A DNA stretch of 64,000 nt from Bacteroidota bacterium (GTDB lineage Bacteria > Bacteroidota > Bacteroidia > UKL13-3), in NCBI GenBank assembly GCA_027488905.1, contig JAIYAT010000031.1:36748-100747 (forward strand), given 5' to 3'. This document shows positions 1 through 64,000 of the stretch, one piece after another. Position numbers and translations under genes: made by a program. The notes beneath the pieces are model-generated. The model did not search any database. It was not told the DNA's origin and saw only the letters and a list, made by a program, of their open reading frames with translations. Numbering within the stretch: position 1 is the first letter of the stretch; the number at the start of each line of letters is the position of its first letter.

Positions 1-1
1 G

Positions 2-1573
2 CTTGGAAGGGAATATGTGTTGCAGGTTAAAGGTTTGGTAAAAGAGCGTGAAAGTAAAAACCAGCAAATGCCAACTGGCGAAATTGAAATAATTGTGGAT
101 GAAATAGTTATTTTAAATGAAGCAATACTTCCGCCATTTACCATTGAAGACAATACGGATGGGGGAGATGACCTGCGTATGAAATATAGGTATTTAGACA
201 TACGCAGAAACCCAGTAAGGAATAACTTATTACTTCGTCACCAAGTTGCTAAGCAAACACGTGCATATTTAGATAACCAGAATTTTGTTGAGGTAGAAAC
301 TCCGGTACTTATCAAATCTACTCCTGAAGGGGCTAGAGATTTTGTGGTTCCAAGCAGGATGAATCCTGGTCAGTTTTATGCTTTGCCTCAGTCGCCGCAA
401 ACCTTCAAGCAATTGTTAATGGTAGGTGGGATTGATCGGTATTATCAAATTGTGAAATGTTTTAGGGATGAGGACTTACGTGCAGATAGGCAACCTGAAT
501 TTACACAAATAGATTGTGAAATGAGCTTTGTGGAACAGGAAGATGTTTTAAATATGTTCGAAGGATTGGTGAAACATCTTTTTGCTACAGTAAAAAGTAT
601 TGAAATCCCGCAGGTGCCGCGTATGAGTTATGCTGATGCCATGAAGTATTATGGTTCAGACAAACCTGATACAAGATTTGAAATGAAATTTGTGGAGTTA
701 AAATCACCAGAAGTTGACTTGGTTTCTGGTAAAGGTTTTAAGGTATTTGAGGATGCAGAATTGGTGGTTGGAATTTGTGCTAAAAATGCAGCACATTATA
801 CGCGTAAGCAGTTGGATGAGCTTACAGATTTTATAAAGCGTCCTCAAATTGGCGCAACAGGTTTGGTATATGCTAGAGTAAATGAAGATGGCAGTATAAA
901 GTCGTCTGTAGACAAGTTTTATGATGAAGCTGCTTTAGCAGAATGGGCAAAGGCATTTGGTGCTGAGCCAAATGATTTAATACTAATCTTAGCAGGTGGG
1001 GCAGATAAAACTCGGAAGTCTTTAAACGAATTAAGATTAGAAATGGGAACAAGGCTTGAACTTCGTGATGCCTCGGTTTACAGTTGTTTATGGGTAACAG
1101 ATTTTCCGTTATTAGAGTTTATTGAAGAAGATGAACGCTATTTTGCCATGCACCATCCTTTTACTGCACCAAAACCAGAAGATATTAAGCTATTGGAAGA
1201 GGGTAAATTAGGTGAAATTAGAGCCAATGCATACGATTTAGTAATTAATGGTGTTGAAGTTGGCGGTGGCTCGGTGAGAATTTTTAACAAGCAATTGCAA
1301 GCCAAAATGTTTGAAGTTTTAGGGTTTTCACAAGAGGAAGCCCAAGTTCAATTTGGGTTTTTGATGAATGCTTTTGAATATGGTGCGCCCCCACATGCTG
1401 GAATTGCCTTTGGATTTGACCGATTATGCTCACTGTTTGGAGGAGAAAATACGATTAGAGATTTCATCGCATTTCCTAAAAATAACTCTGGTAGAGATGT
1501 TATGATTGATGCTCCCGCTGCTATTGATAACAAACAACTGAACGAACTTGGCATTGCTGTTAAAAATGTTTAA
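2..1573 (+). CDS. aspS: aspartate--tRNA ligase (5' end lies outside the window)
   Basis: Class II synthetase motifs [47 protein letters not shown]; frame is open to the window edge. Confidence 0.98.
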
Positions 1574-1684
1574 AAGATTTGTTCCAATAACTCAACGAAT
1601 TTTCCGGAAAACACGAAATGAATTTCATTTGAATTTGTATTGCAATCGGAAAGCAGTAATTTTATAAACTAAATTTTTCGAAAA

Positions 1685-2071
1685 ATGGCATTAGATGTGA
1701 TTGGCAAAATTATCCAAGTGATGGATCCTGTAAGAGGTACAAGCAAAGCTGGAAAAGACTGGGTGAAACAAGAATTTGTACTTGAAACGCAAGAGACTTA
1801 TCCTAAAAAGATTTGCATAGGAATGATGGGTGATAAAACAAATGAAATAAGCAAGTTTCGTGTAGAGGATGTGGTTAAAGTTCATTTGAACCTAGAGTCT
1901 AGAGAATACAATGGTAAATGGTACACCAATGTAAATGCTTGGAAGATAGAGCAGGCAATGGCAAGTAATGGCGGGGCAAATAGCAATATGAGCAGTTCAC
2001 CTGTAAATCCAGAGCCAGATATGAATTATGGAAATTCGGCAGATGCAAGTGGCGATGATTTGCCATTCTAA
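1685..2071 (+). CDS. DUF3127 family protein (SSB-like OB fold)
   Basis: W.KQEFVLET..YPKKI and ESREYNGKWYT..AW motifs; acidic tail ending GDDLPF. Confidence 0.85.
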   Translation: MALDVIGKIIQVMDPVRGTSKAGKDWVKQEFVLETQETYPKKICIGMMGDKTNEISKFRVEDVVKVHLNLESREYNGKWYTNVNAWKIEQAMASNGGANSNMSSSPVNPEPDMNYGNSADASGDDLPF

Positions 2072-2086
2072 CAAAACTCAATTACT

Positions 2087-2995
2087 TTGATTCGCTACCT
2101 ATCTCATAAAGAGATTGACTTAGAAAAATGGGACCTGTGTTTAGAGCAGGCCTCTAATTCGCTTGTATATGGTTATTCATGGTATTTAAACCAAGTATCT
2201 CCAGAATGGGATGCTTTGGTTTTAGATGATTATCATGCTGTGATGCCCCTTACACAAAGCAGAAAGTATTTCATTTCCTACTTATTTCAACCGTTTTTTA
2301 CACAGCAATTGGGAGTTTTTGCTAAAACACAAATTAATCAAGACTTAATACTTGATTTTGTTTCAGCGATCCCTTCAAAGTTTAAATTTATTGAGATTAG
2401 TTTAAATGAGCAGAATTACTTTTTGTCAGAGAATTACAAACTGATTAAGAGAAAAAATTACCTGCTTAATTTGAATAAGCCATATGATAAATTGGCTAAG
2501 GATTATAATAACCAAGCCTTAAGAAATTTAAAGAAGTCGCGCAAGCAGGAAATAGAATTAAGAGCAATTCAATTTAAAGAAGTAATTACTTTTTATAGAA
2601 TACATAAGTCGGAGGTTACTTTGGGTGTAAAATCCGAAGATTATCAAGCTTTAGAAAGCCTAATGGAAGTGGCTTGGAAAAGAGGAAAGCTATTTTCTAA
2701 AGGGGTATTTTCTAAGTCGGGAGAATTGTTAGCATGTGGAAGCTTCCTCATGCAAAAGGGCAGAATTATTTTTTTAATTGGAACTTCATCTGCTAGTGGA
2801 AGAGAAACTGGTGCTATGCACTATTTAATGGATTCAATTATTTTTCAATTTGCTAACCACAAAATGCTTTTAGATTTTGAGGGTTCAGAAATACCTGGAA
2901 TAGCAAGATTTTATAAAAGTTTTGGTGCCATTAAAACGCATTATTTTAGATTAAAGAAAAACCGTTTGCCTTGGCTAATAAGGCTATTTAAATAA
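2087..2995 (+). CDS. GNAT/FemAB-like acyltransferase
   Basis: QPFFTQQLG and LDFEGS..PGIARFY.SFG motifs of Bacteroidota GNAT-fold proteins often found near glycan loci. Confidence 0.65.
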   Translation: MIRYLSHKEIDLEKWDLCLEQASNSLVYGYSWYLNQVSPEWDALVLDDYHAVMPLTQSRKYFISYLFQPFFTQQLGVFAKTQINQDLILDFVSAIPSKFKFIEISLNEQNYFLSENYKLIKRKNYLLNLNKPYDKLAKDYNNQALRNLKKSRKQEIELRAIQFKEVITFYRIHKSEVTLGVKSEDYQALESLMEVAWKRGKLFSKGVFSKSGELLACGSFLMQKGRIIFLIGTSSASGRETGAMHYLMDSIIFQFANHKMLLDFEGSEIPGIARFYKSFGAIKTHYFRLKKNRLPWLIRLFK

Positions 2996-3000
2996 AGATT

Positions 3001-3894
3001 ATGAAACTTGCCGCCATAGACATAGGCTCTAATGCAGTTCGGTTACAAATAGTTCGGGCAACTAACGATTTAGGTTCAGACCGGTTTAAAAAAATTGAGT
3101 TTTTAAGAATTCCGGTACGTTTGGGGGATGACGCTTTTAAGGATAAGAAAATAAGTAAAGAAAAGCGGAAAATTTTCTTTAAGGCTATGCAAGCGTTTCA
3201 GTTAATAATGGATGCCTTTGAAGTAGATTACTATATGGCATGTGCAACAAGTGCTATGCGCGAGGCTTCCAACGGAGAGAAAATTGTGCAAAGGGTGCGG
3301 GAGGATTTTGGGTTAAAGATTGAAATTATTGATGGCAAAAGAGAAAGTGAGCTTATTCTTCGCTCAATTGACCATGTATTTGAGGCACAGAAGAATTATC
3401 TTACCATTGATGTGGGTGGAGGCAGCACTGAAATGACAGTTATTAAAGACAAGAGGGTTTTAAATGCTGTTTCTTTCGATATAGGTACGGTAAGATTAAT
3501 GGATGGAGCAGTTACTGAAAAAACTTGGGCTACTATAGAAACTTGGGTCAAAACGAACACTAAAGACTTGCCTGACTTAGAAGCTGTAGTGACAAGTGGA
3601 ACCATTAATAAGATTTCTCATATTATAAATGAAGATGCCTCGGAAGGTGAATTTACAAGGGATCAACTCAAAGTCTTTCATCGAAAAGTTTCAAAAATGG
3701 CGATTGATGAAAGAGTTACACAACTTAAACTCAATCCAGATAGGGCAGATATTATTGAATTGTCTGCTGATATCTATTTAAGGATATTGAATTGGGCAAA
3801 TATCGTTAAAATAAAAAGCCCCGAAAATTCGGGGCTTAAAGACGGTATAATAAATGAGTTATTTAACACCTACCAGTTCAACATCAAAAATTAA
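3001..3894 (+). CDS. ppx: Ppx/GppA family exopolyphosphatase
   Basis: AAIDIGSNAVRL, ATSAMREA, IDVGGGSTE, DRADII motifs. Confidence 0.9.
   Translation: MKLAAIDIGSNAVRLQIVRATNDLGSDRFKKIEFLRIPVRLGDDAFKDKKISKEKRKIFFKAMQAFQLIMDAFEVDYYMACATSAMREASNGEKIVQRVREDFGLKIEIIDGKRESELILRSIDHVFEAQKNYLTIDVGGGSTEMTVIKDKRVLNAVSFDIGTVRLMDGAVTEKTWATIETWVKTNTKDLPDLEAVVTSGTINKISHIINEDASEGEFTRDQLKVFHRKVSKMAIDERVTQLKLNPDRADIIELSADIYLRILNWANIVKIKSPENSGLKDGIINELFNTYQFNIKN
3813..3837 (-). terminator. intrinsic terminator for the nrnA-FKBP-FKBP unit, lying inside the ppx CDS
   Basis: 10-bp inverted repeat AAGCCCCGAA/TTCGGGGCTT with a T-run on the minus strand, about 20 nt past the FKBP stop. Confidence 0.7.
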
Positions 3895-4710
3895 GGTTGA
3901 ATTTGGAGGTATTACACTTCCAGCTCCATTTGCTCCATAACCAAGTTCGCTTGGAATAATAATACGCATTTTATCACCAACTTTCATCAATGCAATTCCC
4001 TCTTCCCAGCCTTTGATTACCATGCCTTGGCCTAAAGGGAAACTAATAGGGTCGCCACGCTCAACTGATGAGTCAAATTTACGGCCATCCATAAGGTAAC
4101 CGGTATAATGAACATCAACTGTTTTTCCATTTTCTGCTTGAGGTCCATTTCCTTTTTCTATGTAAACATATTTTAATCCGCTTGCTGTAGTTAAAACTTC
4201 TTTACCTTCTATATTAAATGGCACAGCTACAACAGGAGATTTAGTTTCAATAACCTCAATTTCAAAAATAAGCGTGCTGTTTGATGGAATTTTTCCCATA
4301 GCACGGTCTCCATATCCAAGTCCTGAAGGCACAGTTAAAATAGCTTTGTCTCCCACATTTAATAATCTTAAACCTTCATCCCAACCTAGGATTACTTGTC
4401 CGCCACCAACTTTAAAAGAAAAAGGTTGGTTTCTATCCTTTGAGCTATCAAACTTTGTGCCGTCAGGCAAGGTTCCAGTGTAATGAACCGTTACCATGTC
4501 ACCTGCCTCAACTTTTTTACCAGTACCCATTTCCAAGAGCTTATATTTTAGCCCAGAGGGTGTTGTATATTCTTGCTTCAATTTAATATTTCTTTTAGTG
4601 GTTTGACCCGATTTGTTTTTTTTCTTGTCGTCAGCTTTTGCATTGTCGCTTTGTGCTGAGGTGTTGATTGATAAGAGAATCAGAGCACCAAGGATAATTT
4701 TTTTTATCAT
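3859..4710 (-). CDS. FKBP-type peptidyl-prolyl isomerase with two FKBP domains and a signal peptide
   Basis: Two VHYTG..DG.KFDSS...VI.GW.EG...IP.NSTLIF domains. Confidence 0.95.
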   Translation of the reverse strand: MIKKIILGALILLSINTSAQSDNAKADDKKKNKSGQTTKRNIKLKQEYTTPSGLKYKLLEMGTGKKVEAGDMVTVHYTGTLPDGTKFDSSKDRNQPFSFKVGGGQVILGWDEGLRLLNVGDKAILTVPSGLGYGDRAMGKIPSNSTLIFEIEVIETKSPVVAVPFNIEGKEVLTTASGLKYVYIEKGNGPQAENGKTVDVHYTGYLMDGRKFDSSVERGDPISFPLGQGMVIKGWEEGIALMKVGDKMRIIIPSELGYGANGAGSVIPPNSTLIFDVELVGVK

Positions 4711-5543
4711 TTGTTTTCAACTTTAATTAATTCAACGTCAAAAAGTAAAGAAGCGTATGGAGGGATTGGGCCACTACCAAATTCACCATAAGCTAGATTC
4801 CAAGGAATTAAAAATCTAAAGGTTTCTCCTTCTTTCATTAATTGTAAACCTTCGTCCCAACCTGGAATAACCATACGTTGTCCTACGTTAAACACGAAAT
4901 CTGGTTGACCTTCTTTGGTTTGGTCAAAAACTCTTCCATCTAATAAGGTACCTTTATATTTAACTGTTACCTTATTTCCTGAAGCCACTTTCTTGCCATT
5001 TGAAGACTTGATAACAGTGTAGCGCAATCCGCTAGTGGTAGATTTTAGGTCTGTATTTGAGCCAATAAATTGTTGAAATGCAATTGAATCCGAAAGTCTA
5101 AATTCTTGGTTACGCATTTCTATTTTTTTTCTAATTTCCTCTTGGCTGTAAATGTCTGTAACACTAACTTGGAATTTAATTCTATCTGCACCAGTAATGC
5201 CAGCAGGTAACGGCTGCCTAAAACTCTTTGAATAGAGTGTGTCTGCATTTACAAAGAAAGTTGCGCTATCGCCTTTTTTAAGCAAAGAGAATACACTCCC
5301 TAGCGTTGGTTCATCAGATGGAATCTCAAAAGGTTTATTTTCAGCATAAGAGTTAAATAATTGAGAATCTGTACGCTCAACATGAACTAACATGTTTATG
5401 GTTAAAATATCTCCTTTGGCTACCATTCTAGCGCCTTCTTCTGTTTTGTGAATTTGGTACTCAATACCATTTTCTGTTGTTTCTGTGCTGTCACAAGCTG
5501 CAAGCAGCCATACCATTGCACCAATTGCAAGTAATTGTCTCAT
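4707..5543 (-). CDS. FKBP-type peptidyl-prolyl isomerase lipoprotein
   Basis: Lipobox LAAC; C-terminal FKBP domain (VIPGWDEGL, LAYG, IPP...LLFDVEL). Confidence 0.9.
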   Translation of the reverse strand: MRQLLAIGAMVWLLAACDSTETTENGIEYQIHKTEEGARMVAKGDILTINMLVHVERTDSQLFNSYAENKPFEIPSDEPTLGSVFSLLKKGDSATFFVNADTLYSKSFRQPLPAGITGADRIKFQVSVTDIYSQEEIRKKIEMRNQEFRLSDSIAFQQFIGSNTDLKSTTSGLRYTVIKSSNGKKVASGNKVTVKYKGTLLDGRVFDQTKEGQPDFVFNVGQRMVIPGWDEGLQLMKEGETFRFLIPWNLAYGEFGSGPIPPYASLLFDVELIKVENK

Positions 5544-5554
5544 GTTATTTTGTA

Positions 5555-6565
5555 TTAATTTAAATAATTTTTGTATTCGTTTAAAGCAGCTTTAAATTTT
5601 ATTTCAACCTGGTCAATAGGTTCAAGGCTTTCTCCACCAGCGGCATTGAAATGTCCCCCTCCATTGAAGTATTTCCTTGCAAATTCATTGGCTGGGAAAC
5701 TATCCTTAGACCTAAAACTCATTTTTCTAGCTACTGTTCTATCAATAATAAGTACTGAAAGCTTTATTCCAGTTATGGATAAACCATAATTAACTAGGCC
5801 TTCACTATCTCCTGTAATGATTTTAAATTTTTTAAGATCCTCTGCAGTAACAGTAATCAAGGCAGTATGGTATTCAGGAAGAATTTGTAACTTTTCGCTT
5901 AGACAAAAACCTATAAACCTTGTTCTGCTTTCTGAATAATTATCATAAATGGCTTCGAAAATTCTATTTGATTTAGCGCCTTTTTCCAATAATGTAGCTG
6001 CAACTCTATGCGTAGTTGCTGTTGTGGAACCATGTTTAAAAGAGGCAGTATCAGTCATTATTCCTGCATAAAGGCAAGAAGCAATGTCTTCGTCTATGAC
6101 AGAGACATCTCCCATTAATTCAATTAGCCAAAAAATAAGCTCGCAGGTGCTGCTTGCTTTAGTAGTCCATAATCTGAATTGTTCAAAACCTTCTGGTTCT
6201 AGGTGATGGTCTATCAAAACCTTGATGGCTTTACTTTGAGCAACTAGTACCCCTAATTTATTGATTCGTTTTAAAGCATTAAAATCTAAACAAAAGATTA
6301 TATCAGCCTCTTCAACTAATGATTGACTGTATTTTTCTTTTTCTTCAAAATTGATAACAGCGCTTTCTCCTGGCATCCATTTTAAAAAGTCACCATAATC
6401 AGTAGGCGTTACCACATTGGCTTGGATTCCAATTTTAAGTAGGTAGTTTAACAATCCTAATGAAGATCCTAAAGCATCAGCATCTGGTTTGTGATGTGTG
6501 GTTATTACTACTTTAGGACTTTTTGAAGCCTTTAAGAGAGGTTGTATTTCTTTTATATTATTCAA
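5555..6565 (-). CDS. nrnA: DHH family oligoribonuclease/PAP phosphatase
   Basis: PDADALGS, IDHH, GIMTDT, GGGHFNAAG motifs. Confidence 0.9.
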   Translation of the reverse strand: MNNIKEIQPLLKASKSPKVVITTHHKPDADALGSSLGLLNYLLKIGIQANVVTPTDYGDFLKWMPGESAVINFEEKEKYSQSLVEEADIIFCLDFNALKRINKLGVLVAQSKAIKVLIDHHLEPEGFEQFRLWTTKASSTCELIFWLIELMGDVSVIDEDIASCLYAGIMTDTASFKHGSTTATTHRVAATLLEKGAKSNRIFEAIYDNYSESRTRFIGFCLSEKLQILPEYHTALITVTAEDLKKFKIITGDSEGLVNYGLSITGIKLSVLIIDRTVARKMSFRSKDSFPANEFARKYFNGGGHFNAAGGESLEPIDQVEIKFKAALNEYKNYLN

Positions 6566-6661
6566 AGCGGGTGCAAATATCTAATAACCTTTGTTTTTCA
6601 CGCTATTTTTCAATAAATATTTTACCTTATTTCTACTTAACAATAAATTCAAGTCAAATAT

Positions 6662-6669
6662 TAACTTTG
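6662..6669 (+). promoter_or_regulatory. Bacteroidota -7 promoter element for ndk
   Basis: TAACTTTG matches TAnnTTTG, 20 nt upstream of the ATG. Confidence 0.6.
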
Positions 6670-6689
6670 TGGCTTGAATTATAGACACA

Positions 6690-7106
6690 ATGAGTAATAT
6701 AACATTTACAATGATCAAGCCTGATGCAGTAGCGAATGGCCATATCGGGAAGATAATTGATCAAATTTTATCGGCTGGCTTTAAAATTAAGGCTATGAAA
6801 TACACTAAATTGAGCGTAGAAACTGCAGGTGCATTTTATGAAATTCATAAAGAGCGCCCTTTTTACAATGATTTAGTTTCCTTTATGAGCAGCGGCCCTA
6901 TTGTGGCTGCAGTTTTAGAAAAGGATGATGCAGTGCTTTCATTTAGAACTTTAATTGGCGCTACAGATCCAAAAAAGGCAGAAGAAGGTACTATCAGAAA
7001 TAGATTTGCTGAATCTATAGAAGCAAATGCAATTCATGGCAGCGATAGCAATGAAAATGCAGCGCATGAAGCAGCTTTCTTTTTTAATAGATTAGAGCAA
7101 TTTTAA
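6690..7106 (+). CDS. ndk: nucleoside-diphosphate kinase
   Basis: [21 protein letters not shown] motifs. Confidence 0.98.
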
Positions 7107-7113
7107 GTTATTA

Positions 7114-7149
7114 AACTAAAAGGACTTGCCTAGGCAAGTCCTTTTAGTT
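7114..7149. terminator. bidirectional terminator between convergent ndk and the DUF5723 gene
   Basis: Perfect 36-bp palindrome AACTAAAAGGACTTGCCT/AGGCAAGTCCTTTTAGTT. Confidence 0.85.
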
Positions 7150-7154
7150 GGTTT

Positions 7155-8969
7155 CTATTTTCTAAGTAGCTTTAGTTCTACTTGATTTTTGTAAGATTTT
7201 GGTAGTTCCAAGGTCTTTTCAGTTTTTAGGTTTGACCCTAAACCTATTGCTATAATTCGATTTGTTTCTATTCCTTTTGAAATAAGATATGCTCTTAAGA
7301 CATTCGCTCTTTCTTGGCTGATGTCTTCTCCAATACCTCCAGTCTCACCAGCAGTTGGATTTGCATTTATTTGAATTACTGCATCACTTCTATCTTTTAA
7401 TAGTTTAATTACTTTTTCAAGATAGGCATAAGAACTACTATCTAATTTACTAGTTCCTTTTTCAAATTTTACTTTTTCTATGGTCTTCGTCAGAACTTTT
7501 TGCTCATCTTTTGATAATGAAAGTGAAGTTGAATCAATTTCTGAACAGCCACCTAAGTCTTTGAAACCAGCTTCATTTTTACATTTATCCTTTTTGTTAG
7601 GCACGCCATCATTATCATTATCATATAGATTACCAATGTTTAGGTTCAAACCAACTCTATTGCTTACAACATTAGCTGTAGAATAATTTAAATTGTTTAT
7701 AAATTGATCTGTGTTACCAAAAATTGTTAAAGGTCCTAAGTGGACGGCAATGCCTGCACTAACGGCCGGACTAAAATCTCTGTATTTAGTAACTCCAGCG
7801 CGTAGTTCAAGGAAATGTAATATTCTTTGAGAGAGGTTTACAGATAAACCAGTGTAAAATTTACCATTTACTTTTTCTCCAAATCCCACAAAACCTGCCG
7901 AGGTACTATTGGTTAATTGGTAATTAAAACCTAGATAGTATTTAGTATTTAATGCTCGGCGGTAGGAGGTTGATGATTCGTTTGGTTTTGCTAAATTATC
8001 TAGAGAATCAACCAAATCTTCTGTCAATTTAGAAATAGAGTCGAAATCAGGGTCGGTAAATCCTTCAAATTCAAACTCAAAATTCTTAGAATAGGTTTTT
8101 GCTTGTTTCCAATTGATTCCTCCAATATCTAAAATTGAGGCAGAAACACTCATTTTTTTATTTATTTTATAATCTGCCCCTATGTCAAAAGCAAAACCTC
8201 GTCCAACTGGGTCATTAAAGATTGGGTTTATGTAACTACTAGCAGTAGCGCCTTCAGGCATATTTTGGTAATAGTCTATTCTATCTATACCTGCTGCGCG
8301 AAATTCATAATCTAAATTGGCATTTAGTTTATAAACATTTAGATCACCCGAATCCGTTTTAAAATAGCCATTTGACCTATAAACCTGAGCATCAAAAAGC
8401 CCAATAAGATATTTCCCTCTAACACCCACAGTTAATTTTTCGTTAATTTCTCTGCTTAAACCTGCATGTATTGACGCATACGTGCTGGTATTTACTTTCA
8501 TATTATTAAAGCTGATTTCTTTTCCGAATAAGTTACTTGAATTTCCATAATACCCAAGCGCAGCAAATTCCTTTGGTACAGAAATATCTTGATTAGTATT
8601 TATTTGTAAGCCAAATGAAGTGTACATTTTGTTCATTCTAAAGCCAAAAAGAAGGAGATTAGCTTCTAAACCAATATTTATATCATTCAAATTGAATTGA
8701 TTTCCATCTAAAATCTTATTCATGGTTTGATTAAAAGTCTCATCATCTCTTAAGATGTCATACGCAGTGATTCCTGGCACCATTACCTGAATTTTAGCAT
8801 CCACGAGTCCTAAAGAGAACATTTGTTTTGAATGATGTGCTGGGTTCAACAATGTGGTTTGAACCAAGGATTTAGAGTTATAAAGTGTTAGATTGTTTTG
8901 CCCAAAAGTTAGAAAGCTTATGGCTAGAAAGGCAAATGTTAAATTTGATTTGATGATTATATTTTTCAT
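7155..8969 (-). CDS. DUF5723-type outer membrane beta-barrel with a TSP3-like acidic linker and an OmpA-like C-terminal domain
   Basis: Signal peptide; GFAFDIGADY and SASILDIGGINW strands; DNDNDGVPNKKDKC linker; OmpA-like C-terminus. Start placed at MKNIII. Confidence 0.75.
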   Translation of the reverse strand: MKNIIIKSNLTFAFLAISFLTFGQNNLTLYNSKSLVQTTLLNPAHHSKQMFSLGLVDAKIQVMVPGITAYDILRDDETFNQTMNKILDGNQFNLNDINIGLEANLLLFGFRMNKMYTSFGLQINTNQDISVPKEFAALGYYGNSSNLFGKEISFNNMKVNTSTYASIHAGLSREINEKLTVGVRGKYLIGLFDAQVYRSNGYFKTDSGDLNVYKLNANLDYEFRAAGIDRIDYYQNMPEGATASSYINPIFNDPVGRGFAFDIGADYKINKKMSVSASILDIGGINWKQAKTYSKNFEFEFEGFTDPDFDSISKLTEDLVDSLDNLAKPNESSTSYRRALNTKYYLGFNYQLTNSTSAGFVGFGEKVNGKFYTGLSVNLSQRILHFLELRAGVTKYRDFSPAVSAGIAVHLGPLTIFGNTDQFINNLNYSTANVVSNRVGLNLNIGNLYDNDNDGVPNKKDKCKNEAGFKDLGGCSEIDSTSLSLSKDEQKVLTKTIEKVKFEKGTSKLDSSSYAYLEKVIKLLKDRSDAVIQINANPTAGETGGIGEDISQERANVLRAYLISKGIETNRIIAIGLGSNLKTEKTLELPKSYKNQVELKLLRK

Positions 8970-8982
8970 TTCTGTCCCCTTT

Positions 8983-11058
8983 CTAATTATCACTTAATTT
9001 AGCCTTTACACTAAACCCTAGTTGCAGTTTATAATCTGAATAAATACCAACGGTTTTGTTTCCGCCATTAGTGGTTGTTAGAGCAGAAGCAATGATAATC
9101 TTCTTTGAAAGTTTTAGTTTTTCAAGTTGTGAAATGCTCAATGGGATAGAAGCCACGTAAACCCCACTTTTGTTTACCCTACCATTTGCATCTAAACTGC
9201 CAGAAACTAACACCTTAATATTTTCTAATTTAAGTACTTCGGTATTATTGCCATTTAAGAATTGAAGGTTTAAAATTGCATCAAAAGGAAATCCATTAGC
9301 TGACTTAATCATTAAAATCCCTTCTTCAAATGGGAATTCAGCATCTGTTAAGTCTGCTTCAACTGTATCACTTAATACAAAGTTGTCAGTCCTAATTTGC
9401 AAGGGTAAGTCCATTTCAAAGCCAATGGCAGTATAACCATCTGAACTAATGAAGTGATTACTTGAATTTGTATAGCCTTGTTCTCCGCGTGCAGTTAATT
9501 TAAAACTCAACATTTGTGGTGGTAAAGCAATGAAGTTGTCAATATTTGAAGAAGTCCTGTCAACTATTTTTGTACCTATAATCTGCTGACCTTGCTGAGA
9601 TAATGTAGGAAAAGATATTTCAAAAGGAGATAATCCTAAGGATGCTTTTTGGCCAAAGTCGTTTTCTCCACTAACTGCTAAATCAAGCTGAATTGGGATT
9701 CCAAGTGAATTTTTGGTGTGGAATTTAATAATGGGATTATCAAGTTTAAGCCCACTGGCAATATCCTTTAAAAATTCCAGTCCAATTTCAATAGAATCTC
9801 TTACTAAATCCTTAGCTCCAAAGAAACCTTCTGCATATTTTAATTCAGTTTCATCTGTATATAATTGTAACGTAAAAGTGTTTGCTGAGTCAAATGGAAG
9901 AATTGTATTACTACTAGTTAATTTGGCAGAATAGGTATAATAGATATTAGAATAGTTTTGATCCGGTTTAGTTGTTAAATCAAATTTGATATTCGAAATA
10001 TCAATTGATCCTTGATTAATACCAATTCCTGTGTAAGGAATAGTTATTGTTTTAGCGGGCACTGGATTTCCATTAATAGTAGAGCCAGGAAAATTCATGG
10101 TTACTTCAATTGGTTCTCTTACCGCACTTGTTGCTAAGTATTTGATTTTACCAGATTTGAATTCAATTTTACGAAGCCTTTGGGTGCTGTCTTCCCCTGA
10201 TATAAAAATATACGAACTTGTGCTCTTAAGCACTGCAGTTGGGAATTTAGACTGACCAGTAATTCCAAGAGCTGAACTCAATGAAAATTGAAAATTTATA
10301 CTTGAGCTTAAGTTTACAAATACTTGATTTGGACTGCTAGTTGCCAGGTTAATATTCTGAACCCCATAAGCCCAATTTGATGTAATGGTTTTATTTACAA
10401 ACGGAAATGAATCTATGACCGTGGCATTAGGGTTAATATTGGTAAGGTTGATGTTTCCTAGTAAAACATTAGCTGGATTTTGCGAATAGACATTTATTGT
10501 GATAGCGTTAACTCTAACGGGCAAGGTATTGGTGAAATTTACTTTTACGTATCCCGCTTGAATATTTATAGAATTAAAACCATTATGAGCTGGCAAAGAA
10601 ATAATAGAAGTATTTGCATCATTAATGTTTGGAAAAATTGCTGTTGTTCCAGCAATTGCATTAATTGCATTTCTGTTGGAGGTGTTAAATTCATCTTTTA
10701 GTTCACCTAAGGTCCTGTTGGCACTTGTAGTAGAAATAGGTATAGGTAATAGGCCTAATTTATTAATAACCTGACTAGGTGCTTGAATAGGTATATCTAA
10801 ATACTTGCCAATTCTAAATCCAAAAATAGAGTCTTCAAAATATTTAAACCTAATGAGCCCGTCTGGATCTACACTTGTATAAACAGTATCACTTTTTACC
10901 AAATTGTCAATACTCAAAGAAGTAAGGAATAATGGTAATCCAAATTCTGGATTAAATGTTACCTCATCAAACTTGTCAAAACTTAAATCTTTTTTACAAG
11001 CATTTAAAATTGAAAGAAGTGAAAATAAGATAATTAGTTTTTTGTAGTTTTTTTTCAT
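8983..11058 (-). CDS. large beta-rich lipoprotein of unknown function, upstream partner of the DUF5723 barrel
   Basis: Lipobox LNAC followed by KKD; 691-aa ORF. Confidence 0.75.
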   Translation of the reverse strand: MKKNYKKLIILFSLLSILNACKKDLSFDKFDEVTFNPEFGLPLFLTSLSIDNLVKSDTVYTSVDPDGLIRFKYFEDSIFGFRIGKYLDIPIQAPSQVINKLGLLPIPISTTSANRTLGELKDEFNTSNRNAINAIAGTTAIFPNINDANTSIISLPAHNGFNSINIQAGYVKVNFTNTLPVRVNAITINVYSQNPANVLLGNINLTNINPNATVIDSFPFVNKTITSNWAYGVQNINLATSSPNQVFVNLSSSINFQFSLSSALGITGQSKFPTAVLKSTSSYIFISGEDSTQRLRKIEFKSGKIKYLATSAVREPIEVTMNFPGSTINGNPVPAKTITIPYTGIGINQGSIDISNIKFDLTTKPDQNYSNIYYTYSAKLTSSNTILPFDSANTFTLQLYTDETELKYAEGFFGAKDLVRDSIEIGLEFLKDIASGLKLDNPIIKFHTKNSLGIPIQLDLAVSGENDFGQKASLGLSPFEISFPTLSQQGQQIIGTKIVDRTSSNIDNFIALPPQMLSFKLTARGEQGYTNSSNHFISSDGYTAIGFEMDLPLQIRTDNFVLSDTVEADLTDAEFPFEEGILMIKSANGFPFDAILNLQFLNGNNTEVLKLENIKVLVSGSLDANGRVNKSGVYVASIPLSISQLEKLKLSKKIIIASALTTTNGGNKTVGIYSDYKLQLGFSVKAKLSDN

Positions 11059-11084
11059 TATAATTCTTTTTCAATATTTAAAAT

Positions 11085-11118
11085 AAAAAAAAATGTTGAG
11101 GGGTTACCTCAACATTTT
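11085..11118 (-). terminator. intrinsic terminator after the 191-aa lipoprotein gene
   Basis: 12-bp stem AAAATGTTGAGG/CCTCAACATTTT with a T-tract on the minus strand. Confidence 0.75.
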
Positions 11119-11139
11119 CATTGAAAATTACAGCAGGGT

Positions 11140-11715
11140 TTATGGTCTGTAAGTTACAACGTAATTAATTGTTGCTGTAGTTTTTGTAGTTTCAGTTGTA
11201 GTGGTTTTAGCCTTACCAATCATAGTGATAAAAAAATTGGTTTTGCCAAAATAATCTACTAAATTAATTGCATTTGCAGGGTCAGTAGCACTGTTAGGAA
11301 ATTTAATAGTAAAGGTGTTTGCGCCATTAAGTTCAGAATTATTAACACTACCAACTTGCTTGTAAACAGTGCTTTGTTCTCTAAAAGATAAATTTAAATA
11401 ATCAATGAAAGAAAAGTCAGTTACAGGCTGATTTGGATCCAAATTAACGACTGCATTTGTAAGGTAAATAGATTCAATACTTTCTTTAGGAATCTCATTT
11501 GCGAGCAGCACACTGTCAACGTTTAAATAGACTAATTGCTCTACAAAAGTAATTTCTGAGCCAATCATACTATCGGTGATGATAGGCAAAGTCATTTTAA
11601 TGTTCGCAACAGATTGGTTTAAGTTAAGGTTTACATCAGTTTTTAACTTATCACAAGCGCCGAAGAGCAACACTATTCCAAATAGCATCAAGCTCAATTT
11701 TGTATTAATTTTCAT
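11140..11715 (-). CDS. hypothetical lipoprotein
   Basis: Lipobox FGAC; 191 aa, beta-rich. Confidence 0.75.
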   Translation of the reverse strand: MKINTKLSLMLFGIVLLFGACDKLKTDVNLNLNQSVANIKMTLPIITDSMIGSEITFVEQLVYLNVDSVLLANEIPKESIESIYLTNAVVNLDPNQPVTDFSFIDYLNLSFREQSTVYKQVGSVNNSELNGANTFTIKFPNSATDPANAINLVDYFGKTNFFITMIGKAKTTTTETTKTTATINYVVTYRP

Positions 11716-11767
11716 AGTTTTTTTTGTTGATTCAATTATATGTAAAAAATATTAATTTCCAAATGAT

Positions 11768-12247
11768 TTACAATACTTTAGAAAGAAATTTAAATTCACT
11801 TTCTTGAATTATCTCTCCATCCATTCCTAAATATTGGAAGCCAACAAACTTATTTTGTTTTTTAACTAGTACCAGAATTTTGTGGTTTGAGTGTAAATAG
11901 TTCCAAGATGCGGTTTTGAGATAAGTATTTAATTTGCTGGAAGGTTTTACCTCTAAGGTGACTAAACTAATATTATCTGATATGTTTTGGTGAGCAGAGA
12001 ATTCAATTTGTTCATTTCCACGTAGAAAACCATCAATTATTTCCAGGCTAAACTTTTTTTGTTGGGTATTAACTTCTACACTAGCATATATTTTATATAG
12101 GTTAGCTAAATTAACTAAATTGCTTGGTTCATTTTTAATAACAGAACCTGCTGATGAAATAGGTATTTGACTGGTTAACATAAAATTTTCAGTTTGACAT
12201 GAATTCAGTACAAAACTAAACCTTGTATGTAAACAAATTACAACCAA
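11768..12247 (-). CDS. hypothetical protein (start uncertain)
   Basis: ORF fills the gap downstream of cysS; no motif recognised. Confidence 0.5.
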   Translation of the reverse strand: MVVICLHTRFSFVLNSCQTENFMLTSQIPISSAGSVIKNEPSNLVNLANLYKIYASVEVNTQQKKFSLEIIDGFLRGNEQIEFSAHQNISDNISLVTLEVKPSSKLNTYLKTASWNYLHSNHKILVLVKKQNKFVGFQYLGMDGEIIQESEFKFLSKVL

Positions 12248-12280
12248 TTAGACTTTTTTTGCCGCCATTTATTAAATATT

Positions 12281-13750
12281 TCAAGCCACTTGAAATGTAG
12301 TTCCTTCTTTATTGTCTTTAATCTCTATTCCAATTGATTTTAATCTTTCTCTAATTTCATCGGAACTTGTAAAGTCTTTCCTTGCTTTAGCTTCACTTCT
12401 AATTTGGAGAATAATTTCCATCAATTCATCAATTTTTTCTGCACTTCCAGTTTGTTCAGATTTTAAGCCTAAAATTTCAAAAAGAAATGTATTGAAGGTT
12501 TTAGTAAATGAATCTAAATCTTGAGCGCTAATTTTTTCTTTCCCTTCCTCCAACAAATTAATTAATTTAACTCCTTCAAATAGGTGAGCAATTACCATTG
12601 GTGTGTTGAAATCCTCATTCATTGCTTCATAAAGTTTTTCTCTTAAATCATTGATTTGAACTGTAGAACTTGAATGGAAATTTATATTTGATAATTTATT
12701 TGAGGCATTGAAAAGCCTAGTTAATCCCTTTTCAGCAGCTTGAAGTGCCTCATTGCTAAAATCTAGCGTACTTCTATAGTGAGCCTGAAGCATAAAGAAG
12801 CGTACAGCCATTGGACTATAACCTTTCTCTAACAATTCATGATTTCCAGAGAACAACTCATTTGGCAGAAAGGAATTTCCCAAACTTTTGCTCATTTTTT
12901 GGCCATTAACTGTTAGCATGTTTGTATGCATCCAAAATTTAGCAGGCTGCGCATGATTACAGGCGATATTTTGCGCAATTTCGTTGGTATGATGTGTTGG
13001 AATTAGATCCATTCCTCCTCCATGAATATCAAATTCTGCTCCCAAATATTTAGTGCTCATGGCAGAACATTCAATATGCCAACCCGGAAATCCTACTCCC
13101 CAAGGACTTGGCCATTTCATTAAATGTTCTGGCTTGGCCTTTATCCAAAGTGCAAAATCCAGTCTGCCTTTTTTTTCATCCTGTCCACCTAAACTACGAG
13201 TATTATTAAGAAGTTCGTCTAGATTTCTATTAGATAAAATTGTATAGTTATGGGTTTTTGCGAATTTTTCCACATCAAAATATACTGTTCCATCTATCTC
13301 GTAAGCAAAGCCATTCTCAATGATTTTTTTCGTCATTTCTATTTGCTCAATGATATGACCAGTGGCTGTTGGCTCAATACTTGGAGGTAGCGTATTAAAA
13401 TGACTTAAAACTTCATGGAAGTCAACCGTATAACGTTGAACAATTTCCATTGGTTCAACCTGCTCTAATTTGGCTCTTTTTGCAAATTTATCGTCTCCTT
13501 CATCTTGGTCTCCTTCCAAGTGACCAGCATCAGTTATATTTCTAACGTACCTAACTTTATATCCTAAATGCAAAAAATAGCGATAAATTATATCGAATGA
13601 AACATAGGTTCTTGCATTGCCTAAATGTGCATTGCTGTAAACAGTTGGTCCGCAAACATACATACCAACATAACCTTTGGTAATGGGTTCAAACGACTCT
13701 GTTCTTTTTGTAAGTGTATTATAGATTTTTAAGGTAGTATTCATATCCAT
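12281..13750 (-). CDS. cysS: cysteine--tRNA ligase
   Basis: YVCGPTVY, HLGN, PGWHIECSAM, KMSKS motifs. Confidence 0.98.
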   Translation of the reverse strand: MDMNTTLKIYNTLTKRTESFEPITKGYVGMYVCGPTVYSNAHLGNARTYVSFDIIYRYFLHLGYKVRYVRNITDAGHLEGDQDEGDDKFAKRAKLEQVEPMEIVQRYTVDFHEVLSHFNTLPPSIEPTATGHIIEQIEMTKKIIENGFAYEIDGTVYFDVEKFAKTHNYTILSNRNLDELLNNTRSLGGQDEKKGRLDFALWIKAKPEHLMKWPSPWGVGFPGWHIECSAMSTKYLGAEFDIHGGGMDLIPTHHTNEIAQNIACNHAQPAKFWMHTNMLTVNGQKMSKSLGNSFLPNELFSGNHELLEKGYSPMAVRFFMLQAHYRSTLDFSNEALQAAEKGLTRLFNASNKLSNINFHSSSTVQINDLREKLYEAMNEDFNTPMVIAHLFEGVKLINLLEEGKEKISAQDLDSFTKTFNTFLFEILGLKSEQTGSAEKIDELMEIILQIRSEAKARKDFTSSDEIRERLKSIGIEIKDNKEGTTFQVA

Positions 13751-13760
13751 TTTCTTGAGG

Positions 13761-13768
13761 CAAATATA
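13761..13768 (-). promoter_or_regulatory. -7 promoter element for cysS
   Basis: TATATTTG on the minus strand just upstream of cysS. Confidence 0.55.
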
Positions 13769-13770
13769 GG

Positions 13771-15075
13771 TTATTCAAATAGTGACTCATATACCTTTTC
13801 CCAACCTAACCAACCTTCTTCTTTGTCAAAAGATGAGTTGTGCCAAATGGAAATAAATTTCCCTTGATATTTTTGCGTTACTTCAATCATTTCTTTAATG
13901 CATTGTTTAGCGGTTACTTGATCGTAATTCAAATAGTTTTTTAAGGTAACATCCATAATGCAAGGCGAGTAAAGTAATAAGTCAAATTTGGTATTATTAA
14001 TTAAATCATATGCCTCAAATGGCCTGCAAGTTGAAGCTCTAAAACCTATTTGGTCTGCATAGCATAAGGTATAATCTGCTTCAATTTCAAGCTTTACTAA
14101 GTTTTTGAAGCTTTCTGGTAACTTTAGTTTTAAAAAATGATACCTGCTAATTTTTGGTGCATTTCCTGTGATTTTTTCAAAAGTATCTACTTCTGATTTT
14201 AATAAATTAAAGTCAAAGGATGCCTTATATGAAGGATGTATGCCACATTTATGACTTTCAGATAATCTATTGTAAAGCTCAATTGCCTCTATACTTTCTG
14301 GGTTAATATTTTTATCATGCTTCCCATTATTGGCAAGCAAGAAAAAAAACTTAGTCTCGATATTTGATGTTCCTGCAAATCTTGTAAGGTAATTGTACGT
14401 GTCATATGGGTCATTTTCTATAGATTTAAATATGTTATTATTCGGTTTGAACCGAAGCAGTGAGCCTACATATTTTTTTGCAATTTCTAGTTTTGTTCTG
14501 CCTTTATATTTATACGCAAAATCTATATCAATGGTGTTTATTTTGGTAAAATGATGGGATTTAAAGGATAAGGCAGGATATACTGCTAATATTTTTTTCT
14601 TGAATTCTTCTACCCAATGGTCAATTAGCGGAATCTTTAAGAAGTTGTTTTTATAGGCAATTGAACTTGAGGCTTTAAATCTATTGTGTTCATCTCTTTG
14701 CTCGCTACTGTATTCTTCATATCTACTCAATAAATAAAAGCTAGCTGAAAGCAAATCAAATGTTAAGTATGAAGTTTCAATCTGAAAATCTGGAACTTCT
14801 TCATAAGCAAATTTAAAGAAAACCTTTAGCCAAATAGGGTCATCTACCACCTCAATTTTTTGTGGAATTATTTTGGTTTCAAAGAGCAAACTATTAGATG
14901 GAATATTTACAACTCCTTCTATGATGTAAGGCGAATAGTTTAGTCGGATAGATTTTGATTTAGTAAAATAATCTAAGTTATCTGTAATCTTATAATTTAT
15001 CCCTAATTGTTGAACCAATATTTGATCTAGGATGTATTTAATCCTGTCATTTTCTTCTGCCGCAAATACTAGCAT
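13771..15075 (-). CDS. polysaccharide deacetylase-like protein
   Basis: FYLLSRYEEY, TIDID, GIHPSY, RYHFL, IWHN motifs. Confidence 0.75.
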   Translation of the reverse strand: MLVFAAEENDRIKYILDQILVQQLGINYKITDNLDYFTKSKSIRLNYSPYIIEGVVNIPSNSLLFETKIIPQKIEVVDDPIWLKVFFKFAYEEVPDFQIETSYLTFDLLSASFYLLSRYEEYSSEQRDEHNRFKASSSIAYKNNFLKIPLIDHWVEEFKKKILAVYPALSFKSHHFTKINTIDIDFAYKYKGRTKLEIAKKYVGSLLRFKPNNNIFKSIENDPYDTYNYLTRFAGTSNIETKFFFLLANNGKHDKNINPESIEAIELYNRLSESHKCGIHPSYKASFDFNLLKSEVDTFEKITGNAPKISRYHFLKLKLPESFKNLVKLEIEADYTLCYADQIGFRASTCRPFEAYDLINNTKFDLLLYSPCIMDVTLKNYLNYDQVTAKQCIKEMIEVTQKYQGKFISIWHNSSFDKEEGWLGWEKVYESLFE

Positions 15076-16385
15076 TATTTGTTCTTATTTAGAGAGTAAT
15101 TCATTATATCAATCAGGTTTTTAGGGTTTAATGCCTTTAAAAAAATGTTATAGTTTTCCTTGTAGTTATATCCAAAAACCATATAAATCAAGGCTATATA
15201 TAATCCTGCAACCAAGGCTAAGGCTGCACCTGAAATACCATAAATAGGAATGATAAATAAATCTAGAATAAGCACAGTAATCGCAATCAAAATTTGCATA
15301 GCAACTACATACTTTTGTTTTTGCTCAGCAAGCATCCACATTGCCCAAGCGGTTCCCCAGAAAACTGGAATGCTACTTAAAACATGTATCTTAAAAATGA
15401 TAGCAGATTGAGGAAATTTATCACCATATAGGAAGCCGATTACAATATCCCCAAATAACAAAGCACCTACAATTACAAAAATAGCAAGCCAAAGCATTAA
15501 GCTATAGAGTTGAGTGAGCCTCATAATTTGTAGTTCCCTATTTTGTCTATTATTAACAATCCCAGGAAAAACAGCTGCACAAATGGCAATAGGGATAAAA
15601 TATGAAGCCTGACTAATTCTTAATCCAGCACTATACTGCCCAACCAAACTCATGTCATTTAATAGTTTATCAATAAGTAAAGTGTCGGCATTTAAATAAA
15701 TCATCTGAATTGCCGTTGATATAATAAGTGGAACGGCATATTTGAGTAAAAACCTAGACTCTTTTCTGGAAAACTGCCAATTGCTTATTTTGAAGCCTTG
15801 ATTTCGATAAAAGTAAATTTGAATCATTGCAGTTAAACCTGCTTCAAAGGCTGCCATTGTTGCAAACCATATTAAACCTGCTTCAAAGTAAATTAATGCT
15901 AACTTAGTAAATGCAGAAACAGACAAGGTAATAACCTGATTTATTGCTGTTAATTTTCCTTTTACTTGGGATTGAAAATAGAAGTCAATAACAGTAAATG
16001 ACTGGAACATAATGCTTATACTCAAAAGGAAAAATATTAGCGTTGTTTCTGCTGATTTATTGAAATAAGCCCAAGTTGTAGCCAATATAATTACCCATAA
16101 AGAACCTAGCAAACGCAATGAAAATGCTGTTCCAAGAATTTTGTTAAAGTCTTCCTTTCGTGTAAGTATCTCTCTTACAACCAAACTATCTAATCCCAAA
16201 GTTGAAATAATTGTTAAAATAGCTATAACACTTAAACCTAGGCTGATTATACCATATTGTTCTGCACCTAAATACCGTACTACTAAGATACCAACCAAAA
16301 TACCGCTGATTATTCTCGATGCCTTCTCAAGAAGAATCCAAAAGGAATTTCCTACATAATTGTTTTTTTGTTCTACTTCTGCCAT
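15075..16385 (-). CDS. Wzx-type polysaccharide flippase (MOP superfamily)
   Basis: Many TM segments; VRYLGAEQYG, VGQYSAG, IPIYGISGAA motifs. Confidence 0.85.
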   Translation of the reverse strand: MAEVEQKNNYVGNSFWILLEKASRIISGILVGILVVRYLGAEQYGIISLGLSVIAILTIISTLGLDSLVVREILTRKEDFNKILGTAFSLRLLGSLWVIILATTWAYFNKSAETTLIFFLLSISIMFQSFTVIDFYFQSQVKGKLTAINQVITLSVSAFTKLALIYFEAGLIWFATMAAFEAGLTAMIQIYFYRNQGFKISNWQFSRKESRFLLKYAVPLIISTAIQMIYLNADTLLIDKLLNDMSLVGQYSAGLRISQASYFIPIAICAAVFPGIVNNRQNRELQIMRLTQLYSLMLWLAIFVIVGALLFGDIVIGFLYGDKFPQSAIIFKIHVLSSIPVFWGTAWAMWMLAEQKQKYVVAMQILIAITVLILDLFIIPIYGISGAALALVAGLYIALIYMVFGYNYKENYNIFLKALNPKNLIDIMNYSLNKNK

Positions 16386-16386
16386 T

Positions 16387-16947
16387 TTACTTGTTAAAGA
16401 TGGTCATTGTTGGTCCAAGACCTTGTAAAACATAACTTTCGATTGCCTCAGTGGCTTTTGGAATGAGCGTAATCAATTCGCTCGTTTCTTCTTTTGACCA
16501 TTTTCCTAAAACAAAATCAATTTGCCTTCCTTTTGGAAAGTCATTTCCTATTCCAAACCTAAGCCGAGCATATTCCTGTGTTTGTAAAATTTCTTGAATA
16601 TTTCTTAATCCTTTATGCCCAGCATCACTTCCATTTGCTCTGATCCTAAGTTTTCCAAATGGGATGGCTAAATCATCCACAATTACCAGAACATTCTTTA
16701 AGTCAATTTTGTATTCATTCATCCAATACCTAACGGCCTTTCCACTTAAATTCATGTAAGTAGTAGGTTTTATGGCAAAGATTTTTTTCCCTTTTAGTCC
16801 AAACTCGCAAAAATCTGCGTGCTTTTCTGTAGTAAATATTCCATTATGTTTTGCTGCGAAATAATCGAGCACCTCAAAACCAATATTATGCCTAGTTTTT
16901 TCGTATTCTGACCCAATATTTCCTAATCCAACTATTAAAAACTTCAT
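16387..16947 (-). CDS. pth: peptidyl-tRNA hydrolase
   Basis: LIVGLGN, TRHNIGF, KPTTYMNLSG motifs. Confidence 0.98.
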   Translation of the reverse strand: MKFLIVGLGNIGSEYEKTRHNIGFEVLDYFAAKHNGIFTTEKHADFCEFGLKGKKIFAIKPTTYMNLSGKAVRYWMNEYKIDLKNVLVIVDDLAIPFGKLRIRANGSDAGHKGLRNIQEILQTQEYARLRFGIGNDFPKGRQIDFVLGKWSKEETSELITLIPKATEAIESYVLQGLGPTMTIFNK

Positions 16948-17021
16948 CGGATTGCAAGATAATACAAGCAGAAATATTTGTTTTTAATAAAATTGTTAGG
17001 GCAGTTTGGTTCAAACCGAAA

Positions 17022-18713
17022 CTAATTGCATGGTATTTCTAGCTCAACTATAATTTCATCTGGAATAGTGGCAGGCATTGTATACAAATAGTCATACCTT
17101 TTATTCTCATAGTTTATTGAAAACCTGTATTCAGTGCTAGTGCTAAAGTTTACTTTTGGTAAAGAAACTGTATTCCAATTTACAGAAGCAGTGGCTGCGT
17201 TTGCACTAAAATTACTCCACAAGATACTGCTATTTGCAGGTTTACTATTGCTTTGATAATCTGTTTCTTTAATATAATAAACGGTTGAGCCATTAGGTAA
17301 TGTTGCATAATCTGTGCTGCCACTAATACATCTTGCTCTAAAATTGCCTGTAAAAGTGCTACTTGACAGGATAGAACCTAGCGTAATTTTAATTTCACAA
17401 GTATTTGTTGCTCTTGTGCTTGATGAAAACGTTTGCGAAACGCTTGATCCATTAACAATTGCAGAAAGTTGGCCATTGCTTATTTCTACTGGTAGTGCTC
17501 CTTCATAATTCACTACTATGTTTTGATTTGTATTGTCATAGAAAAAACTCTGAGTTATAGGTATCTCAAAAAGTAAATCAGTGGATAGCATGTTTCTAAA
17601 GTATTTTACCATAAATGATGCTTGGATTGGAGTACCATTTGCCATTCCTTGGGTAAAGGAAGCAGACAGAGGTATGATAAGGCTGCCACATCTATTTTTC
17701 ATAGAGCCTGCAAGCCAGGTGCTTAAATGTAAAACTTCAAACTCAACTATGAGTTTATTGGTGGTAGCTTCCCTACTAATTGTTGCTTGAGTCTCGCTAA
17801 CCCAATTTTTTGTTCCTTTATCTTGGCTCAAAATGTCAATAAGATCACCTGGTTTATAGTTAGTTCCTGTAAGTGGATTAAATTGATTGCTTGGGATTTC
17901 AATAGTAGCTTTAATTGGTTTTGAAAAATCCTTAACAGATTTTCCGTCTCCATACATTGAAATGTTAAGCCAACCTGCAGGAATGATAATTGTTTCGTCT
18001 AGGGTTGAACCATTTTTATCTAAAATAGTGTTGTCTGATTGTTTTCCAAACGATTTTATAGAGGCTCCAGTGCTTGCTGTGAAATGTAAAATATCAATAT
18101 CAATATTCCCTGAAATTAAGGTTCCGTTTTTATCAGTCATTTTAACACCTGCTGGTATTTCTATTGTTGCTTTTTCTGCTTTTTGCTCTGTCGCTGGAAG
18201 TGAAATGATTTTTATAACTGTTGTAGTTCCTGAGCTATCTGTTACAGTGTTACCCTTAGTTTTATCAGAACCTGCCGGTAGTTCTTTTGTATTAGTTAAA
18301 TAAAGGGTTTCGTGTATTGGTTCAATACTTTTAAGTTTAATTGGATAGATTAATGGTAAGTACCCATCAGCTTTTACTTCGATGTTAAATTCTAATGGAT
18401 CAGCAGAAGTTGCTATGGTACCGCGTCTAAGGCATAAGTTTATCATACCATTGTTGATGGAAAATAATTTTCTTGCACCTGAATTATAAACTACTGCAGC
18501 ATCTTTACCAGTAATTTCGATGTTTAATCCTTCTAATGCATCGTTATAGCCATTTTTGGATATGTCAAATATTTTAAAGGTGCTTGGTGCTGTAACAAAA
18601 TCAGCTTTAGCTGTTACAGAAAAGCCTTCTACAGGATTTTTAAGTTTGCAGCCACTGCCTAAAACAATAACGAAAGCAAAAAGTATAAATAATGCAGTTG
18701 TAAAATTTTTCAT
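17022..18713 (-). CDS. hypothetical surface lipoprotein
   Basis: Lipobox GSGC; Ig-like/ZU5-like central region ending FEVLHLSTW. Confidence 0.7.
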   Translation of the reverse strand: MKNFTTALFILFAFVIVLGSGCKLKNPVEGFSVTAKADFVTAPSTFKIFDISKNGYNDALEGLNIEITGKDAAVVYNSGARKLFSINNGMINLCLRRGTIATSADPLEFNIEVKADGYLPLIYPIKLKSIEPIHETLYLTNTKELPAGSDKTKGNTVTDSSGTTTVIKIISLPATEQKAEKATIEIPAGVKMTDKNGTLISGNIDIDILHFTASTGASIKSFGKQSDNTILDKNGSTLDETIIIPAGWLNISMYGDGKSVKDFSKPIKATIEIPSNQFNPLTGTNYKPGDLIDILSQDKGTKNWVSETQATISREATTNKLIVEFEVLHLSTWLAGSMKNRCGSLIIPLSASFTQGMANGTPIQASFMVKYFRNMLSTDLLFEIPITQSFFYDNTNQNIVVNYEGALPVEISNGQLSAIVNGSSVSQTFSSSTRATNTCEIKITLGSILSSSTFTGNFRARCISGSTDYATLPNGSTVYYIKETDYQSNSKPANSSILWSNFSANAATASVNWNTVSLPKVNFSTSTEYRFSINYENKRYDYLYTMPATIPDEIIVELEIPCN

Positions 18714-18772
18714 TTTTCTATTCCTTTAAAATTCTAATCGAATGTAATTGAATATCAGCGTAAATTCAAAAT

Positions 18773-19507
18773 TTATTTTGATATTCTTACATTTAAAGTG
18801 AATGTAAGTATTGGGAGTAATCGATAATTTCTAAGATTATCTTTCAATTTACGTTCTTCTACCGAGGTTGGTTCAAGCATGCCTGTGGTTCTAAAACTTA
18901 ATTGAGGAGCGCCAATATAATAGGTGCCAATTTCAAAGTTAAATCCAACCCTTTTTTTCGGAACAGCTCTTCCAATGCCTATTCCCAAATAGGGGCAAAC
19001 CAATTGCGTTTTCAAGCCATAATATATGTTTCCTTGTTCTTCTGGCCCAATAGATATTTCACCTTGTTTTAAAGAATCTCTTGGAGTAGCAATGAAATTT
19101 AATTGTGAGAATAGTAAGGCCAAACCAGATGAAATTTTAAAAGCATTTGCAAATGGATGATAGTCAAAAGCCATATTTACAGAACCAAGTTTTATTTTGC
19201 CATTAACTTTAAGTTTGATCCCAACTAAAGTGTTTCCATAAAAATAAATATTCTTCCCATCAATTGTAACAATTTGATTATTGATGTTATATAGATAATG
19301 GGTTCCTGAAAGTTTTATTGCAAATTTATTTTTATTCCCTATTTGCTTAGCCAATTGAAGCCCAAATCCGTTTGTTGTTCCTAAGATTCCTATAGAGGTA
19401 CTTTTTTTACTTGGTACAAATAGACTATCCTGTGAGTGCAATATTTTGGTTTGACCCAACTTTGGAAGGACAATTGTTAGGAGTATTAAAAAGTATAAGC
19501 GCCTCAT
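18773..19507 (-). CDS. hypothetical outer membrane beta-barrel protein
   Basis: Signal peptide; GTTNGFG, FDYHPF, PYLGIGIG amphipathic strands. Confidence 0.7.
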   Translation of the reverse strand: MRRLYFLILLTIVLPKLGQTKILHSQDSLFVPSKKSTSIGILGTTNGFGLQLAKQIGNKNKFAIKLSGTHYLYNINNQIVTIDGKNIYFYGNTLVGIKLKVNGKIKLGSVNMAFDYHPFANAFKISSGLALLFSQLNFIATPRDSLKQGEISIGPEEQGNIYYGLKTQLVCPYLGIGIGRAVPKKRVGFNFEIGTYYIGAPQLSFRTTGMLEPTSVEERKLKDNLRNYRLLPILTFTLNVRISK

Positions 19508-19555
19508 TTATTTTAAATAATGCTTTTACTAATTTAATATTAATTTAATTATAAA

Positions 19556-19586
19556 CAAAAAAAGCAGCCATTGGCTGCTTTTTTTG
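19556..19586. terminator. terminator downstream of rplY
   Basis: Inverted repeat CAAAAAAAGCAGCCA-T-TGGCTGCTTTTTTTG. Confidence 0.85.
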
Positions 19587-19600
19587 TAAGATTTGAAAGT

Positions 19601-20197
19601 TTATTTTTTCTTTTTTCCGTCTTTTTCTTCAGCTTTAGCAGCCTCTTGAACAGCACGGGTTGTTTTGATTGTAACAATTGGATTGTTAGGAGAATCCAAG
19701 AAGATAATTCCTTCAATTGCGGCTAATTCACCAACTTTAATTGACTTACCAATTTCTAGATGCTCAATGTTAATTTCAATAAAATCAGGTAATACACTTG
19801 GTAAAGCTCTTACACGTAATTTTTTAGCCTTTACAATAAGCTTACCACCCGCACGAACACCAACAGAGTTTCCAACAACTTTTACTGGGATACCAATATC
19901 TACAGTTTTGTCATCTTTGATTTCTTGAAAATCTACATGTAAAATAGATTCATTAACTGGGTGAAATTGGATATCTTTAAGCATCGCGATGTAAACAGCG
20001 CCATCAATATCTAATTTTACCTTGTAGGTGTTTGGCGTATAAACCAATAGTTTAAAATCTGGTTCATACATAGAAAAATGTACGTGATTTTCACCACCAT
20101 ACAATACACATGGAACCTTTCCTTCGGTTCTTAGAGACTTAGCAGAAACCTTACCGGTATTTTCGCGGCGGTTTCCAAACATTGCAATTGACTTCAT
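19601..20197 (-). CDS. rplY: 50S ribosomal protein L25/Ctc
   Basis: GKVPCVLYG, DIQFHPV...ILHVDF, GVRAGG motifs; downstream of prs. Confidence 0.97.
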   Translation of the reverse strand: MKSIAMFGNRRENTGKVSAKSLRTEGKVPCVLYGGENHVHFSMYEPDFKLLVYTPNTYKVKLDIDGAVYIAMLKDIQFHPVNESILHVDFQEIKDDKTVDIGIPVKVVGNSVGVRAGGKLIVKAKKLRVRALPSVLPDFIEINIEHLEIGKSIKVGELAAIEGIIFLDSPNNPIVTIKTTRAVQEAAKAEEKDGKKKK

Positions 20198-20286
20198 ATA
20201 TTTTATTTTTTCGGTTTACTCAAAGTTTACTAGTTTAGCAATTAATGCTAATTCAAGTACTTCCCATCAACTATAGAACCTGATTC

Positions 20287-21240
20287 TTAAGCCTTTTTGA
20301 TTTCAAAAAGACTAGAGATTGAACCATGTTCGGTTATGTTACGAATTGCTTCGGCAAAAAGCCCGGCAACAGATAACACTTTGATTTTAGAACTTTCTTT
20401 TTTAAGTGGGATGGTATCAGTTACTACTAATTCATCCAAAATACTGTTTTCAATGGTCTCATAAGCCTTACCACTCAAAACAGGATGCGTACACATTGCT
20501 CTTACGCTTCTTGCTCCTTTGTCTTTAATCAATTGAGCTGCTTTGGCTAAGGTGTTTCCTGTATCAATAATATCATCAACCATAATGATATCTTTCCCAG
20601 TAACGTCTCCAATTAAGGTCATGGAAGCAATTTCATTTGCTCTTCTTCTCTCTTTATCAACAATTACCATATCGCAACCTAAGGCTTTTGCGTAAATTCT
20701 CGCCCTTGCACTTGAGCCAATATCTGGAGAGGCTATCATCAAATCATGGTTACTTATGCTCAATTTCTGCATATATGGCAGAAAAATAACAGATGAATCC
20801 AAATGATCAACTGGAATTTCAAAAAAACCTTGAATTTGTGGGGCATGTAAATCCATGGTTATTACTCTGCTGGCGCCAACTGAGGTTAGGATATCTGCAA
20901 CTACTTTTGATCCGATGGAAACCCTTGGTTTATCTTTCCTATCCTGCCTTGCCATCCCAAAATATGGTATAACAGCAGTGATATAATGTGCCGAAGCTCT
21001 TTTGGCTGCATCAATCATTAAAAGCAGCTCCATCAGGTTATCCGAATTTGCAAAGGTACTTTGAACCAAAAATACATCGCATCCCCGAACTGATTCATTG
21101 AAGCTGGGTTGAAATTCCCCATCACTAAATCTAGAAATTACACAATCTCCTAGGTTTAATCCATAGGATTTTGCAACTTGTTCAGCCAAGTACCTAGAAT
21201 TTGTTCCGGAGAAGATTTTAACCTCGTTTTTAACAACCAT
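20287..21240 (-). CDS. prs: ribose-phosphate pyrophosphokinase
   Basis: FSDGE, ARQDRK, DLHAPQIQGFF, VDDIIDTG motifs. Confidence 0.98.
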   Translation of the reverse strand: MVVKNEVKIFSGTNSRYLAEQVAKSYGLNLGDCVISRFSDGEFQPSFNESVRGCDVFLVQSTFANSDNLMELLLMIDAAKRASAHYITAVIPYFGMARQDRKDKPRVSIGSKVVADILTSVGASRVITMDLHAPQIQGFFEIPVDHLDSSVIFLPYMQKLSISNHDLMIASPDIGSSARARIYAKALGCDMVIVDKERRRANEIASMTLIGDVTGKDIIMVDDIIDTGNTLAKAAQLIKDKGARSVRAMCTHPVLSGKAYETIENSILDELVVTDTIPLKKESSKIKVLSVAGLFAEAIRNITEHGSISSLFEIKKA

Positions 21241-21250
21241 AATTTATACA

Positions 21251-21275
21251 AAAAGCCGCATTTTTTGCGGCTTTT
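21251..21275 (-). terminator. terminator-like hairpin between tRNA-Gln and prs
   Basis: AAAAGCCGCA/TGCGGCTTTT stem with a T-run on the minus strand. Confidence 0.7.
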
Positions 21276-21284
21276 CAGCACTTG

Positions 21285-21357
21285 TTGACCGACTAGGTTT
21301 CGAACCTAGACTCTTCTGAACCAAAATCAGACGTGTTGCCAGTTACACCATCGGTCA
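21285..21357 (-). tRNA. tRNA-Gln (anticodon TTG); CCA not encoded
   Basis: Minus strand: acceptor TGACCGA/TCGGTCA, D arm TGGTGTAACTGGCAACAC, anticodon arm TCTGA-TTTTGGT-TCAGA, T arm CTAGG-TTCGAAA-CCTAG. Confidence 0.97.
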
Positions 21358-21368
21358 ATTAGGGATGG

Positions 21369-21376
21369 CAAAGGTA
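21369..21376 (-). promoter_or_regulatory. -7 promoter element for tRNA-Gln/prs
   Basis: TACCTTTG on the minus strand, 11 nt upstream of the tRNA. Confidence 0.7.
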
Positions 21377-21482
21377 GAAAAATTTCAAAAAAAGCAAAGC
21401 TATTCTCTATTTTTTTTGAATTTCTTTACTTATTCTTTAAAAAAATGGGTTTTAAAGTGTTTTTGAAATAGATATTTGCACC

Positions 21483-22676
21483 ATGAATCAGACTTATTGT
21501 GTAGCCTTAGTTTTTAGCAGAAAATCATACCGATATCGCGCTTATGCTAGACAATACACTGAGGCTCTTTTGTCTTTACAAAAACATGTTGTTATTGTTT
21601 CTCCGGATTGTTTAGAGTTGCAGCAAGATTTGCTTGTGAAATTTAGGAGCTATTCAGATAAATTAAGTTTTATTCCATTTCCTGAGAATGACTTTAAATA
21701 TGCTTATCCTAAGAGATTTGAATTAATTAAAAGGTATTTTAGGTTAAGACGTTATTTGAAGGCAGCCGAGCTTAGCATTCAAACCAAGATTGATTTGGTT
21801 TTTTTTGCTCCACTTGAAGATTGGGTCAAACCGAAATTTAGAAAATGGATTTTTAGGAAAGTGTTTCCTTATACATTTACTGGGCTAATTACTAAAACCA
21901 AACTTTATGAGAATGGCAGTTTAAAATTGAATGTTGATCCAAAATATAAAGAGCCGGATTACCTTTTGTCTATAGAAACTTGTGTTGGAGTTTGTACTTT
22001 AGACAGGTTTAATACAGAAAAAATTCGAAGTAGAATTTATCGAAAAGTTATTTTATTGCCTGATGTTACAGATTTTGAGCTTCAAACGGGAAACTACGAA
22101 CTTGGTCAGCAAATTAGAAAAATGGCAAAAGGTAGAATGCTTATTGGTGCTGTTTTGATTGATGATGAGTTTCCTTTTAATTTAATTGACATGATTAAGT
22201 CGGCACCCACAGACCTATACTTTTTTGTAATAATTGCAGAAACTTCCTCGGGTTTATTTATGGATGTACAAAAGGAGAAGTTAAATGAACTTTTACAAAG
22301 TGAAAAGCTAAATTACTATATAAAAACTGATGTTGAGTTAAGTAAGGAAAAGTTAAATTCATTGATTAAATCCTTAGACGTTGTTTATTTAGAAAATAAT
22401 TTTGATGAATTGCCTGCAGTTTTGCTTACGAAGATTGCTAAATATGAAAAGCCAGTTATTTCTTTTAAGAATGGATATACCTCAAAATTAGTTGTTTCTT
22501 TTAAATTGGGTGTGGTTGTTAGTGAAAACCAATACAATCAAAATGATGCCTTACAGATATTGAGATTACAACTACCATTTAACTTGAATTATGATTTCGA
22601 GCCTTTTAAAACATATGTCAAATTGCAAAGTCAGGATTATTTGAAGCAGTCTTGGGAGGAGCTATTGTGGTTTTAA
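21483..22676 (+). CDS. putative glycosyltransferase (divergent, GT-B-like)
   Basis: Size about 400 aa; LPDVTD and LTKIAKYEKPVI...G...V...KLG pattern resembling a GT4 C-domain. Confidence 0.5.
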   Translation: MNQTYCVALVFSRKSYRYRAYARQYTEALLSLQKHVVIVSPDCLELQQDLLVKFRSYSDKLSFIPFPENDFKYAYPKRFELIKRYFRLRRYLKAAELSIQTKIDLVFFAPLEDWVKPKFRKWIFRKVFPYTFTGLITKTKLYENGSLKLNVDPKYKEPDYLLSIETCVGVCTLDRFNTEKIRSRIYRKVILLPDVTDFELQTGNYELGQQIRKMAKGRMLIGAVLIDDEFPFNLIDMIKSAPTDLYFFVIIAETSSGLFMDVQKEKLNELLQSEKLNYYIKTDVELSKEKLNSLIKSLDVVYLENNFDELPAVLLTKIAKYEKPVISFKNGYTSKLVVSFKLGVVVSENQYNQNDALQILRLQLPFNLNYDFEPFKTYVKLQSQDYLKQSWEELLWF

Positions 22677-22700
22677 TGACTGAATATTTATCTTGCACAA

Positions 22701-23468
22701 GTGAAATGTAAAATTTGCAATCAAATAGTGAGTCAGGTTTTTGAAGCCGAAGTCCTGCGCAAATATCAAGTTAAGTACTACCATTGTTCTCAATGTGGAT
22801 TTATTCAACCAGAAGAACCTTATTGGCTACAAGAGGCTTACGAGAGTCCTTTAAATACAGAGGATACGGGCATTTTAAAACGAAATGAGTATTTTAGAAG
22901 TAGGGTAACACTTTTGTTAAAAGATTTATTTGGCAATAAAGGGAAGTTTTTGGATTACGGAGGAGGATATGGCGTTTTTACAAGGTTGATGAGAGATGTT
23001 GGATTTGATTATTTTTGGCAAGACAGATACGCTCAGAATATATTGGCCCGTGGTTTTTCTCATGAAGAAGGCCATCGTTACAATGCAATTACAGCCTTTG
23101 AAGTTTTTGAACACCTAACAGATGTGCACGCAGAATTGGACGAAATGCTCAAATATTCAGATACCATTATTTTTTCTACCTTATTGCATGGAAACGAGAT
23201 TCCAAGCAAGGATTGGTGGTATTATGCTTTTAATCATGGGCAACATATTTCATTGTTTACAATAAAATCATTGGAGATTTTAGCCTCCTCGAAAGGGTTA
23301 AATTTTTATTCTAATGGCGTTAATTTGCATATGTTTACCAAAAGTAAATATACTAACCAAAAATTTAGGTTGCAGATTTTTAAAGCAAAATGGCTTTGGA
23401 TTTTTTTACAATCGAGAGGTTTTAAAAGCAAAACAGACTCTGATTTTGAGTTACTTAGTAATCTGTAA
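22701..23468 (+). CDS. class I SAM-dependent methyltransferase with an N-terminal Zn ribbon
   Basis: CKIC...CSQC; FLDYGGGYG; AFEVFEH. Confidence 0.85.
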   Translation: MKCKICNQIVSQVFEAEVLRKYQVKYYHCSQCGFIQPEEPYWLQEAYESPLNTEDTGILKRNEYFRSRVTLLLKDLFGNKGKFLDYGGGYGVFTRLMRDVGFDYFWQDRYAQNILARGFSHEEGHRYNAITAFEVFEHLTDVHAELDEMLKYSDTIIFSTLLHGNEIPSKDWWYYAFNHGQHISLFTIKSLEILASSKGLNFYSNGVNLHMFTKSKYTNQKFRLQIFKAKWLWIFLQSRGFKSKTDSDFELLSNL

Positions 23469-23561
23469 TTGAATTAATAAATTTGGTTTTGAATAGCCAA
23501 TGATTAAATTTGAAAGGTTTAAACCTAAAAAATTAAAGGTTACTTTCAATTAATCTATATA

Positions 23562-26500
23562 ATGAAAAAAAGATTTTTATTGGCTCTTATTACATCCTTT
23601 TTTAGTGTGTGTTTACATGCTCAAACTTTTAATTGGAGTTTGAAGGCTGGTTCTACTGGTACTGATAATTTTCGGTCAACTGCAATAGATGCCCAAAATA
23701 ATGTTTATGGACTACTTTATTTTAGTTCAATTCTAACCATAGATAGTGCAGGGACGCCTAAGGTTTTTAATACAACTGGCCAACGCGACATTTTGATTGT
23801 TAAATATAATTGTAACAAAGTATTTCAGTGGGCAGTTCAAGTAGGAGGCACATTTGATGATGGTGGAAATGCAGGTTTTTCTGATTTGGAAGTTGATACA
23901 AATGGTATTGTTTATGTTGCTTCAACTATAAATGGTTCTGCTAATTTTATTTCTGCAAATGGTAATTCTACCAATAGAACGAGCGCAGGGCAACAAGATG
24001 GGTTTTTAATGAAGCTTTCTTCAAGCGGTATCATTCAATGGATTAATTTGCTTGGTGGTGGAAGCAATGATGAAGGGACCTCAGTTACTATCGATCGCCA
24101 ACAAAATGTTTATGTGGGTGGATACCATACAGGTTTAGCTACGTTTGTAAGTACAACACTTCCAAATTTTGTTAGAAATTCTGCAGCGGCTTCAGTTGAC
24201 TTTTTCTTAGCAAAGTATAATCCTTCTGGTGTTATTCAATATCTTTCTGGAGGTGCTTCTGGTGGTGCTGATATAATTACAGGTCTAGCTGTTGATAGTG
24301 CTTTTACCGTATATGGCGTTGGTACTTTTGGAGGAGGAGGAAATTTTAATGGGTTTTTTGGCGCAAATGCCTTAAACAATTCAGCGGGTACAGGCGCTTT
24401 TCTTGCTGCCTTCAATGCTGCAGGTGCTACCCAATGGGGAGTTGGAATGGGAAACAATTTAAATGAAGCTTTTTATAGCGTTGCAGTTGACGACCAAACA
24501 AATAGAGTATTTGCGACAGGCGCATTTCAAGGGTCAACCACCCTTACTTCTCGCCCAGGTGGAACAGCACAAAACTTAAATGCAGTTGGGAATTTTGATG
24601 CGGTATTAGCTTGTTTTACACTAACTGGCGGCACACAATGGGCTAGAACTATTTCTGGTGGTTCTAATGAATATCCATATGCACTTGAATTAAGTGCAAA
24701 TGGAGAAGTAATTATTGGAGGAGAAATAAGTAGTAATACTAATTTTGGAGGAACTACAATAAATACAAGTGGAGGGTCAAATATTTTTGTTGCAAGGTAT
24801 TCGCAAACAAATGTATTTATTTCTGCAATTAACCTATCTCAAGGCAACCCTGGCAGTGGTTTTTGTTTGACCCGATCACCAAGTAGTCAAATTTATCTAT
24901 CTGGGAGTTTTAATACTTCTATCCTTTTTGGCAATGATACCTTAAATTCTTCAGGCGGCTCAGATGGCTTTATAGCAAGACTTCAAGATTTTGACACAAC
25001 TTATTTATCTGTAAACAAAACAAGCTTAACTTGTACTGGTGATACTGTGGATTTTTATGTGTCAAATAAACGTTTAGGAACTTTTAAATGGTACAGAAAT
25101 GATACCTTAATAACCATAACAACTGCCCCAAATTGGAGGGCTTGGGAAAGTGGCGTTTATAAAGTTGTTTCCTCTAATAATTGTGCAGTTGATAAAGAAT
25201 CTTTCTCTTTTACTATTGTAAGAAGTCCTTTTTATGTTGCGCCAAGAGTCTCTAACATCACAGTGTGCACTGGGGATACAGGAAGATTAAACGCCTCTGG
25301 TGCGCAACTTTATGCATGGTTTCCTTCAACTGGCTTAAACGATTCAACCTTAGCCTCGCCTTTGGTTAATGTAAATGCAAACGCCACATATTACTTAGTT
25401 AGATTAACCGGAACTTGTATTGACGTTGATACTGTAACCGTAACCTTGCTCAACAACTGTTGTTTAACGTGTTCTAGTCCTTACCAATTAAATCAAGGCG
25501 TTGTGGCTTGTTACCCATTTTCTGGAAATGCAAATGATGAAAGTGGTAATGGAAACAATGCTCAGAATTTTAATGCTGCCTTAGCGCCAGATAGGTTTAA
25601 CGTAGCAAATAGGGCCTATCAATTTAATGGTTTTAATAGTTATTTGGAGGTGCCAAATTCTGTTTCTTTAGCTTCACCAACTAATCAAATCTCATTTACT
25701 TTTTGGGCTCGAGTTACCAATTGGAATTTTAATGCTGGCGTTCAATACACCCCAATTTTAAGTAAATCAACAACTACAGCCGCAGCGCAATATAGAGCTA
25801 TGGTTCGCAGCAACGGTGCTTATGCAATGACAGATGGGAAAAGTTGGAATGGTGTCATAGGTTCAGCTACTAATTTAAATATCTGGTATTTCTTTTGTAT
25901 CACAGCGAGGAACGATACGATGTTTTACTATAGAAATGGAACTTTATTAGGTTTTGCTGTTGGTCCAACTACTTATACCTTAAACAATACAACTCCTTTA
26001 AGAATTGGAAGAAATGACGTTAACACAGCGGTGGTATTTTCAGGTAGATTAGATGAGCTAAGAATTTATAACAGAACACTTACCCAACCAGAGATAACTA
26101 AATTATATAATTTGAGTAATATCAATGGATTGCCAACTATAACTGCGGGTTTAGATAAGGATGTTTGTAAAGGAGATTCAATTCAAATCGTAACTACTGG
26201 TACAACTGGTTCCTACCTTTGGACACCTAATGTGTTCCTTTCAAGTGATACTGCTAGAAGTCCTTTTAATAAAGGCGATACTAGCACTACCTATATTACT
26301 CAGGTAGATTATTTTGGTTGCAAAAACTACGACACAGTTCGGGTAAATGTCGCTAATTTTCAACCTGATATTGGTTCAGACCAAACTATTTGTAGAGGAG
26401 ATACTGCAACCTTAATATTATCTAATGGGGGTAGTACTTTCGGATGGTCGCCTAATTATAGGTTGCTTGGCTTAAACAATGATACTGCTCTTGTTTTTCC

Positions 26501-28451
26501 TTTGGTAGATACAAACTATGTTTTAGCTACAAATAATGGAATTTGCACAAGGAGAGATACTTTGAGAATTACTGTAAATAGTGTTTCATTAAATGCTGGT
26601 CCTGATGCCGCTATTTGTCCAGGAGATACTGCTAAATTCACCGTCACTAGCGATGGAACTGTCAGGTGGACACCGTTTACATATCTTAGTGATACTATTG
26701 GTACTAATGTATATGCACTCCCAGATTCCAATATAACTTATATTCTGCAAGCCAATAATTTGGGTTGCTTGGCTTATGATACAGTTTCAGTAGTAACTGT
26801 TTCACTTCCAGTTAATGCTGGAACTGATAAGTTAATTTGTTTTGGAGATTCTGTTCAACTTACAGCAACTGGAGGTTCAAACTATATCTGGCTACCAAAT
26901 TATCGAATGACCGATTCGTCTACTGCTACACCAACAGTTTTTCCTGCTGTACCAACCTATTATTTTGTAGCCTCCTACAATGGATTATGTGCCAGATACG
27001 ATAGTGTTTTCGTTGATGTTAGGGTTCCTTATGCAGATGCTGGAATTGATAAAACTATTTGTAATGGTGATAGCGCTGTTATTGGGGTTGGGGTAAATGG
27101 AATTAAAACTTGGTTTCCAATTACTGGAATTGATACCAGTTCAAAAACGCCATATGCAAAGCCCGCAGCCACTACAACCTATTACCTAACTGGAAACAAT
27201 GGCGGATGCATGGCTTATGATACAGTTACTGTTTCTGTACTTAATTTTAATATAAGTGCAGGAATGGACAGGGTAATTTGTAAAGGTGACAGCGTGCAAC
27301 TTGGGGCTACAGGTGGGGTTAAATATAATTGGATACCTCTCTATAATATTAGTGACACAGGTATTGCAAACCCTTGGGTGAAACCAGATGTAACTACCCC
27401 ATATCTAGTACTTTCAACCAATGGTTATTGTGTTAGGGTCGATACTGTTTTAATTGATGTAAAATCACTAAATCTTAGCGCAGGAATTGATACAAGTGTT
27501 TGTATTGGTGAAAGTGTTAAACTAAATGCATCAGGAGCTTCAACTTACCAATGGTCGCCAATTAGTAACATCGATAATCCAACAATTGCCTCACCTACCG
27601 TTACACCAAATGTTCCAACAGCATACATTGTTTTAGGATTTGATGGAGTTGTTTGTCAAACCTATGATACTGTTTTTGTGGATGTAAAAAATTATCCAGT
27701 TGTAAATGCAGGAGTTGATTTACGCCATTGCCCAGATGAGTTTTTGGATATGGCTGCAAGTGTTTCTGAATACACCAGATTAGAATGGTTACCTGCTACC
27801 TATCTAAGTGATAAACTAACTTTGAATCCTCAAGTATCTGTTAAAACAAATACGACTTATGTGCTAAGTGCTTGGAATGGCCATTGCTACAGTTCAGATA
27901 CAATGACTGTTAGCGTTAATCCTAAAGTTGTTGCAGCGTTTAATGCAATTCCATCAAATGGTTTTGCTCCTTTACCTGTTACTTTTAATAACACAAGTCT
28001 TAATGCATATTTTTATACTTGGGATTTTGATAATAATGGAGACACTGATACAGCAAAAAATCCGACTTACATCTTTAATGCTGAGGGTAGATACTTTGTA
28101 TTATTATTAGCCAAAGACAGTTTAGGTTGCTTTGATACTGTTTCTTATCCTATTGACATTCAGGAGAAGGAAAACATCTTTATGCCTAATGCCTTTTCTC
28201 CAAATGGAGATGGCCTAAACGACCGCTTTGAACCAACGTATAATCCGTCTAAATTTGAGTATGTTGAGTACCAAATTTTCAATCGTTGGGGTGTACAGAT
28301 ATTTAGTACGAAAGTTCCACTAGGACTTTGGTGGGATGGCAAAACAAGCGGCCTTGCAGAACCTGCAGGTGTCTTTACTTATGTTGGCTTTGCTAAAGAC
28401 CTTAAAGGAAAGATTTACGAATTGAACGGCTCTGTTACCTTAATTAGATAG
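23562..28451 (+). CDS. large secreted adhesin-like protein: beta-propeller repeats, LamG/ConA domain, Ig-like repeats, PKD, T9SS type B C-terminal domain
   Basis: Signal peptide; GRLDELRIYNRTL; repeated AG.D..IC.GD; YTWDFD..NPTY; MPNAFSPNGDGLND...IFNRWG...GSVTLIR. Confidence 0.9.
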   Translation: MKKRFLLALITSFFSVCLHAQTFNWSLKAGSTGTDNFRSTAIDAQNNVYGLLYFSSILTIDSAGTPKVFNTTGQRDILIVKYNCNKVFQWAVQVGGTFDDGGNAGFSDLEVDTNGIVYVASTINGSANFISANGNSTNRTSAGQQDGFLMKLSSSGIIQWINLLGGGSNDEGTSVTIDRQQNVYVGGYHTGLATFVSTTLPNFVRNSAAASVDFFLAKYNPSGVIQYLSGGASGGADIITGLAVDSAFTVYGVGTFGGGGNFNGFFGANALNNSAGTGAFLAAFNAAGATQWGVGMGNNLNEAFYSVAVDDQTNRVFATGAFQGSTTLTSRPGGTAQNLNAVGNFDAVLACFTLTGGTQWARTISGGSNEYPYALELSANGEVIIGGEISSNTNFGGTTINTSGGSNIFVARYSQTNVFISAINLSQGNPGSGFCLTRSPSSQIYLSGSFNTSILFGNDTLNSSGGSDGFIARLQDFDTTYLSVNKTSLTCTGDTVDFYVSNKRLGTFKWYRNDTLITITTAPNWRAWESGVYKVVSSNNCAVDKESFSFTIVRSPFYVAPRVSNITVCTGDTGRLNASGAQLYAWFPSTGLNDSTLASPLVNVNANATYYLVRLTGTCIDVDTVTVTLLNNCCLTCSSPYQLNQGVVACYPFSGNANDESGNGNNAQNFNAALAPDRFNVANRAYQFNGFNSYLEVPNSVSLASPTNQISFTFWARVTNWNFNAGVQYTPILSKSTTTAAAQYRAMVRSNGAYAMTDGKSWNGVIGSATNLNIWYFFCITARNDTMFYYRNGTLLGFAVGPTTYTLNNTTPLRIGRNDVNTAVVFSGRLDELRIYNRTLTQPEITKLYNLSNINGLPTITAGLDKDVCKGDSIQIVTTGTTGSYLWTPNVFLSSDTARSPFNKGDTSTTYITQVDYFGCKNYDTVRVNVANFQPDIGSDQTICRGDTATLILSNGGSTFGWSPNYRLLGLNNDTALVFPLVDTNYVLATNNGICTRRDTLRITVNSVSLNAGPDAAICPGDTAKFTVTSDGTVRWTPFTYLSDTIGTNVYALPDSNITYILQANNLGCLAYDTVSVVTVSLPVNAGTDKLICFGDSVQLTATGGSNYIWLPNYRMTDSSTATPTVFPAVPTYYFVASYNGLCARYDSVFVDVRVPYADAGIDKTICNGDSAVIGVGVNGIKTWFPITGIDTSSKTPYAKPAATTTYYLTGNNGGCMAYDTVTVSVLNFNISAGMDRVICKGDSVQLGATGGVKYNWIPLYNISDTGIANPWVKPDVTTPYLVLSTNGYCVRVDTVLIDVKSLNLSAGIDTSVCIGESVKLNASGASTYQWSPISNIDNPTIASPTVTPNVPTAYIVLGFDGVVCQTYDTVFVDVKNYPVVNAGVDLRHCPDEFLDMAASVSEYTRLEWLPATYLSDKLTLNPQVSVKTNTTYVLSAWNGHCYSSDTMTVSVNPKVVAAFNAIPSNGFAPLPVTFNNTSLNAYFYTWDFDNNGDTDTAKNPTYIFNAEGRYFVLLLAKDSLGCFDTVSYPIDIQEKENIFMPNAFSPNGDGLNDRFEPTYNPSKFEYVEYQIFNRWGVQIFSTKVPLGLWWDGKTSGLAEPAGVFTYVGFAKDLKGKIYELNGSVTLIR

Positions 28452-28744
28452 TTGGCTTTTTAGTAATGAAAATTCTTTAATAGGTAAGCCAAAGGTTCTG
28501 CCAAAACAACCATAGGCAATCTCCATAATTCATGTTGCCATTTGCAGGCATCACAAAGTTATTGTTGATTGAATCTTTGAATTTTTTAAACTGTGTCTTT
28601 AAGCAATTAAATTGCGTTAATGCCCATTCATTATTGCCGCTGTCTTTCCTAAATGTATAGCTACAGCTGGTATTTTGCATGATTTTTATTCCTTGCACAA
28701 ATAAAGAAATATTGGTTTGCAATAGTTTTATTTGTAATCTATAA

Positions 28745-29455
28745 ATGGCAAGTGACTTCTTCGATTTTAAGCAGTTTAGGGTTTACCATAACCAATGCGC
28801 CATGAAGGTTGGCACAGATAGCGTTTTGCTTGGTGCACTTATTCCGCAATCTGAAGATGTTTCAACTATTTTGGATATTGGCACTGGCTCTGGCATTCTC
28901 GCGCTAATGATGGCGCAACGTTTTCCCAAGGCTTCAATAGATGCCATAGAAATAGATTTAGCTGCTGCAACCCAAGCCCACCATAATTTTGAGCAAAGTA
29001 AGTGGTGCAATCGGTTGAAAGTATTTCCTAATGGATTGCAAGCGTTTTCTGCGACAAATAAGTATCAGTTAATCATAAGTAATCCACCCTATTTTGTATT
29101 GGAAGACGCTTATCAAATGGTAGATTCTTCAAGAAGAGACGCTCGCTATACCCATACTTTAACACATCATGAACTGCTAAGTAATAGCATGAATTTAATG
29201 GATGAAAAAGGTACCCTATTTGTAATTCTTCCTTCTAGTAATGCTGCTTCATTTTTTCAATTGGCGCAAGGTTTCGGTTTGAACCAAACTTTTGAAGTTG
29301 CAATTAAGATGAAGCCTAATGCGCTTGTTTCTCGGTACATTTTAGGATTTAGTTTAACACCCAAAATGATGGAGCAATCTGAGTTTGTTGTTTATGATAC
29401 GCTTGGCAAAAGAAGTGAAGCTTATGCCATGGTTACCTCAGATTTTTACCTCTGA
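28745..29455 (+). CDS. tRNA1(Val) A37 N6-methyltransferase (TrmN6/YfiC family)
   Basis: FDFKQF, MKVGTDSVLLG, LDIGTGSG, SNPPYF motifs. Confidence 0.9.
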   Translation: MASDFFDFKQFRVYHNQCAMKVGTDSVLLGALIPQSEDVSTILDIGTGSGILALMMAQRFPKASIDAIEIDLAAATQAHHNFEQSKWCNRLKVFPNGLQAFSATNKYQLIISNPPYFVLEDAYQMVDSSRRDARYTHTLTHHELLSNSMNLMDEKGTLFVILPSSNAASFFQLAQGFGLNQTFEVAIKMKPNALVSRYILGFSLTPKMMEQSEFVVYDTLGKRSEAYAMVTSDFYL

Positions 29456-30772
29456 GTGTTTAAATGAAATGCCAAGTTTAGCCAGTTCTTTTAAAATGGG
29501 TTGGTAGAATTCTCTGCTGATGGGAATTTGTACACCGCTTGATTTAATGTTTCCTTGGAGTATAAGTTTTGCGGCTATTCCCATAGGTAACCCTACCGTT
29601 TTTGCCATTGCTGTTTGAACTTGATTTTCGCCAGTTACAACCAAACTAGCTTCCATTTTATACGGTTTTCCTTTTATTTGATAACCAATTTCATGCTTCA
29701 TTACTATTTGGTCGAGTTCTCCTTTTTGAAGCATCCATTTTTCTTGTAATAGCTTTTGTAAGGCTTGGGCCGGAGTTGCTTTTTGAAGTCCTATAGGTTT
29801 TGGTTCAAACAAACCTAACCATACCATATTCTTATAGGCTTTTGAAGATTTCTTTAAATTTAACATTAAACAGATTTCCTCTTCAAGGTTTTTACGATTT
29901 GCATTTGGAATTAAACTACATAGCCAATCTCTATAAGTTAAAGTTTCTGGATGAATGAGTTCATAAGCATCATCTGTGAGGCCTAGACTAACTAATTGTT
30001 GCCAGCTTTCACAGAACCCTTTGCCACGTAAAGTACCTCTAAGAACGGTTTGTGCCGTGCTTATACCATAAGGTTCAATGTATCCTAATGAGTCGCGATT
30101 TGCGTAAGCATCAAAGCTGCCATGACCCTTCACTTTGATTGTTTTTGTTTGTGCGAAAATCCTACTTGGAGGAATTAGTTTAAGTAAACCATTTTCAATA
30201 TATTTTGCTGTGTTTTGTCCAGCTAACACCACATTTCTTGGATTCCATGTAAATTTGTAATGCCAAGGATTATTGTCAAATTCTGGGGCCACTAAGCCGC
30301 CACAATAAGATTCGAAGGAAGTTATTTTACCTCCCTTTTCTTGAATTTGATGGATCATTTCCATTGCCGACAAATGGTCAAGGCCAGGGTCTAATCCAAT
30401 TTCGTTCAAAATTAAAACACCTGCTTTTAAAGCCAAGGGATGTAGCTTTTTCATTTCCTCACTCACATAAGAAGCAGTAATCATTGGAATTTTTGCCTCA
30501 ATACAATTGAGTGCTGCTAAGTGATGAAGGCTGGGAGGCAATAATGAAATAACCAAATCTGATTTCTTAATAAGGGCAATCCTTTTGTTTTCATCAAGAA
30601 TATCCAAGGCAATTGCTTTGCCCGCTTTATTTCTTCCTATGCGGTTTTCAGCAGCTTCTATGTTGGCATCAGCCACTATAATTTCCCAGTTTTCTTTTTT
30701 AGCATTCTTCAATAAATATTGAATCAAACTTGCCGAGGATAAGCCAGCACCTAACACCAATATCTTTTTCAT
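29438..30772 (-). CDS. saccharopine dehydrogenase family protein
   Basis: GAG Rossmann motif, EIGLDPGLDH, SYCGGL, YKFTWNPR, AMAKTVG. Confidence 0.9.
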   Translation of the reverse strand: MKKILVLGAGLSSASLIQYLLKNAKKENWEIIVADANIEAAENRIGRNKAGKAIALDILDENKRIALIKKSDLVISLLPPSLHHLAALNCIEAKIPMITASYVSEEMKKLHPLALKAGVLILNEIGLDPGLDHLSAMEMIHQIQEKGGKITSFESYCGGLVAPEFDNNPWHYKFTWNPRNVVLAGQNTAKYIENGLLKLIPPSRIFAQTKTIKVKGHGSFDAYANRDSLGYIEPYGISTAQTVLRGTLRGKGFCESWQQLVSLGLTDDAYELIHPETLTYRDWLCSLIPNANRKNLEEEICLMLNLKKSSKAYKNMVWLGLFEPKPIGLQKATPAQALQKLLQEKWMLQKGELDQIVMKHEIGYQIKGKPYKMEASLVVTGENQVQTAMAKTVGLPMGIAAKLILQGNIKSSGVQIPISREFYQPILKELAKLGISFKHSEVKI

Positions 30773-30846
30773 AGGTTTATTTCTTTTGGGCGAAGCTAAT
30801 TACTGTAAGCTATTTCCCAAAATTTCCTAAAATTGAATAAAGAATT

Positions 30847-32451
30847 ATGAGCAAGTCATTTTCAGTAAAAGCCAATTTAGTTGATATTGAAAGAAGGAAA
30901 ATTATTCCATCTCAAATACAAGTTTCTAATGGCATCATCCAATCTATCGTAGAAATCCAAGAAGCGTTTGATAACTATATTTTACCGGGTTTTATTGATG
31001 CTCATGTGCACATAGAAAGCTCGCTTTTGCCTCCATCTAGTTTTGCTAGACTAGCAGTAAATCATGGAACTGTGGCAACGGTAAGCGACCCACATGAAAT
31101 TGCGAATGTATTAGGAATTTCTGGCGTAGAATATATGCTAGATAATGCCGCTCAAGTTCCTTTTAAATTCTTTTTTGGCGCTCCTTCTTGTGTGCCTGCG
31201 ACCCAATTTGAAACAGCAGGAGCTGAACTTAACTCTGATGAGGTAAACACTTTGTTGCAGGATAAACGTATTTTTTATCTCTCAGAAATGATGAATTATC
31301 CTGGTGTAATTAATCAGGATAAAGAAGTTTATGAAAAAATAAAGGGTGCACATGCTGTAGGTAAGCCAATTGATGGCCATGCACCAGGTTTGAGAGGAAT
31401 GGATTTAGAAAAATACATCAATGCTGGAATAAGTACCGATCACGAATGTTTTACGCTTGAGGAAGCGTTAGAAAAACTAGCACTGGGAATGAAAATACTC
31501 ATTAGGGAAGGCAGTGCCGCTAGAAATTTTGAAGTTTTACATCCTCTTTTGGATAAGCATGCTAGTAATTTAATGTTTTGTTCAGATGACAAACATCCAG
31601 ATGGTTTGTTGCTTGGCCATATTAATGATTTGGTGGTTAAATCAATAAACCTTGGGTATAATTTGTTTGACGTATTACAAGTTGCCTGCGTAAATCCTGT
31701 TAAACATTATAAACTGCCCGTGGGTCTATTAAAGACTGGTGATTCTGCCGATTTTATTGTGGTAAAAAATCTCGAAAATTTTGAAGTTCTGCAAACTTTC
31801 ATTGGTGGTGATTGCGTTTTTAATTTTGGTGCCTGCAGTATTTCACAAATGACTATATCAGTTATAAATAATTTTCAGGTTGAACCAATTAATGAATCTG
31901 AGATTATACATGAACCCAAAAGTGTTCAGGAAGTAATTGAATGTTTGGAAGGGCAACTTGTTACAGGCTGTTTACTTGTTCCAAGAGAAAAGTTGGTGCC
32001 TAGCAACGATTTTCTTAAACTAGTGGTAGTGAACCGATATTCGAATGCAAAGCCCGCTATTGCTTACATTAAAAATTTTGGTTTAGAAAGAGGCGCCATT
32101 GCTTCTACAGTTGCCCATGATAGCCATAATATTATTGCCGTGGGTATAAGTGATGAGGAAATTACAAATGCTATTAATTTAGTAATTGCAGAAAAGGGTG
32201 GATTGGTTGCTAGTCATAAAGATGAATGTATAATTTTGGCTTTACCTATTGCTGGACTTATGAGTGATAAAGATGCTTATGAAGTTGCAGATTTATATAC
32301 ACAATTAGATGAATATGCAAAAACCAGATTAGGTGCCAAGCTAAAAGCACCATTTATGAGTCTTTCTTTTATGGCATTATTGGTAATTCCACATTTAAAA
32401 TTAAGTGATAAAGGATTATTTAGTGGAGATGCATTTTCTTTTGTAAATTAG
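30847..32451 (+). CDS. ade: adenine deaminase
   Basis: PGFIDAHVHIESS, DPHEIANV, DGHAP, TDHEC, AHDSHN motifs. Confidence 0.95.
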   Translation: MSKSFSVKANLVDIERRKIIPSQIQVSNGIIQSIVEIQEAFDNYILPGFIDAHVHIESSLLPPSSFARLAVNHGTVATVSDPHEIANVLGISGVEYMLDNAAQVPFKFFFGAPSCVPATQFETAGAELNSDEVNTLLQDKRIFYLSEMMNYPGVINQDKEVYEKIKGAHAVGKPIDGHAPGLRGMDLEKYINAGISTDHECFTLEEALEKLALGMKILIREGSAARNFEVLHPLLDKHASNLMFCSDDKHPDGLLLGHINDLVVKSINLGYNLFDVLQVACVNPVKHYKLPVGLLKTGDSADFIVVKNLENFEVLQTFIGGDCVFNFGACSISQMTISVINNFQVEPINESEIIHEPKSVQEVIECLEGQLVTGCLLVPREKLVPSNDFLKLVVVNRYSNAKPAIAYIKNFGLERGAIASTVAHDSHNIIAVGISDEEITNAINLVIAEKGGLVASHKDECIILALPIAGLMSDKDAYEVADLYTQLDEYAKTRLGAKLKAPFMSLSFMALLVIPHLKLSDKGLFSGDAFSFVN

Positions 32452-32456
32452 CGGCA

Positions 32457-32642
32457 ATGAACGAAACACTCAAAGATTGGATACGAAGAATACAAATACT
32501 CTTTTATTTTGGAGTTTTATTTGTAGTTTTTGTTGTTTTTATTTTGGAGATTAAACGTGCATACAGCATTGATTTTATTCCTAATTTTGATGGAGTAATT
32601 GATGATGAGTATTTCAGAATCAAAGATGTTTGGTTCAACTAG
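32457..32642 (+). CDS. small membrane protein
   Basis: 61 aa, one TM segment, fills the gap between ade and the DUF4175 gene. Confidence 0.6.
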   Translation: MNETLKDWIRRIQILFYFGVLFVVFVVFILEIKRAYSIDFIPNFDGVIDDEYFRIKDVWFN

Positions 32643-32645
32643 CTT

Positions 32646-35600
32646 GTGAATAACCTTAACAACGAAATACTGCTAAAAAAGCTTGATGCTTTTATACGAA
32701 AGTACTACCAAAATCAACTGATTAAGGGAGTAATTCTATTTTTAGGCACTTGCTTAGCTACATTCTTAGTCGTAGCACTTTTAGAATATTTTGGAAGATA
32801 TACTTCTAACATTAGAGCAGTTTTATTTTTTAGTTTAATTACTATATCTACTCTGACCTTTTTCAAATTCATTTTTTTACCACTCCTTAAACTTTTTAAA
32901 ATTGGCAAATTAATTAGTTACGAATTAGCTGCAGAAATTATAGGCAAACACTTTTCTTCAGTTTCTGATAAATTACTCAATACCCTTCAATTAATAGCTC
33001 AGAAAGATCAGTCAAGTGATTTGTTGCTAGCCGCAATTGAACAAAAGACTCAAGATTTGTCTCCACTTCCTTTTGTTGCTGCCATTGATTATAAAAAGAA
33101 CCTTAAGTTTTTACGTTATGCTGTAATTCCTTTATTTGCATTAATAGTATTGCTTATTTTTTCACCTGCCATTGTTAGTGAAAGTGCCAATCGTTTATTG
33201 CATTATAACCAAGCTTTTAAGGTTCCTTCTCCGTTTGTATTTGAAATTGAGAATGATTCATTAAAGGTAGAACAATACCAAGATTTTGTTTTAAACATTA
33301 AGGTAAGTGGGCAAAAATTGCCCAATGATGTTTATGTAATTTTTGACAATCAAAGAAACAGATTAGAAAAAATTGATGAAACACATTTTAGCTATGCATT
33401 TAAAAACTTACAAAAAGACATAGCATTCCATCTTGAAGCACTTAGTTTTGAGGGTGATGAAAAGGTAATAGAAGTTTATAGAAAACCTGTATTAATTAAC
33501 TTTAGTGCAAGTTTATCCTATCCAAATTACTTAGGTAAAAAGGATGAAGTAATTAATAATCCTGGTGATTTAAACATTCCTGCGGGTACTACCGTTACTT
33601 GGAATTTTACAGGGAAGCAAACACAAAGTATTGATTTGTTTTTTGAAAAACTAACTAGTAAAGCAAAGTCCGATGGTAACTTTAAATTTTCATTCCAACG
33701 AAAGTTTTTTGTTTCAGATGCTTATAGCATTGTACTTTCAAATGAACAAGTTTCTCGTGGTGATTCGCTCCATTTTTCTATTTTGGTTCAACCCGATGCC
33801 TTCCCAAGTTTGGCTCTTGAACAAACCATAGACTCGCTTACAGGAAAATATATTTATTTGGCAGGCACTGGAACAGACGATTATGGCCTAACTAAAATGA
33901 GTTTTAATTATCGTTTCCTGAAGTCAGAGAACAAAGAGAAAGTAGCTAAGGGAAATCAAATAGAATGGATTGAAATCCCTAAAGAAAAAAGAATTCAGGT
34001 TAATCACATTTTTGATTTATATAAAATTGGGTTTGAGCCCTCTGATGAAATTGAATACTTTTTTGAAATTTGGGATAATGATGGTGTAATTGGTCCAAAA
34101 TCAGTGAAGAGTGAGAAGTTAACCATAAAGGCTCCTGATAAGCAAGCCTTAAAATCACAGTCGAATGCAGAGAGCAACGCCTTAGAAGATAAAATGGAAG
34201 AGGCACTCAAAGAATCACAAGAATTGCAATCAGAACTCAAAAAGCTACAAGATAAACTCAAGTCGCAACAACCACTAAGTTGGGAGGAGAAAAAGAAATT
34301 AGAGCAGTTACTAAATCAACAAAAAGAATTGCAAGAAAAGCTGAAATCCTTGCAAAAAGATTTTAAACAAAAGAACATAAAAGAGCAGGCATTCAAAGAA
34401 GAGCAGGAGCGAATCATCGAAAAGCAGGAGCAAATACAAAAAATGTATGAAAAGCTAATGAATGAGGAGATGAAGCAGATGATGAAACAGCTTGAAAACA
34501 TGATGAAGTTGCAGAATAAAGAACAAATCAAGAAAGAACTTGATAAAATGGAAATAAGCAACAAGGATGTAGAAAAGGAGTTGGATAGAATGCTTGAAAT
34601 GTATAAAGAGCTTGAGGTGGATAAGAAGATGGAAGATGCCATGAAGGAGCTTAAGAATTTAGCTGAAGACCAAAGAAACCTTAAGCAAGAAATGAATCAA
34701 AAGGAATCAAAGGAAGGTGAAAATAAGGAGCAGTTGTCACAAAAACAGGATGAGCTAAAGGATAGATTTGAAAACCTTCAAAAGGATTTAAAGGAGTTAG
34801 AGAAGAAAAATAGCGAGTTAGAATCGCCCAAAAAATTAGCCGATACAAAAGAATTAGAACAACAAGTAAAAGAGAAAATGGAGCAAAGTGCCCAAGAAAT
34901 GAAAAAGGGCAATAACAAAAAGGCTGGAGAAAAAATGGAGGATGCTGCCGAAGACTTAGAGAAAATGGAGCAGCAAATGGAAGAGCAAAAGGAAAAAGAC
35001 GAAGAAGAAAAGGACGAAGTTGATGCGCAAGCCTTAAGGGAAATTCTTGAGAACTTAATTCAATTAAGTAAAGACCAAGAGCAAACCATGGAAGAACTCA
35101 AACAAATAACAGGATATAATCCAAAGTTTGTAGCCATTGCTCAAAAACAAAAGGTATTGCAAGGCAATGCAAAAATGATTGAGGACAGTTTGTTAAGCAT
35201 TAGTAAAAGAGCGCCAGAGGTAAAATCTTTTATTAATAAAGAACTTACCAAAATGAATTCCCATTTAGAAAAAAGTAATTTAGGTTTTTCTCAAAGAAAT
35301 ATTGGTGAAGTGCGGGTTCAGCAGCAATATGCTATGACCAGCATGAATAACCTTGCAGTAATGTTGAGTGAGTCACTCAAAGAAATGCAGCAAAAAAACC
35401 AACAGAATAAGCAATCAAAAAGTAAGGGAAAAGGAAAGCCAAAGCCTAAACCAGGTTCTGGAAAGCCAAGTATGAGTCAGCTTAAGAAAATGCAAGAGGA
35501 GATGAATAAGCAGATGAAAGAAGGCATGAATAAGAATGGAAGCAGCCAACCAGGAAAGGGCCAAATGGGAAGTGAGCAATTTGCACGTATGGCAGCGCAA

Positions 35601-35999
35601 CAAATGGCAATAAGGCAACAAATGCAAAAAATGTTAAGTCAAATGGATGCGCTAGAGAAGGAAAAACTTGGAGGAGGGAAATCTTTGAGTGATTTGCAAA
35701 AGCTCATGGAAGAAACCGAAAAAGACTTGTTTAATAAGCGCTTAACCCAAGAAACCATAATGCGTCAACAAGATATTTTAACGCGCCTTTTAGAGCATGA
35801 AAAGGCAGAAAAAAAGCAAGAGCAAGAGCAAAAGCGAGAATCAGAGCAAGGAAAAGAAAAGCCACGTCCAAGTCCCCAATATTTGGACCAATTGAACCAA
35901 AAAAGAAAAAAAGAAACAGAAATTCTTCAAAGCGTACCAGCCGAAATGCAGCCATATTATAAGCAAAAAGCTATAGAATATTTGGAGAAGGCTGAATAG
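32646..35999 (+). CDS. DUF4175-like membrane-anchored long coiled-coil protein
   Basis: N-terminal TMs, DKLLNTLQL, DDYGL, WDND, E/K/Q-rich coils, RQQDILTRLLE. Confidence 0.8.
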   Translation: MNNLNNEILLKKLDAFIRKYYQNQLIKGVILFLGTCLATFLVVALLEYFGRYTSNIRAVLFFSLITISTLTFFKFIFLPLLKLFKIGKLISYELAAEIIGKHFSSVSDKLLNTLQLIAQKDQSSDLLLAAIEQKTQDLSPLPFVAAIDYKKNLKFLRYAVIPLFALIVLLIFSPAIVSESANRLLHYNQAFKVPSPFVFEIENDSLKVEQYQDFVLNIKVSGQKLPNDVYVIFDNQRNRLEKIDETHFSYAFKNLQKDIAFHLEALSFEGDEKVIEVYRKPVLINFSASLSYPNYLGKKDEVINNPGDLNIPAGTTVTWNFTGKQTQSIDLFFEKLTSKAKSDGNFKFSFQRKFFVSDAYSIVLSNEQVSRGDSLHFSILVQPDAFPSLALEQTIDSLTGKYIYLAGTGTDDYGLTKMSFNYRFLKSENKEKVAKGNQIEWIEIPKEKRIQVNHIFDLYKIGFEPSDEIEYFFEIWDNDGVIGPKSVKSEKLTIKAPDKQALKSQSNAESNALEDKMEEALKESQELQSELKKLQDKLKSQQPLSWEEKKKLEQLLNQQKELQEKLKSLQKDFKQKNIKEQAFKEEQERIIEKQEQIQKMYEKLMNEEMKQMMKQLENMMKLQNKEQIKKELDKMEISNKDVEKELDRMLEMYKELEVDKKMEDAMKELKNLAEDQRNLKQEMNQKESKEGENKEQLSQKQDELKDRFENLQKDLKELEKKNSELESPKKLADTKELEQQVKEKMEQSAQEMKKGNNKKAGEKMEDAAEDLEKMEQQMEEQKEKDEEEKDEVDAQALREILENLIQLSKDQEQTMEELKQITGYNPKFVAIAQKQKVLQGNAKMIEDSLLSISKRAPEVKSFINKELTKMNSHLEKSNLGFSQRNIGEVRVQQQYAMTSMNNLAVMLSESLKEMQQKNQQNKQSKSKGKGKPKPKPGSGKPSMSQLKKMQEEMNKQMKEGMNKNGSSQPGKGQMGSEQFARMAAQQMAIRQQMQKMLSQMDALEKEKLGGGKSLSDLQKLMEETEKDLFNKRLTQETIMRQQDILTRLLEHEKAEKKQEQEQKRESEQGKEKPRPSPQYLDQLNQKRKKETEILQSVPAEMQPYYKQKAIEYLEKAE

Positions 36000-36729
36000 G
36001 GTAGTGTACCTCTGTTAGGAAAAGCCCTTTTGCGGCCACACTTTGGCCAGCCTCACTTCTATCCTTACTTTCTAGAATGGCTTTAAAATCCAAAATGTTT
36101 TTCTTGTCGCTGCCTACTTCCAATAAAGTACCTACAATAGCCCTAACCATATTTCTCAAGAATCGGTCTGCTTTTATGGTAAATATCAATTGTTGGGTTT
36201 CGGTTTGAACCCATTTTGCTGCAATTACTTTGCAGTTAAAAGTTTTTACGTCGGTGTGAACTTTGCTAAAGCACTCAAAATCGTTGTGGGTGAGTAATAA
36301 ATTTGCGGCCTCATTCATTTTTTCCAAGTCAAGCGGTTTGGTGTAAAGTAGGCTAAAATCAACCAAAAACGGATTTGGCTTTGTGCAAATCACATACTCG
36401 TAGGCCCTTTCAATGGCATCAAATCTTGCATGAAAGCTTGGTTCAACCCGAATTATTTCAAAAATGCTAATGTCAAATGGAAGAATTGCATTCAACTGAA
36501 ATTTCAATTTTTCGGGGTCTAAATCATGTTCAGCATCAAAATGGGCAAAGTAGTTTTTTGCGTGAACACCGGTGTCAGTTCTTCCGCAGCCAACGATTTC
36601 GATTGACATTTTGGTCAAGATTTTTAATTTTTCTTGAAGTTCTCCTTGAATACTTTTTGCATTAGGTTGTATTTGCCAACCATGGTAATTTTTACCGTTA
36701 TAAGCTAAATGAATTGCGTAACGCATCAT
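35971..36729 (-). CDS. truA: tRNA pseudouridine(38-40) synthase
   Basis: GWQIQP, GRTDTGVHA, FHARFDA, FLRNMVR motifs. Confidence 0.97.
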   Translation of the reverse strand: MMRYAIHLAYNGKNYHGWQIQPNAKSIQGELQEKLKILTKMSIEIVGCGRTDTGVHAKNYFAHFDAEHDLDPEKLKFQLNAILPFDISIFEIIRVEPSFHARFDAIERAYEYVICTKPNPFLVDFSLLYTKPLDLEKMNEAANLLLTHNDFECFSKVHTDVKTFNCKVIAAKWVQTETQQLIFTIKADRFLRNMVRAIVGTLLEVGSDKKNILDFKAILESKDRSEAGQSVAAKGLFLTEVHYPIQPSPNIL

Positions 36730-37472
36730 TCAGAGGTTAAACCTAACATTTCAAAAGTTCTTTGGGCTGCAATTTGTTCAGCCTTCTTCTTGGATAGGTG
36801 TTCGGCAGCTCCTTTGGTTTCACCATTTAGTTTCACAACCACTTTATAGATTTTGCTTTTGCCATCAGGAAAATCGCTTGCCTCAAGCTCAATTGGTATA
36901 TTGTTTTTTTGGCAATGTTCTAGCAATCGTCCTTTAAAATTAGTTTCGGTTATTTCTAATTTATCTACGTCGATATGAAAGCGTAATAAGTTGTCGATGA
37001 TAAATCTTTTACAAACCTCAAAGCCAGCATCTAAAAAAATCGCCCCAATAAAAGCTTCTAATGCATTTCCAAAAATGCTATTTCTCAGACTAATGTTTTG
37101 TAAAGCCTTTTTATCGTATTCAACAATTTGGTTGAGATTTAGCTTAATTGCCAAGCTATTTAAGCTTTCTCTGCTTACAATTTTGGAGCGCAATTGTGTG
37201 AGAAAACCTTCGTCTTTGAAAGGATATTTTTTAAAAAGATATTCTGCTACAATAGAATTGAGCATGGCATCGCCAAGAAACTCGAGCCTTTCGTTGCTAT
37301 CTTTAGAGCCACTAGAAGATCTAATAGCTTTAGAAACAGAATGATGTCTAAGTGCTTGCTCATAGGCATTCATCCTTTTTGGAGAGAAACCTGTGATGGC
37401 CTTAATTTTTGAAGATAAAATTCTTTGGTCGGCCGTTTTTGGCCTTAACATAGAGAGAATTTGACCTAGCAC
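36726..37472 (-). CDS. rnc: ribonuclease III
   Basis: NERLEFLGDA signature and C-terminal dsRNA-binding domain. Confidence 0.97.
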   Translation of the reverse strand: MLGQILSMLRPKTADQRILSSKIKAITGFSPKRMNAYEQALRHHSVSKAIRSSSGSKDSNERLEFLGDAMLNSIVAEYLFKKYPFKDEGFLTQLRSKIVSRESLNSLAIKLNLNQIVEYDKKALQNISLRNSIFGNALEAFIGAIFLDAGFEVCKRFIIDNLLRFHIDVDKLEITETNFKGRLLEHCQKNNIPIELEASDFPDGKSKIYKVVVKLNGETKGAAEHLSKKKAEQIAAQRTFEMLGLTSE

Positions 37473-37474
37473 AA

Positions 37475-38731
37475 TTAAGCTGAATATTTTTTCAGGATAA
37501 CAGAAGCATTATGACCGCCAAAACCAAAAGTATTACTTAGCGCTGCTCTTACTTCTCTATGTTGCGCCTTATTAAAGGTTAGGTTCAACTTAGGGTCGAA
37601 AGCAGGATCATCTGTAAAATGATTGATAGTTGGAGGAATAATTCCCTGATAAATTGCTTTTATACAAGCAATTGCTTCAATAGCGCCAGCTCCACCTAAA
37701 AGATGGCCTGTCATTGATTTGGTAGAACTGATATTCAAATTGAATGCATGGTCTCCAAATACATTTAGTATGGCCTTTACTTCTTGAGGATCTCCAAGTG
37801 GAGTAGAAGTTCCGTGAACGTTTATATAATCAATTTCATCAGGGCTCATTTCGGCATCTTCCAAAGCATATTTCATCACATTGGTTGCGCCCAAACCATC
37901 AGGATGTGGAGCAGTCATGTGATAAGCATCAGCTGATAAGCCACAACCAGCAACCTCTGCATAAATTTTAGCACCTCTTGCTAAAGCATGATTTAATTCC
38001 TCCAGCACAAGTGCACCGCTGCCTTCTCCGAGCACAAATCCATCTCTGTCTAAATCAAATGGGCGTGAAGCTGTCTCTGGACTGTCATTTCGCTCACTAA
38101 GTGCTTTCATTGCATTAAAACCACCAATAGCTGCCTCATTTACACCTGCTTCAGAGCCTCCTGTGATAATGATATCAGCCTTTCCTAGTCTAATATAATT
38201 AAAAGCATCTGCAATTGCGTTTGTAGATGACGCACAAGCAGATACAGTCACAAAATTTGGACCACGATAACCATGTCTAATTGAAATGAGACCAGAGGAA
38301 ATATCGCCAATCATCATAGGAATGAAAAATGGGCTGAACCGAGGCGTACCATCTCCTTTAGCGTAGGCCGAAACCTCACTTAGAAAGGTGTTTAATCCTC
38401 CAATCCCTGTACCCCAAATTACGCCAACCCTGTCTTTATTGATTGATTCTCCGAGGTTAGCATCCTTTATTGCTTCATCAGTTGTTACTATAGCAAACTG
38501 AGTAAAGCGATCCATTCTGCGAGCCTCTTTTTTGTCAATAAATTCAGTAGGATCAAAGTTCTTTACTTCACAAGAGAACTTTGTCTTGAATTTGGTTGTA
38601 TCAAATTGGGTAGTGAGAGCTGCCCCACTAACCCCATTTGATAAACCTTCCCAATAGGCCTCGAGGGTGTTTCCAATTGGTGTGATGGCACCTAAGCCTG
38701 TAACCACAACTCTGCGAGTCTGCATGAGCAA
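37475..38731 (-). CDS. fabF: beta-ketoacyl-ACP synthase II
   Basis: SACAS, HGTST, KSMTGHLLG, SNTFGFGGHN motifs. Confidence 0.97.
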   Translation of the reverse strand: MLMQTRRVVVTGLGAITPIGNTLEAYWEGLSNGVSGAALTTQFDTTKFKTKFSCEVKNFDPTEFIDKKEARRMDRFTQFAIVTTDEAIKDANLGESINKDRVGVIWGTGIGGLNTFLSEVSAYAKGDGTPRFSPFFIPMMIGDISSGLISIRHGYRGPNFVTVSACASSTNAIADAFNYIRLGKADIIITGGSEAGVNEAAIGGFNAMKALSERNDSPETASRPFDLDRDGFVLGEGSGALVLEELNHALARGAKIYAEVAGCGLSADAYHMTAPHPDGLGATNVMKYALEDAEMSPDEIDYINVHGTSTPLGDPQEVKAILNVFGDHAFNLNISSTKSMTGHLLGGAGAIEAIACIKAIYQGIIPPTINHFTDDPAFDPKLNLTFNKAQHREVRAALSNTFGFGGHNASVILKKYSA

Positions 38732-38749
38732 ATCGTTAAATGTTGCTTA

Positions 38750-38989
38750 TTAAGCTTTTACGTTTTGTTCGATGTAGGCAATCGCTTGGCCAACTGTACC
38801 GATTTTCTCGGCTTGATCATCTGGAATTGCGATGTTGAATTCTTTTTCAAATTCCATGATCAATTCAACTGTGTCTAGTGAGTCCGCGCCCAAGTCGTTT
38901 GTAAAGCTTGCGTCGTCGTTGATTTCACTTTCTTCAACTCCCAACTTGTCCATGATAATAGACTTTACTCTTCCTTTGATATCTGACAT
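38750..38989 (-). CDS. acpP: acyl carrier protein
   Basis: [12 protein letters not shown] motif. Confidence 0.98.
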
Positions 38990-39145
38990 TTTTGTAAGAT
39001 TTAATAGATTGCAAATAAACTACTTTTTAGAAATAAAATGCAAGTTTTGAAAATCTTAGCGAATAACATGTCTATTCCTTTGGTTTTCTTGTTAAATTAT
39101 TTTTAACAATACGGTATTCACGCCAAATTTTATTACTTTGTACGC

Positions 39146-39562
39146 TTGAAAAAATTTCAGCTAGAAGTAGAAGAAGAGGATGAGTTTTTGCTATTTGGTC
39201 TAGTTTCCGACTTTAAGCCAAGTAAAATTTCTCATTTTTTGGGTCAGGTTTCTTTAGAATTTGAGCGTATTCAAGATTTAATGCTCCCAGATTTTAATCC
39301 GAAAGCCGAAATTAGCTTTTCTAGATTTGCTTGCAGAGATGAGGAAAATCACCTCGATTTTTCATTAGTTGCAAATAGAGAATTTGGATATTGGCTTTTT
39401 AAAGAGTTAAAACAATTCAATTATTTGCTGATTATCAGAGGTGGTTTGGAATTTTTTGATGAGGAAGATTTTATTAAACAATGCAGGTTAGTAAAAGGGT
39501 TACAATTTATTGCTCGCATTGAAAATGAAAAGTTAAAACAAAAATTAAGTGGAATAGTATAA
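39146..39562 (+). CDS. IPExxxVDY family protein
   Basis: Size and position upstream of pyk; LFKELKQFNYLL is a degenerate version of the family motif. Confidence 0.7.
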   Translation: MKKFQLEVEEEDEFLLFGLVSDFKPSKISHFLGQVSLEFERIQDLMLPDFNPKAEISFSRFACRDEENHLDFSLVANREFGYWLFKELKQFNYLLIIRGGLEFFDEEDFIKQCRLVKGLQFIARIENEKLKQKLSGIV

Positions 39563-39568
39563 TATATT

Positions 39569-41011
39569 ATGAGAGATCAGAATTTTAACCGAACCAAAAT
39601 CATTGCCACCATCGGTCCGGCAACATCAAGTTATGAAAATTTAAAAGCCATTGTGCTTGAAGGCGTAGACGTTTGTCGCCTTAATTTTTCTCATGGCTCC
39701 TATGAAGATCATCAAGTTGTAATTGACAATATAAAAGCACTAAACGAAGAATTAGGCACGCATGTTTGCATGCTTTTGGATTTACAAGGCCCAAAATTAC
39801 GCGTTGGTGAAATGGAAAATGGTAAAATTCAATTGATAGAAGGAAGTCATATTGAAGTTACTACAGAAAAATGCATTGGCACCGCCGAAAAAATTTACGT
39901 AAATTTTGCAAACCTCCCTAAAGATGTAAATAAAGGAGAAAGGATTTTATTGGATGATGGAAAATTGGAATTGCGCGTAATTGAAACTAATAGAAAAAAT
40001 CTTATCAAAGCAGAAGTTGTGGTAGGTGGTTTCTTAACCAATAAAAAGGGATTTAACTTACCTAATACCAAAATGTCTATCCCATCTATGACTCAAAAGG
40101 ATCTTGATGATTTAAAATTTGGATTAGAACAAAAGGTAGAATGGGTTGCTTTAAGTTTTGTTAGAAACGCAGATGATGTAATTTTTATCAAAAATATTAT
40201 CGAACTCAACGAATGGAAACCGCGTGTGGTTGCCAAAATTGAGAAGCCAGAAGCAATTACAAATATAGATCAAATCATTCAGGTAGCAGATGGTGTTATG
40301 GTTGCTCGCGGCGACTTAGGCGTAGAAATGCCGATGGAGCAAGTTCCGGTTCTTCAAAAAACCATCGTAAAGAAATGTGTGGAGGCATCCAAGCCAGTAA
40401 TCATTGCCACTCAAATGATGGAAAGTATGATACTTAGTCCTGTTCCTACGCGCGCAGAAGTTAATGATGTAGCCAACGCAGTTATGGATGGTGCTGATGC
40501 CGTTATGTTAAGCGCTGAAACCTCTGTGGGAGCTTATCCAATTCAATGTGTGCGTGCTATGCAAAAGACAATTGCACAAGTAGAACAAAAAACAAATGCA
40601 CCTTATTTCAAAGGAAAAAGACCTGATGAAAATTCATCTACTTTTTTGTCTGATGAAATTTTGTTCACAGCAGTAAGAATCTCAGACCATTTAAAAGCAG
40701 CTGCCGTAGTGGGTATGACTTTCTCAGGTTACTCTGCTTACCGCTTGGCCGCATACAGACCTAAAGCACCAATTTTTATTTTCACAACCAATCCGCGCTT
40801 GCTTAACACACTTAGTTTGGTTTGGGGTGTAAGAGGATTCTTATATAGAGGCTTTGAAAGCACAGATCATTCCATTCAAGAAGTTAATGATAGTTTGCAA
40901 AAGTTAGGTTACATCAAACCTGGTGATTTAGTAATTAATACTGCGAGTATGCCAATTACCGATAGGTCTAGAACTAATGCGGTTAAGATTTCTGAAATTA
41001 AACAGCTTTAA
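39569..41011 (+). CDS. pyk: pyruvate kinase
   Basis: TKIIATIGP, RLNFSHG, MVARGDLGVE, ATQMMESM motifs. Confidence 0.98.
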   Translation: MRDQNFNRTKIIATIGPATSSYENLKAIVLEGVDVCRLNFSHGSYEDHQVVIDNIKALNEELGTHVCMLLDLQGPKLRVGEMENGKIQLIEGSHIEVTTEKCIGTAEKIYVNFANLPKDVNKGERILLDDGKLELRVIETNRKNLIKAEVVVGGFLTNKKGFNLPNTKMSIPSMTQKDLDDLKFGLEQKVEWVALSFVRNADDVIFIKNIIELNEWKPRVVAKIEKPEAITNIDQIIQVADGVMVARGDLGVEMPMEQVPVLQKTIVKKCVEASKPVIIATQMMESMILSPVPTRAEVNDVANAVMDGADAVMLSAETSVGAYPIQCVRAMQKTIAQVEQKTNAPYFKGKRPDENSSTFLSDEILFTAVRISDHLKAAAVVGMTFSGYSAYRLAAYRPKAPIFIFTTNPRLLNTLSLVWGVRGFLYRGFESTDHSIQEVNDSLQKLGYIKPGDLVINTASMPITDRSRTNAVKISEIKQL

Positions 41012-41042
41012 TTTTTTCTGAACTAAAAGGAGAATGCTTAGC

Positions 41043-41555
41043 ATGAGTGAAGTAGAATTGATAGAGAATAAGGTGGCAAATAGCGGCCTCATTACCCTTA
41101 ATTTAGAGGAGTTGTTTGACCCTACAGAAAGAAATATATTAGATATTGAACCTTGGCTTTTTAGAGGCCTAATCCTAAAAGAAAAGGAATTTAGAGAGCA
41201 TGTTAAATTACACAATTGGCAGCAGTACCAAGACAAATTTGTAGTTTTTGAGTGCAGTACAGATGCCATTGTACCTACCTGGGCTTATATGCTTCTTGGG
41301 GTTGCAGTTCAGCCTTTTGCCAAGCGTTATTTTTTTGGTTCATCAGAAAACTTAAATGTTTTATTGTACCAAGAAGCCATTGAAAAAATAGAGGCAAGTA
41401 ATTACCAAGATGCTCGAGTTATCGTTAAGGGATGCAGCGATATTCCTGTACCTGTAAATGCTTATGTGGCTATTACTGCTAAACTTTTACCAGTTGCCAA
41501 AAGTATTATGTATGGCGAGGCATGCAGCAATGTGCCAATTTATAAAAAGAAATGA
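41043..41555 (+). CDS. DUF2480 family protein
   Basis: NKVANSGLITLNLE, DAIVPTWAYML, KSIMYGEACS motifs. Confidence 0.85.
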   Translation: MSEVELIENKVANSGLITLNLEELFDPTERNILDIEPWLFRGLILKEKEFREHVKLHNWQQYQDKFVVFECSTDAIVPTWAYMLLGVAVQPFAKRYFFGSSENLNVLLYQEAIEKIEASNYQDARVIVKGCSDIPVPVNAYVAITAKLLPVAKSIMYGEACSNVPIYKKK

Positions 41556-42157
41556 AGTTAAAGTTAAGTCCAATTACAAACCTTTCTGACGCGCGTTTTG
41601 CAGCCGCCGCTGGTTTTCATTATATGGGTTTTTGTTTTGACCCAAGTGCTGTTGATTTTTTGTTGCCTATTAAAGCGAAGGAGATTTTAGAATGGACAAG
41701 CGGTTCGCATTGTGTAGGAGAATTTGGTGACCAATCGGCGGAGGAAATCCAAGAAATTAGTGAGCTATTGGGCGTTGATGTTATTTTATTAGACAATCAT
41801 ATTTTTCCAGATGAGTTTAGCCATTTCTCTAAGCCAATTATAAAAGTTATCGGTTTGAACCAAATGGATGAAGCGGCTGTCAAAAGAGAAATTGCGGCTT
41901 ATTCACCTTTTTGCGATGCCTTTCAACTCAATGCGCAAGGCATTTCTGTAGCCAACTTACTTTGGGTCAAACCGCTAACAGAAAGCCATAAAATAATAAT
42001 GAACGTTGGCAATGATGCAAGCGCTATCAATGAAATTGATTCATTAATTTCTCCGTTTGCCATGCATCTACAAGCTGCTACAGAAGAACAAACTGGCATG
42101 CGCGACTTTAGCGATTTAAACGCGCTTTTAGAAGCAATTGGTGCCACACAAGTTTAG
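41552..42157 (+). CDS. phosphoribosylanthranilate isomerase-like TIM barrel
   Basis: ITNLSDARFAA...MGF N-terminus of Bacteroidota stand-alone TrpF-like proteins. Confidence 0.65.
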   Translation: MKLKLSPITNLSDARFAAAAGFHYMGFCFDPSAVDFLLPIKAKEILEWTSGSHCVGEFGDQSAEEIQEISELLGVDVILLDNHIFPDEFSHFSKPIIKVIGLNQMDEAAVKREIAAYSPFCDAFQLNAQGISVANLLWVKPLTESHKIIMNVGNDASAINEIDSLISPFAMHLQAATEEQTGMRDFSDLNALLEAIGATQV

Positions 42158-42181
42158 TTGTATATTTTAGCCTTTCTTTGC

Positions 42182-43012
42182 ATGATGGATTTATTAGCAG
42201 GTGATTTTTATTCTTTAAAGGTGGAAGCTATTGAAGCTACCCAATATATTTTAACTGGAAATATTCCATTGGCCATAGACAAATCAACGCCTAAAGCTAA
42301 AATTGGTGAGGTTTTGCAGGTATTTTTATTTCATAATGGGCAAACAGAATTAGTGGCAACCTTGGTTCAACCCAAAGCAAAAGTGGGTGATTTGGTAACT
42401 TTAAAGGTTAAAGAAATAAGCACGGCTGGCGCTTTTTTAGATTGGGGATTACCTAAGGATTTATTGATTCCTAGGTCTTTTCATGAAGATGATTTGGAAG
42501 CAGGGGAATTATGTTTGGTTAAGGTGTTGCGTGATGCAAGGGATGGAAGAGTTTATGCCAAAGAAAAACTGGAAGGTGAAATTAGCAATGAAGTCTTGAC
42601 CGTTAAAGAAAAAGAATCGGTTGAAATGCACGTTTACAAGCAAACAGACATTGGCTACCAAATGATTATCAATGGCAAGCATTTGGGAATTCTCCATAAC
42701 AACGAAGTTTTCAAAGAACTATATGCCGGTGATAAGGTTTCTGGCTTAATCAAAAAAATTAAACCAGATAATAAGATTGATGTAGTGCTAGGAAAACTTG
42801 GGCACACTAGAGTAGAGGATGAGGCGCAAGTAATTTTAAATGCCTTGCAAGCCAACAAAGGCTTTTTACCTTACCACGATAAAAGTTCTGCAGAAGAAAT
42901 TATCAGGGTATTTGGCATGAGCAAAAGAACTTTTAAAATGACCCTTGGCGGATTGTACAAACAAAAGCGTATTGTACTTTCGGACGATGGAATTAGATTG
43001 GTTGGAAAATAA
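42182..43012 (+). CDS. CvfB family S1-domain RNA-binding protein
   Basis: GAFLDWGLPKDL, DKSSAEEI, FGMSKRTFK motifs. Confidence 0.9.
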   Translation: MMDLLAGDFYSLKVEAIEATQYILTGNIPLAIDKSTPKAKIGEVLQVFLFHNGQTELVATLVQPKAKVGDLVTLKVKEISTAGAFLDWGLPKDLLIPRSFHEDDLEAGELCLVKVLRDARDGRVYAKEKLEGEISNEVLTVKEKESVEMHVYKQTDIGYQMIINGKHLGILHNNEVFKELYAGDKVSGLIKKIKPDNKIDVVLGKLGHTRVEDEAQVILNALQANKGFLPYHDKSSAEEIIRVFGMSKRTFKMTLGGLYKQKRIVLSDDGIRLVGK

Positions 43013-43016
43013 TCAA

Positions 43017-44303
43017 TTATCCAACTGCCTTTTTAACGAGTTCGATTAAAGCATCTACCTCTTGGGTATTGTTATAAATATGTGTACTTACCCGCAAACT
43101 GTTGAGCCCATTTTCGTGTACTACTCTAATTCTAATTTTGTTTTCGGCGCAGGTTTTATAAAAATCATCTATTTCAACACCTTTTATTCTAAACCCATTC
43201 ACTGCGCAGCGGGAGGAAGCCTCGGTGGGGGTTAGCAACTCAACTTTGTTTCCACAGGAAAGCAGTTGTTCTTGCGTATATTTACCTAAATAGGCAATGC
43301 GTTCATAAATAGATTGCATACCAATGGTTTCTATAAATTGAATAGCAGCATCAACACCTTTATATAGTCCCAATGATTGTGAGCCTCCATAATAGCGGTG
43401 AGCACTGTCTGCGTAATCTCCAGTTTGAATAGGTTGGGTAGCCATATTCCATTTGGCATTATCGCTGCCGCCACCCACAAATTTTGCCTGCAAGGTGTTT
43501 TGAAACTCCTTTCTCACATACAAAAAGCCAGTCCCTTTGGGTCCAAGCATCCATTTATGAGAACACGAGGCATAAGCATCACAGCCCATGTCGTGTAAGT
43601 CAATTGGCATCATGCCTGGTCCATGCGCCCCATCAATAAATGCAAACAAGCCCATAGATTTGGCCCATTGGCAAATTTCTTTTGCTGGAAAAATTTGTCC
43701 TTGCGTGCAAGGAATATGCGGAAAGGCAATGGCCTTAGTTTTTTTTGTATAGGCCGCTTTAACATTGGCTAAAGTTTGCTCTTCTGTCTGGCCCGGGTTT
43801 ACTGCTTTTATAACTATGCCGTCTAATCTTTGGCGGGTAAGCCAAGGAAAGGCATTTCCCACATGTTCATGGGTGCTCATTATTACTTCATCACCACGTT
43901 TTAGTGGTAGGCCCCAACAAACAATGTTAATTCCGTCTGTTACATTTCTAGTTAAAGCAATTTCATTTTCATTTACCCCAACAAATTTTGCCAAAGTAGC
44001 CTGGGTATTTTCCCAACCGCCATAAGCGCCATTAACATCTCCTTCCATCATGCCTTTGTGCACCGCTTCTATTACAGAATAAGGTGAAGGTCCCATTGTA
44101 CCATTGTTTAGGTAAATACTATTTTTGTTTAAGGGAAATTGCGCCCTCACTTGCTGCCAAAATTTTTCGTCTGTTGCAGACACTGGTGTGGTTTGCTTGG
44201 CAAGGTTTGGGTAGCTTTGGCTTGAACTAAATTGAGGATATGCCAATACTCCTGCAAGACCAGCAGCTCCATTTTTAAGAAAATTTCTTCTTGAGGCACA
44301 CAT
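43017..44303 (-). CDS. class V PLP-dependent aminotransferase-like enzyme with a Tat signal
   Basis: SRRNFLK, YLNNGT, DGAH, SHKW.LGPKG, LRVSTHIYN motifs. Confidence 0.85.
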   Translation of the reverse strand: MCASRRNFLKNGAAGLAGVLAYPQFSSSQSYPNLAKQTTPVSATDEKFWQQVRAQFPLNKNSIYLNNGTMGPSPYSVIEAVHKGMMEGDVNGAYGGWENTQATLAKFVGVNENEIALTRNVTDGINIVCWGLPLKRGDEVIMSTHEHVGNAFPWLTRQRLDGIVIKAVNPGQTEEQTLANVKAAYTKKTKAIAFPHIPCTQGQIFPAKEICQWAKSMGLFAFIDGAHGPGMMPIDLHDMGCDAYASCSHKWMLGPKGTGFLYVRKEFQNTLQAKFVGGGSDNAKWNMATQPIQTGDYADSAHRYYGGSQSLGLYKGVDAAIQFIETIGMQSIYERIAYLGKYTQEQLLSCGNKVELLTPTEASSRCAVNGFRIKGVEIDDFYKTCAENKIRIRVVHENGLNSLRVSTHIYNNTQEVDALIELVKKAVG

Positions 44304-44389
44304 AATGCATTGATTTAAAGTACAAGGTATAAACTTTTTCTAATAATCGCTGCAATTCTCCTAATTTCGCCAACACTTTTGTGGCCGGA

Positions 44390-45472
44390 ATGAAAAACAA
44401 GTATCGGGTAATTGGGTTAATGAGCGGTTCTTCCATGGATGGGGTAGATATTGCTTGTTGCGAATTTGAGTTTTCAGCTGACAAATGGCATTGGAAAATT
44501 ATAGAAGCCAATACCATTCCTTATTCCGAACAATGGCGGGTGCGATTAGCTTACCTAAACCAACAATCTGCAGAAAACTTTCATAAAACACATGTTTTTT
44601 ATGGGCATTATTTAGGCCTATTGGTTAAAGATTTTATAACTACACATCAATTATCGGCAGATTTTGTGGCCTCTCATGGACATACAATTTTTCATAGACC
44701 AGAACTTGGTTATACAGCTCAAATTGGTGATGGGGCAGCTATAAGTGCCATGTGTGGTTTGCCTGTTGTATCTGATTTTAGGAGCATGGATTTGGCGCTA
44801 AAAGGGCAAGGTGCGCCACTTGTCCCAGTTGGAGATGTACTTTTGTTTGGCGAATACGACGCCTGTCTTAATTTAGGTGGGATTTCTAATATCTCTTACC
44901 AAAAAGATGGTAAGCTCATTGCTTACGATATTTCACCTTGCAATATTGTTTTGAACCGAGTAGCGCGCTGGCTAGGAATGCCTTATGATGCAGAAGGACA
45001 ATTGGCCGCATCTGCAGAAGTTGATCCAGATTTGTTAGGCGAACTAAATGATTTGCCATATTATTCTTATCAAGGTGCCAAGTCATTGGGTAGAGAATGG
45101 ATTAATGAAGAATTTTGGCCAGTGGTAAAAATGTACACTGATATTTCAGAAGCAGAAAAGATGGCCACTTTAAATTTTCATATTGCAAAGCAAATAGCAA
45201 ATATTGTTAATAGATTAGGTTTGAACCGAGTGTTGGTTACAGGAGGTGGAGCCTTTAATAAAACCCTATTAACAAATCTTGGTTCAAATAGTAATGCTAT
45301 ATTTGACGTACCTCAAGCAGAATTGGTGAATTTTAAAGAAGCCTTAATTTTTGCTTTTTTAGGAGTACTTAGAATTAGAAATCAAGAAAATGTATTGAGT
45401 AGTGTAACTGGCGCTAAACATAATCATGTGGCTGGTGCACTTTACGGAAATTTTAACTCACTTATAAATTAA
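44390..45472 (+). CDS. anmK: anhydro-N-acetylmuramic acid kinase
   Basis: GLMSGSSMDG, SHGHT, GQGAPLVP, NLGGISN, KEA motifs. Confidence 0.95.
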   Translation: MKNKYRVIGLMSGSSMDGVDIACCEFEFSADKWHWKIIEANTIPYSEQWRVRLAYLNQQSAENFHKTHVFYGHYLGLLVKDFITTHQLSADFVASHGHTIFHRPELGYTAQIGDGAAISAMCGLPVVSDFRSMDLALKGQGAPLVPVGDVLLFGEYDACLNLGGISNISYQKDGKLIAYDISPCNIVLNRVARWLGMPYDAEGQLAASAEVDPDLLGELNDLPYYSYQGAKSLGREWINEEFWPVVKMYTDISEAEKMATLNFHIAKQIANIVNRLGLNRVLVTGGGAFNKTLLTNLGSNSNAIFDVPQAELVNFKEALIFAFLGVLRIRNQENVLSSVTGAKHNHVAGALYGNFNSLIN

Positions 45473-45483
45473 ATAGAAGAAGT

Positions 45484-46719
45484 ATGCAATTACAAAAGCT
45501 GATTAAGAAATACGAAGAAAAACAGCCAGAGATTGTTTTTGAATGGAAAGACACTGAAACTGAAGCTGAAGGCTGGATTGTCATTAACTCATTAAGAGGT
45601 GGAGCTGCTGGCGGTGGAACGCGCATGCGTAAAGGCCTTAATAAACACGAGGTAACTTCTTTGGCTAAAACCATGGAAATTAAATTTACGGTTGCTGGTC
45701 CTGCAATTGGTGGGGCAAAATCTGGTATCAATTTCGACCCTTCTGATTCAAGAAAAAAAGGCGTTTTAGAGCGTTGGTATAAAGCTGTTGACCCTATTTT
45801 AAAAGCATATTACGGCACTGGCGGTGATTTAAACGTAGATGAAATTCATGAGGTAATTCCAATTACTGAAAAGAATGGCTTAATGCATCCGCAAGAAGGT
45901 GTGGTAAATGGACATTTTAAAGCAGATCCAGCTAGCAAAGCCGCCAGAATACAGAATTTAAGAACAGGCGTTTCTAAAGTAATTGCTGATGATAGATTCG
46001 TTCCTGTATTAGATAAAAATCTTTTGGTTGCGGATATGATTACAGGCTTTGGTGTTGCCGAAGCAGTGAGGCATTACTACAGCATTTGGGGCGGAAATGT
46101 TAACTACAAGCGAGCCATTATTCAGGGTTGGGGAAATGTAGGGGCAGCGGCTGCCTATTACTTAAGTTTATATGGTGTCTTAATTGTTGGTATCATAGAT
46201 AGAAATGGTGGTTTAATAAAGCCTACCGGTTTTAGTAAAGACGAAATCAAAGATTTGTTCTTAAGCAAACAAGGAAATACTTTGGTTCATCCAGAAATGA
46301 TGAGCTATGAAGAGGTAAATGAAAAGATTTGGGAGATAGGAGCAGAAATATTTGTTCCAGCTGCCGCTTCAAGATTAGTAACCAAAGAGCAGGTTGATAA
46401 AATGAAGGACAATGAACTAGAAGTTATTTCTTGTGGTGCCAATGTTCCTTTTGCAGATACTGAAATATTCCTTGGGCCGATTGCCAATTATACAGACGAC
46501 CAAGTTGCGATAATCCCTGATTATATTGCAAATTGTGGTATGGCAAGAGTTTTTGCATACTGCATGGGTGAGGAAAAAGTTGATTTAACAGATGAAGCAA
46601 TTTTTAAAGATGCTTCTAAAACCATTTGGCAAGCTTTGATGCGTTTACATCAATTTAACCCCAAGCACAAAGGTCTTTTGAAAAAAGGACTTGAAATGGC
46701 CATGATTAGTTTGGTATAA
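45484..46719 (+). CDS. Glu/Leu/Phe/Val dehydrogenase family protein
   Basis: GGGTRM, GGAKSG, QGWGNVG, CGAN motifs. Confidence 0.9.
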   Translation: MQLQKLIKKYEEKQPEIVFEWKDTETEAEGWIVINSLRGGAAGGGTRMRKGLNKHEVTSLAKTMEIKFTVAGPAIGGAKSGINFDPSDSRKKGVLERWYKAVDPILKAYYGTGGDLNVDEIHEVIPITEKNGLMHPQEGVVNGHFKADPASKAARIQNLRTGVSKVIADDRFVPVLDKNLLVADMITGFGVAEAVRHYYSIWGGNVNYKRAIIQGWGNVGAAAAYYLSLYGVLIVGIIDRNGGLIKPTGFSKDEIKDLFLSKQGNTLVHPEMMSYEEVNEKIWEIGAEIFVPAAASRLVTKEQVDKMKDNELEVISCGANVPFADTEIFLGPIANYTDDQVAIIPDYIANCGMARVFAYCMGEEKVDLTDEAIFKDASKTIWQALMRLHQFNPKHKGLLKKGLEMAMISLV

Positions 46720-46748
46720 GAAGTTATCTTATAGCTATATTCGAGGCT

Positions 46749-47837
46749 ATGGAGTTAGAGATATTTAAGTTTGATTTCTTAGGGAACAGTGTTCGTAATT
46801 GGGCATTGTGTTTAGGTATTTTAGCTGGCACTCTGGTGTTGAACCGACTGTTAGCTAAATTACTTTCGTTATTATCATATCGTTTTTTTAGAAAGTTTGC
46901 TAGACAGAATTTTTATGGCAAATTTTATGAATTGCTACACAAACCATTTATTATGTTGGTTAATTTAGTAGCACTTTATATTGCTTTTTACCGATTGGAT
47001 TTTCCAGCTGATTGGGAGTTTGCAAAAGTGGGTGAATTTGGTGTTAGGTGGATGATAAAAACTGGGTTTGTTATTGCAGTGATTTCTGCCATAACTGCTT
47101 TGTTTCTTAGAGGAGCGGAGTTTATGGAGTTTGTTTACCAAAACTTAGAAGATGCTTCGATATCACCAGATTTAGCTACTTTTATAAGAAGATTTTCGCA
47201 AGTTGGAATTTACATCAGTAGTTTTTTTATCATATTAAGTGAGGCCTTTCATGTAAACATTGCGGCGCTAATTGCTGGTTTGGGAATTGGAGGTTTGGCT
47301 ATTGCCTTAGCGGCTCAAGATACCCTTGCCAATTTGATAGGTTCGTTTATTATATATTTGGATAAGCCATTTAAAGTAGGAGAACTTGTAGAAATTGATG
47401 AAATTAAAGGGGTGGTTGAGAAGATTGGGTTTAGAACAACGCGTATCAGAACTTTAGATAGGTCATTATTAATAATTCCTAATAAGAAAATTGTAGATGC
47501 TAACCTTAATAATATCTCTCAAAGCAATCAGCGTAGAGTTAAGTTTAACCTAGAATTAACCTATCAAAGTAAGCCAAATGAGGTTTTGAATATAATTGAA
47601 GAGATTAAGCAAGCCATTCAGGCGGAGAATCCAGTAACAGCGCCTGAAATGACGGTTAGGTTTGCAGATTTTTCTAGTAGTTCGCTAGTGTTAATGGTCA
47701 TCTATTTTGTTAATTCAAATGACTACGAATTAATGATTGAGGTGAAGGAAAAAATCAATGTAAAAATTATGGATATTGTTGACCATTACGGTTGCGAATT
47801 CGCCTATCCAACACAAACCATTTATCTTCAAAAATAG
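46749..47837 (+). CDS. MscS family mechanosensitive channel
   Basis: GLGIGGLAIALAAQD..N, DKPFKVG, IPN, FAYPT motifs. Confidence 0.93.
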   Translation: MELEIFKFDFLGNSVRNWALCLGILAGTLVLNRLLAKLLSLLSYRFFRKFARQNFYGKFYELLHKPFIMLVNLVALYIAFYRLDFPADWEFAKVGEFGVRWMIKTGFVIAVISAITALFLRGAEFMEFVYQNLEDASISPDLATFIRRFSQVGIYISSFFIILSEAFHVNIAALIAGLGIGGLAIALAAQDTLANLIGSFIIYLDKPFKVGELVEIDEIKGVVEKIGFRTTRIRTLDRSLLIIPNKKIVDANLNNISQSNQRRVKFNLELTYQSKPNEVLNIIEEIKQAIQAENPVTAPEMTVRFADFSSSSLVLMVIYFVNSNDYELMIEVKEKINVKIMDIVDHYGCEFAYPTQTIYLQK

Positions 47838-47838
47838 G

Positions 47839-48660
47839 TTAAAAGTGTTTTACCCATTCACAAACAAGTTGGCTCAAAACGATTTCTGATTTAGCTGCTA
47901 CAGCAAGAATGTCTTCGAGTTTAGCAGGTTTTAGATTGTCTGGGTTACATTCATCTGTAAGCACCGAAATTGCGGCTACTTTCATACCCATGTGCACTGC
48001 GGCAATAACTTCTGGAACTGTACTCATGCCAATGGCATCAGCCCCAATTCTTTGTAAATATCTATATTCAGCGCGAGTTTCGAGCATAGGGCCGGTCATG
48101 GCAGCATAAACACCTTTTCTTAATTGTATTCCATTAGCCGATGCAATAGCCTCAAACGTTTGGTTCAAACCAAAATCATAAGGTGCGCTCATGTCTGGAA
48201 ATCTTGGTCCTAATTCCGAAATGTTTTTTCCAATTAATGGGTTTATGGGCAAAAGATTAATATGGTCATCTAGCAACATTAAATCCCCTTTGTTCCAAGA
48301 AAGATTGAGCAAACCTGCAGCGTTAGATAAGAAAATTACATTTATTCCAAGTAAGTGCATTACCCTAATAGGCAACACAATTTGTTCCATAGAATAGCCT
48401 TCATAAAAGTGGAATCGGCCTTGCATGGCCAATACTTTTTTACCCATTAGGTTGCCAAAAAGCAATTTGCCAGCATGAGATTCTACAGTTGAAACTGGAA
48501 AATGAGGAATATCTGCATAGGAAACACTTTTTTCAATATTTATTTTGGTTGCTAAATTCCCTAAACCTGTTCCTAGTACAATACCCAAAGTGGCGCCAGA
48601 TACCCCTTTAGAGACTAGGAAATCTGCTGCTATTTTTACTTTTTCTAAATCGCTAATCAT
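47839..48660 (-). CDS. punA: purine nucleoside phosphorylase
   Basis: VLGTGLG, GRFHFYEG, GMSTVPE motifs. Confidence 0.93.
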   Translation of the reverse strand: MISDLEKVKIAADFLVSKGVSGATLGIVLGTGLGNLATKINIEKSVSYADIPHFPVSTVESHAGKLLFGNLMGKKVLAMQGRFHFYEGYSMEQIVLPIRVMHLLGINVIFLSNAAGLLNLSWNKGDLMLLDDHINLLPINPLIGKNISELGPRFPDMSAPYDFGLNQTFEAIASANGIQLRKGVYAAMTGPMLETRAEYRYLQRIGADAIGMSTVPEVIAAVHMGMKVAAISVLTDECNPDNLKPAKLEDILAVAAKSEIVLSQLVCEWVKHF

Positions 48661-48743
48661 CTATCAATTATAAAGATTCTTGCAAATTGTAGCAACTGTA
48701 AATTTAGAGGCTCTCATACATTGCGCGCTTTAGAATAAGTGCT

Positions 48744-48751
48744 TATCTTTG
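48744..48751 (+). promoter_or_regulatory. -7 promoter element for purF
   Basis: TATCTTTG 10 nt upstream of the ATG. Confidence 0.55.
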
Positions 48752-48761
48752 TTTACTTTTT

Positions 48762-50657
48762 ATGAGTGATCCAATAAAACACGAGTGCGGTATTGCACTC
48801 ATACGCCTTTTGAAACCATTGAGCTACTATGAAGAAAAGTACGGCTCAGCGTTATATGGCTTAAAAAAATTATATCTATTAATGGAAAAACAGCACAACC
48901 GCGGCCAAGATGGCGCAGGGGTTGGCGCCATTAAGTTTGACCCAAGGCCTGGTGAAACATTTATTTTTAGGCAACGTGCTAATGGAAGCAATGCAATTGC
49001 CGAAATATTTGAAAAAATCTCTTCAAAAATTAGCAAATCTGGAACCAAAGAGCAAACCAAAAGTACAGCCTATTTAAAAAGCAATGCCCCTTTTATTGGA
49101 GAGCTATACCTAGGCCATTTAAGATACGGCACTCATGGTGGTAATAGCAAAGACCTTTGCCATCCGTTTATCAGAGAAAACAATTGGATGAGCAGAAATT
49201 TAATGCTTGCAGGGAATTTTAACCTAACCAATGTGGATGAACTTTTTGAGGTTCTTATTGATTTGGGTCAGCACCCCAGAGAAAGAGCTGATACTGTTAC
49301 CATGCTTGAAAAGATGGGACATTTTTTGGATGAAGAAGTGCAGCGTAATTTCACTAGGTTTAAACTAGAAGGACATTCTAATCAAGAAATTACTAGGTTG
49401 ATATCTGAAAATGTTAGTGTAGAGAACATCCTAAAAAGAAGTTTAAGAGATGCGGATGGTGGATATGTGATGGCAGGAATATTAGGGCATGGAGATGCTT
49501 TTGTGGTAAGAGATCCAAATGGTATTCGTCCAGTGTTTTATTACCAAGATGAGGAAATACTTGTTGTTACTAGCGAGAAGCCCGCTATCATGACAGGATT
49601 TAATATTCCATACAAAGCAGTAAAGGAAATTGGAATTGGAAATGCCTTAATCATTAAAAAAAGTGGCGAAATTGAAGAAGTAAATATTATGCCACCGGGA
49701 GAAAGAAAATCTTGTTCTTTCGAACGAATTTATTTCTCAAGAGGAAATGATAGAGAAATCTATAAGGAAAGAAAAATGCTTGGGCATCTATTGGCAACCA
49801 AAGTAATGGAAGCCGTTAAATATGATTTTGAGCATACCGTCTATTCTTATATTCCAAACACTGCGGCAGTTGCATTTTATGGCATGATGGATGGCATTCA
49901 TGAAGAGTTAAATAAATGGAAAGCCAATGAAATCAGTAAGCTCAAAGGTGACTTTTCTCCTGAGAATATTAAAAAAATCTTAGATGTGCTTCCAAGAAGA
50001 GAGCGAGTAGCCATTAAAGATGCGAAGCTTAGAACCTTTATTACAGATGATGCGCATCGAGAAGATATGGTTGCCCATGTGTATGACGTAACCTATGGTT
50101 TAATTCAGAATGAAAGAGATACCTTGGTAATCATTGATGATTCAATTGTGCGTGGTACTACTTTAAAGACAAGTATTTTGCGCATTTTAGACAGATTGCA
50201 TCCGAAAAAAATTATAATTGTTTCTTCCTCCCCTCAAATCAGATACCCTGATTGTTATGGTATTGACATGAGTCGCATGAAGGATTTTGTTGCCTTTCAG
50301 GCCATGGTTGCCTTATTAAAAGAAAACGGTATGGCAAGTCTACTGGATGAAGTTTACCAAAAGTGTAAAGCTCAAGAAAACCTTCCAAAAGAGGAAATGA
50401 TAAATTATGTGCAAGAGTTATATGCTCCTTTTTCTGACGATCAAATCAGTAAGAAAATAGCCGAGATAGTTACTCCTGAAGATATTTTTGCCGAGGTTGA
50501 GATAATTTATCAAAGCATCGAAAATCTGCACAAGGCTTGTCCAGAACATTCTGGTGATTGGTATTTTAGCGGAAACTATCCAACGCCAGGTGGCAACAAA
50601 GTGGTAACAAAGGCGTTCATTAACTACATGGAAGGAAATGCAGGAAGAGCATATTAA
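48762..50657 (+). CDS. purF: amidophosphoribosyltransferase (long Bacteroidota type)
   Basis: Propeptide followed by ECG; [31 protein letters not shown] motifs. Confidence 0.93.
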
Positions 50658-50667
50658 AAAAGAAGGT

Positions 50668-51390
50668 ATGATTTTAAGGAGTCATAACCTTGTAAAGCGT
50701 TATAAAAAGCGCACAGTTGTAAATAACGTGTCCATTGAGGTGCATCAGGGAGAATGCGTTGGATTGTTGGGCCCAAATGGTGCCGGAAAAACCACCACCT
50801 TTTACATGACAGTTGGCCTAATAAAGCCAGATGAGGGTGATGTTTACCTCAATGATGAGAAAATCACTAAGCTTCCAATGTATAGAAGGGCACAATTGGG
50901 ACTGGGTTATTTAGCACAAGAAGCATCCATTTTTAGAACCTTAACGGTTGAGGATAACCTAAAAGCTGTGCTAGAAATGACCAAGTTGAATAAGGTAGAA
51001 CAAGCAGAAAAATTAGAATCTTTGTTAGAAGAATTCGGTTTGAACCGAGTTAGAAAAAGCATAGGCAATGTGCTAAGTGGCGGAGAGAGAAGAAGAACTG
51101 AAATTGCACGAGCACTGGCGGTTAATCCAAAATTTATTTTGTTGGATGAACCATTTGCTGGTATTGACCCCATTGCAGTAGAAGACATTCAACATATTGT
51201 AGCTAAACTAAAGCACAAAAATATTGGCATCTTAATTACCGACCATAATGTTCACGAAACTTTAAGCATTGTAGACCGAGCCTATTTACTTTTTGAAGGT
51301 CAGATTCTAAAAAGTGGAACGGCCCAAGAACTTGCAGATGATGAAATGGTTAGAAAAGTTTACTTAGGCCAAAATTTTGTTTTAAGGTAA
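50668..51390 (+). CDS. lptB: LPS export ABC transporter ATP-binding protein
   Basis: [39 protein letters not shown] motifs. Confidence 0.96.
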
Positions 51391-51424
51391 AATGCCTTTA
51401 CTTTTCCAAATCAGATTTATAAAA

Positions 51425-51634
51425 ATGAAAAATTTACTTCGTACTGGATTATTAATTGGACTAACTTCAATGCTCGCTTGTAATGATGAGCCAAAACTAG
51501 ATAAACAAGAAGAGCAAGCAATTGACCAACAAATCAATTTAGACCAAAAGTCAATGGATTCTCTTGAGGCAGCTATAATGGCTCAAATGGAGGCCTTGGA
51601 CAGCGATTCTTTAATGAAGGATTCAATCGAATAA
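51425..51634 (+). CDS. small lipoprotein
   Basis: MKN..LAC lipobox followed by an acidic helical body. Confidence 0.65.
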   Translation: MKNLLRTGLLIGLTSMLACNDEPKLDKQEEQAIDQQINLDQKSMDSLEAAIMAQMEALDSDSLMKDSIE

Positions 51635-51661
51635 TATTTGCATTTTTAGGTTTAGCTTGTA

Positions 51662-51669
51662 TATATTTG
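51662..51669 (+). promoter_or_regulatory. -7 promoter element for the cytochrome c gene
   Basis: TATATTTG 22 nt upstream of the ATG. Confidence 0.55.
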
Positions 51670-51691
51670 AAATACAACAACTACCAAACCT

Positions 51692-52642
51692 ATGAAACGC
51701 ATTCTTAAAACGCTAGGCATTTTAATACTTGCCATAGTCTTTATTGTTTTCCTTGCAGCCTCCTTTATCCATTTCAAAGGAATTCCTGTTTATGATAAGG
51801 CTGAAATAAAATTAAAAGTTGAGCTAACACCAGAAAGAATTGCAAAAGGTCAAAAAATGGCTTCTGTGATGTGTGTTGAATGTCATCTAGGTTCAGACGG
51901 AAAACTTAGTGGTAAGCATATTCCAGATTTACCTAAATCTTACGGAAACATCAATTCCAGAAATATCACCCAAGACCAAACAGCAGGGATAGGTGCTTGG
52001 ACAGATGGCGAATTGTATTATTTGTTAAGAACTGGAATTGGTAAAGATGGAAGATATATTCCGCCTTATATGGTTAAGTTTGCCAACGCTTCAGAAGAAG
52101 ACCTATTAAGCATAATTGCCTATCTACGTTCTGATAAACCTGTGGTTCAGGCCTCTTCTTTAGAGCCACCAGCAAGCGAACCTTCCTTTATGACAAAGTT
52201 TTTGTCGCATGTAGCCTTTAAACCTGTACCCCTTAATCCAAATCCTATTCCTGAGCCAGATACCACCAACCAAGTAGCTTGGGGTAAATATTTAACCACT
52301 GCGGTTTACCAATGTTATGAATGTCATTCTGCAGATTTCAAAACAAACAATCAACTAAATCCAGAACTTAGTGTGGGATTTTTTGGAGGAGGAAATAAAT
52401 TGCTAAACTTAAATGGTGAAACCATTATTTCTCCAAACATTACCTTTGATGCTACTGGAATTGCAGCCTACACCGAGGATAATTTTGTTAATACAATGAA
52501 AAGTGGGAAGAAAATTAATGGTACCCAGTTTCAATATCCAATGTTACCGCATGCTGCCCTATCTGATGGAGAGTTAAAAGCCATGTTTTCCTATTTAAAG
52601 AGTATTCCAAAAATTTCATCTCAAACGGCATTGGCAAACTAG
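51692..52642 (+). CDS. membrane-anchored di-heme cytochrome c
   Basis: N-terminal TM; CVECH and CYECH; duplicated NIT.D..GI..[WY]T motifs. Confidence 0.9.
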   Translation: MKRILKTLGILILAIVFIVFLAASFIHFKGIPVYDKAEIKLKVELTPERIAKGQKMASVMCVECHLGSDGKLSGKHIPDLPKSYGNINSRNITQDQTAGIGAWTDGELYYLLRTGIGKDGRYIPPYMVKFANASEEDLLSIIAYLRSDKPVVQASSLEPPASEPSFMTKFLSHVAFKPVPLNPNPIPEPDTTNQVAWGKYLTTAVYQCYECHSADFKTNNQLNPELSVGFFGGGNKLLNLNGETIISPNITFDATGIAAYTEDNFVNTMKSGKKINGTQFQYPMLPHAALSDGELKAMFSYLKSIPKISSQTALAN

Positions 52643-52736
52643 TCCAAATTTCTTTTTAGTTAAGTATCATGGGTTATTCAACCTTTTGGGAAAGTATTTA
52701 ACAGAAAAGATTAATTTTGAACACCATTAAAGTATT

Positions 52737-53078
52737 ATGAAGGAAATAATTGAGAAACTAAAAAAGGCAAGTGCTGAAGAAAATACCAACTTTGAGCATA
52801 TTGTTGAGTTATTAAAGGAGTTAAGAGAGTATTTTAAAGCCAATCTTAACGAACCGGGTATCGTTAAAATCATTCGCATGGCTTATGAAAACATTGAAGA
52901 AAATGATACTTATACTTTCTTGTATTTAGAAGATGGCGATGCAAAAGAAAACATCAGTTATTTAGTTGATTTACTTGCAGATCATACCAATAAATACAAT
53001 AAGGAAGAGCTTCAAGACATTCGTAACTTAATGGAAGGAATCGAAGAAGAAGACGAAGAAATTGAGGAAGAAGAATAA
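52737..53078 (+). CDS. hypothetical acidic protein
   Basis: 113-aa ORF whose stop overlaps the purE start (TAATG). Confidence 0.7.
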
Positions 53079-53593
53079 TGAATAATCCAATTGTTGGAAT
53101 CATAATGGGTTCAGACAGCGATTTGGAGGTAATGAATGCTGCTGCAAAAACCTTAGAAGAGTTTTCTGTTCCCTTTGAAATGACAGTTGTTTCTGCGCAT
53201 CGCACACCAGCGCGTATGTTTACCTACGCAAAGGAAGCCAGAGAAAGAGGTATTAAAGTTATCATTGCGGGTGCTGGCGGCGCTGCACATTTGCCGGGTA
53301 TGGTAGCTGCTATTACGGTTTTACCTGTAATTGGTGTTCCAGTTCAATTGAAAACTTTGTCGGGTTTAGATTCATTACTTTCTATTGTACAAATGCCAGG
53401 TGGAGTTCCAGTTGCAACTGTAGCCATAAATAATGCTAAAAATGCTGGCTTACTTGCCATTCAAATTTTAGGAACTTCGGATGAAAAATTGGCTACAGCC
53501 ATGCAAGCCTATAAGGATAAAATGCAAACGGAAGTGCTAGAAAAGGCAGAAAAAGTAGAGTTGGGGTTAAGAAAAATAGGTTTCAATAGCTGA
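53078..53593 (+). CDS. purE: N5-CAIR mutase
   Basis: [30 protein letters not shown] motifs. Confidence 0.98.
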
Positions 53594-53668
53594 TAATCAG
53601 TTTACTGCTATTGCTCATTTTTTTATTAATTTAAATACCCATATTTTGTTGAACCTATTTTTAATGCA

Positions 53669-54298
53669 TTGGAAAGTTTTTGGGATTTATTTCAGCCTGA
53701 AGAGCTCATAAGGTTTGGTGGTTTAGCTTTATTGCTAATCATCATTTTTTTGGAAAATGGAATCTTCTTTGGATTCTTTCTTCCAGGAGATTCTTTACTC
53801 TTTACCGCTGGTTTACTTGCCTACCCAAGTGTGGGTGTATTGGAGGTTAGCTTACAAAATCTGATTACTTATATTGGTTTGTCTGCTATGGCAGGGTATT
53901 ATGCAGGATATGTTTTTGGGTATAAAACGGGTGAGGCGCTTTACAAAAGAAAGGACTCGTTGTTTTTTAAAAAGAAATACATAACCATTGCCGAAGATTT
54001 TTATAAAAAATATGGCGGTATTGCCTTGGTGGTTGGTAGGTTTTTACCAATTGTAAGAACTTTTGCGCCGATATTAGCGGGTATGGTGAAAGTAAAGCAT
54101 CATATTTTTCTTTTTTACAATTTAATTGGTGCACTGCTTTGGCCCTTAACCATTGTAAGCGCTGGCTATTATGTGGGTGCTGTATTCCCAAATGCACTCG
54201 ATTACCTTAACTATATCATTATAGGTTTTATTGCTGTAACTACTATTCCAGTTGCAAATACCTATTGGAAGGAAAGAAAAACAAAGCAAGCAAATTAA
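53669..54298 (+). CDS. DedA family membrane protein
   Basis: FFLPGDSLLF..G and GRFLPIVRTF motifs. Confidence 0.95.
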   Translation: MESFWDLFQPEELIRFGGLALLLIIIFLENGIFFGFFLPGDSLLFTAGLLAYPSVGVLEVSLQNLITYIGLSAMAGYYAGYVFGYKTGEALYKRKDSLFFKKKYITIAEDFYKKYGGIALVVGRFLPIVRTFAPILAGMVKVKHHIFLFYNLIGALLWPLTIVSAGYYVGAVFPNALDYLNYIIIGFIAVTTIPVANTYWKERKTKQAN

Positions 54299-54356
54299 AC
54301 CTAAGCTGCCCATCGGCGACCTTTTAAGCTCCCTTGCAAGGCTGCTAGAGATAGTT

Positions 54357-54813
54357 GAACTAGGTCAACTCAGAACAGAACTAGGTTTAGCTCAGAACAG
54401 AACTAGGTCATCTCAAAACAGAACTAGGTTTATCTTGGAATAGAACTAGGTTTAGCTCAGAACAGAACTAGGTCATCTCAAAACAGAACTAGGTTTATCT
54501 TGGAACAGAACTAGGTTTAGTTCAGAACAGAACTAGGTTTATCTTGGAACAGAACTAGGTTTACCCCAAAACGGAACTAGGTTTATCTTGGAATAGAACT
54601 AGGTTTACCTTGGAACAGAACTAGGTTCACCTCAAAACAGAACTAGGTTTACCTTGGAATAGAACTAGGTCATCTCGGAACAGAACTAGGTTTACCTCAA
54701 AACAGAACTAGGTCATCTCGGAACAGAACTAGGTTTACCTCAAAACAGAACTAGGTTTAGCTCGAAACAAAACTAGGTTTACCTTGAAGAAGAACTAGAT
54801 TTAGCTCGGATCA
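54357..54813. repeat. tandem array of 21 units of 21-22 bp with conserved core GAACTAGGT
   Basis: Units start at 54357, 54378, 54400, 54421, 54443, 54465, 54486, 54508, 54530, 54552, 54574, 54596, 54618, 54640, 54662, 54683, 54705, 54726, 54748, 54770, 54792. Confidence 0.97.
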
Positions 54814-54851
54814 GGAAGCGTCTCATTAAGTGTGTACACAGATTAACACAG

Positions 54852-54965
54852 AAAAAGACCACGGTCGTTTGTCGATAGGCCTTTGCAGATGCCAAAAAAT
54901 TAGATGATTCTGTTTAAAATCAAAATAAAACTATCGTCTTTGGTCTATGGACCATGGTCTTTTTT
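54852..54965. repeat. long-range inverted repeat downstream of the array
   Basis: AAAAAGACCACGGTC (54852) pairs 14/15 with GACCATGGTCTTTTT (54950); inner CGATAG/CTATCG also pair. Confidence 0.7.
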
Positions 54966-55034
54966 CAGAAACCCCCACTCATTGTTTTTCAGTATTTTTT
55001 TATTAACCTTTGGTATACCCAATTTTTATAGCTT

Positions 55035-55673
55035 ATGAATCCTAAACTCTTTTTTAACCCTTTTCAGAGAAGTCTAAAATTCCTTTTGCTTTTGTCTTTA
55101 TTTTTTGGAATAAGCAATTGTAAAAGAGATGACGGCTGTAATAAAGAATATGAAACCTACTTCGATTCCTCCTTTTTCGATAGTAGTGAATTAGCATTAA
55201 TTCCAGATTGGGCGGGCGATTCTCTTTTCTATTATTCAAATGAAGGGGATACAGCTTATTTACATTGTTATTCGAGATATTATGGGTTTAGGCCAGATGT
55301 TGCAGGATCAAAAAATGTAACCTGCGAATACTACGAATATTATCATTATCCATTTTATTCATTTCATTTCGAGTCAAATGTGCCTGAATTGGATGTAATG
55401 CAAATTGAAATTTATAAAGAATCCTTGATGAATCGGAGTAAAGAATTAGCAAAATCCTACTTAGTTGCTAAAAATATGGTAGATTTTCCCTTGGAATTAC
55501 TTGGTAGTGATAGTCTTGCAAATGATTCAATAATACTTGAGGATGGCAGCTTGGAAAAAGGATTTTTATCAGCTACTTCAAGTTATAGTTTAAACTTAAG
55601 AATAGGATTTTTAAGAATCAAAAGGCTAAACGGTAAAAAATGGACATTGTACAGATACACTTTAGCTAATTAA
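55035..55673 (+). CDS. hypothetical lipoprotein
   Basis: Hydrophobic signal ending ISNC followed by KRDD; 212 aa, Tyr-rich. Confidence 0.7.
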   Translation: MNPKLFFNPFQRSLKFLLLLSLFFGISNCKRDDGCNKEYETYFDSSFFDSSELALIPDWAGDSLFYYSNEGDTAYLHCYSRYYGFRPDVAGSKNVTCEYYEYYHYPFYSFHFESNVPELDVMQIEIYKESLMNRSKELAKSYLVAKNMVDFPLELLGSDSLANDSIILEDGSLEKGFLSATSSYSLNLRIGFLRIKRLNGKKWTLYRYTLAN

Positions 55674-55912
55674 ACTTACAAACTATGGAACATTTCACCA
55701 AATTTTCATTGGACAAATGAAATGATTGCAATTAAATTGGATTTCTCCTCGGCTGCCTCACTGCGACAATTGGTTCAACCCAAGTTAAATTTATTATACT
55801 GATATGAATTTTTTTCCCTTTTGTTTTCAATTTCGATACTTTTGACAGCAACATCAATTGTAACATAGTTGTTTTATTGGGACAATAACATCCCGCAGGA
55901 TTGATTAAAAAA

Positions 55913-56590
55913 ATGAGCCAGGGAAAACTTATTCTTGTTCCAACCCCCATCGGTAATCTCGAAGACATTACCCTTAGAGGCTTGCGCATGCTCAAAGAAG
56001 CAGATGCCATCTTAGCCGAGGACACCCGAGTAAGCGGAAAGCTGCTAAAACACTACGAAATCAATAGACCTTTGTGGAGCTACCATGCCCATAACGAGCA
56101 CAAACAATTGGCACATTATATTGCCGAACTGCAATCGGGTAAGACCCTAGCCTTAATCACAGATGCTGGAACTCCCGCCATTAGCGACCCCGGGTTTTTA
56201 CTAGTTAGGGAATGTCTCAAAGAAAATATTATGGTTGATTGTTTGCCAGGTGCCACAGCTTTTGTGCCTGCACTTGTCAAAAGCGGATTACCATCTGATG
56301 CCTTTACTTTCCTTGGCTTCTTGCCAGAAAAAAAAGGAAGACAAACTGCTTTTACTAAGCTTCAATCAGAAGAAAACACAATGGTGTTTTACGAAAGCCC
56401 TCATAGACTGCTTAAAACACTACTGCAATTGTGCGAATTTCTTGGAGAAGATAGAAGATGCAGCGTAAGCAGAGAACTTACTAAAATGTTCGAAGAAACC
56501 ATTAATGGCACTCTTAGAGAAGTATTAACACATTTTGAAACCCACCCAATTAAAGGAGAATTTGTACTTGTTGTCGAAGGTAAAACATAA
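55913..56590 (+). CDS. rsmI: 16S rRNA C1402 2'-O-methyltransferase
   Basis: PTPIGNLEDIT, AEDTR, DAGTPAISDPG, YESPHR, RELTK motifs. Confidence 0.97.
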   Translation: MSQGKLILVPTPIGNLEDITLRGLRMLKEADAILAEDTRVSGKLLKHYEINRPLWSYHAHNEHKQLAHYIAELQSGKTLALITDAGTPAISDPGFLLVRECLKENIMVDCLPGATAFVPALVKSGLPSDAFTFLGFLPEKKGRQTAFTKLQSEENTMVFYESPHRLLKTLLQLCEFLGEDRRCSVSRELTKMFEETINGTLREVLTHFETHPIKGEFVLVVEGKT

Positions 56591-58181
56591 ACATACTTCA
56601 TACTTTTTGTTGAGTATGTCATCGGCTTTGCTATTAAGCTTAGCTTGGCAAAATTTTTATTTATTGCCTACTATTTTTTTCGGTTTGATCCCACTCTTCA
56701 TGCTGGAAAGAAAAATACGTATAGAACAACCCAATGCTAAACTTTGGGTTTTTGTGTATACTTGGCTAGCACTTCTAGTCTGGAACATTGGCAGCGTTTG
56801 GTGGATTTGGAATGCTAGTCCGGGTGGTGCAGTGGCAGCATTTTTCATCAACAGCTTACCCATGGTTTTGCCCTTTTTGCTATACCACAACCGAAATGTT
56901 AAAACGGGTACAGAAAATTTTTGGTACTTCATTGGCCTTTGGATTGCTGCCGAGTTCCTTCAGTTTCATTGGGATTTAGCCTTCCCTTGGTTAATTTTAG
57001 GTAACGTTTTTAGCTATGCACCCATTTTAGTGCAATGGTTCGAAATTACTGGCGTACTAGGTGGTAGCTTCTGGATTTTGATGCTCAATGTTAAGTTATG
57101 GCAATTTATTGAAGCCTGGCAAGAAAAGAGACTAATAGAGGAAAGAACCAAATGGATGAATGCTTTATTTATTTGGGTGTTATTGCCAATTTTTGCTTCA
57201 TGGTACTTAATGCCAACAGTAAACCCTAAAGGTCCAGAAGTTTCAGTGGTAGTGGTGCAACCAAACATCGATCCTTACACAGAGAAATTTGATGGACTTA
57301 GTCCAGAGGCGCAACTTAGAAAAATGTTGCTACTTGCAGAAAACACCATGGATTCGCAAACACAATACATCATTCTGCCAGAGACAGCTTTGCAAGGTGG
57401 TTTAGAAGAAAATAATTTGCTAAACGAAAGCTTGTTCCAAATTCTAAAAGGTTTTATAGCAGTTCACCCAGGTGTTAAAGTTTTAGGTGGAATGGATTCC
57501 TATAAAATTTATGAACCAAATGAACCTAAATCCATCACTGCGCGCAAATCAAGAAATAGCGAGGTTTGGTATGATTCCTACAATACAGCATTTTGTTATA
57601 ATGGCCTAGAAGGATTGCAAGTGTACCACAAAAGCAAGCTTGTCCCTGGTGTAGAAAAAATGCCTTACCCTCAAATTTTTGGCTTCATCGAAAGATATGC
57701 AATTTCACTCGGAGGCACTTCTGGTAGCTTGGGGCAAGACAAGGAAAGTAAAGTTTTTGGATTCTCAAATCAATTGCAATTAGCTCCCATTATTTGCTAC
57801 GAAAGTGTTTTTCCTTCCTACACTTCTTCCTATGTTCAAAAAGGTGCAGATGTTTTGTGCGTTATCACCAATGATGGTTGGTGGGGCAATACACCTGGTT
57901 TTAGACAGCATTTCGATTTTAGTAGGTTACGCGCCATTGAAAACCGTCGTTGGGTAATTCGTTGCGCCAACACAGGTATCAGTGGTATTATAAACTTCAA
58001 AGGAAGAGTAGTTACAGAAACCGAATGGTGGAAAGAAGCAGCGTTCAAAGCAAAGGTTCCTTTGGTTCAAACCGAAACCTATTATGCTAAACATGGAGAT
58101 TGGATTGCTTGGGTTTTAATGGTCATTGGGTTTCTTTCTACTCGGTTCAAACCAATTGTTTTTACCCGCTTTGGTGCTTAG
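56535..58181 (+). CDS. lnt: apolipoprotein N-acyltransferase (start uncertain)
   Basis: TM domain, FPW..LG, VQPN, PET, YHK..LVP..E, ICYES, TNDGWW, RAIENRR motifs. Confidence 0.92.
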   Translation: MKPTQLKENLYLLSKVKHKHTSYFLLSMSSALLLSLAWQNFYLLPTIFFGLIPLFMLERKIRIEQPNAKLWVFVYTWLALLVWNIGSVWWIWNASPGGAVAAFFINSLPMVLPFLLYHNRNVKTGTENFWYFIGLWIAAEFLQFHWDLAFPWLILGNVFSYAPILVQWFEITGVLGGSFWILMLNVKLWQFIEAWQEKRLIEERTKWMNALFIWVLLPIFASWYLMPTVNPKGPEVSVVVVQPNIDPYTEKFDGLSPEAQLRKMLLLAENTMDSQTQYIILPETALQGGLEENNLLNESLFQILKGFIAVHPGVKVLGGMDSYKIYEPNEPKSITARKSRNSEVWYDSYNTAFCYNGLEGLQVYHKSKLVPGVEKMPYPQIFGFIERYAISLGGTSGSLGQDKESKVFGFSNQLQLAPIICYESVFPSYTSSYVQKGADVLCVITNDGWWGNTPGFRQHFDFSRLRAIENRRWVIRCANTGISGIINFKGRVVTETEWWKEAAFKAKVPLVQTETYYAKHGDWIAWVLMVIGFLSTRFKPIVFTRFGA

Positions 58182-61100
58182 TGTTTCGAAGCTGCAATGG
58201 CAAAACTACACCTGTAAATATCCCTATGACCATCTTTGTCCTGCATTTCTAAAACTGCAAAATATATTCCCGCTTCACTTAATTGCCCAAACCTATTGAG
58301 GCCAGTCCAGCGTAAACTAGCATGATTTTGCCCTATCAAATTTGGCTCCGATTCATATACCAATTGCCCTTTATAGTTAAGGATATTTAACCTGGCCCAA
58401 GCGGTTTCTTTTATGTTTTTTAAATTGAACGTTACAAAATCATTATAGCCATCTAGGTTCGGACTAAAAACTTGCGGTGTGGCTGTAAAGGCCTCTTTTA
58501 ACAAGGGATTTGCCTTTTCAAAATACAAACCTGGCGTGGCCATTTGTGCCGAGCTAAACCAATTGGAATTGCCTTTATCCAATGGAAACAAGTGCAATCG
58601 CTCTAAGCTTATTCCTTCAGTTTGAACCAAAAGTTCAAAATGTAAATCCTTAGAAAAATTTAGGCTATCTATACAAAAATTGTTACTGTCTCTAAGTTCA
58701 ATAATTCCACCTTCATCTGTTAACGACAACATAGAATGTTGTAGAATAGCAGGCAGAAAATTAGCACTGTAGTTTTTCGAAAGTTCTATTGGATTTTCGT
58801 GAAGCGCTATAGTTTTACCAGGCGCCAAGCAATTTCCTGGACCATTTAGCGATATAACTTCTTTCCATTCTGCCTCATCTTTTGATTTTCTAATTAGGAT
58901 AAGGTTGTCTAAACTAATGGGTTTAACATTGGTATTGTGCAGTTCTACAAAATCAGTTTGATTGGGGTAACTGTCAAACAAAACTTCAGTAAATACAATA
59001 TCGCCAGGTTGCGCCAAAACACTGGGCTCAATGCTAATTTGTTCGGGTGCCATTTTGTTTCCGGCACAATCTTGTGCGGCCCAAATTTGTAAATCTTGCG
59101 GCAAATTCAAATTGCGTGCATCTACTGATAGCCTTTGTAAATTATTTTGAAAATAGCTTGGTGAAACAAGGTTTGAACTGTTCTTCCACCTTATGTCGAT
59201 TTGAGCCGAATCTATGTCTTCGCTAAAAGTAAGTAACACCAAACTATCCTTTAGACAACTCATTTTGAGGTGAGGCGCAGTTAAATCTTCAACTTTTTTG
59301 AGCACACTATTTTTCCTCCCTGGTGTACTCCCCAATTTGGAGAGGCTTGCTTGCCAAATTTCTTCCTTTAAACATGGATTGTTAGTTGGGCTTAGTTCCA
59401 AACTTGCAGCCAGCGGATTTAGATAAAGCTGATTATTTAACCAATCACTTTTATATGCCACCTGATGAATAATCTTTCCCTTGCTATTTTTTAAGGTTAG
59501 CGTTTCATTAAAGGTTAAGCTTGGGAAATTGTTTAAACCCATAGCATTTCCATATTGACTAAATGCCTTGGCAAAATCTGTTTTGCAAAGAATGATAAAA
59601 GAGTCTGGATAAAGCAGAATGGGTGCCAAGGGTATATCTAACCTATTTGTAGAAATTGACAAGTTTTCCAGATTAATCGCATAGTTGCTTTTATTGTGAA
59701 GCTCAATAAAATCTGTCGGAGGAAAGTAAGTAGGTTTAGATTCGTCGAAACATATTTCATTGATAAGTACCTCTAAAAACTTTGGCTCACGCTGCTCATA
59801 AAACACAAGGTTGGTATCAACAATTGATTCATTTAAACTACAATCTTTTATGCCGCTACAAATTAACTTGTAAGATTTTTTATGCTGCAAACTATCCTTT
59901 GAAGTTAATAATAAATAACTTGTTCCTTGCGTATCAACAAGGCATTCGATGTTATTGAGCGTGCAGGTGATGGGCTCCATTTCATTTGAATATATGGCTT
60001 CATTGAATTTCAAATACAATTGGTTCAAACCAGAAAAGGAAACAGAAAGTAAGGTGGGAGAAATTATATCTGGCCCAAGCTGCCAAGCAGAATTCTGTGT
60101 TCCTGGGGTTCCACCTGAGGGGTTTAAACTGGCTTGCCAATTAAGCTCCTTTTGACATAATCTGCTGGGGTGAATCATTTCTAAGGAATAGCCACCTTGC
60201 GATTTTTGTGGGTCTTGGTAGCTGTTCAAATTATAGGTATAACTATGAATCGTGTCAAGCTTTTGGTTCAATAAAAAAAGTGCTTTGCCTTCATTTCCTA
60301 AAACTGGTAAACTCATGGCAATTTTTTGAGCATATGCGCTAAACAAAGCACTGTCTTTTGTATTAAATAATATGAGAAACTCCTGAGGAAACAACACCTT
60401 CTGAGTTAAAGGAAAGGGGTATGTTTTGGATTCATCTGCTAAGCTTAAGTTCTTTAATGGAATGGGCACATCGCTATTATTGTAAATTTCTATAAACTCT
60501 GCGTCAGGCAAACCTACACTAGGAGTGGGGTCTGGAAGTAATTCTGTAATCAATACTTCATGAAGTTTTGGTTCAACATAAATCAAGCTGATGGACGTAT
60601 CTTTTTGGCAGTTTTGTTTTTTATCGCAAATGTTTTTTAGGGTTAAAGTATTGGGTTGTTTTGAACCAAGTTTTTCTTGAAAGTATAAAGTTATTTTTTC
60701 GGTTTGAACCAAAAAGTTTGAGATAGGCTTTTGATTAAGTAAGAATGCTGCTTTACTCATTTCAAGGGGTTCAGTAAAGTATAATTCTAAGCTACTATCA
60801 GAAAGCAAATTGCTAGAAACCAGCGCAGGTGCAGAAGTATCCACACGTTCTGGTCCAAAATAGAAATCATCAAAATATAAGTTTGCTGCGTTACCAATCG
60901 TATACCTAAACCAAATGCCTTGAAAGGCAGAATTAAATGGAAGCTCGAAAGTGGCCTTCCCTTCTAGCATTTCTGATTGCTTGTTAATGCTGGTATTACT
61001 AAACAATTGCCAATGTTTTTGCTGGTAAAGTTTAACTTTAATTTGAACCAAGTTGTTTGTCGCACCAAGTGTTGCTGGTCGGCCACGAATGATTGGCATG

Positions 61101-61507
61101 GAAATTCCGTTATTCAAAACATACAGGCTAATTGAATCAGTAGTGCCAGTGCTGCCGCCAAACTGAATATAAACAGCATTTCTGCTTTGGTTCAAACCAA
61201 TACTATCTGCAAATAGATAATACCTAGCTTGGTTTTGACTGCTTGGGTTAAAGGCAATCCTAAGCCAAAAATCCCATTCGAGGCTATCCTGAGCAACAAA
61301 AGGTAGTGCAAGGAATGCAGGAGTTAAAGAAGATTTTCCTGCTGATTGCAATTGCAAATTGGTATTGATTCTAAATAAGGAGTCGGTTCCCAACCAGTTG
61401 GGAGCATTTGTAAAATCGCCATCTGAGAAGGTTTCGATGGTTTGCGCTTGAACAAAAATTGTCCAAAACATGAAAAGAATTGTAAATAGGTTTTTAGGCA
61501 TATTCAA
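58178..61507 (-). CDS. secreted multi-lamin-tail-domain protein with Ig-like spacers and a T9SS-like C-terminal domain
   Basis: Three [IF][TN]E...D...F[IV]E[IL].N...TPG modules; C-terminal FSPNLDGYND...W.G...GIY. Confidence 0.8.
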   Translation of the reverse strand: MNMPKNLFTILFMFWTIFVQAQTIETFSDGDFTNAPNWLGTDSLFRINTNLQLQSAGKSSLTPAFLALPFVAQDSLEWDFWLRIAFNPSSQNQARYYLFADSIGLNQSRNAVYIQFGGSTGTTDSISLYVLNNGISMPIIRGRPATLGATNNLVQIKVKLYQQKHWQLFSNTSINKQSEMLEGKATFELPFNSAFQGIWFRYTIGNAANLYFDDFYFGPERVDTSAPALVSSNLLSDSSLELYFTEPLEMSKAAFLLNQKPISNFLVQTEKITLYFQEKLGSKQPNTLTLKNICDKKQNCQKDTSISLIYVEPKLHEVLITELLPDPTPSVGLPDAEFIEIYNNSDVPIPLKNLSLADESKTYPFPLTQKVLFPQEFLILFNTKDSALFSAYAQKIAMSLPVLGNEGKALFLLNQKLDTIHSYTYNLNSYQDPQKSQGGYSLEMIHPSRLCQKELNWQASLNPSGGTPGTQNSAWQLGPDIISPTLLSVSFSGLNQLYLKFNEAIYSNEMEPITCTLNNIECLVDTQGTSYLLLTSKDSLQHKKSYKLICSGIKDCSLNESIVDTNLVFYEQREPKFLEVLINEICFDESKPTYFPPTDFIELHNKSNYAINLENLSISTNRLDIPLAPILLYPDSFIILCKTDFAKAFSQYGNAMGLNNFPSLTFNETLTLKNSKGKIIHQVAYKSDWLNNQLYLNPLAASLELSPTNNPCLKEEIWQASLSKLGSTPGRKNSVLKKVEDLTAPHLKMSCLKDSLVLLTFSEDIDSAQIDIRWKNSSNLVSPSYFQNNLQRLSVDARNLNLPQDLQIWAAQDCAGNKMAPEQISIEPSVLAQPGDIVFTEVLFDSYPNQTDFVELHNTNVKPISLDNLILIRKSKDEAEWKEVISLNGPGNCLAPGKTIALHENPIELSKNYSANFLPAILQHSMLSLTDEGGIIELRDSNNFCIDSLNFSKDLHFELLVQTEGISLERLHLFPLDKGNSNWFSSAQMATPGLYFEKANPLLKEAFTATPQVFSPNLDGYNDFVTFNLKNIKETAWARLNILNYKGQLVYESEPNLIGQNHASLRWTGLNRFGQLSEAGIYFAVLEMQDKDGHRDIYRCSFAIAASKH

Positions 61508-61593
61508 AATTAGTTTCTGATAAGTTACCTATTGTTTTAATTTCGTGCTTTGGAAGAATTAAATCAGGTTTATAAGATAGCGAGGTAGAAAAT

Positions 61594-62586
61594 ATGAAAG
61601 TTGCAGTGGTAGGTGCCACAGGATTAGTGGGCACCATGATGTTAAAAGTTTTGGAAGAAAGAGCCTTTCCAATAACGGAGTTGATTCCGGTTGCCTCAGA
61701 AAAATCTGTTGGAAAGAAAATAAGTTTCAAGGGAAAGGAATATTTGGTCCATAGCATGGAACAAGCCATTGCTGCAAAACCAAAAGTAGCCTTGTTTTCT
61801 GCTGGAGGTGGCACATCCTTAGAATGGGCGCCAAAGTTTGCAGCAGCCGGAATTTATGTGATAGACAATTCTTCTGCTTGGCGCATGAATCCTGCAAACA
61901 AATTGGTTGTGCCAGAAATAAATGCCAATACGTTAAGCAAATCAGATTTTATCATTGCAAATCCAAATTGTTCTACCATTCAACTGGTAGCTGTTTTGCA
62001 ACCTTTACATAAGCAATTTCAAATAAATAGAGTAGTGGTTTCTACCTATCAAAGTGTCACTGGCACCGGCGTAAAAGCTGTGCAGCAATTAGAAAATGAG
62101 AGAAATGGAGTTTCTGGAGAAATGGCTTACAAATATCAAATTGATAAAAATGCCATCCCACAAATAGATGTTTTTTTAGACAATGGTTACACCAAGGAAG
62201 AGATGAAAATGGTGAAAGAAACCTGTAAAATAATGGGTGATGACAGTATAAAAGTTACAGCAACTTGTGTAAGAATTCCAGTAATGGGTGGCCATAGCGA
62301 AAGTGTAAACATTAGTTTTAACAAAGCCATAACATTAGCAGAGGTAAATAAATTGTTGGCATCTGCAGCAGGGGTTGTGGTACAAGATAATCCTTCCGAA
62401 GCCTTGTATCCAATGCCATTAACAGCACAGGATAAAGACGATGTGTTTGTGGGTAGAATTAGAATGGACGAATCTTTTCCAAATACAATTAACCTTTGGA
62501 TAGTATCTGATAACCTAAGAAAAGGAGCTGCAACCAATGCTGTTCAAATTGCTGAGTACATGTTTAAAAACGCCTTTTTTGCTTAA
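61594..62586 (+). CDS. asd: aspartate-semialdehyde dehydrogenase
   Basis: VGATGLVG, DNSSAWR, ANPNCSTIQ, DNLRKGAA motifs. Confidence 0.98.
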   Translation: MKVAVVGATGLVGTMMLKVLEERAFPITELIPVASEKSVGKKISFKGKEYLVHSMEQAIAAKPKVALFSAGGGTSLEWAPKFAAAGIYVIDNSSAWRMNPANKLVVPEINANTLSKSDFIIANPNCSTIQLVAVLQPLHKQFQINRVVVSTYQSVTGTGVKAVQQLENERNGVSGEMAYKYQIDKNAIPQIDVFLDNGYTKEEMKMVKETCKIMGDDSIKVTATCVRIPVMGGHSESVNISFNKAITLAEVNKLLASAAGVVVQDNPSEALYPMPLTAQDKDDVFVGRIRMDESFPNTINLWIVSDNLRKGAATNAVQIAEYMFKNAFFA

Positions 62587-62828
62587 TGGAAAAAGAGCTT
62601 CCTACCTATACTAAATCACAATTGGCCTTAAGAAACGGTCAGGATAAGGAACAAATTTGGGTTGCTTATCAAGGATTAATATATGACGTAACCCGAAGTA
62701 GACTTTGGCGCAATGGCAAGCATTATGAACATTGGGCAGGTCAAGATTTAACAGCTGAGTTAGCAGATGCTCCCCACAATCAAAATGTATTTGATAAATA
62801 TGAAGTGATTGGAAAATTAAGCAGTTAG
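62586..62828 (+). CDS. cytochrome b5-like heme/steroid-binding protein
   Basis: WVAY.G.IYDVT, G.H..H.AGQDLT, APH motifs. Confidence 0.88.
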   Translation: MEKELPTYTKSQLALRNGQDKEQIWVAYQGLIYDVTRSRLWRNGKHYEHWAGQDLTAELADAPHNQNVFDKYEVIGKLSS

Positions 62829-63593
62829 TTCTACCCAAACCGGACAATGGTCAGAGTGTTTGGCTTCGGGGATTATACCAGCATCTATGAGTTTTAGTTT
62901 AAGATTATCAGAAACTAAACAATAGTCAATGCGCCAACCTTTATTGTTGTTTCTGGCATTGGCACGATAACTCCACCAACTGTATTGATGTGGTTGTGCA
63001 TAGAAATTTCTAAAGGTATCCACAAATCCTGATTGGATAAATTGTTCCATCCATTCGCGTTCTTCTGGCAAGAATCCACTGCTATTTTTATTAGAAACAG
63101 GGTCATGAATATCAATTGGTTTATGGCAAATATTATAATCACCGCAAATAATAAGCTCGCTTCTGGTTTTTTTTAATTCTCTGATGTAAGCATCAAAAAA
63201 GCTTAACCAACGCATTTTATAAGCTTGGCGCTCATCGCCGCTTGAACCACTAGGCATATAAACACTAATAATACTTGTTGAACCAAAATCTGCGCGAATG
63301 ATTCGACCTTCATTATCCCATTCTGGATGGTTAAACCCATAAGTAATTAAATCAGGCATTATTTTGGAGAAAATGGCCACGCCACTGTATCCTTTTTTTT
63401 CTGCGCTGAACCAAAATTGATAAGGATACCCTATTACCTCAAATAAAAAGGATTGAACTTGATCAGAGGTAGCTTTAACCTCCTGAAAACAGTAAACATC
63501 AGCTTTTTGAGCTTGCATAAAATCTACTAGACCTTTTGTCATAGCAGAGCGAATGCCATTTAAATTGTAGGATATTATTTTCATGTGCTGCAA
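62817..63593 (-). CDS. xth: exodeoxyribonuclease III / AP endonuclease
   Basis: SYNLNGIR, QEVK, GYSGV, GDYN, GWRIDY, SDHCP motifs. Confidence 0.96.
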   Translation of the reverse strand: MQHMKIISYNLNGIRSAMTKGLVDFMQAQKADVYCFQEVKATSDQVQSFLFEVIGYPYQFWFSAEKKGYSGVAIFSKIMPDLITYGFNHPEWDNEGRIIRADFGSTSIISVYMPSGSSGDERQAYKMRWLSFFDAYIRELKKTRSELIICGDYNICHKPIDIHDPVSNKNSSGFLPEEREWMEQFIQSGFVDTFRNFYAQPHQYSWWSYRANARNNNKGWRIDYCLVSDNLKLKLIDAGIIPEAKHSDHCPVWVELTA

Positions 63594-63677
63594 GGATAAG
63601 AAAGCTATTAAAAAAAATATTCATTTTGTTTTAAAATGTTGCATTTAAGTGGTCCACTTTTTACACATTTGTAGCAC

Positions 63678-64000
63678 ATGAATGTTGAGGTAAAAAAGTC
63701 TAAAATTCCAAATGCAGGTAAAGGCCTGTTTGCAACGGCCTTATTTAAAAGAGGTGATCAAATTATTGAGTATACAGGAGACCAAATTACCTGGGCCGAG
63801 TGTCAGAAAAGAAATGAGGCTTTGGATGGAGTGGGAGCCTATTATTTTTATATCTCGGAAAAGAAATGTATTGATGCCTTATATAGATTAGACTCTTTGG
63901 CGCGTTATGTGAATGATGCTGCTGGGTTTGTAAGAATCCCTGGCATTAGAAATAATTCAAGGTTTGAGATTATAAAAGGTAAACCTTATATAGTTGCTAG
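63678..64000 (+). CDS. SET-domain protein-lysine methyltransferase family protein (runs off the window; not in the ORF track)
   Basis: My translation: MNVEVKKSKIPNAGKGLFA...IIEYTGD...IDA....ARYVNDA; G.GLFA, EY.G and AR..N are SET motifs. Confidence 0.85.
   Translation, partial: MNVEVKKSKIPNAGKGLFATALFKRGDQIIEYTGDQITWAECQKRNEALDGVGAYYFYISEKKCIDALYRLDSLARYVNDAAGFVRIPGIRNNSRFEIIKGKPYIVA

Follow-up and report, generated by a model that had tools for sequence, protein, structure and literature searches.

The genome of an uncultured, freshwater-type member of the Bacteroidota (G000; a draft assembly of 3,551,629 bases (3.55 Mb), 99.9% complete, from a group for which no cultured member was found) carries hundreds of copies of an asymmetric 14-bp word that is evenly spread over both strands, recurs at the same places in related genomes, is taxonomically restricted and occurs in several dialects. 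We give about even odds to the reading of this motif as a self-DNA uptake or transformation tag of the DUS/USS kind, in which a receptor would recognise the word. A literature search found no such iterated word described for Bacteroidota, and only a handful of lineages (Neisseriaceae, Pasteurellaceae and cyanobacteria) are known to have hyper-abundant, conserved words within genes. Each of these cases has brought a basic process to light, be it self-recognition during DNA uptake or the role of HIP1, which is still debated.

The motif was noticed in the window (the whole stretch of 64,000 nucleotides that was analysed), for which the initial annotation listed 15 exact copies of a quasi-palindrome, eight in one orientation and seven in the other, where about 0.1 would be expected. 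An exact search for GGTTTGAACC and its reverse complement returns the same 15 starts with the same split (8 on the plus and 7 on the minus strand), and 100 dinucleotide-preserving shuffles give a chance expectation of about 0.14, with a maximum of 2. The remaining counts also agree: 14 copies lie inside ORFs and one (at 17008) is intergenic, the ORF copies are read as three peptides (GLN, n=8; VQT, n=4; FKP, n=2), and TY...RA flanks are present in 10 of the 15; in addition, A is found at position +11 in all 15. Pfam supports the gene names TruA, AnmK, PNP, Lnt, DUF5723 (to which OmpA is added) and the PRAI-like protein, the lamin-tail gene codes for an LTD domain with a T9SS tail, and the gene described as TrmN6-like codes for an MTS methyltransferase; the supposed deacetylase matches DUF7033 only. 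The copies are as follows:

7643..7652, minus strand: TT GGTTTGAACC TA in the DUF5723/OmpA gene, read GLN
8856..8865, plus strand: GT GGTTTGAACC AA, antisense in the DUF5723/OmpA gene, read VQT
14444..14453, plus strand: TC GGTTTGAACC GA, antisense in the DUF7033 gene, read FKP
17008..17017, minus strand: TC GGTTTGAACC AA, the sole intergenic copy of the window
29276..29285, plus strand: TC GGTTTGAACC AA in the MTS methyltransferase gene, read GLNQ
36202..36211, plus strand: TC GGTTTGAACC CA, antisense in truA, read VQT
41852..41861, plus strand: TC GGTTTGAACC AA in the PRAI-like gene, read GLNQ
45218..45227, plus strand: TA GGTTTGAACC GA in anmK, read GLNR
48162..48171, minus strand: TT GGTTTGAACC AA in the purine nucleoside phosphorylase gene, read GLNQ
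51037..51046, plus strand: TC GGTTTGAACC GA in the ORF at 50638-51390, read GLNR
58064..58073, minus strand: TC GGTTTGAACC AA, antisense in lnt, read VQT
58144..58153, minus strand: TT GGTTTGAACC GA, antisense in lnt, read FKP
60022..60031, minus strand: CT GGTTTGAACC AA in the lamin-tail/T9SS gene, read GLNQ; a one-off version stands at the same place in G013
60701..60710, plus strand: TC GGTTTGAACC AA, antisense in the lamin-tail/T9SS gene, read VQT; present at the same place in G013 and G006
61189..61198, minus strand: TT GGTTTGAACC AA in the lamin-tail/T9SS gene, read GLNQ; a one-off version is found in G013

The original observation was correct and understated. The motif is present across the rest of the genome, where GGTTTGAACC is the commonest 10-mer, with 840 copies (strands 435/405), and the 12-mer is found 528 times. 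This enrichment survives low-order Markov nulls, which expect 4.4-65 copies at orders 0-5, and a synonymous-codon shuffle, which expects 49 +/- 4 copies in ORFs against 697 seen; a maximal-order Markov null, built from 9-mers and 8-mers, expects 783, but it is uninformative because its sub-words are pieces of the motif itself. The copies within ORFs (697/840, 83%) belong to unrelated ORFs and use five of the six reading phases in both gene orientations, that is, every frame open for the word, the sixth being unused because the word would there create a TGA stop. The encoded peptides GLN(Q) and (L)VQT recur; the signal lies in the DNA and not in the peptide.

The real unit in G000 is the asymmetric 14-mer T-(C/T)-GGTTTGAACC-N-A, with an asymmetric core (TGAACCAA), a T-rich 5' flank from positions -12 to -2 and an A at +11 in 97% of the copies genome-wide. 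TCGGTTTGAACCAA is present 257 times, whereas versions of it with a single substitution at a core position have 0-3 copies. The motif of G000 is not a true palindrome, the perfectly palindromic GGTTCGAACC being found at only 34 sites. Between genomes, the 14-bp footprint (-2 to +11) shows 0.03-0.15 changes per site, the flanks about 0.24, and no conservation was seen beyond these 14 bp. The suggestion that a dimeric protein binds a quasi-palindrome was only half right, since what stays constant is a single half-site (GAACCAA) and a true palindrome exists in one clade only. REP or MITE repeats were rejected, since 83% of the copies lie in ORFs and conservation stops at 14 bp.

Orthologous positions, compared with phase-matched 10-mer words as controls, bear out the signal. 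G000 and G006, 21.6% diverged, have 63 of 102 sites in common (controls 9.8%, p=2e-29), which is 6-fold above the phase-matched controls at this divergence of 22%; with G013, 73 of 89 G000 sites are common, against 57% identity for the control 10-mers (p=4e-6). In these alignments the sites are kept far beyond their flanks.

Along the genome, both the spacing of the sites and their counts per window are Poisson-like. When either the 10-mer or the 9-mer core is counted there are 1,690 sites, with a largest gap of 29 kb and 10 empty 10-kb bins out of 311. The genome scan found no clusters and no large excluded or enriched region, and the motif deserts are defence or mobile islands. A Rayleigh scan of five contigs for periods of 10-90 kb detected no periodicity (p(max) 0.054-0.53), its power being limited by the draft assembly. 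Nucleoid-occlusion or ter-type roles are not supported on these grounds, given also the 840-1,690 sites. Convergent 3'-3' spacers are the richest in sites (0.97/kb; the other spacers have 0.38-0.41 and coding sequence has about 0.21), and in tandem spacers the median site lies 19 nt past the upstream stop. Pairs closer than 100 bp number 27, against 20 expected, and no inverted-pair terminators were seen.

The word is enriched in 18 of 18 genomes of the same genus and in none of 12 genomes of other families. A survey of the family (80 genomes, 17 genera) found the 12-mer clearly enriched in 8/8 genomes of the genus and in G038, and all 25 independently assembled genomes of the genus contain the word in one dialect or another, the richest being G017 (1,323 copies, 100% complete). 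Across these genomes, the motif is limited to the genus of G000 and a sister genus. The dialects (TG, CTG, the perfectly palindromic CG and half-site-only) are all built around the constant GAACCAA core, and in a single-protein tree GGTTTGAACC, GGTCTGAACC, GGTTCGAACC and the half-site-only form are clade-structured, the CG dialect GGTTCGAACC, which contains TTCGAA, being confined to the clade of G016, G014 and G108. For three of the eight alignable CG-dialect sites of G016, G000 carries a motif in the corresponding position, twice in the TG form. Outgroup comparison makes the TG form look ancestral and the CpG form derived, a derivation opposed to the mutation bias, which depletes CpG (CpG o/e 0.60). 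The hexamer TTCGAA on its own occurs about as often as expected, without enrichment or avoidance (ratio 0.98).

Among the three options that had been raised for the motif, a self-DNA uptake tag fits best, nucleoid occlusion is unsupported and a methylation- or repair-driven palindrome is weakened. The uptake tag fits best because of the Poisson spread over both strands and all frames, the genus restriction with dialects, the site conservation, the 3'-end preference and the absence from islands. The proposed mechanism would require a reader of double-stranded DNA sequence, rather than of peptide or RNA, that keeps some 840-1,700 copies in place. A DNA receptor of natural transformation may prefer fragments with the word, and alleles with the word would then be taken up and recombined more often; the word would consequently build up where it is tolerated and be restored if lost, and, as the preferred word drifts with the receptor, clade-specific dialects would result. 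G000 codes for core competence proteins: ComEC (DUF4131+Competence), DprA and a ComEA-like helix-hairpin-helix (HhH) protein of 248 aa with a transmembrane segment and two HHH_3 domains. The ComEA-like gene is present in 78 of 81 family genomes, with or without the motif, and ComEC, ComEA and DprA are non-discriminating because they are near-universal. No match to the T2SSE/PilB-type ATPase (PF00437) or the secretin (PF00263) was found in G000 at 99.9% completeness, so any outer-membrane step would be of a non-pilus kind. DUF5689 (PF18942) has no match over the cut-off in G000 (best 25.2 bits against 28.6, in a nucleotidase-like T9SS protein), the two matches to choice-of-anchor J (NF038128) are a peptidase and a BNR-type protein, and the search for a gene whose presence tracks the motif found none. 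The perfect palindrome of one clade counts against the tag, since such symmetry would be more usual at the site of a methylase or of a dimeric protein that binds DNA inside the cell, and the site conservation is equally expected under selection for an intracellular role at each site.

Such an intracellular role is the basis of the reading that ranks next, according to which the motif is the binding site of an abundant nucleoid-structuring or chromosome-organising protein and each site is under selection. The 6-fold conservation over phase-matched controls at 22% divergence speaks for it, and the half-site and the inverted repeat, perfect in the clade of G016, look like monomer and dimer binding; for HIP1, Xu et al. 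2018 took conservation of this type as an argument that it acts in the nucleoid. We consider this reading unlikely, since the five contigs lack periodicity (best p=0.054), there are no clusters or regional exclusion, 83% of the sites are within coding sequence in all open frames, and 3' spacers are preferred over promoters, with no regulatory logic. Moreover, the copy number is tens of times that usually given for Noc, SlmA, MatP and RacA sites, and selection spread over about 1,000 individual sites would be very weak at each one.

That an orphan methyltransferase, together with biased repair or methylation-dependent recombination or transformation, keeps the word frequent in the manner of HIP1 is less probable still, even though HIP1 is the closest known hyper-abundant word in coding sequence and the CG dialect is a perfect palindrome with TTCGAA. 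The motif of G000 is asymmetric, TTCGAA has a ratio of 0.98, and the apparent ancestry of TG would make the CpG form a derivation against mutation bias. The methylase search, which covered the C5 families, PF01555 and PF02086, found C5 methylases over the cut-off in only 7 of the 25 genus genomes; they are sporadic, are missing from G017, G006 and G016, and in G000 sit in a motif desert. Neither PF01555 (N4/N6) nor PF02086 (Dam-like) has a match in G000.

A Chi-like role, in which a nuclease of recombination or repair would use the word to recognise self DNA during double-strand-break repair, is very improbable. One copy per 2-4 kb resembles the density commonly quoted for Chi in E. coli, and both the asymmetric core TGAACCAA and the islands devoid of the word would suit such a signal, but its orientation relative to GC skew is biased by only about 57:43 (141:105 on a mostly-negative-skew contig and 67:90 on a mostly-positive one, that is, ~57%), so that the initial argument against a Chi- or KOPS-like polar role holds; besides, the perfect palindrome of one clade cannot be polar and 14 bp is about twice the length usually given for known Chi sites. 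It is hardly credible that the word lacks a function and results from bias in codons or peptides, from the decay of a mobile repeat or from assembly, for although the maximal-order Markov value of 783 is close to 840 and GLN(Q) and (L)VQT recur, that null is made of the motif's own sub-words (orders 0-5 give 4-65), the synonymous shuffle yields 49 against 697, five phases are used with the sixth a TGA stop, 83% of the copies are in unrelated ORFs, the word is in 25/25 independent assemblies and orthologous positions are conserved. The shuffle, the Markov models of orders 0-5 and the conservation already contradict this reading.

Returning to the uptake tag, we hold it as somewhat short of an even bet that the motif represents the first DNA uptake sequence system outside Proteobacteria, with a 14-bp word, a sequence-specific receptor belonging to a pilus-independent uptake machine, and at least four dialects in which word and receptor have co-evolved, including a shift from half-site to palindrome. 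If so, self-preferring natural transformation would shape the genomes of abundant environmental Bacteroidota, and the dialects would offer a direct handle on the receptor through covariation. The dialect series within one genus runs from half-site through asymmetric 14-mer to perfect palindrome and, given the sharp footprint and the strong conservation, the reader of the word is approachable by comparative genomics and DNA pull-downs. The motif is, besides, a hint that uncultured freshwater Bacteroidota exchange genes selectively by sequence and without pili, and the word can serve as a marker for assigning contigs to the genus and for spotting recently acquired DNA.

Among known systems, the sites of Chi, KOPS, Noc, SlmA and MatP are likewise over-represented chromosomal words read by proteins. 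Chi and KOPS, however, are polar and shorter, whereas the word here is non-polar, and the sites of Noc, SlmA and MatP number in the tens and are regionally patterned, of which there is no sign here. Within the same phylum, PMC8459023 and PMC7965970 describe natural transformation of Riemerella without pili, involving ComEC, DprA, ComF, RecA and a periplasmic helix-hairpin-helix protein, and a preference of R. columbina for its own DNA. G000 resembles it in having ComEC, the ComEA-like HhH protein and DprA. The Riemerella-type surface protein (DUF5689/choice-of-anchor J) would lie next to a CarboxypepD_reg barrel; its domain DUF5689 is without a match over the cut-off in G000. The k-mer counts in Riemerella and Flavobacterium gave only A-rich words and no DUS (PMC7965970).

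HIP1 (GCGATCGC) of cyanobacteria is also hyper-abundant in coding sequence and lineage-restricted, and PMC5861425 reports its sites as conserved between genomes beyond neutral expectation, as they are here (63/102, 73/89). PMC4390886, 10.1101/2024.09.10.611283 and PMC13756078 link HIP1 to two methylases and, recently, to transformation, and PMC13756078 proposes that it may be a signal for uptake or HGT. With its 8 bp, HIP1 forms a perfect palindrome; it goes with a pair of orphan methylases and reportedly recurs at periodic intervals, whereas the word here has 14 bp, is asymmetric in most clades, shows no periodicity and has no matching conserved methylase among C5, PF01555 and PF02086.

The USS of Pasteurellaceae differs in sequence and lineage, and no pilus genes were found in G000, but it shares a core with a weaker AT-rich flank (here T-rich from -12 to -2), an even distribution and a majority of copies in coding sequence in several frames (here 697/840, five phases). 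A peptide imprint is visible, as in USS: the 49 copies expected from the synonymous shuffle clearly exceed the nucleotide nulls. USS, too, has subtypes in related lineages, the Hin- and Apl-types.

The DUS of Neisseriaceae, reportedly the subject of Frye 2013 and Berry 2013, is known for its abundance, its dialects, its preference for gene ends and its scarcity in islands. Sequence and phylum are different, a ComP-type pilin receptor is excluded in G000, where neither the ATPase nor the secretin of a type IV pilus was detected, and most copies of the Bacteroidota word are inside genes, without inverted-pair terminators (27 pairs closer than 100 bp against 20 expected). Both are nevertheless short, high-information, asymmetric words with about a thousand copies on both strands, both have dialects that differ by 1-2 bases and track phylogeny, and both are frequent right after the ends of genes and scarce in foreign islands.

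The source genome (G000; 3,551,629 bases in 40 contigs, 35.7% G+C, the window being C25:36748-100747) carries 840 copies of GGTTTGAACC (435/405 by orientation), which is its commonest 10-mer and occurs at about 0.24 per kb on nearly all contigs longer than 10 kb; the commonest 8-mer and 12-mer are TGAACCAA (1,778 copies) and GGTTTGAACCAA (528 copies), respectively. Markov models of order 0-5 predict 4.4-65 copies of the 10-mer and 0.03-0.7 copies of the 14-mer TCGGTTTGAACCAA, of which 257 were observed. The excess claimed in the initial annotation also persists under a codon-preserving shuffle: when synonymous codons are exchanged inside single ORFs, over 2,852 crude calls (longest ORFs, with exact stops and over-extended starts), keeping protein sequence and codon usage, 49 +/- 4 10-mers are expected in ORFs versus 697 observed. 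In the window, the 15 exact copies of the word or its complement that had been reported were all recovered in place, eight on the plus and seven on the minus strand; over 100 dinucleotide-preserving shuffles the count averaged 0.14 (maximum 2), the earlier estimate having been about 0.1. Fourteen of them lie within ORFs, as had been stated, the sole intergenic copy being that at 17008, and the three peptide readings described are GLN (8), VQT (4) and FKP (2). The TY...RA flank was again counted in 10 of the 15 copies, and an A stands two bases past the 10-mer in all 15. Most of the gene names assigned earlier are borne out by Pfam (lamin-tail with a T9SS tail, Lnt, DUF5723 with OmpA, TruA, AnmK, a PNP-family phosphorylase, a PRAI-like protein and an MTS methyltransferase); that of the 'deacetylase' gene is not, DUF7033 being its sole match.

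The word had been described as a 14-bp quasi-palindrome; it is indeed iterated, but it is not a true palindrome and its unit is longer than reported. The flanks of the 840 copies show T at -2 (72%), C (57%) or T (27%) at -1, A at +10 (64%) and A at +11 (97%), with a T-rich stretch from -12 to -2. Single substitutions in TCGGTTTGAACCAA leave 0-3 copies at T6, G7, A8, C10, C11 and A13 (0-based) and 0-12 copies at either of its two Gs, positions 1 and 12 being free. The footprint of conservation against G006, a genome of the same genus, covers the same 14 bp, with a divergence per site of 0.03-0.15 from -2 to +11 (except at -1, a free position) and about 0.24 outside; that against G013 is similar (about -4 to +12). 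Substitution scan, flanks and footprint together define the unit as T-(C/T)-GGTTTGAACC-N-A. Its halves, TCGGTTT and TTGGTTC (the complement of GAACCAA), are alike but not equal, and GAACCAA is the constant element across dialects.

The sites are conserved in orthologues beyond what the divergence of the genomes would leave in phase-matched flanking 10-mers, which served as control (share identical). Against G013 (359 kb aligned, 6.3% divergence), 73/89 sites are shared in place versus 57% of the control (p=4e-6), and against G006 (343 kb, 21.6% divergence) 63/102 versus 9.8% (p=2e-29). Among the sites unshared with G006, 21/39 are one base away, and in the fast-evolving lamin-tail gene the motif turns over by single changes in both directions. 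Across the dialect boundary, in a small sample, three of eight alignable GGTTCGAACC sites of G016 are matched in place by the motif of G000, in two cases as GGTTTGAACC itself. Conservation together with turnover argues that the copies are under active maintenance and are not fossils. Identity between G000 and G013 is unimodal over 694 windows of 500 bp, in which no recent recombination tracts could be defined.

GGTTTGAACC is enriched in 18/18 of the genus's other genomes (64-1,323 copies versus 5-35 of the reversed control word; these counts leave out G060, G072 and G105-G108) and in 0/12 genomes that belong to different families within the class, all genomes compared being drafts. Across 80 family genomes (17 genera), clear enrichment of the 12-mer was found only in the eight genus genomes among them (21-988 versus 0-6 for the control) and in G038, from the genus g21 (39 versus 1); G093, from the genus g23, is marginal (14 versus 5). 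The half-site TTGAACCAA exceeds its control 4-16x in 9/9 genus genomes, 9x in G038, 1.5-3.8x in the eight g23 genomes and mostly about 1-2x elsewhere, with exceptions of about 4-fold at small counts in G046 (41/10) and G052 (69/17).

The word appears in TG, CTG, CG (perfect palindrome) and half-site-only dialects, several statements on which rest on k-mer samples of 68-200 kb. The top 10-mer of G016 is the perfect palindrome GGTTCGAACC (18 sites in 109 kb). In such samples, TTGGTTCAGACCGAA occurs in G003 alongside the other two forms, and TTTGAACCAAA, which misses the left half, in G038; in G012 CTGAACCAA is weak. No comparable word was seen in four other genera.

Whole-genome sites of the three forms in genomes of the genus
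G000: TG 840, CG 34, CTG 38
G017: TG 1,323, CG 92, CTG 96
G016: TG 64, CG 311, CTG 7
G014: TG 71, CG 272, CTG 3
G018: TG 114, CG 203, CTG 505
G002: TG 264, CG 97, CTG 417
G003: TG 237, CG 209, CTG 283

A tree was built from one 631-aa protein, with 25 genus genomes (whose kin are not independent) and three outgroup loci. In it the CG genomes make up a single clade (100/100), the CTG-dominant pair is a second one (100/99), and the TG-dominant genomes fall into two; G012, G072 and G105, whose 10-mer counts are low, group in one clade. Because the sister genus has a TG-type half-site, the CpG palindrome is probably the derived state and not the ancestral one, and it would then have arisen against the CpG depletion of the genome (o/e 0.60 in G000). 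The opposite view, that TG is a deaminated CG palindrome, was rejected on four grounds: the asymmetry of the flanks goes in step with that of the centre, total density is higher in TG than in CG genomes, the half-site of the sister genus is of the TG type, and the CG clade is derived and well supported. Other repeats were met in relatives. G012 (L097-L106) holds ATTCATAATTCA, a short word of tandem-like type with about 20 copies, and a 12- to 16-letter word around TGGCTGAAGCCAACGG with an inverted repeat inside (10-13 copies in 200 kb). In G045, of another genus of the family (L328-L332), a set of overlapping 12-mers, TTCCATTATAGG among them, is met 12-15 times in 100 kb; they resemble a longer repeat unit, perhaps a CRISPR array or a dispersed repeat.

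Within G000, 697 of the 840 copies lie in ORFs, using five reading phases and both gene orientations (the sixth phase would make TGA); the other 143 (17%) are classed as intergenic or partial, and crude calls put about 92% of the genome in ORFs. Intergenic copies favour gene 3' ends: their density is 0.97/kb in convergent spacers versus 0.41 in tandem and 0.38 in divergent ones, and the copies in tandem spacers have their median 19 nt past the upstream stop. The longest motif deserts of the genome are islands:

G000:C33:3650-32386, four 480-540-aa ORFs without Pfam family and a 1,905-aa subtilase-caspase-DUF7379 protein
G000:C37:176310-225374, a Toprim protein, a Schlafen/AlbA_2-HATPase-Fic-like protein and a type I HsdM
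G000:C27:339-355 kb, C5 methylases

The C37 and C33 islands look like defence or conflict islands. A scan of viral contigs for the 14-mer found at least 120 stretches, and among the 80 viral loci listed (75 with one 10-mer copy, four with two and one with three) there was no motif-rich phage.

By analogy, and with roughly an even chance of being right, we read the word as an uptake or transformation tag like those of Neisseriaceae (DUS) and Pasteurellaceae (USS), which would be served by a putative non-pilus receptor; the asymmetry of the word, and the lack of a matching methylase among the families searched, lean towards this model. According to two studies (PMC8459023, PMC7965970), Riemerella is naturally transformable without pili and requires ComEC, DprA, ComF, RecA and four Bacteroidota-specific proteins, and R. 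columbina favours its own DNA, yet the k-mer table there holds only A-rich words. G000 has ComEC, DprA and a ComEA-like protein that is membrane-anchored and carries two HhH domains, all near-universal. ComEC (G000:C27:149386-151455, L189:9386-11455; 689 aa) matches DUF4131 and Competence only, with no metallo-beta-lactamase domain reported by Pfam, and nothing suggestive was found in its neighbourhood. The ComEA-like protein (G000:C27:69922-70665) evolves fast (57% identity to the G006 homologue) and is shorter in g1 (the genus of G000), g21 and g23 (about 219-259 aa), the three genera with any half-site enrichment, than in other genera (about 300 aa). As a receptor it was not retained, other than as a lead: it is present in 78/81 family genomes, and the difference in length is a low-complexity linker after the membrane anchor, with no extra domain. 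The matches in G006 and G017 contain one in-frame TAA near the N-terminus.

In G000, neither a PilB/T2SSE ATPase nor a secretin was found, DUF5689 had no match over the cut-off, and a Riemerella-type surface receptor was not found, the choice-of-anchor J matches being unrelated enzymes; the VirB4-type T4SS profile had no match either, the same family being also unmatched in the Bacteroides control. The 1,109-aa protein at 58178-61507 (minus strand) of the window, which combines three lamin-tail domains with a CHU_C/T9SS sorting tail, is a secreted surface protein that may bind DNA. It shares 89% identity with its counterpart in G013, 55% in G006 and 35-37% in G016 and G017, a very fast evolution within the genus when a housekeeping protein keeps 80-94%; as a receptor it is unsupported, since genomes of one dialect share only 35-55%, and no link between it and the motif was found. 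No gene whose presence tracks the motif was identified. Adjoining recJ, G000:C25:976-6585 (L190) encodes a 1,869-aa T9SS-secreted protein (choice-of-anchor I, 5'-nucleotidase C-terminal and SusE domains) that may act as an enzyme on nucleotides or nucleic acids outside the cell.

Two things keep the rivals of the uptake model in play: one clade is palindromic, and no outer-membrane route was identified. The foremost rival, rather unlikely, is that the copies serve an intracellular DNA-binding protein as an array of binding sites. Spacing is near-Poisson: in G000 the counts in 311 bins, each of 10 kb, have a variance/mean ratio of 1.3, windows of 2 kb or 5 kb show no excess of dense ones, close pairs (<100 bp) number 27 versus 20 expected, and a search of five contigs for periodicity found none (best p=0.054). 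A methylation-linked word of the kind of HIP1, the cyanobacterial iterated palindrome, is more doubtful still. C5 methylases pass the cut-off in 7/25 genus genomes and are absent from G017, G006 and G016; a drive by m5C and VSP repair was rejected, there being no correlation with motif or dialect. The profiles PF01555 and PF02086 have no match in G000, where TTCGAA is neither enriched nor avoided. GATC is strongly avoided there (observed/Markov 0.37), as is GGATCC (0.42), and the Dam-like methylase family was not found. A Chi-like signal is very improbable. Orientation tracks GC skew only weakly, at 141:105 on one contig and 67:90 on another of opposite skew (summed by hand). That the word is an artefact or by-product is hardly credible. 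The maximal-order Markov null expects 783 copies versus 840 observed; as the 9-mers and 8-mers fed into it are fragments of the motif, it is no test for a word of this length and was set aside. The remaining probability goes to explanations beyond these five.

In the literature searched by concept, no uptake sequence or iterated palindrome was found described in Bacteroidota, and a search by the letters of the motif gave primers or unrelated sequences among the matches listed, and nothing relevant. HIP1 has been described as conserved beyond neutrality and periodic, with a suggested role in the nucleoid (PMC5861425); its abundance correlates with T4SS genes, and a function as an uptake signal was proposed for it (PMC13756078); and it was reported to raise transformation in a way that depends on methylation (2024 preprint 10.1101/2024.09.10.611283). 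HIP1 and the present word have in common a high information content, about 10^3 copies, a mostly genic and even distribution, conservation and lack of polarity, and both are lineage-restricted, dialectal and missing from islands. This same combination, from information content and copy number to restriction by lineage, dialects and absence from islands, is also that of the uptake sequences DUS and USS.

Follow-up and report, generated by a model that had tools for sequence, protein, structure and literature searches.

A 21-unit, 22-bp-type intergenic array of a freshwater Bacteroidota bacterium and its most likely place among arrays that travel with mobile DNA

The locus and the structure of the array

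We analysed a stretch of 64,000 nucleotides, called here the window, from the genome of an uncultured freshwater member of Bacteroidota (G000; 3.55 Mb, 40 contigs). Coordinates given without a contig refer to the window. By reading the translations of the ORFs between 50 and 59 kb we recognized purF, lptB, cytochrome c, lnt and a large secreted protein, as well as purE, DedA, a lipoprotein and rsmI (Pfam for three). A sequence-only reading of this DNA had stated that rep, par, cas and integrase genes are absent nearby, and none was present among these ORFs, as judged from their translations.

The left flank of the locus is the gene of a DedA/VTT-domain membrane protein (53669-54298, + strand; Pfam VTT_dom, E = 1.3e-16). 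Its stop codon is followed by a non-repetitive leader of 58 bp (54299-54356) and then by a tandem array of the 22-bp type (54357-54813, + strand), whose units belong to what we call family C. The last unit is touched by the outer end of a 26-mer that resembles the left terminal inverted repeat of the IS256 family (54814-54839, + strand; 24/26 identical). Further downstream there is a long inverted repeat (54852-54964, + strand), whose arms of 15 nt are 93% complementary and separated by 83 nt, with a T run at its end. A stretch of 133 bp (54982-55114, + strand), comprising an upstream region and the 5' coding part of the next gene, is 87% identical to a paralogous locus on contig C32 of G000. 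This gene is a predicted lipoprotein ORF of 212 aa (55035-55673, + strand; signal peptide then Cys), 43% identical to its paralogue (G000:C32:124441-125103), and neither of the two lipoproteins matched a Pfam family. The right flank is an rsmI-like methyltransferase gene (55901-56590, + strand; Pfam TP_methylase, E = 1.7e-31).

We compared this locus with the corresponding loci of 24 congeners. The DedA gene was adjacent to purE in all 24. In the 22 congeners with DedA and rsmI on one contig, the distance between these genes was 22-1079 bp, versus 1,614 bp here. The gap was 22-32 bp in G024 and G007 (32 bp in G007) and approximately 220 bp in G016, while in G011 it contained a reverse-strand ORF of 260 aa. 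We found no match to the array between DedA and rsmI in any of the 24 congeners. The segment of approximately 1.6 kb that carries the array, the IS256-type repeat, the hairpin and the orphan lipoprotein gene is absent from the congeners between these two genes. In the nearest relative, G018 (90% identity), the same place was occupied by two reverse-strand ORFs, by eye a PIN-type toxin-antitoxin pair, followed by the same hairpin-plus-upstream module and then by a different lipoprotein gene; the array was absent. The parts of this module (54852-55034 of the window) are a CACAGAT-type motif, the inverted repeat described above, whose arms are 15 nt long, and a conserved stretch upstream of the gene, TTATTAACCTTTGGTATACCCAA. 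The module precedes at least four different lipoprotein genes in G018 and two in G000.

The array consists of 21 units with the consensus GAACTAGGTTTATCTCGGAACA, arranged head-to-tail and spacerless, six of them 21 bp and fifteen 22 bp long. The core GAACTAGGT was exact in units 1-19, and it was replaced by AAACTAGGT in unit 20 and by GAACTAGAT in unit 21, so the sequence-only reading was right in describing 19 exact cores and a single mismatch in each of the last two. The exact core did not occur anywhere else in the window on either strand. TRF reported a period of 22 with 21.0 copies (score 494) and a higher-order period of 65 bp (score 514). We also confirmed the higher-order duplications described earlier: the block of units 2-4 recurs as units 5-7 with a single T/C difference, and units 15-16 recur unchanged as units 17-18. 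A comparison of all units with their consensus gave 47 transitions and 8 transversions, most of which fall at positions 11, 13, 16, 17 and 18 of the unit. Core positions carried 2.0 bits of information and linker positions 0.2-1.7 bits. The earlier description of linkers drawn from a few recurring types holds, and this "alphabet" can be reduced to a few, mostly two-state sites dominated by transitions. A long ORF had been considered excluded; among ORFs of at least 40 aa, only one frame of 63 aa (54252-54443) reaches the array.

With 457 bp in 21 units, the period averages 21.76 bp. On a helix of 10.5 bp per turn, this gives a drift of approximately 26 degrees per unit and approximately 1.5 turns over the array, and therefore only adjacent cores share a face of the helix. 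The claim that all cores lie on about one DNA face was thus wrong.

In CRISPR arrays, repeats of approximately 28-37 bp alternate with diverse spacers that are about as long, and cas genes are present. We rejected a CRISPR array here, as the conserved part is 9-16 bp, the variable part is 6-13 bp and consists of few transition variants, and no cas-like gene was seen at 50-59 kb.

Further, we looked at how the array is supported by sequencing data. Logan contigs from 4 runs of 4 studies contained internal pieces of the array of 53-113 nt, with zero differing letters and with depth similar to that of the flanks. All of these contigs end inside the array, so that the agreement covers internal pieces and not the order or number of units. 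In the assembly itself, the array is interior to a contig of 118 kb. It is extremely unlikely that the array is an artefact, that is, a collapsed or inflated repeat. Such a reading would fit the Logan contigs that stop within the array, the sister array that breaks the assembly between contigs C5 and C37, and three family-A arrays that lie at contig ends; against it are the identical unit junctions in the runs of four studies, the flank-like depth and the internal position in the 118-kb contig. The sequence-only reading had named an artefact as one way to refute it, and, on these internal pieces, the array sequence is not artefactual. An apparent second allele at 55020-55129 (8 differences, then divergence) in the Logan contigs was rejected as cross-mapping of the C32 paralogue and is not a strain variant.

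Arrays of the same period in the genome and its relatives

We ran TRF over the whole genome G000. Fifteen of the 20 top-scoring tandem repeats had a period of 22 or of 65/66/88. After merging, we obtained 28 arrays with a period of approximately 22 or a multiple of it, and 22 of the 28 were intergenic. From a reading of the TRF consensus units, we assigned 12 of these to family A, 4 to family B and 3 to family C, with 3 others left over. Families A-C together comprise 19 array pieces, all of them intergenic, and their three units are unrelated. Family A has the core AGTAGCT and 12 pieces, three of which lie at contig ends; family B has the core GGGTACC and 4 pieces. The family-C loci are the array of the window, C33:15060-15355 and an array that extends across the contig break C5/C37. 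Two more family-C arrays were found in the congener G007 (C4:4726-4997 and C3:22182-22455). A search for further arrays had been proposed earlier; it returned family C at two more loci of G000 and at two of G007. The array and its core, as first described, are real, but that description missed the population of 19 pieces in three families and the IS256-type repeat at the 3' end. Overall, its interpretation is partly supported.

Family C is narrowly distributed. We scanned 185,579 species genomes, a set that may leave out records of the window's own genome, with the family-C pattern, and the contig of G007:C3 was the sole return. An order-level search covered the same 119 genomes as the family-level search and added nothing. 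A search for solo family-C units with a 16-mer and up to 2 mismatches gave 9 matches outside arrays, all of them chance-like. The left junction of the array had 0 matches in a metagenome scan. The family-C pattern returned two short metagenome contigs with a related motif, irregularly spaced. In these ORF-poor contigs (L066:1230-1330 and L067), ATAACTAGGTTTA occurs five times at an irregular spacing of roughly 20-40 bp; this motif corresponds to the family-C core extended by the TTTA behind it.

The arrays of G000 showed every kind of orientation with respect to neighbouring genes, and at 2 loci they lie between convergent genes. BLAST revealed flank segments of 65-215 bp common to copies of family-A and family-B arrays. 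A BLAST comparison of array flanks found no leader or tail common to the family-C copies, and the leader at 54299-54356 had no BLAST similarity to the 5' flanks of other arrays.

Two side observations concern these sequences. Several palindromes of 4 bp are strongly depleted in G000 (observed/expected: GATC 0.24, ACGT 0.29, TCGA 0.41, GTAC 0.45, CTAG 0.57), and the array cores are nevertheless built around CTAG, GTAC and AGCT. In addition, at C32:123540-123620 and C33:13701-13790, one family-A array and the gene-plus-array of C33 directly follow tRNA-like genes recognized by eye. The region downstream of tRNA genes is the usual place of integrated islands.

We wanted to know how evenly the unit is conserved. 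In 66 units from four older family-C arrays, two of G000 and two of G007, AACT and GT were conserved at 91-95%, the TTA after the core at 73-86%, the AAACA tail at 61-79% and the six linker positions at 35-77%; the segmentation into units was anchored on core similarity, which biases toward higher core conservation. With this segmentation, the core was better kept than the linkers (91-95% vs 35-77%), the opposite of what the sequence-only reading had listed as a refutation.

The array at C5/C37 is syntenic with that at G007:C4, and both follow the start of the rnhA gene, which was read from translation. The gene flanking the C5/C37 array has 78% identity to G007, and the BLAST match ends at about the gene start. 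When units of the two arrays were matched by linkers alone, the best value was obtained at offset 0 (7.5/13; 5.6-6.9 at other offsets). Three terminal units are clearly orthologous and the arrays are partly colinear. This synteny and partial colinearity indicate that such arrays can persist.

In G018, the rnhA locus carries a pair of genes, by eye nucleotidyltransferase/HEPN-like, in the place where G000 and G007 have the array. The two intergenic sites compared between G018 and G000 (G018:C70 and G018:C1) are variable hot spots, and it looks as if small cassettes are exchanged there.

More distant genomes were also searched. In G114, which belongs to another genus of the same family, arrays with an AACTRGTT core were present at 3 loci, with unrelated linkers. 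At class level, a loose core pattern was found in 15 of 401 genomes, and the reversed control was also found in 15 of 401. We therefore do not claim a universal core. An array with a period of 21/22 bp is nothing unusual in Bacteroidia.

The terminal repeat that the 26-mer at the 3' end of the array matches at 24 of 26 positions bounds intact copies of an IS256-family element in the congeners G003, G009, G022 and G035; this element has an ORF of 398 aa (Pfam Transposase_mut, E = 6.4e-114). We found five IS256-type motifs in G000, the one described above and those at C17:9490, C17:9688, C23:66766 and C32:541812. Each of the five has a 22-bp array at a distance of 4-243 bp, with all three families represented, while the chance that a random position of G000 lies within 250 bp of an array is 0.4%. 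A sixth, degenerate motif faces the array at C32:123797. The motif always points its outer end at the array. GA-rich low-complexity spacers often lie between the motif and the array.

No inverted partner of the 26-mer was detected at 54250-56000 or, genome-wide, among the 5 motif matches, and tblastn detected no IS256 transposase gene in this assembly. The intact IS copies of congeners whose flanks were read had no adjoining array. A lone terminal repeat with its outer end toward the array places the array outside the IS-type end, and not enclosed in a MITE. The association between IS256-type ends and arrays is real, though it is not the enclosed MITE architecture of BrickBuilt, a minisatellite described below.

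RNA, contingency and protein-loading readings

We analysed whether the array could be a source of RNA. The sequence-only reading had suggested a repeat-derived ncRNA. A transcript of the repeats, either as a long 3' UTR of DedA or as an RNA of its own, would be an unstructured 21-fold repeat that could titrate a protein binding single-strand RNA or be cut to unit length. The course from the DedA stop codon to the array is free of terminator-like sites; the sole such site after DedA (54941-54954 plus tail, + strand) lies 3' of the array, inside the long inverted repeat. The + strand of the array folded less well than shuffled sequences (z = +2.31), so the motif would be exposed, and the - strand folded no better than shuffles (z = +0.51). 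We regard this reading as very unlikely, because structure is absent on both strands, an Rfam scan of 50-60 kb gave nothing at E<=1 in or beside the array (one chance-level miRNA match was obtained elsewhere), the arrays of the genome lie in every orientation, including between convergent genes, and the variable part offers a few transition variants in place of a varied guide-like set. The suggested ncRNA is thus unsupported. Pairing of adjacent near-palindromic cores into hairpins was considered and dropped, as their stability was not above that of shuffles. A scan for sigma-70-type promoters, whose model does not cover Bacteroidota promoters, gave 0 sites.

The earlier reading had also considered a contingency VNTR, in which gain or loss of units alters the expression of the downstream lipoprotein gene. 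Homogeneous tandem repeats are slippage-prone, and in G000 both lipoprotein paralogues lie approximately 220 bp downstream of a 22-bp array. However, the array at C32 is of family A, so the arrays of the two paralogues come from different unit families, and the lipoprotein gene at 55035-55673 is separated from its array by a hairpin with a T run. None of the 7 congener homologues with a testable upstream region (290-900 bp) had a 22-bp-type array there, although one had a 69-bp repeat. Furthermore, the same internal array pieces were present in 4 runs of 4 studies with no indel reported, in contigs that break in the array. A contingency locus found no comparative support and is, in our opinion, highly improbable.

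In plasmid iterons and centromere arrays, direct repeats are spaced approximately two helical turns apart, and each combines a conserved recognition part with a variable rest. The array resembles them in both respects. It differs in being chromosomal, in having approximately 20 companions per genome and up to 21 units, and in lacking a rep or par gene among the 50-59 kb ORFs. A check of GC skew had been proposed, and it revealed neither a switch near the array nor an ori/ter signature, as the cumulative skew rises steadily through the region. The array is neither an iteron origin nor a centromere.

Loading of a protein can nevertheless be considered in a broader sense. A sequence-specific protein might bind the near-palindromic core (AAC-N3-GTT within AACTRRGTT) and coat the array at a two-turn spacing, with possible roles as a roadblock or in insulation, silencing of acquired DNA or pairing. 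The higher conservation of the core than of the linkers (0.91-0.95 vs 0.35-0.77) in 66 units of four older arrays of two species argues for such a platform, and so do the 22-bp period kept across unrelated unit families, the one orthologous array that has persisted since the split of G000 and G007, and the G114 arrays with an AACTRGTT core and unrelated linkers at 3 loci. A candidate partner is a 159-aa all-helical hypothetical protein encoded at G000:C33:14485-14964, just upstream of the family-C array at 15060-15355. Its homologues in the genus occupy 9 loci (L070-L078), and 8 of the 9 have an array with a period of 21/22 or a multiple within 700 bp downstream, strong at four loci and weak at four. 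This hints that some arrays partner a protein. The arrays at these loci follow within approximately 100-170 bp, with periods of 21/22 or 42/44/84/88, and their units are mutually unrelated.

The properties of the 159-aa protein speak less in favour of this platform. Its AlphaFold model had a pLDDT of 82.4, Foldseek gave nothing against the PDB at E<=0.001, and a protein atlas gave unnamed Bacteroidota clusters alone. It has no Pfam match, as is also the case for a 256-aa array-linked protein, and neither BLASTP nor hhalign detected kinship between the two; no DNA-binding domain was recognized. Two homologues that are 80% identical precede arrays with unrelated units, which argues against a sequence specified by the protein. 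The class-level core pattern was no commoner than its reversed control, the nearest relative G018 has no array at either of the two loci examined, and the cores leave a common face over the full array. Taken together, we consider the protein-loading platform unlikely.

In a more general form, the 22-bp two-turn arrays would be the cis half of an undescribed Bacteroidota gene-plus-array module. Small helical proteins of no known fold, such as the 159-aa protein, whose genes directly precede such arrays at most homologous loci, would load on them, and orphan arrays of the same family, including the one studied here, would serve as trans platforms that organise or silence acquired cassette DNA. 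If this were true, the constant period across unrelated units would reflect the geometry of a protein filament and not shared ancestry. We consider this idea improbable.

Probable origin of the array and its relation to known systems

The array most likely belongs to a wider set of intergenic arrays of 22-bp period that travel with mobile or cassette DNA in freshwater Bacteroidota. Further, we think, though with little confidence to spare, that it is probably a young copy of a dispersed 22-bp minisatellite, restricted to this lineage, similar to BrickBuilt and of mobile origin, and that this copy was amplified locally. This reading draws on the genome-wide set of arrays, the narrow occurrence of family C, the absence of the segment from congeners, the IS256-type ends, the higher-order duplications and the excess of transitions, the steady rise of the GC skew and the analogy with BrickBuilt. 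A seed of one or a few units would have been brought in by mobile DNA and would have grown at the site itself, either by unequal recombination or by slippage during replication. This expansion may have left its traces in the 65-bp blocks of higher order and in the exact duplication of units 2-4 and of units 15-16. The six linker positions would then have drifted via transitions and been reshuffled between units. The uniform core may result from recency and concerted evolution, and possibly also from recognition by a transposase or a host DNA-binding protein. A dedicated cellular function would not be needed, and effects on neighbouring genes would be incidental.

Several findings stand against this minisatellite origin. 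Purely neutral decay would not be expected to leave the core so much better conserved than the linker, and slippage alone does not account for the 22-bp period common to three unrelated families. Arrays can be old, as the synteny between C5/C37 and G007:C4 indicates. Moreover, there is no inverted partner of the terminal repeat, no IS256 transposase gene in the assembly and no convincing solo unit, and the intact IS copies of congeners with flanks read were not beside arrays. The constant period across families and the uneven conservation within the unit keep a functional reading alive.

To our knowledge, BrickBuilt is the only described analogue, and its mechanism is unexplained. BrickBuilt of Porphyromonas gingivalis is described as a spacerless minisatellite of 23 nt with 19 intergenic copies; the conserved sites of its unit occupy the first half, and terminal repeats of the IS type occur in its flanks (PMC4596501, Klein et al. 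2015). The arrays studied here share with BrickBuilt a Bacteroidota host, spacerless units of 22-23 nt in up to approximately 22 copies, a conserved first half and a variable second half of the unit, approximately 19 strictly intergenic copies per genome, a narrow host range with presence and absence differing among relatives, and IS-type terminal repeats in the flanks with no transposase inside (PMC4596501). The differences are that the unit here has an unrelated sequence and a period of 22 versus 23 bp, that three unit families coexist here, that the flanking repeat is IS256-type here versus IS5-type, that a single terminal repeat points its outer end to the array here without enclosing it, and that family C has no common leader and tail (PMC4596501). 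Since the enclosure by two terminal repeats is missing, we do not count the array as a member of BrickBuilt.

The array alone is ordinary repeat DNA. What gives it a wider meaning is that a genome of an uncultured freshwater Bacteroidota bacterium has approximately twenty arrays of 22-bp period in several unrelated unit families, and that these are linked with IS256-type ends and with variable hot spots between genes, at two of which the relative G018 has ORF pairs read by eye as toxin-antitoxin pairs. The central puzzle is that the period is always about two helical turns. On the practical side, arrays of 22 bp break assemblies, and automated annotation may take them for iterons or CRISPR arrays.

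One more type of repeat system was considered. The genome G000 has one IS200-like Y1 transposase gene beside a 23-bp array. REP/BIME clusters with a RAYT transposase are short, clustered intergenic repeats, and the arrays studied here are likewise short and intergenic. In contrast to REP/BIME, the family-C units lie head-to-tail, are not inverted and form no hairpins; the Y1 gene is on another contig and its adjoining repeat is unrelated in sequence. The Y1 gene (G000:C18:2093-2744; Pfam Y1_Tnp, E = 2e-26) has short GC-rich hairpins on its flanks, and the repeat beside it has 5.5 copies of a 23-bp unit with a 13-bp palindrome. This gene and its repeat may represent a REP/RAYT-type system.
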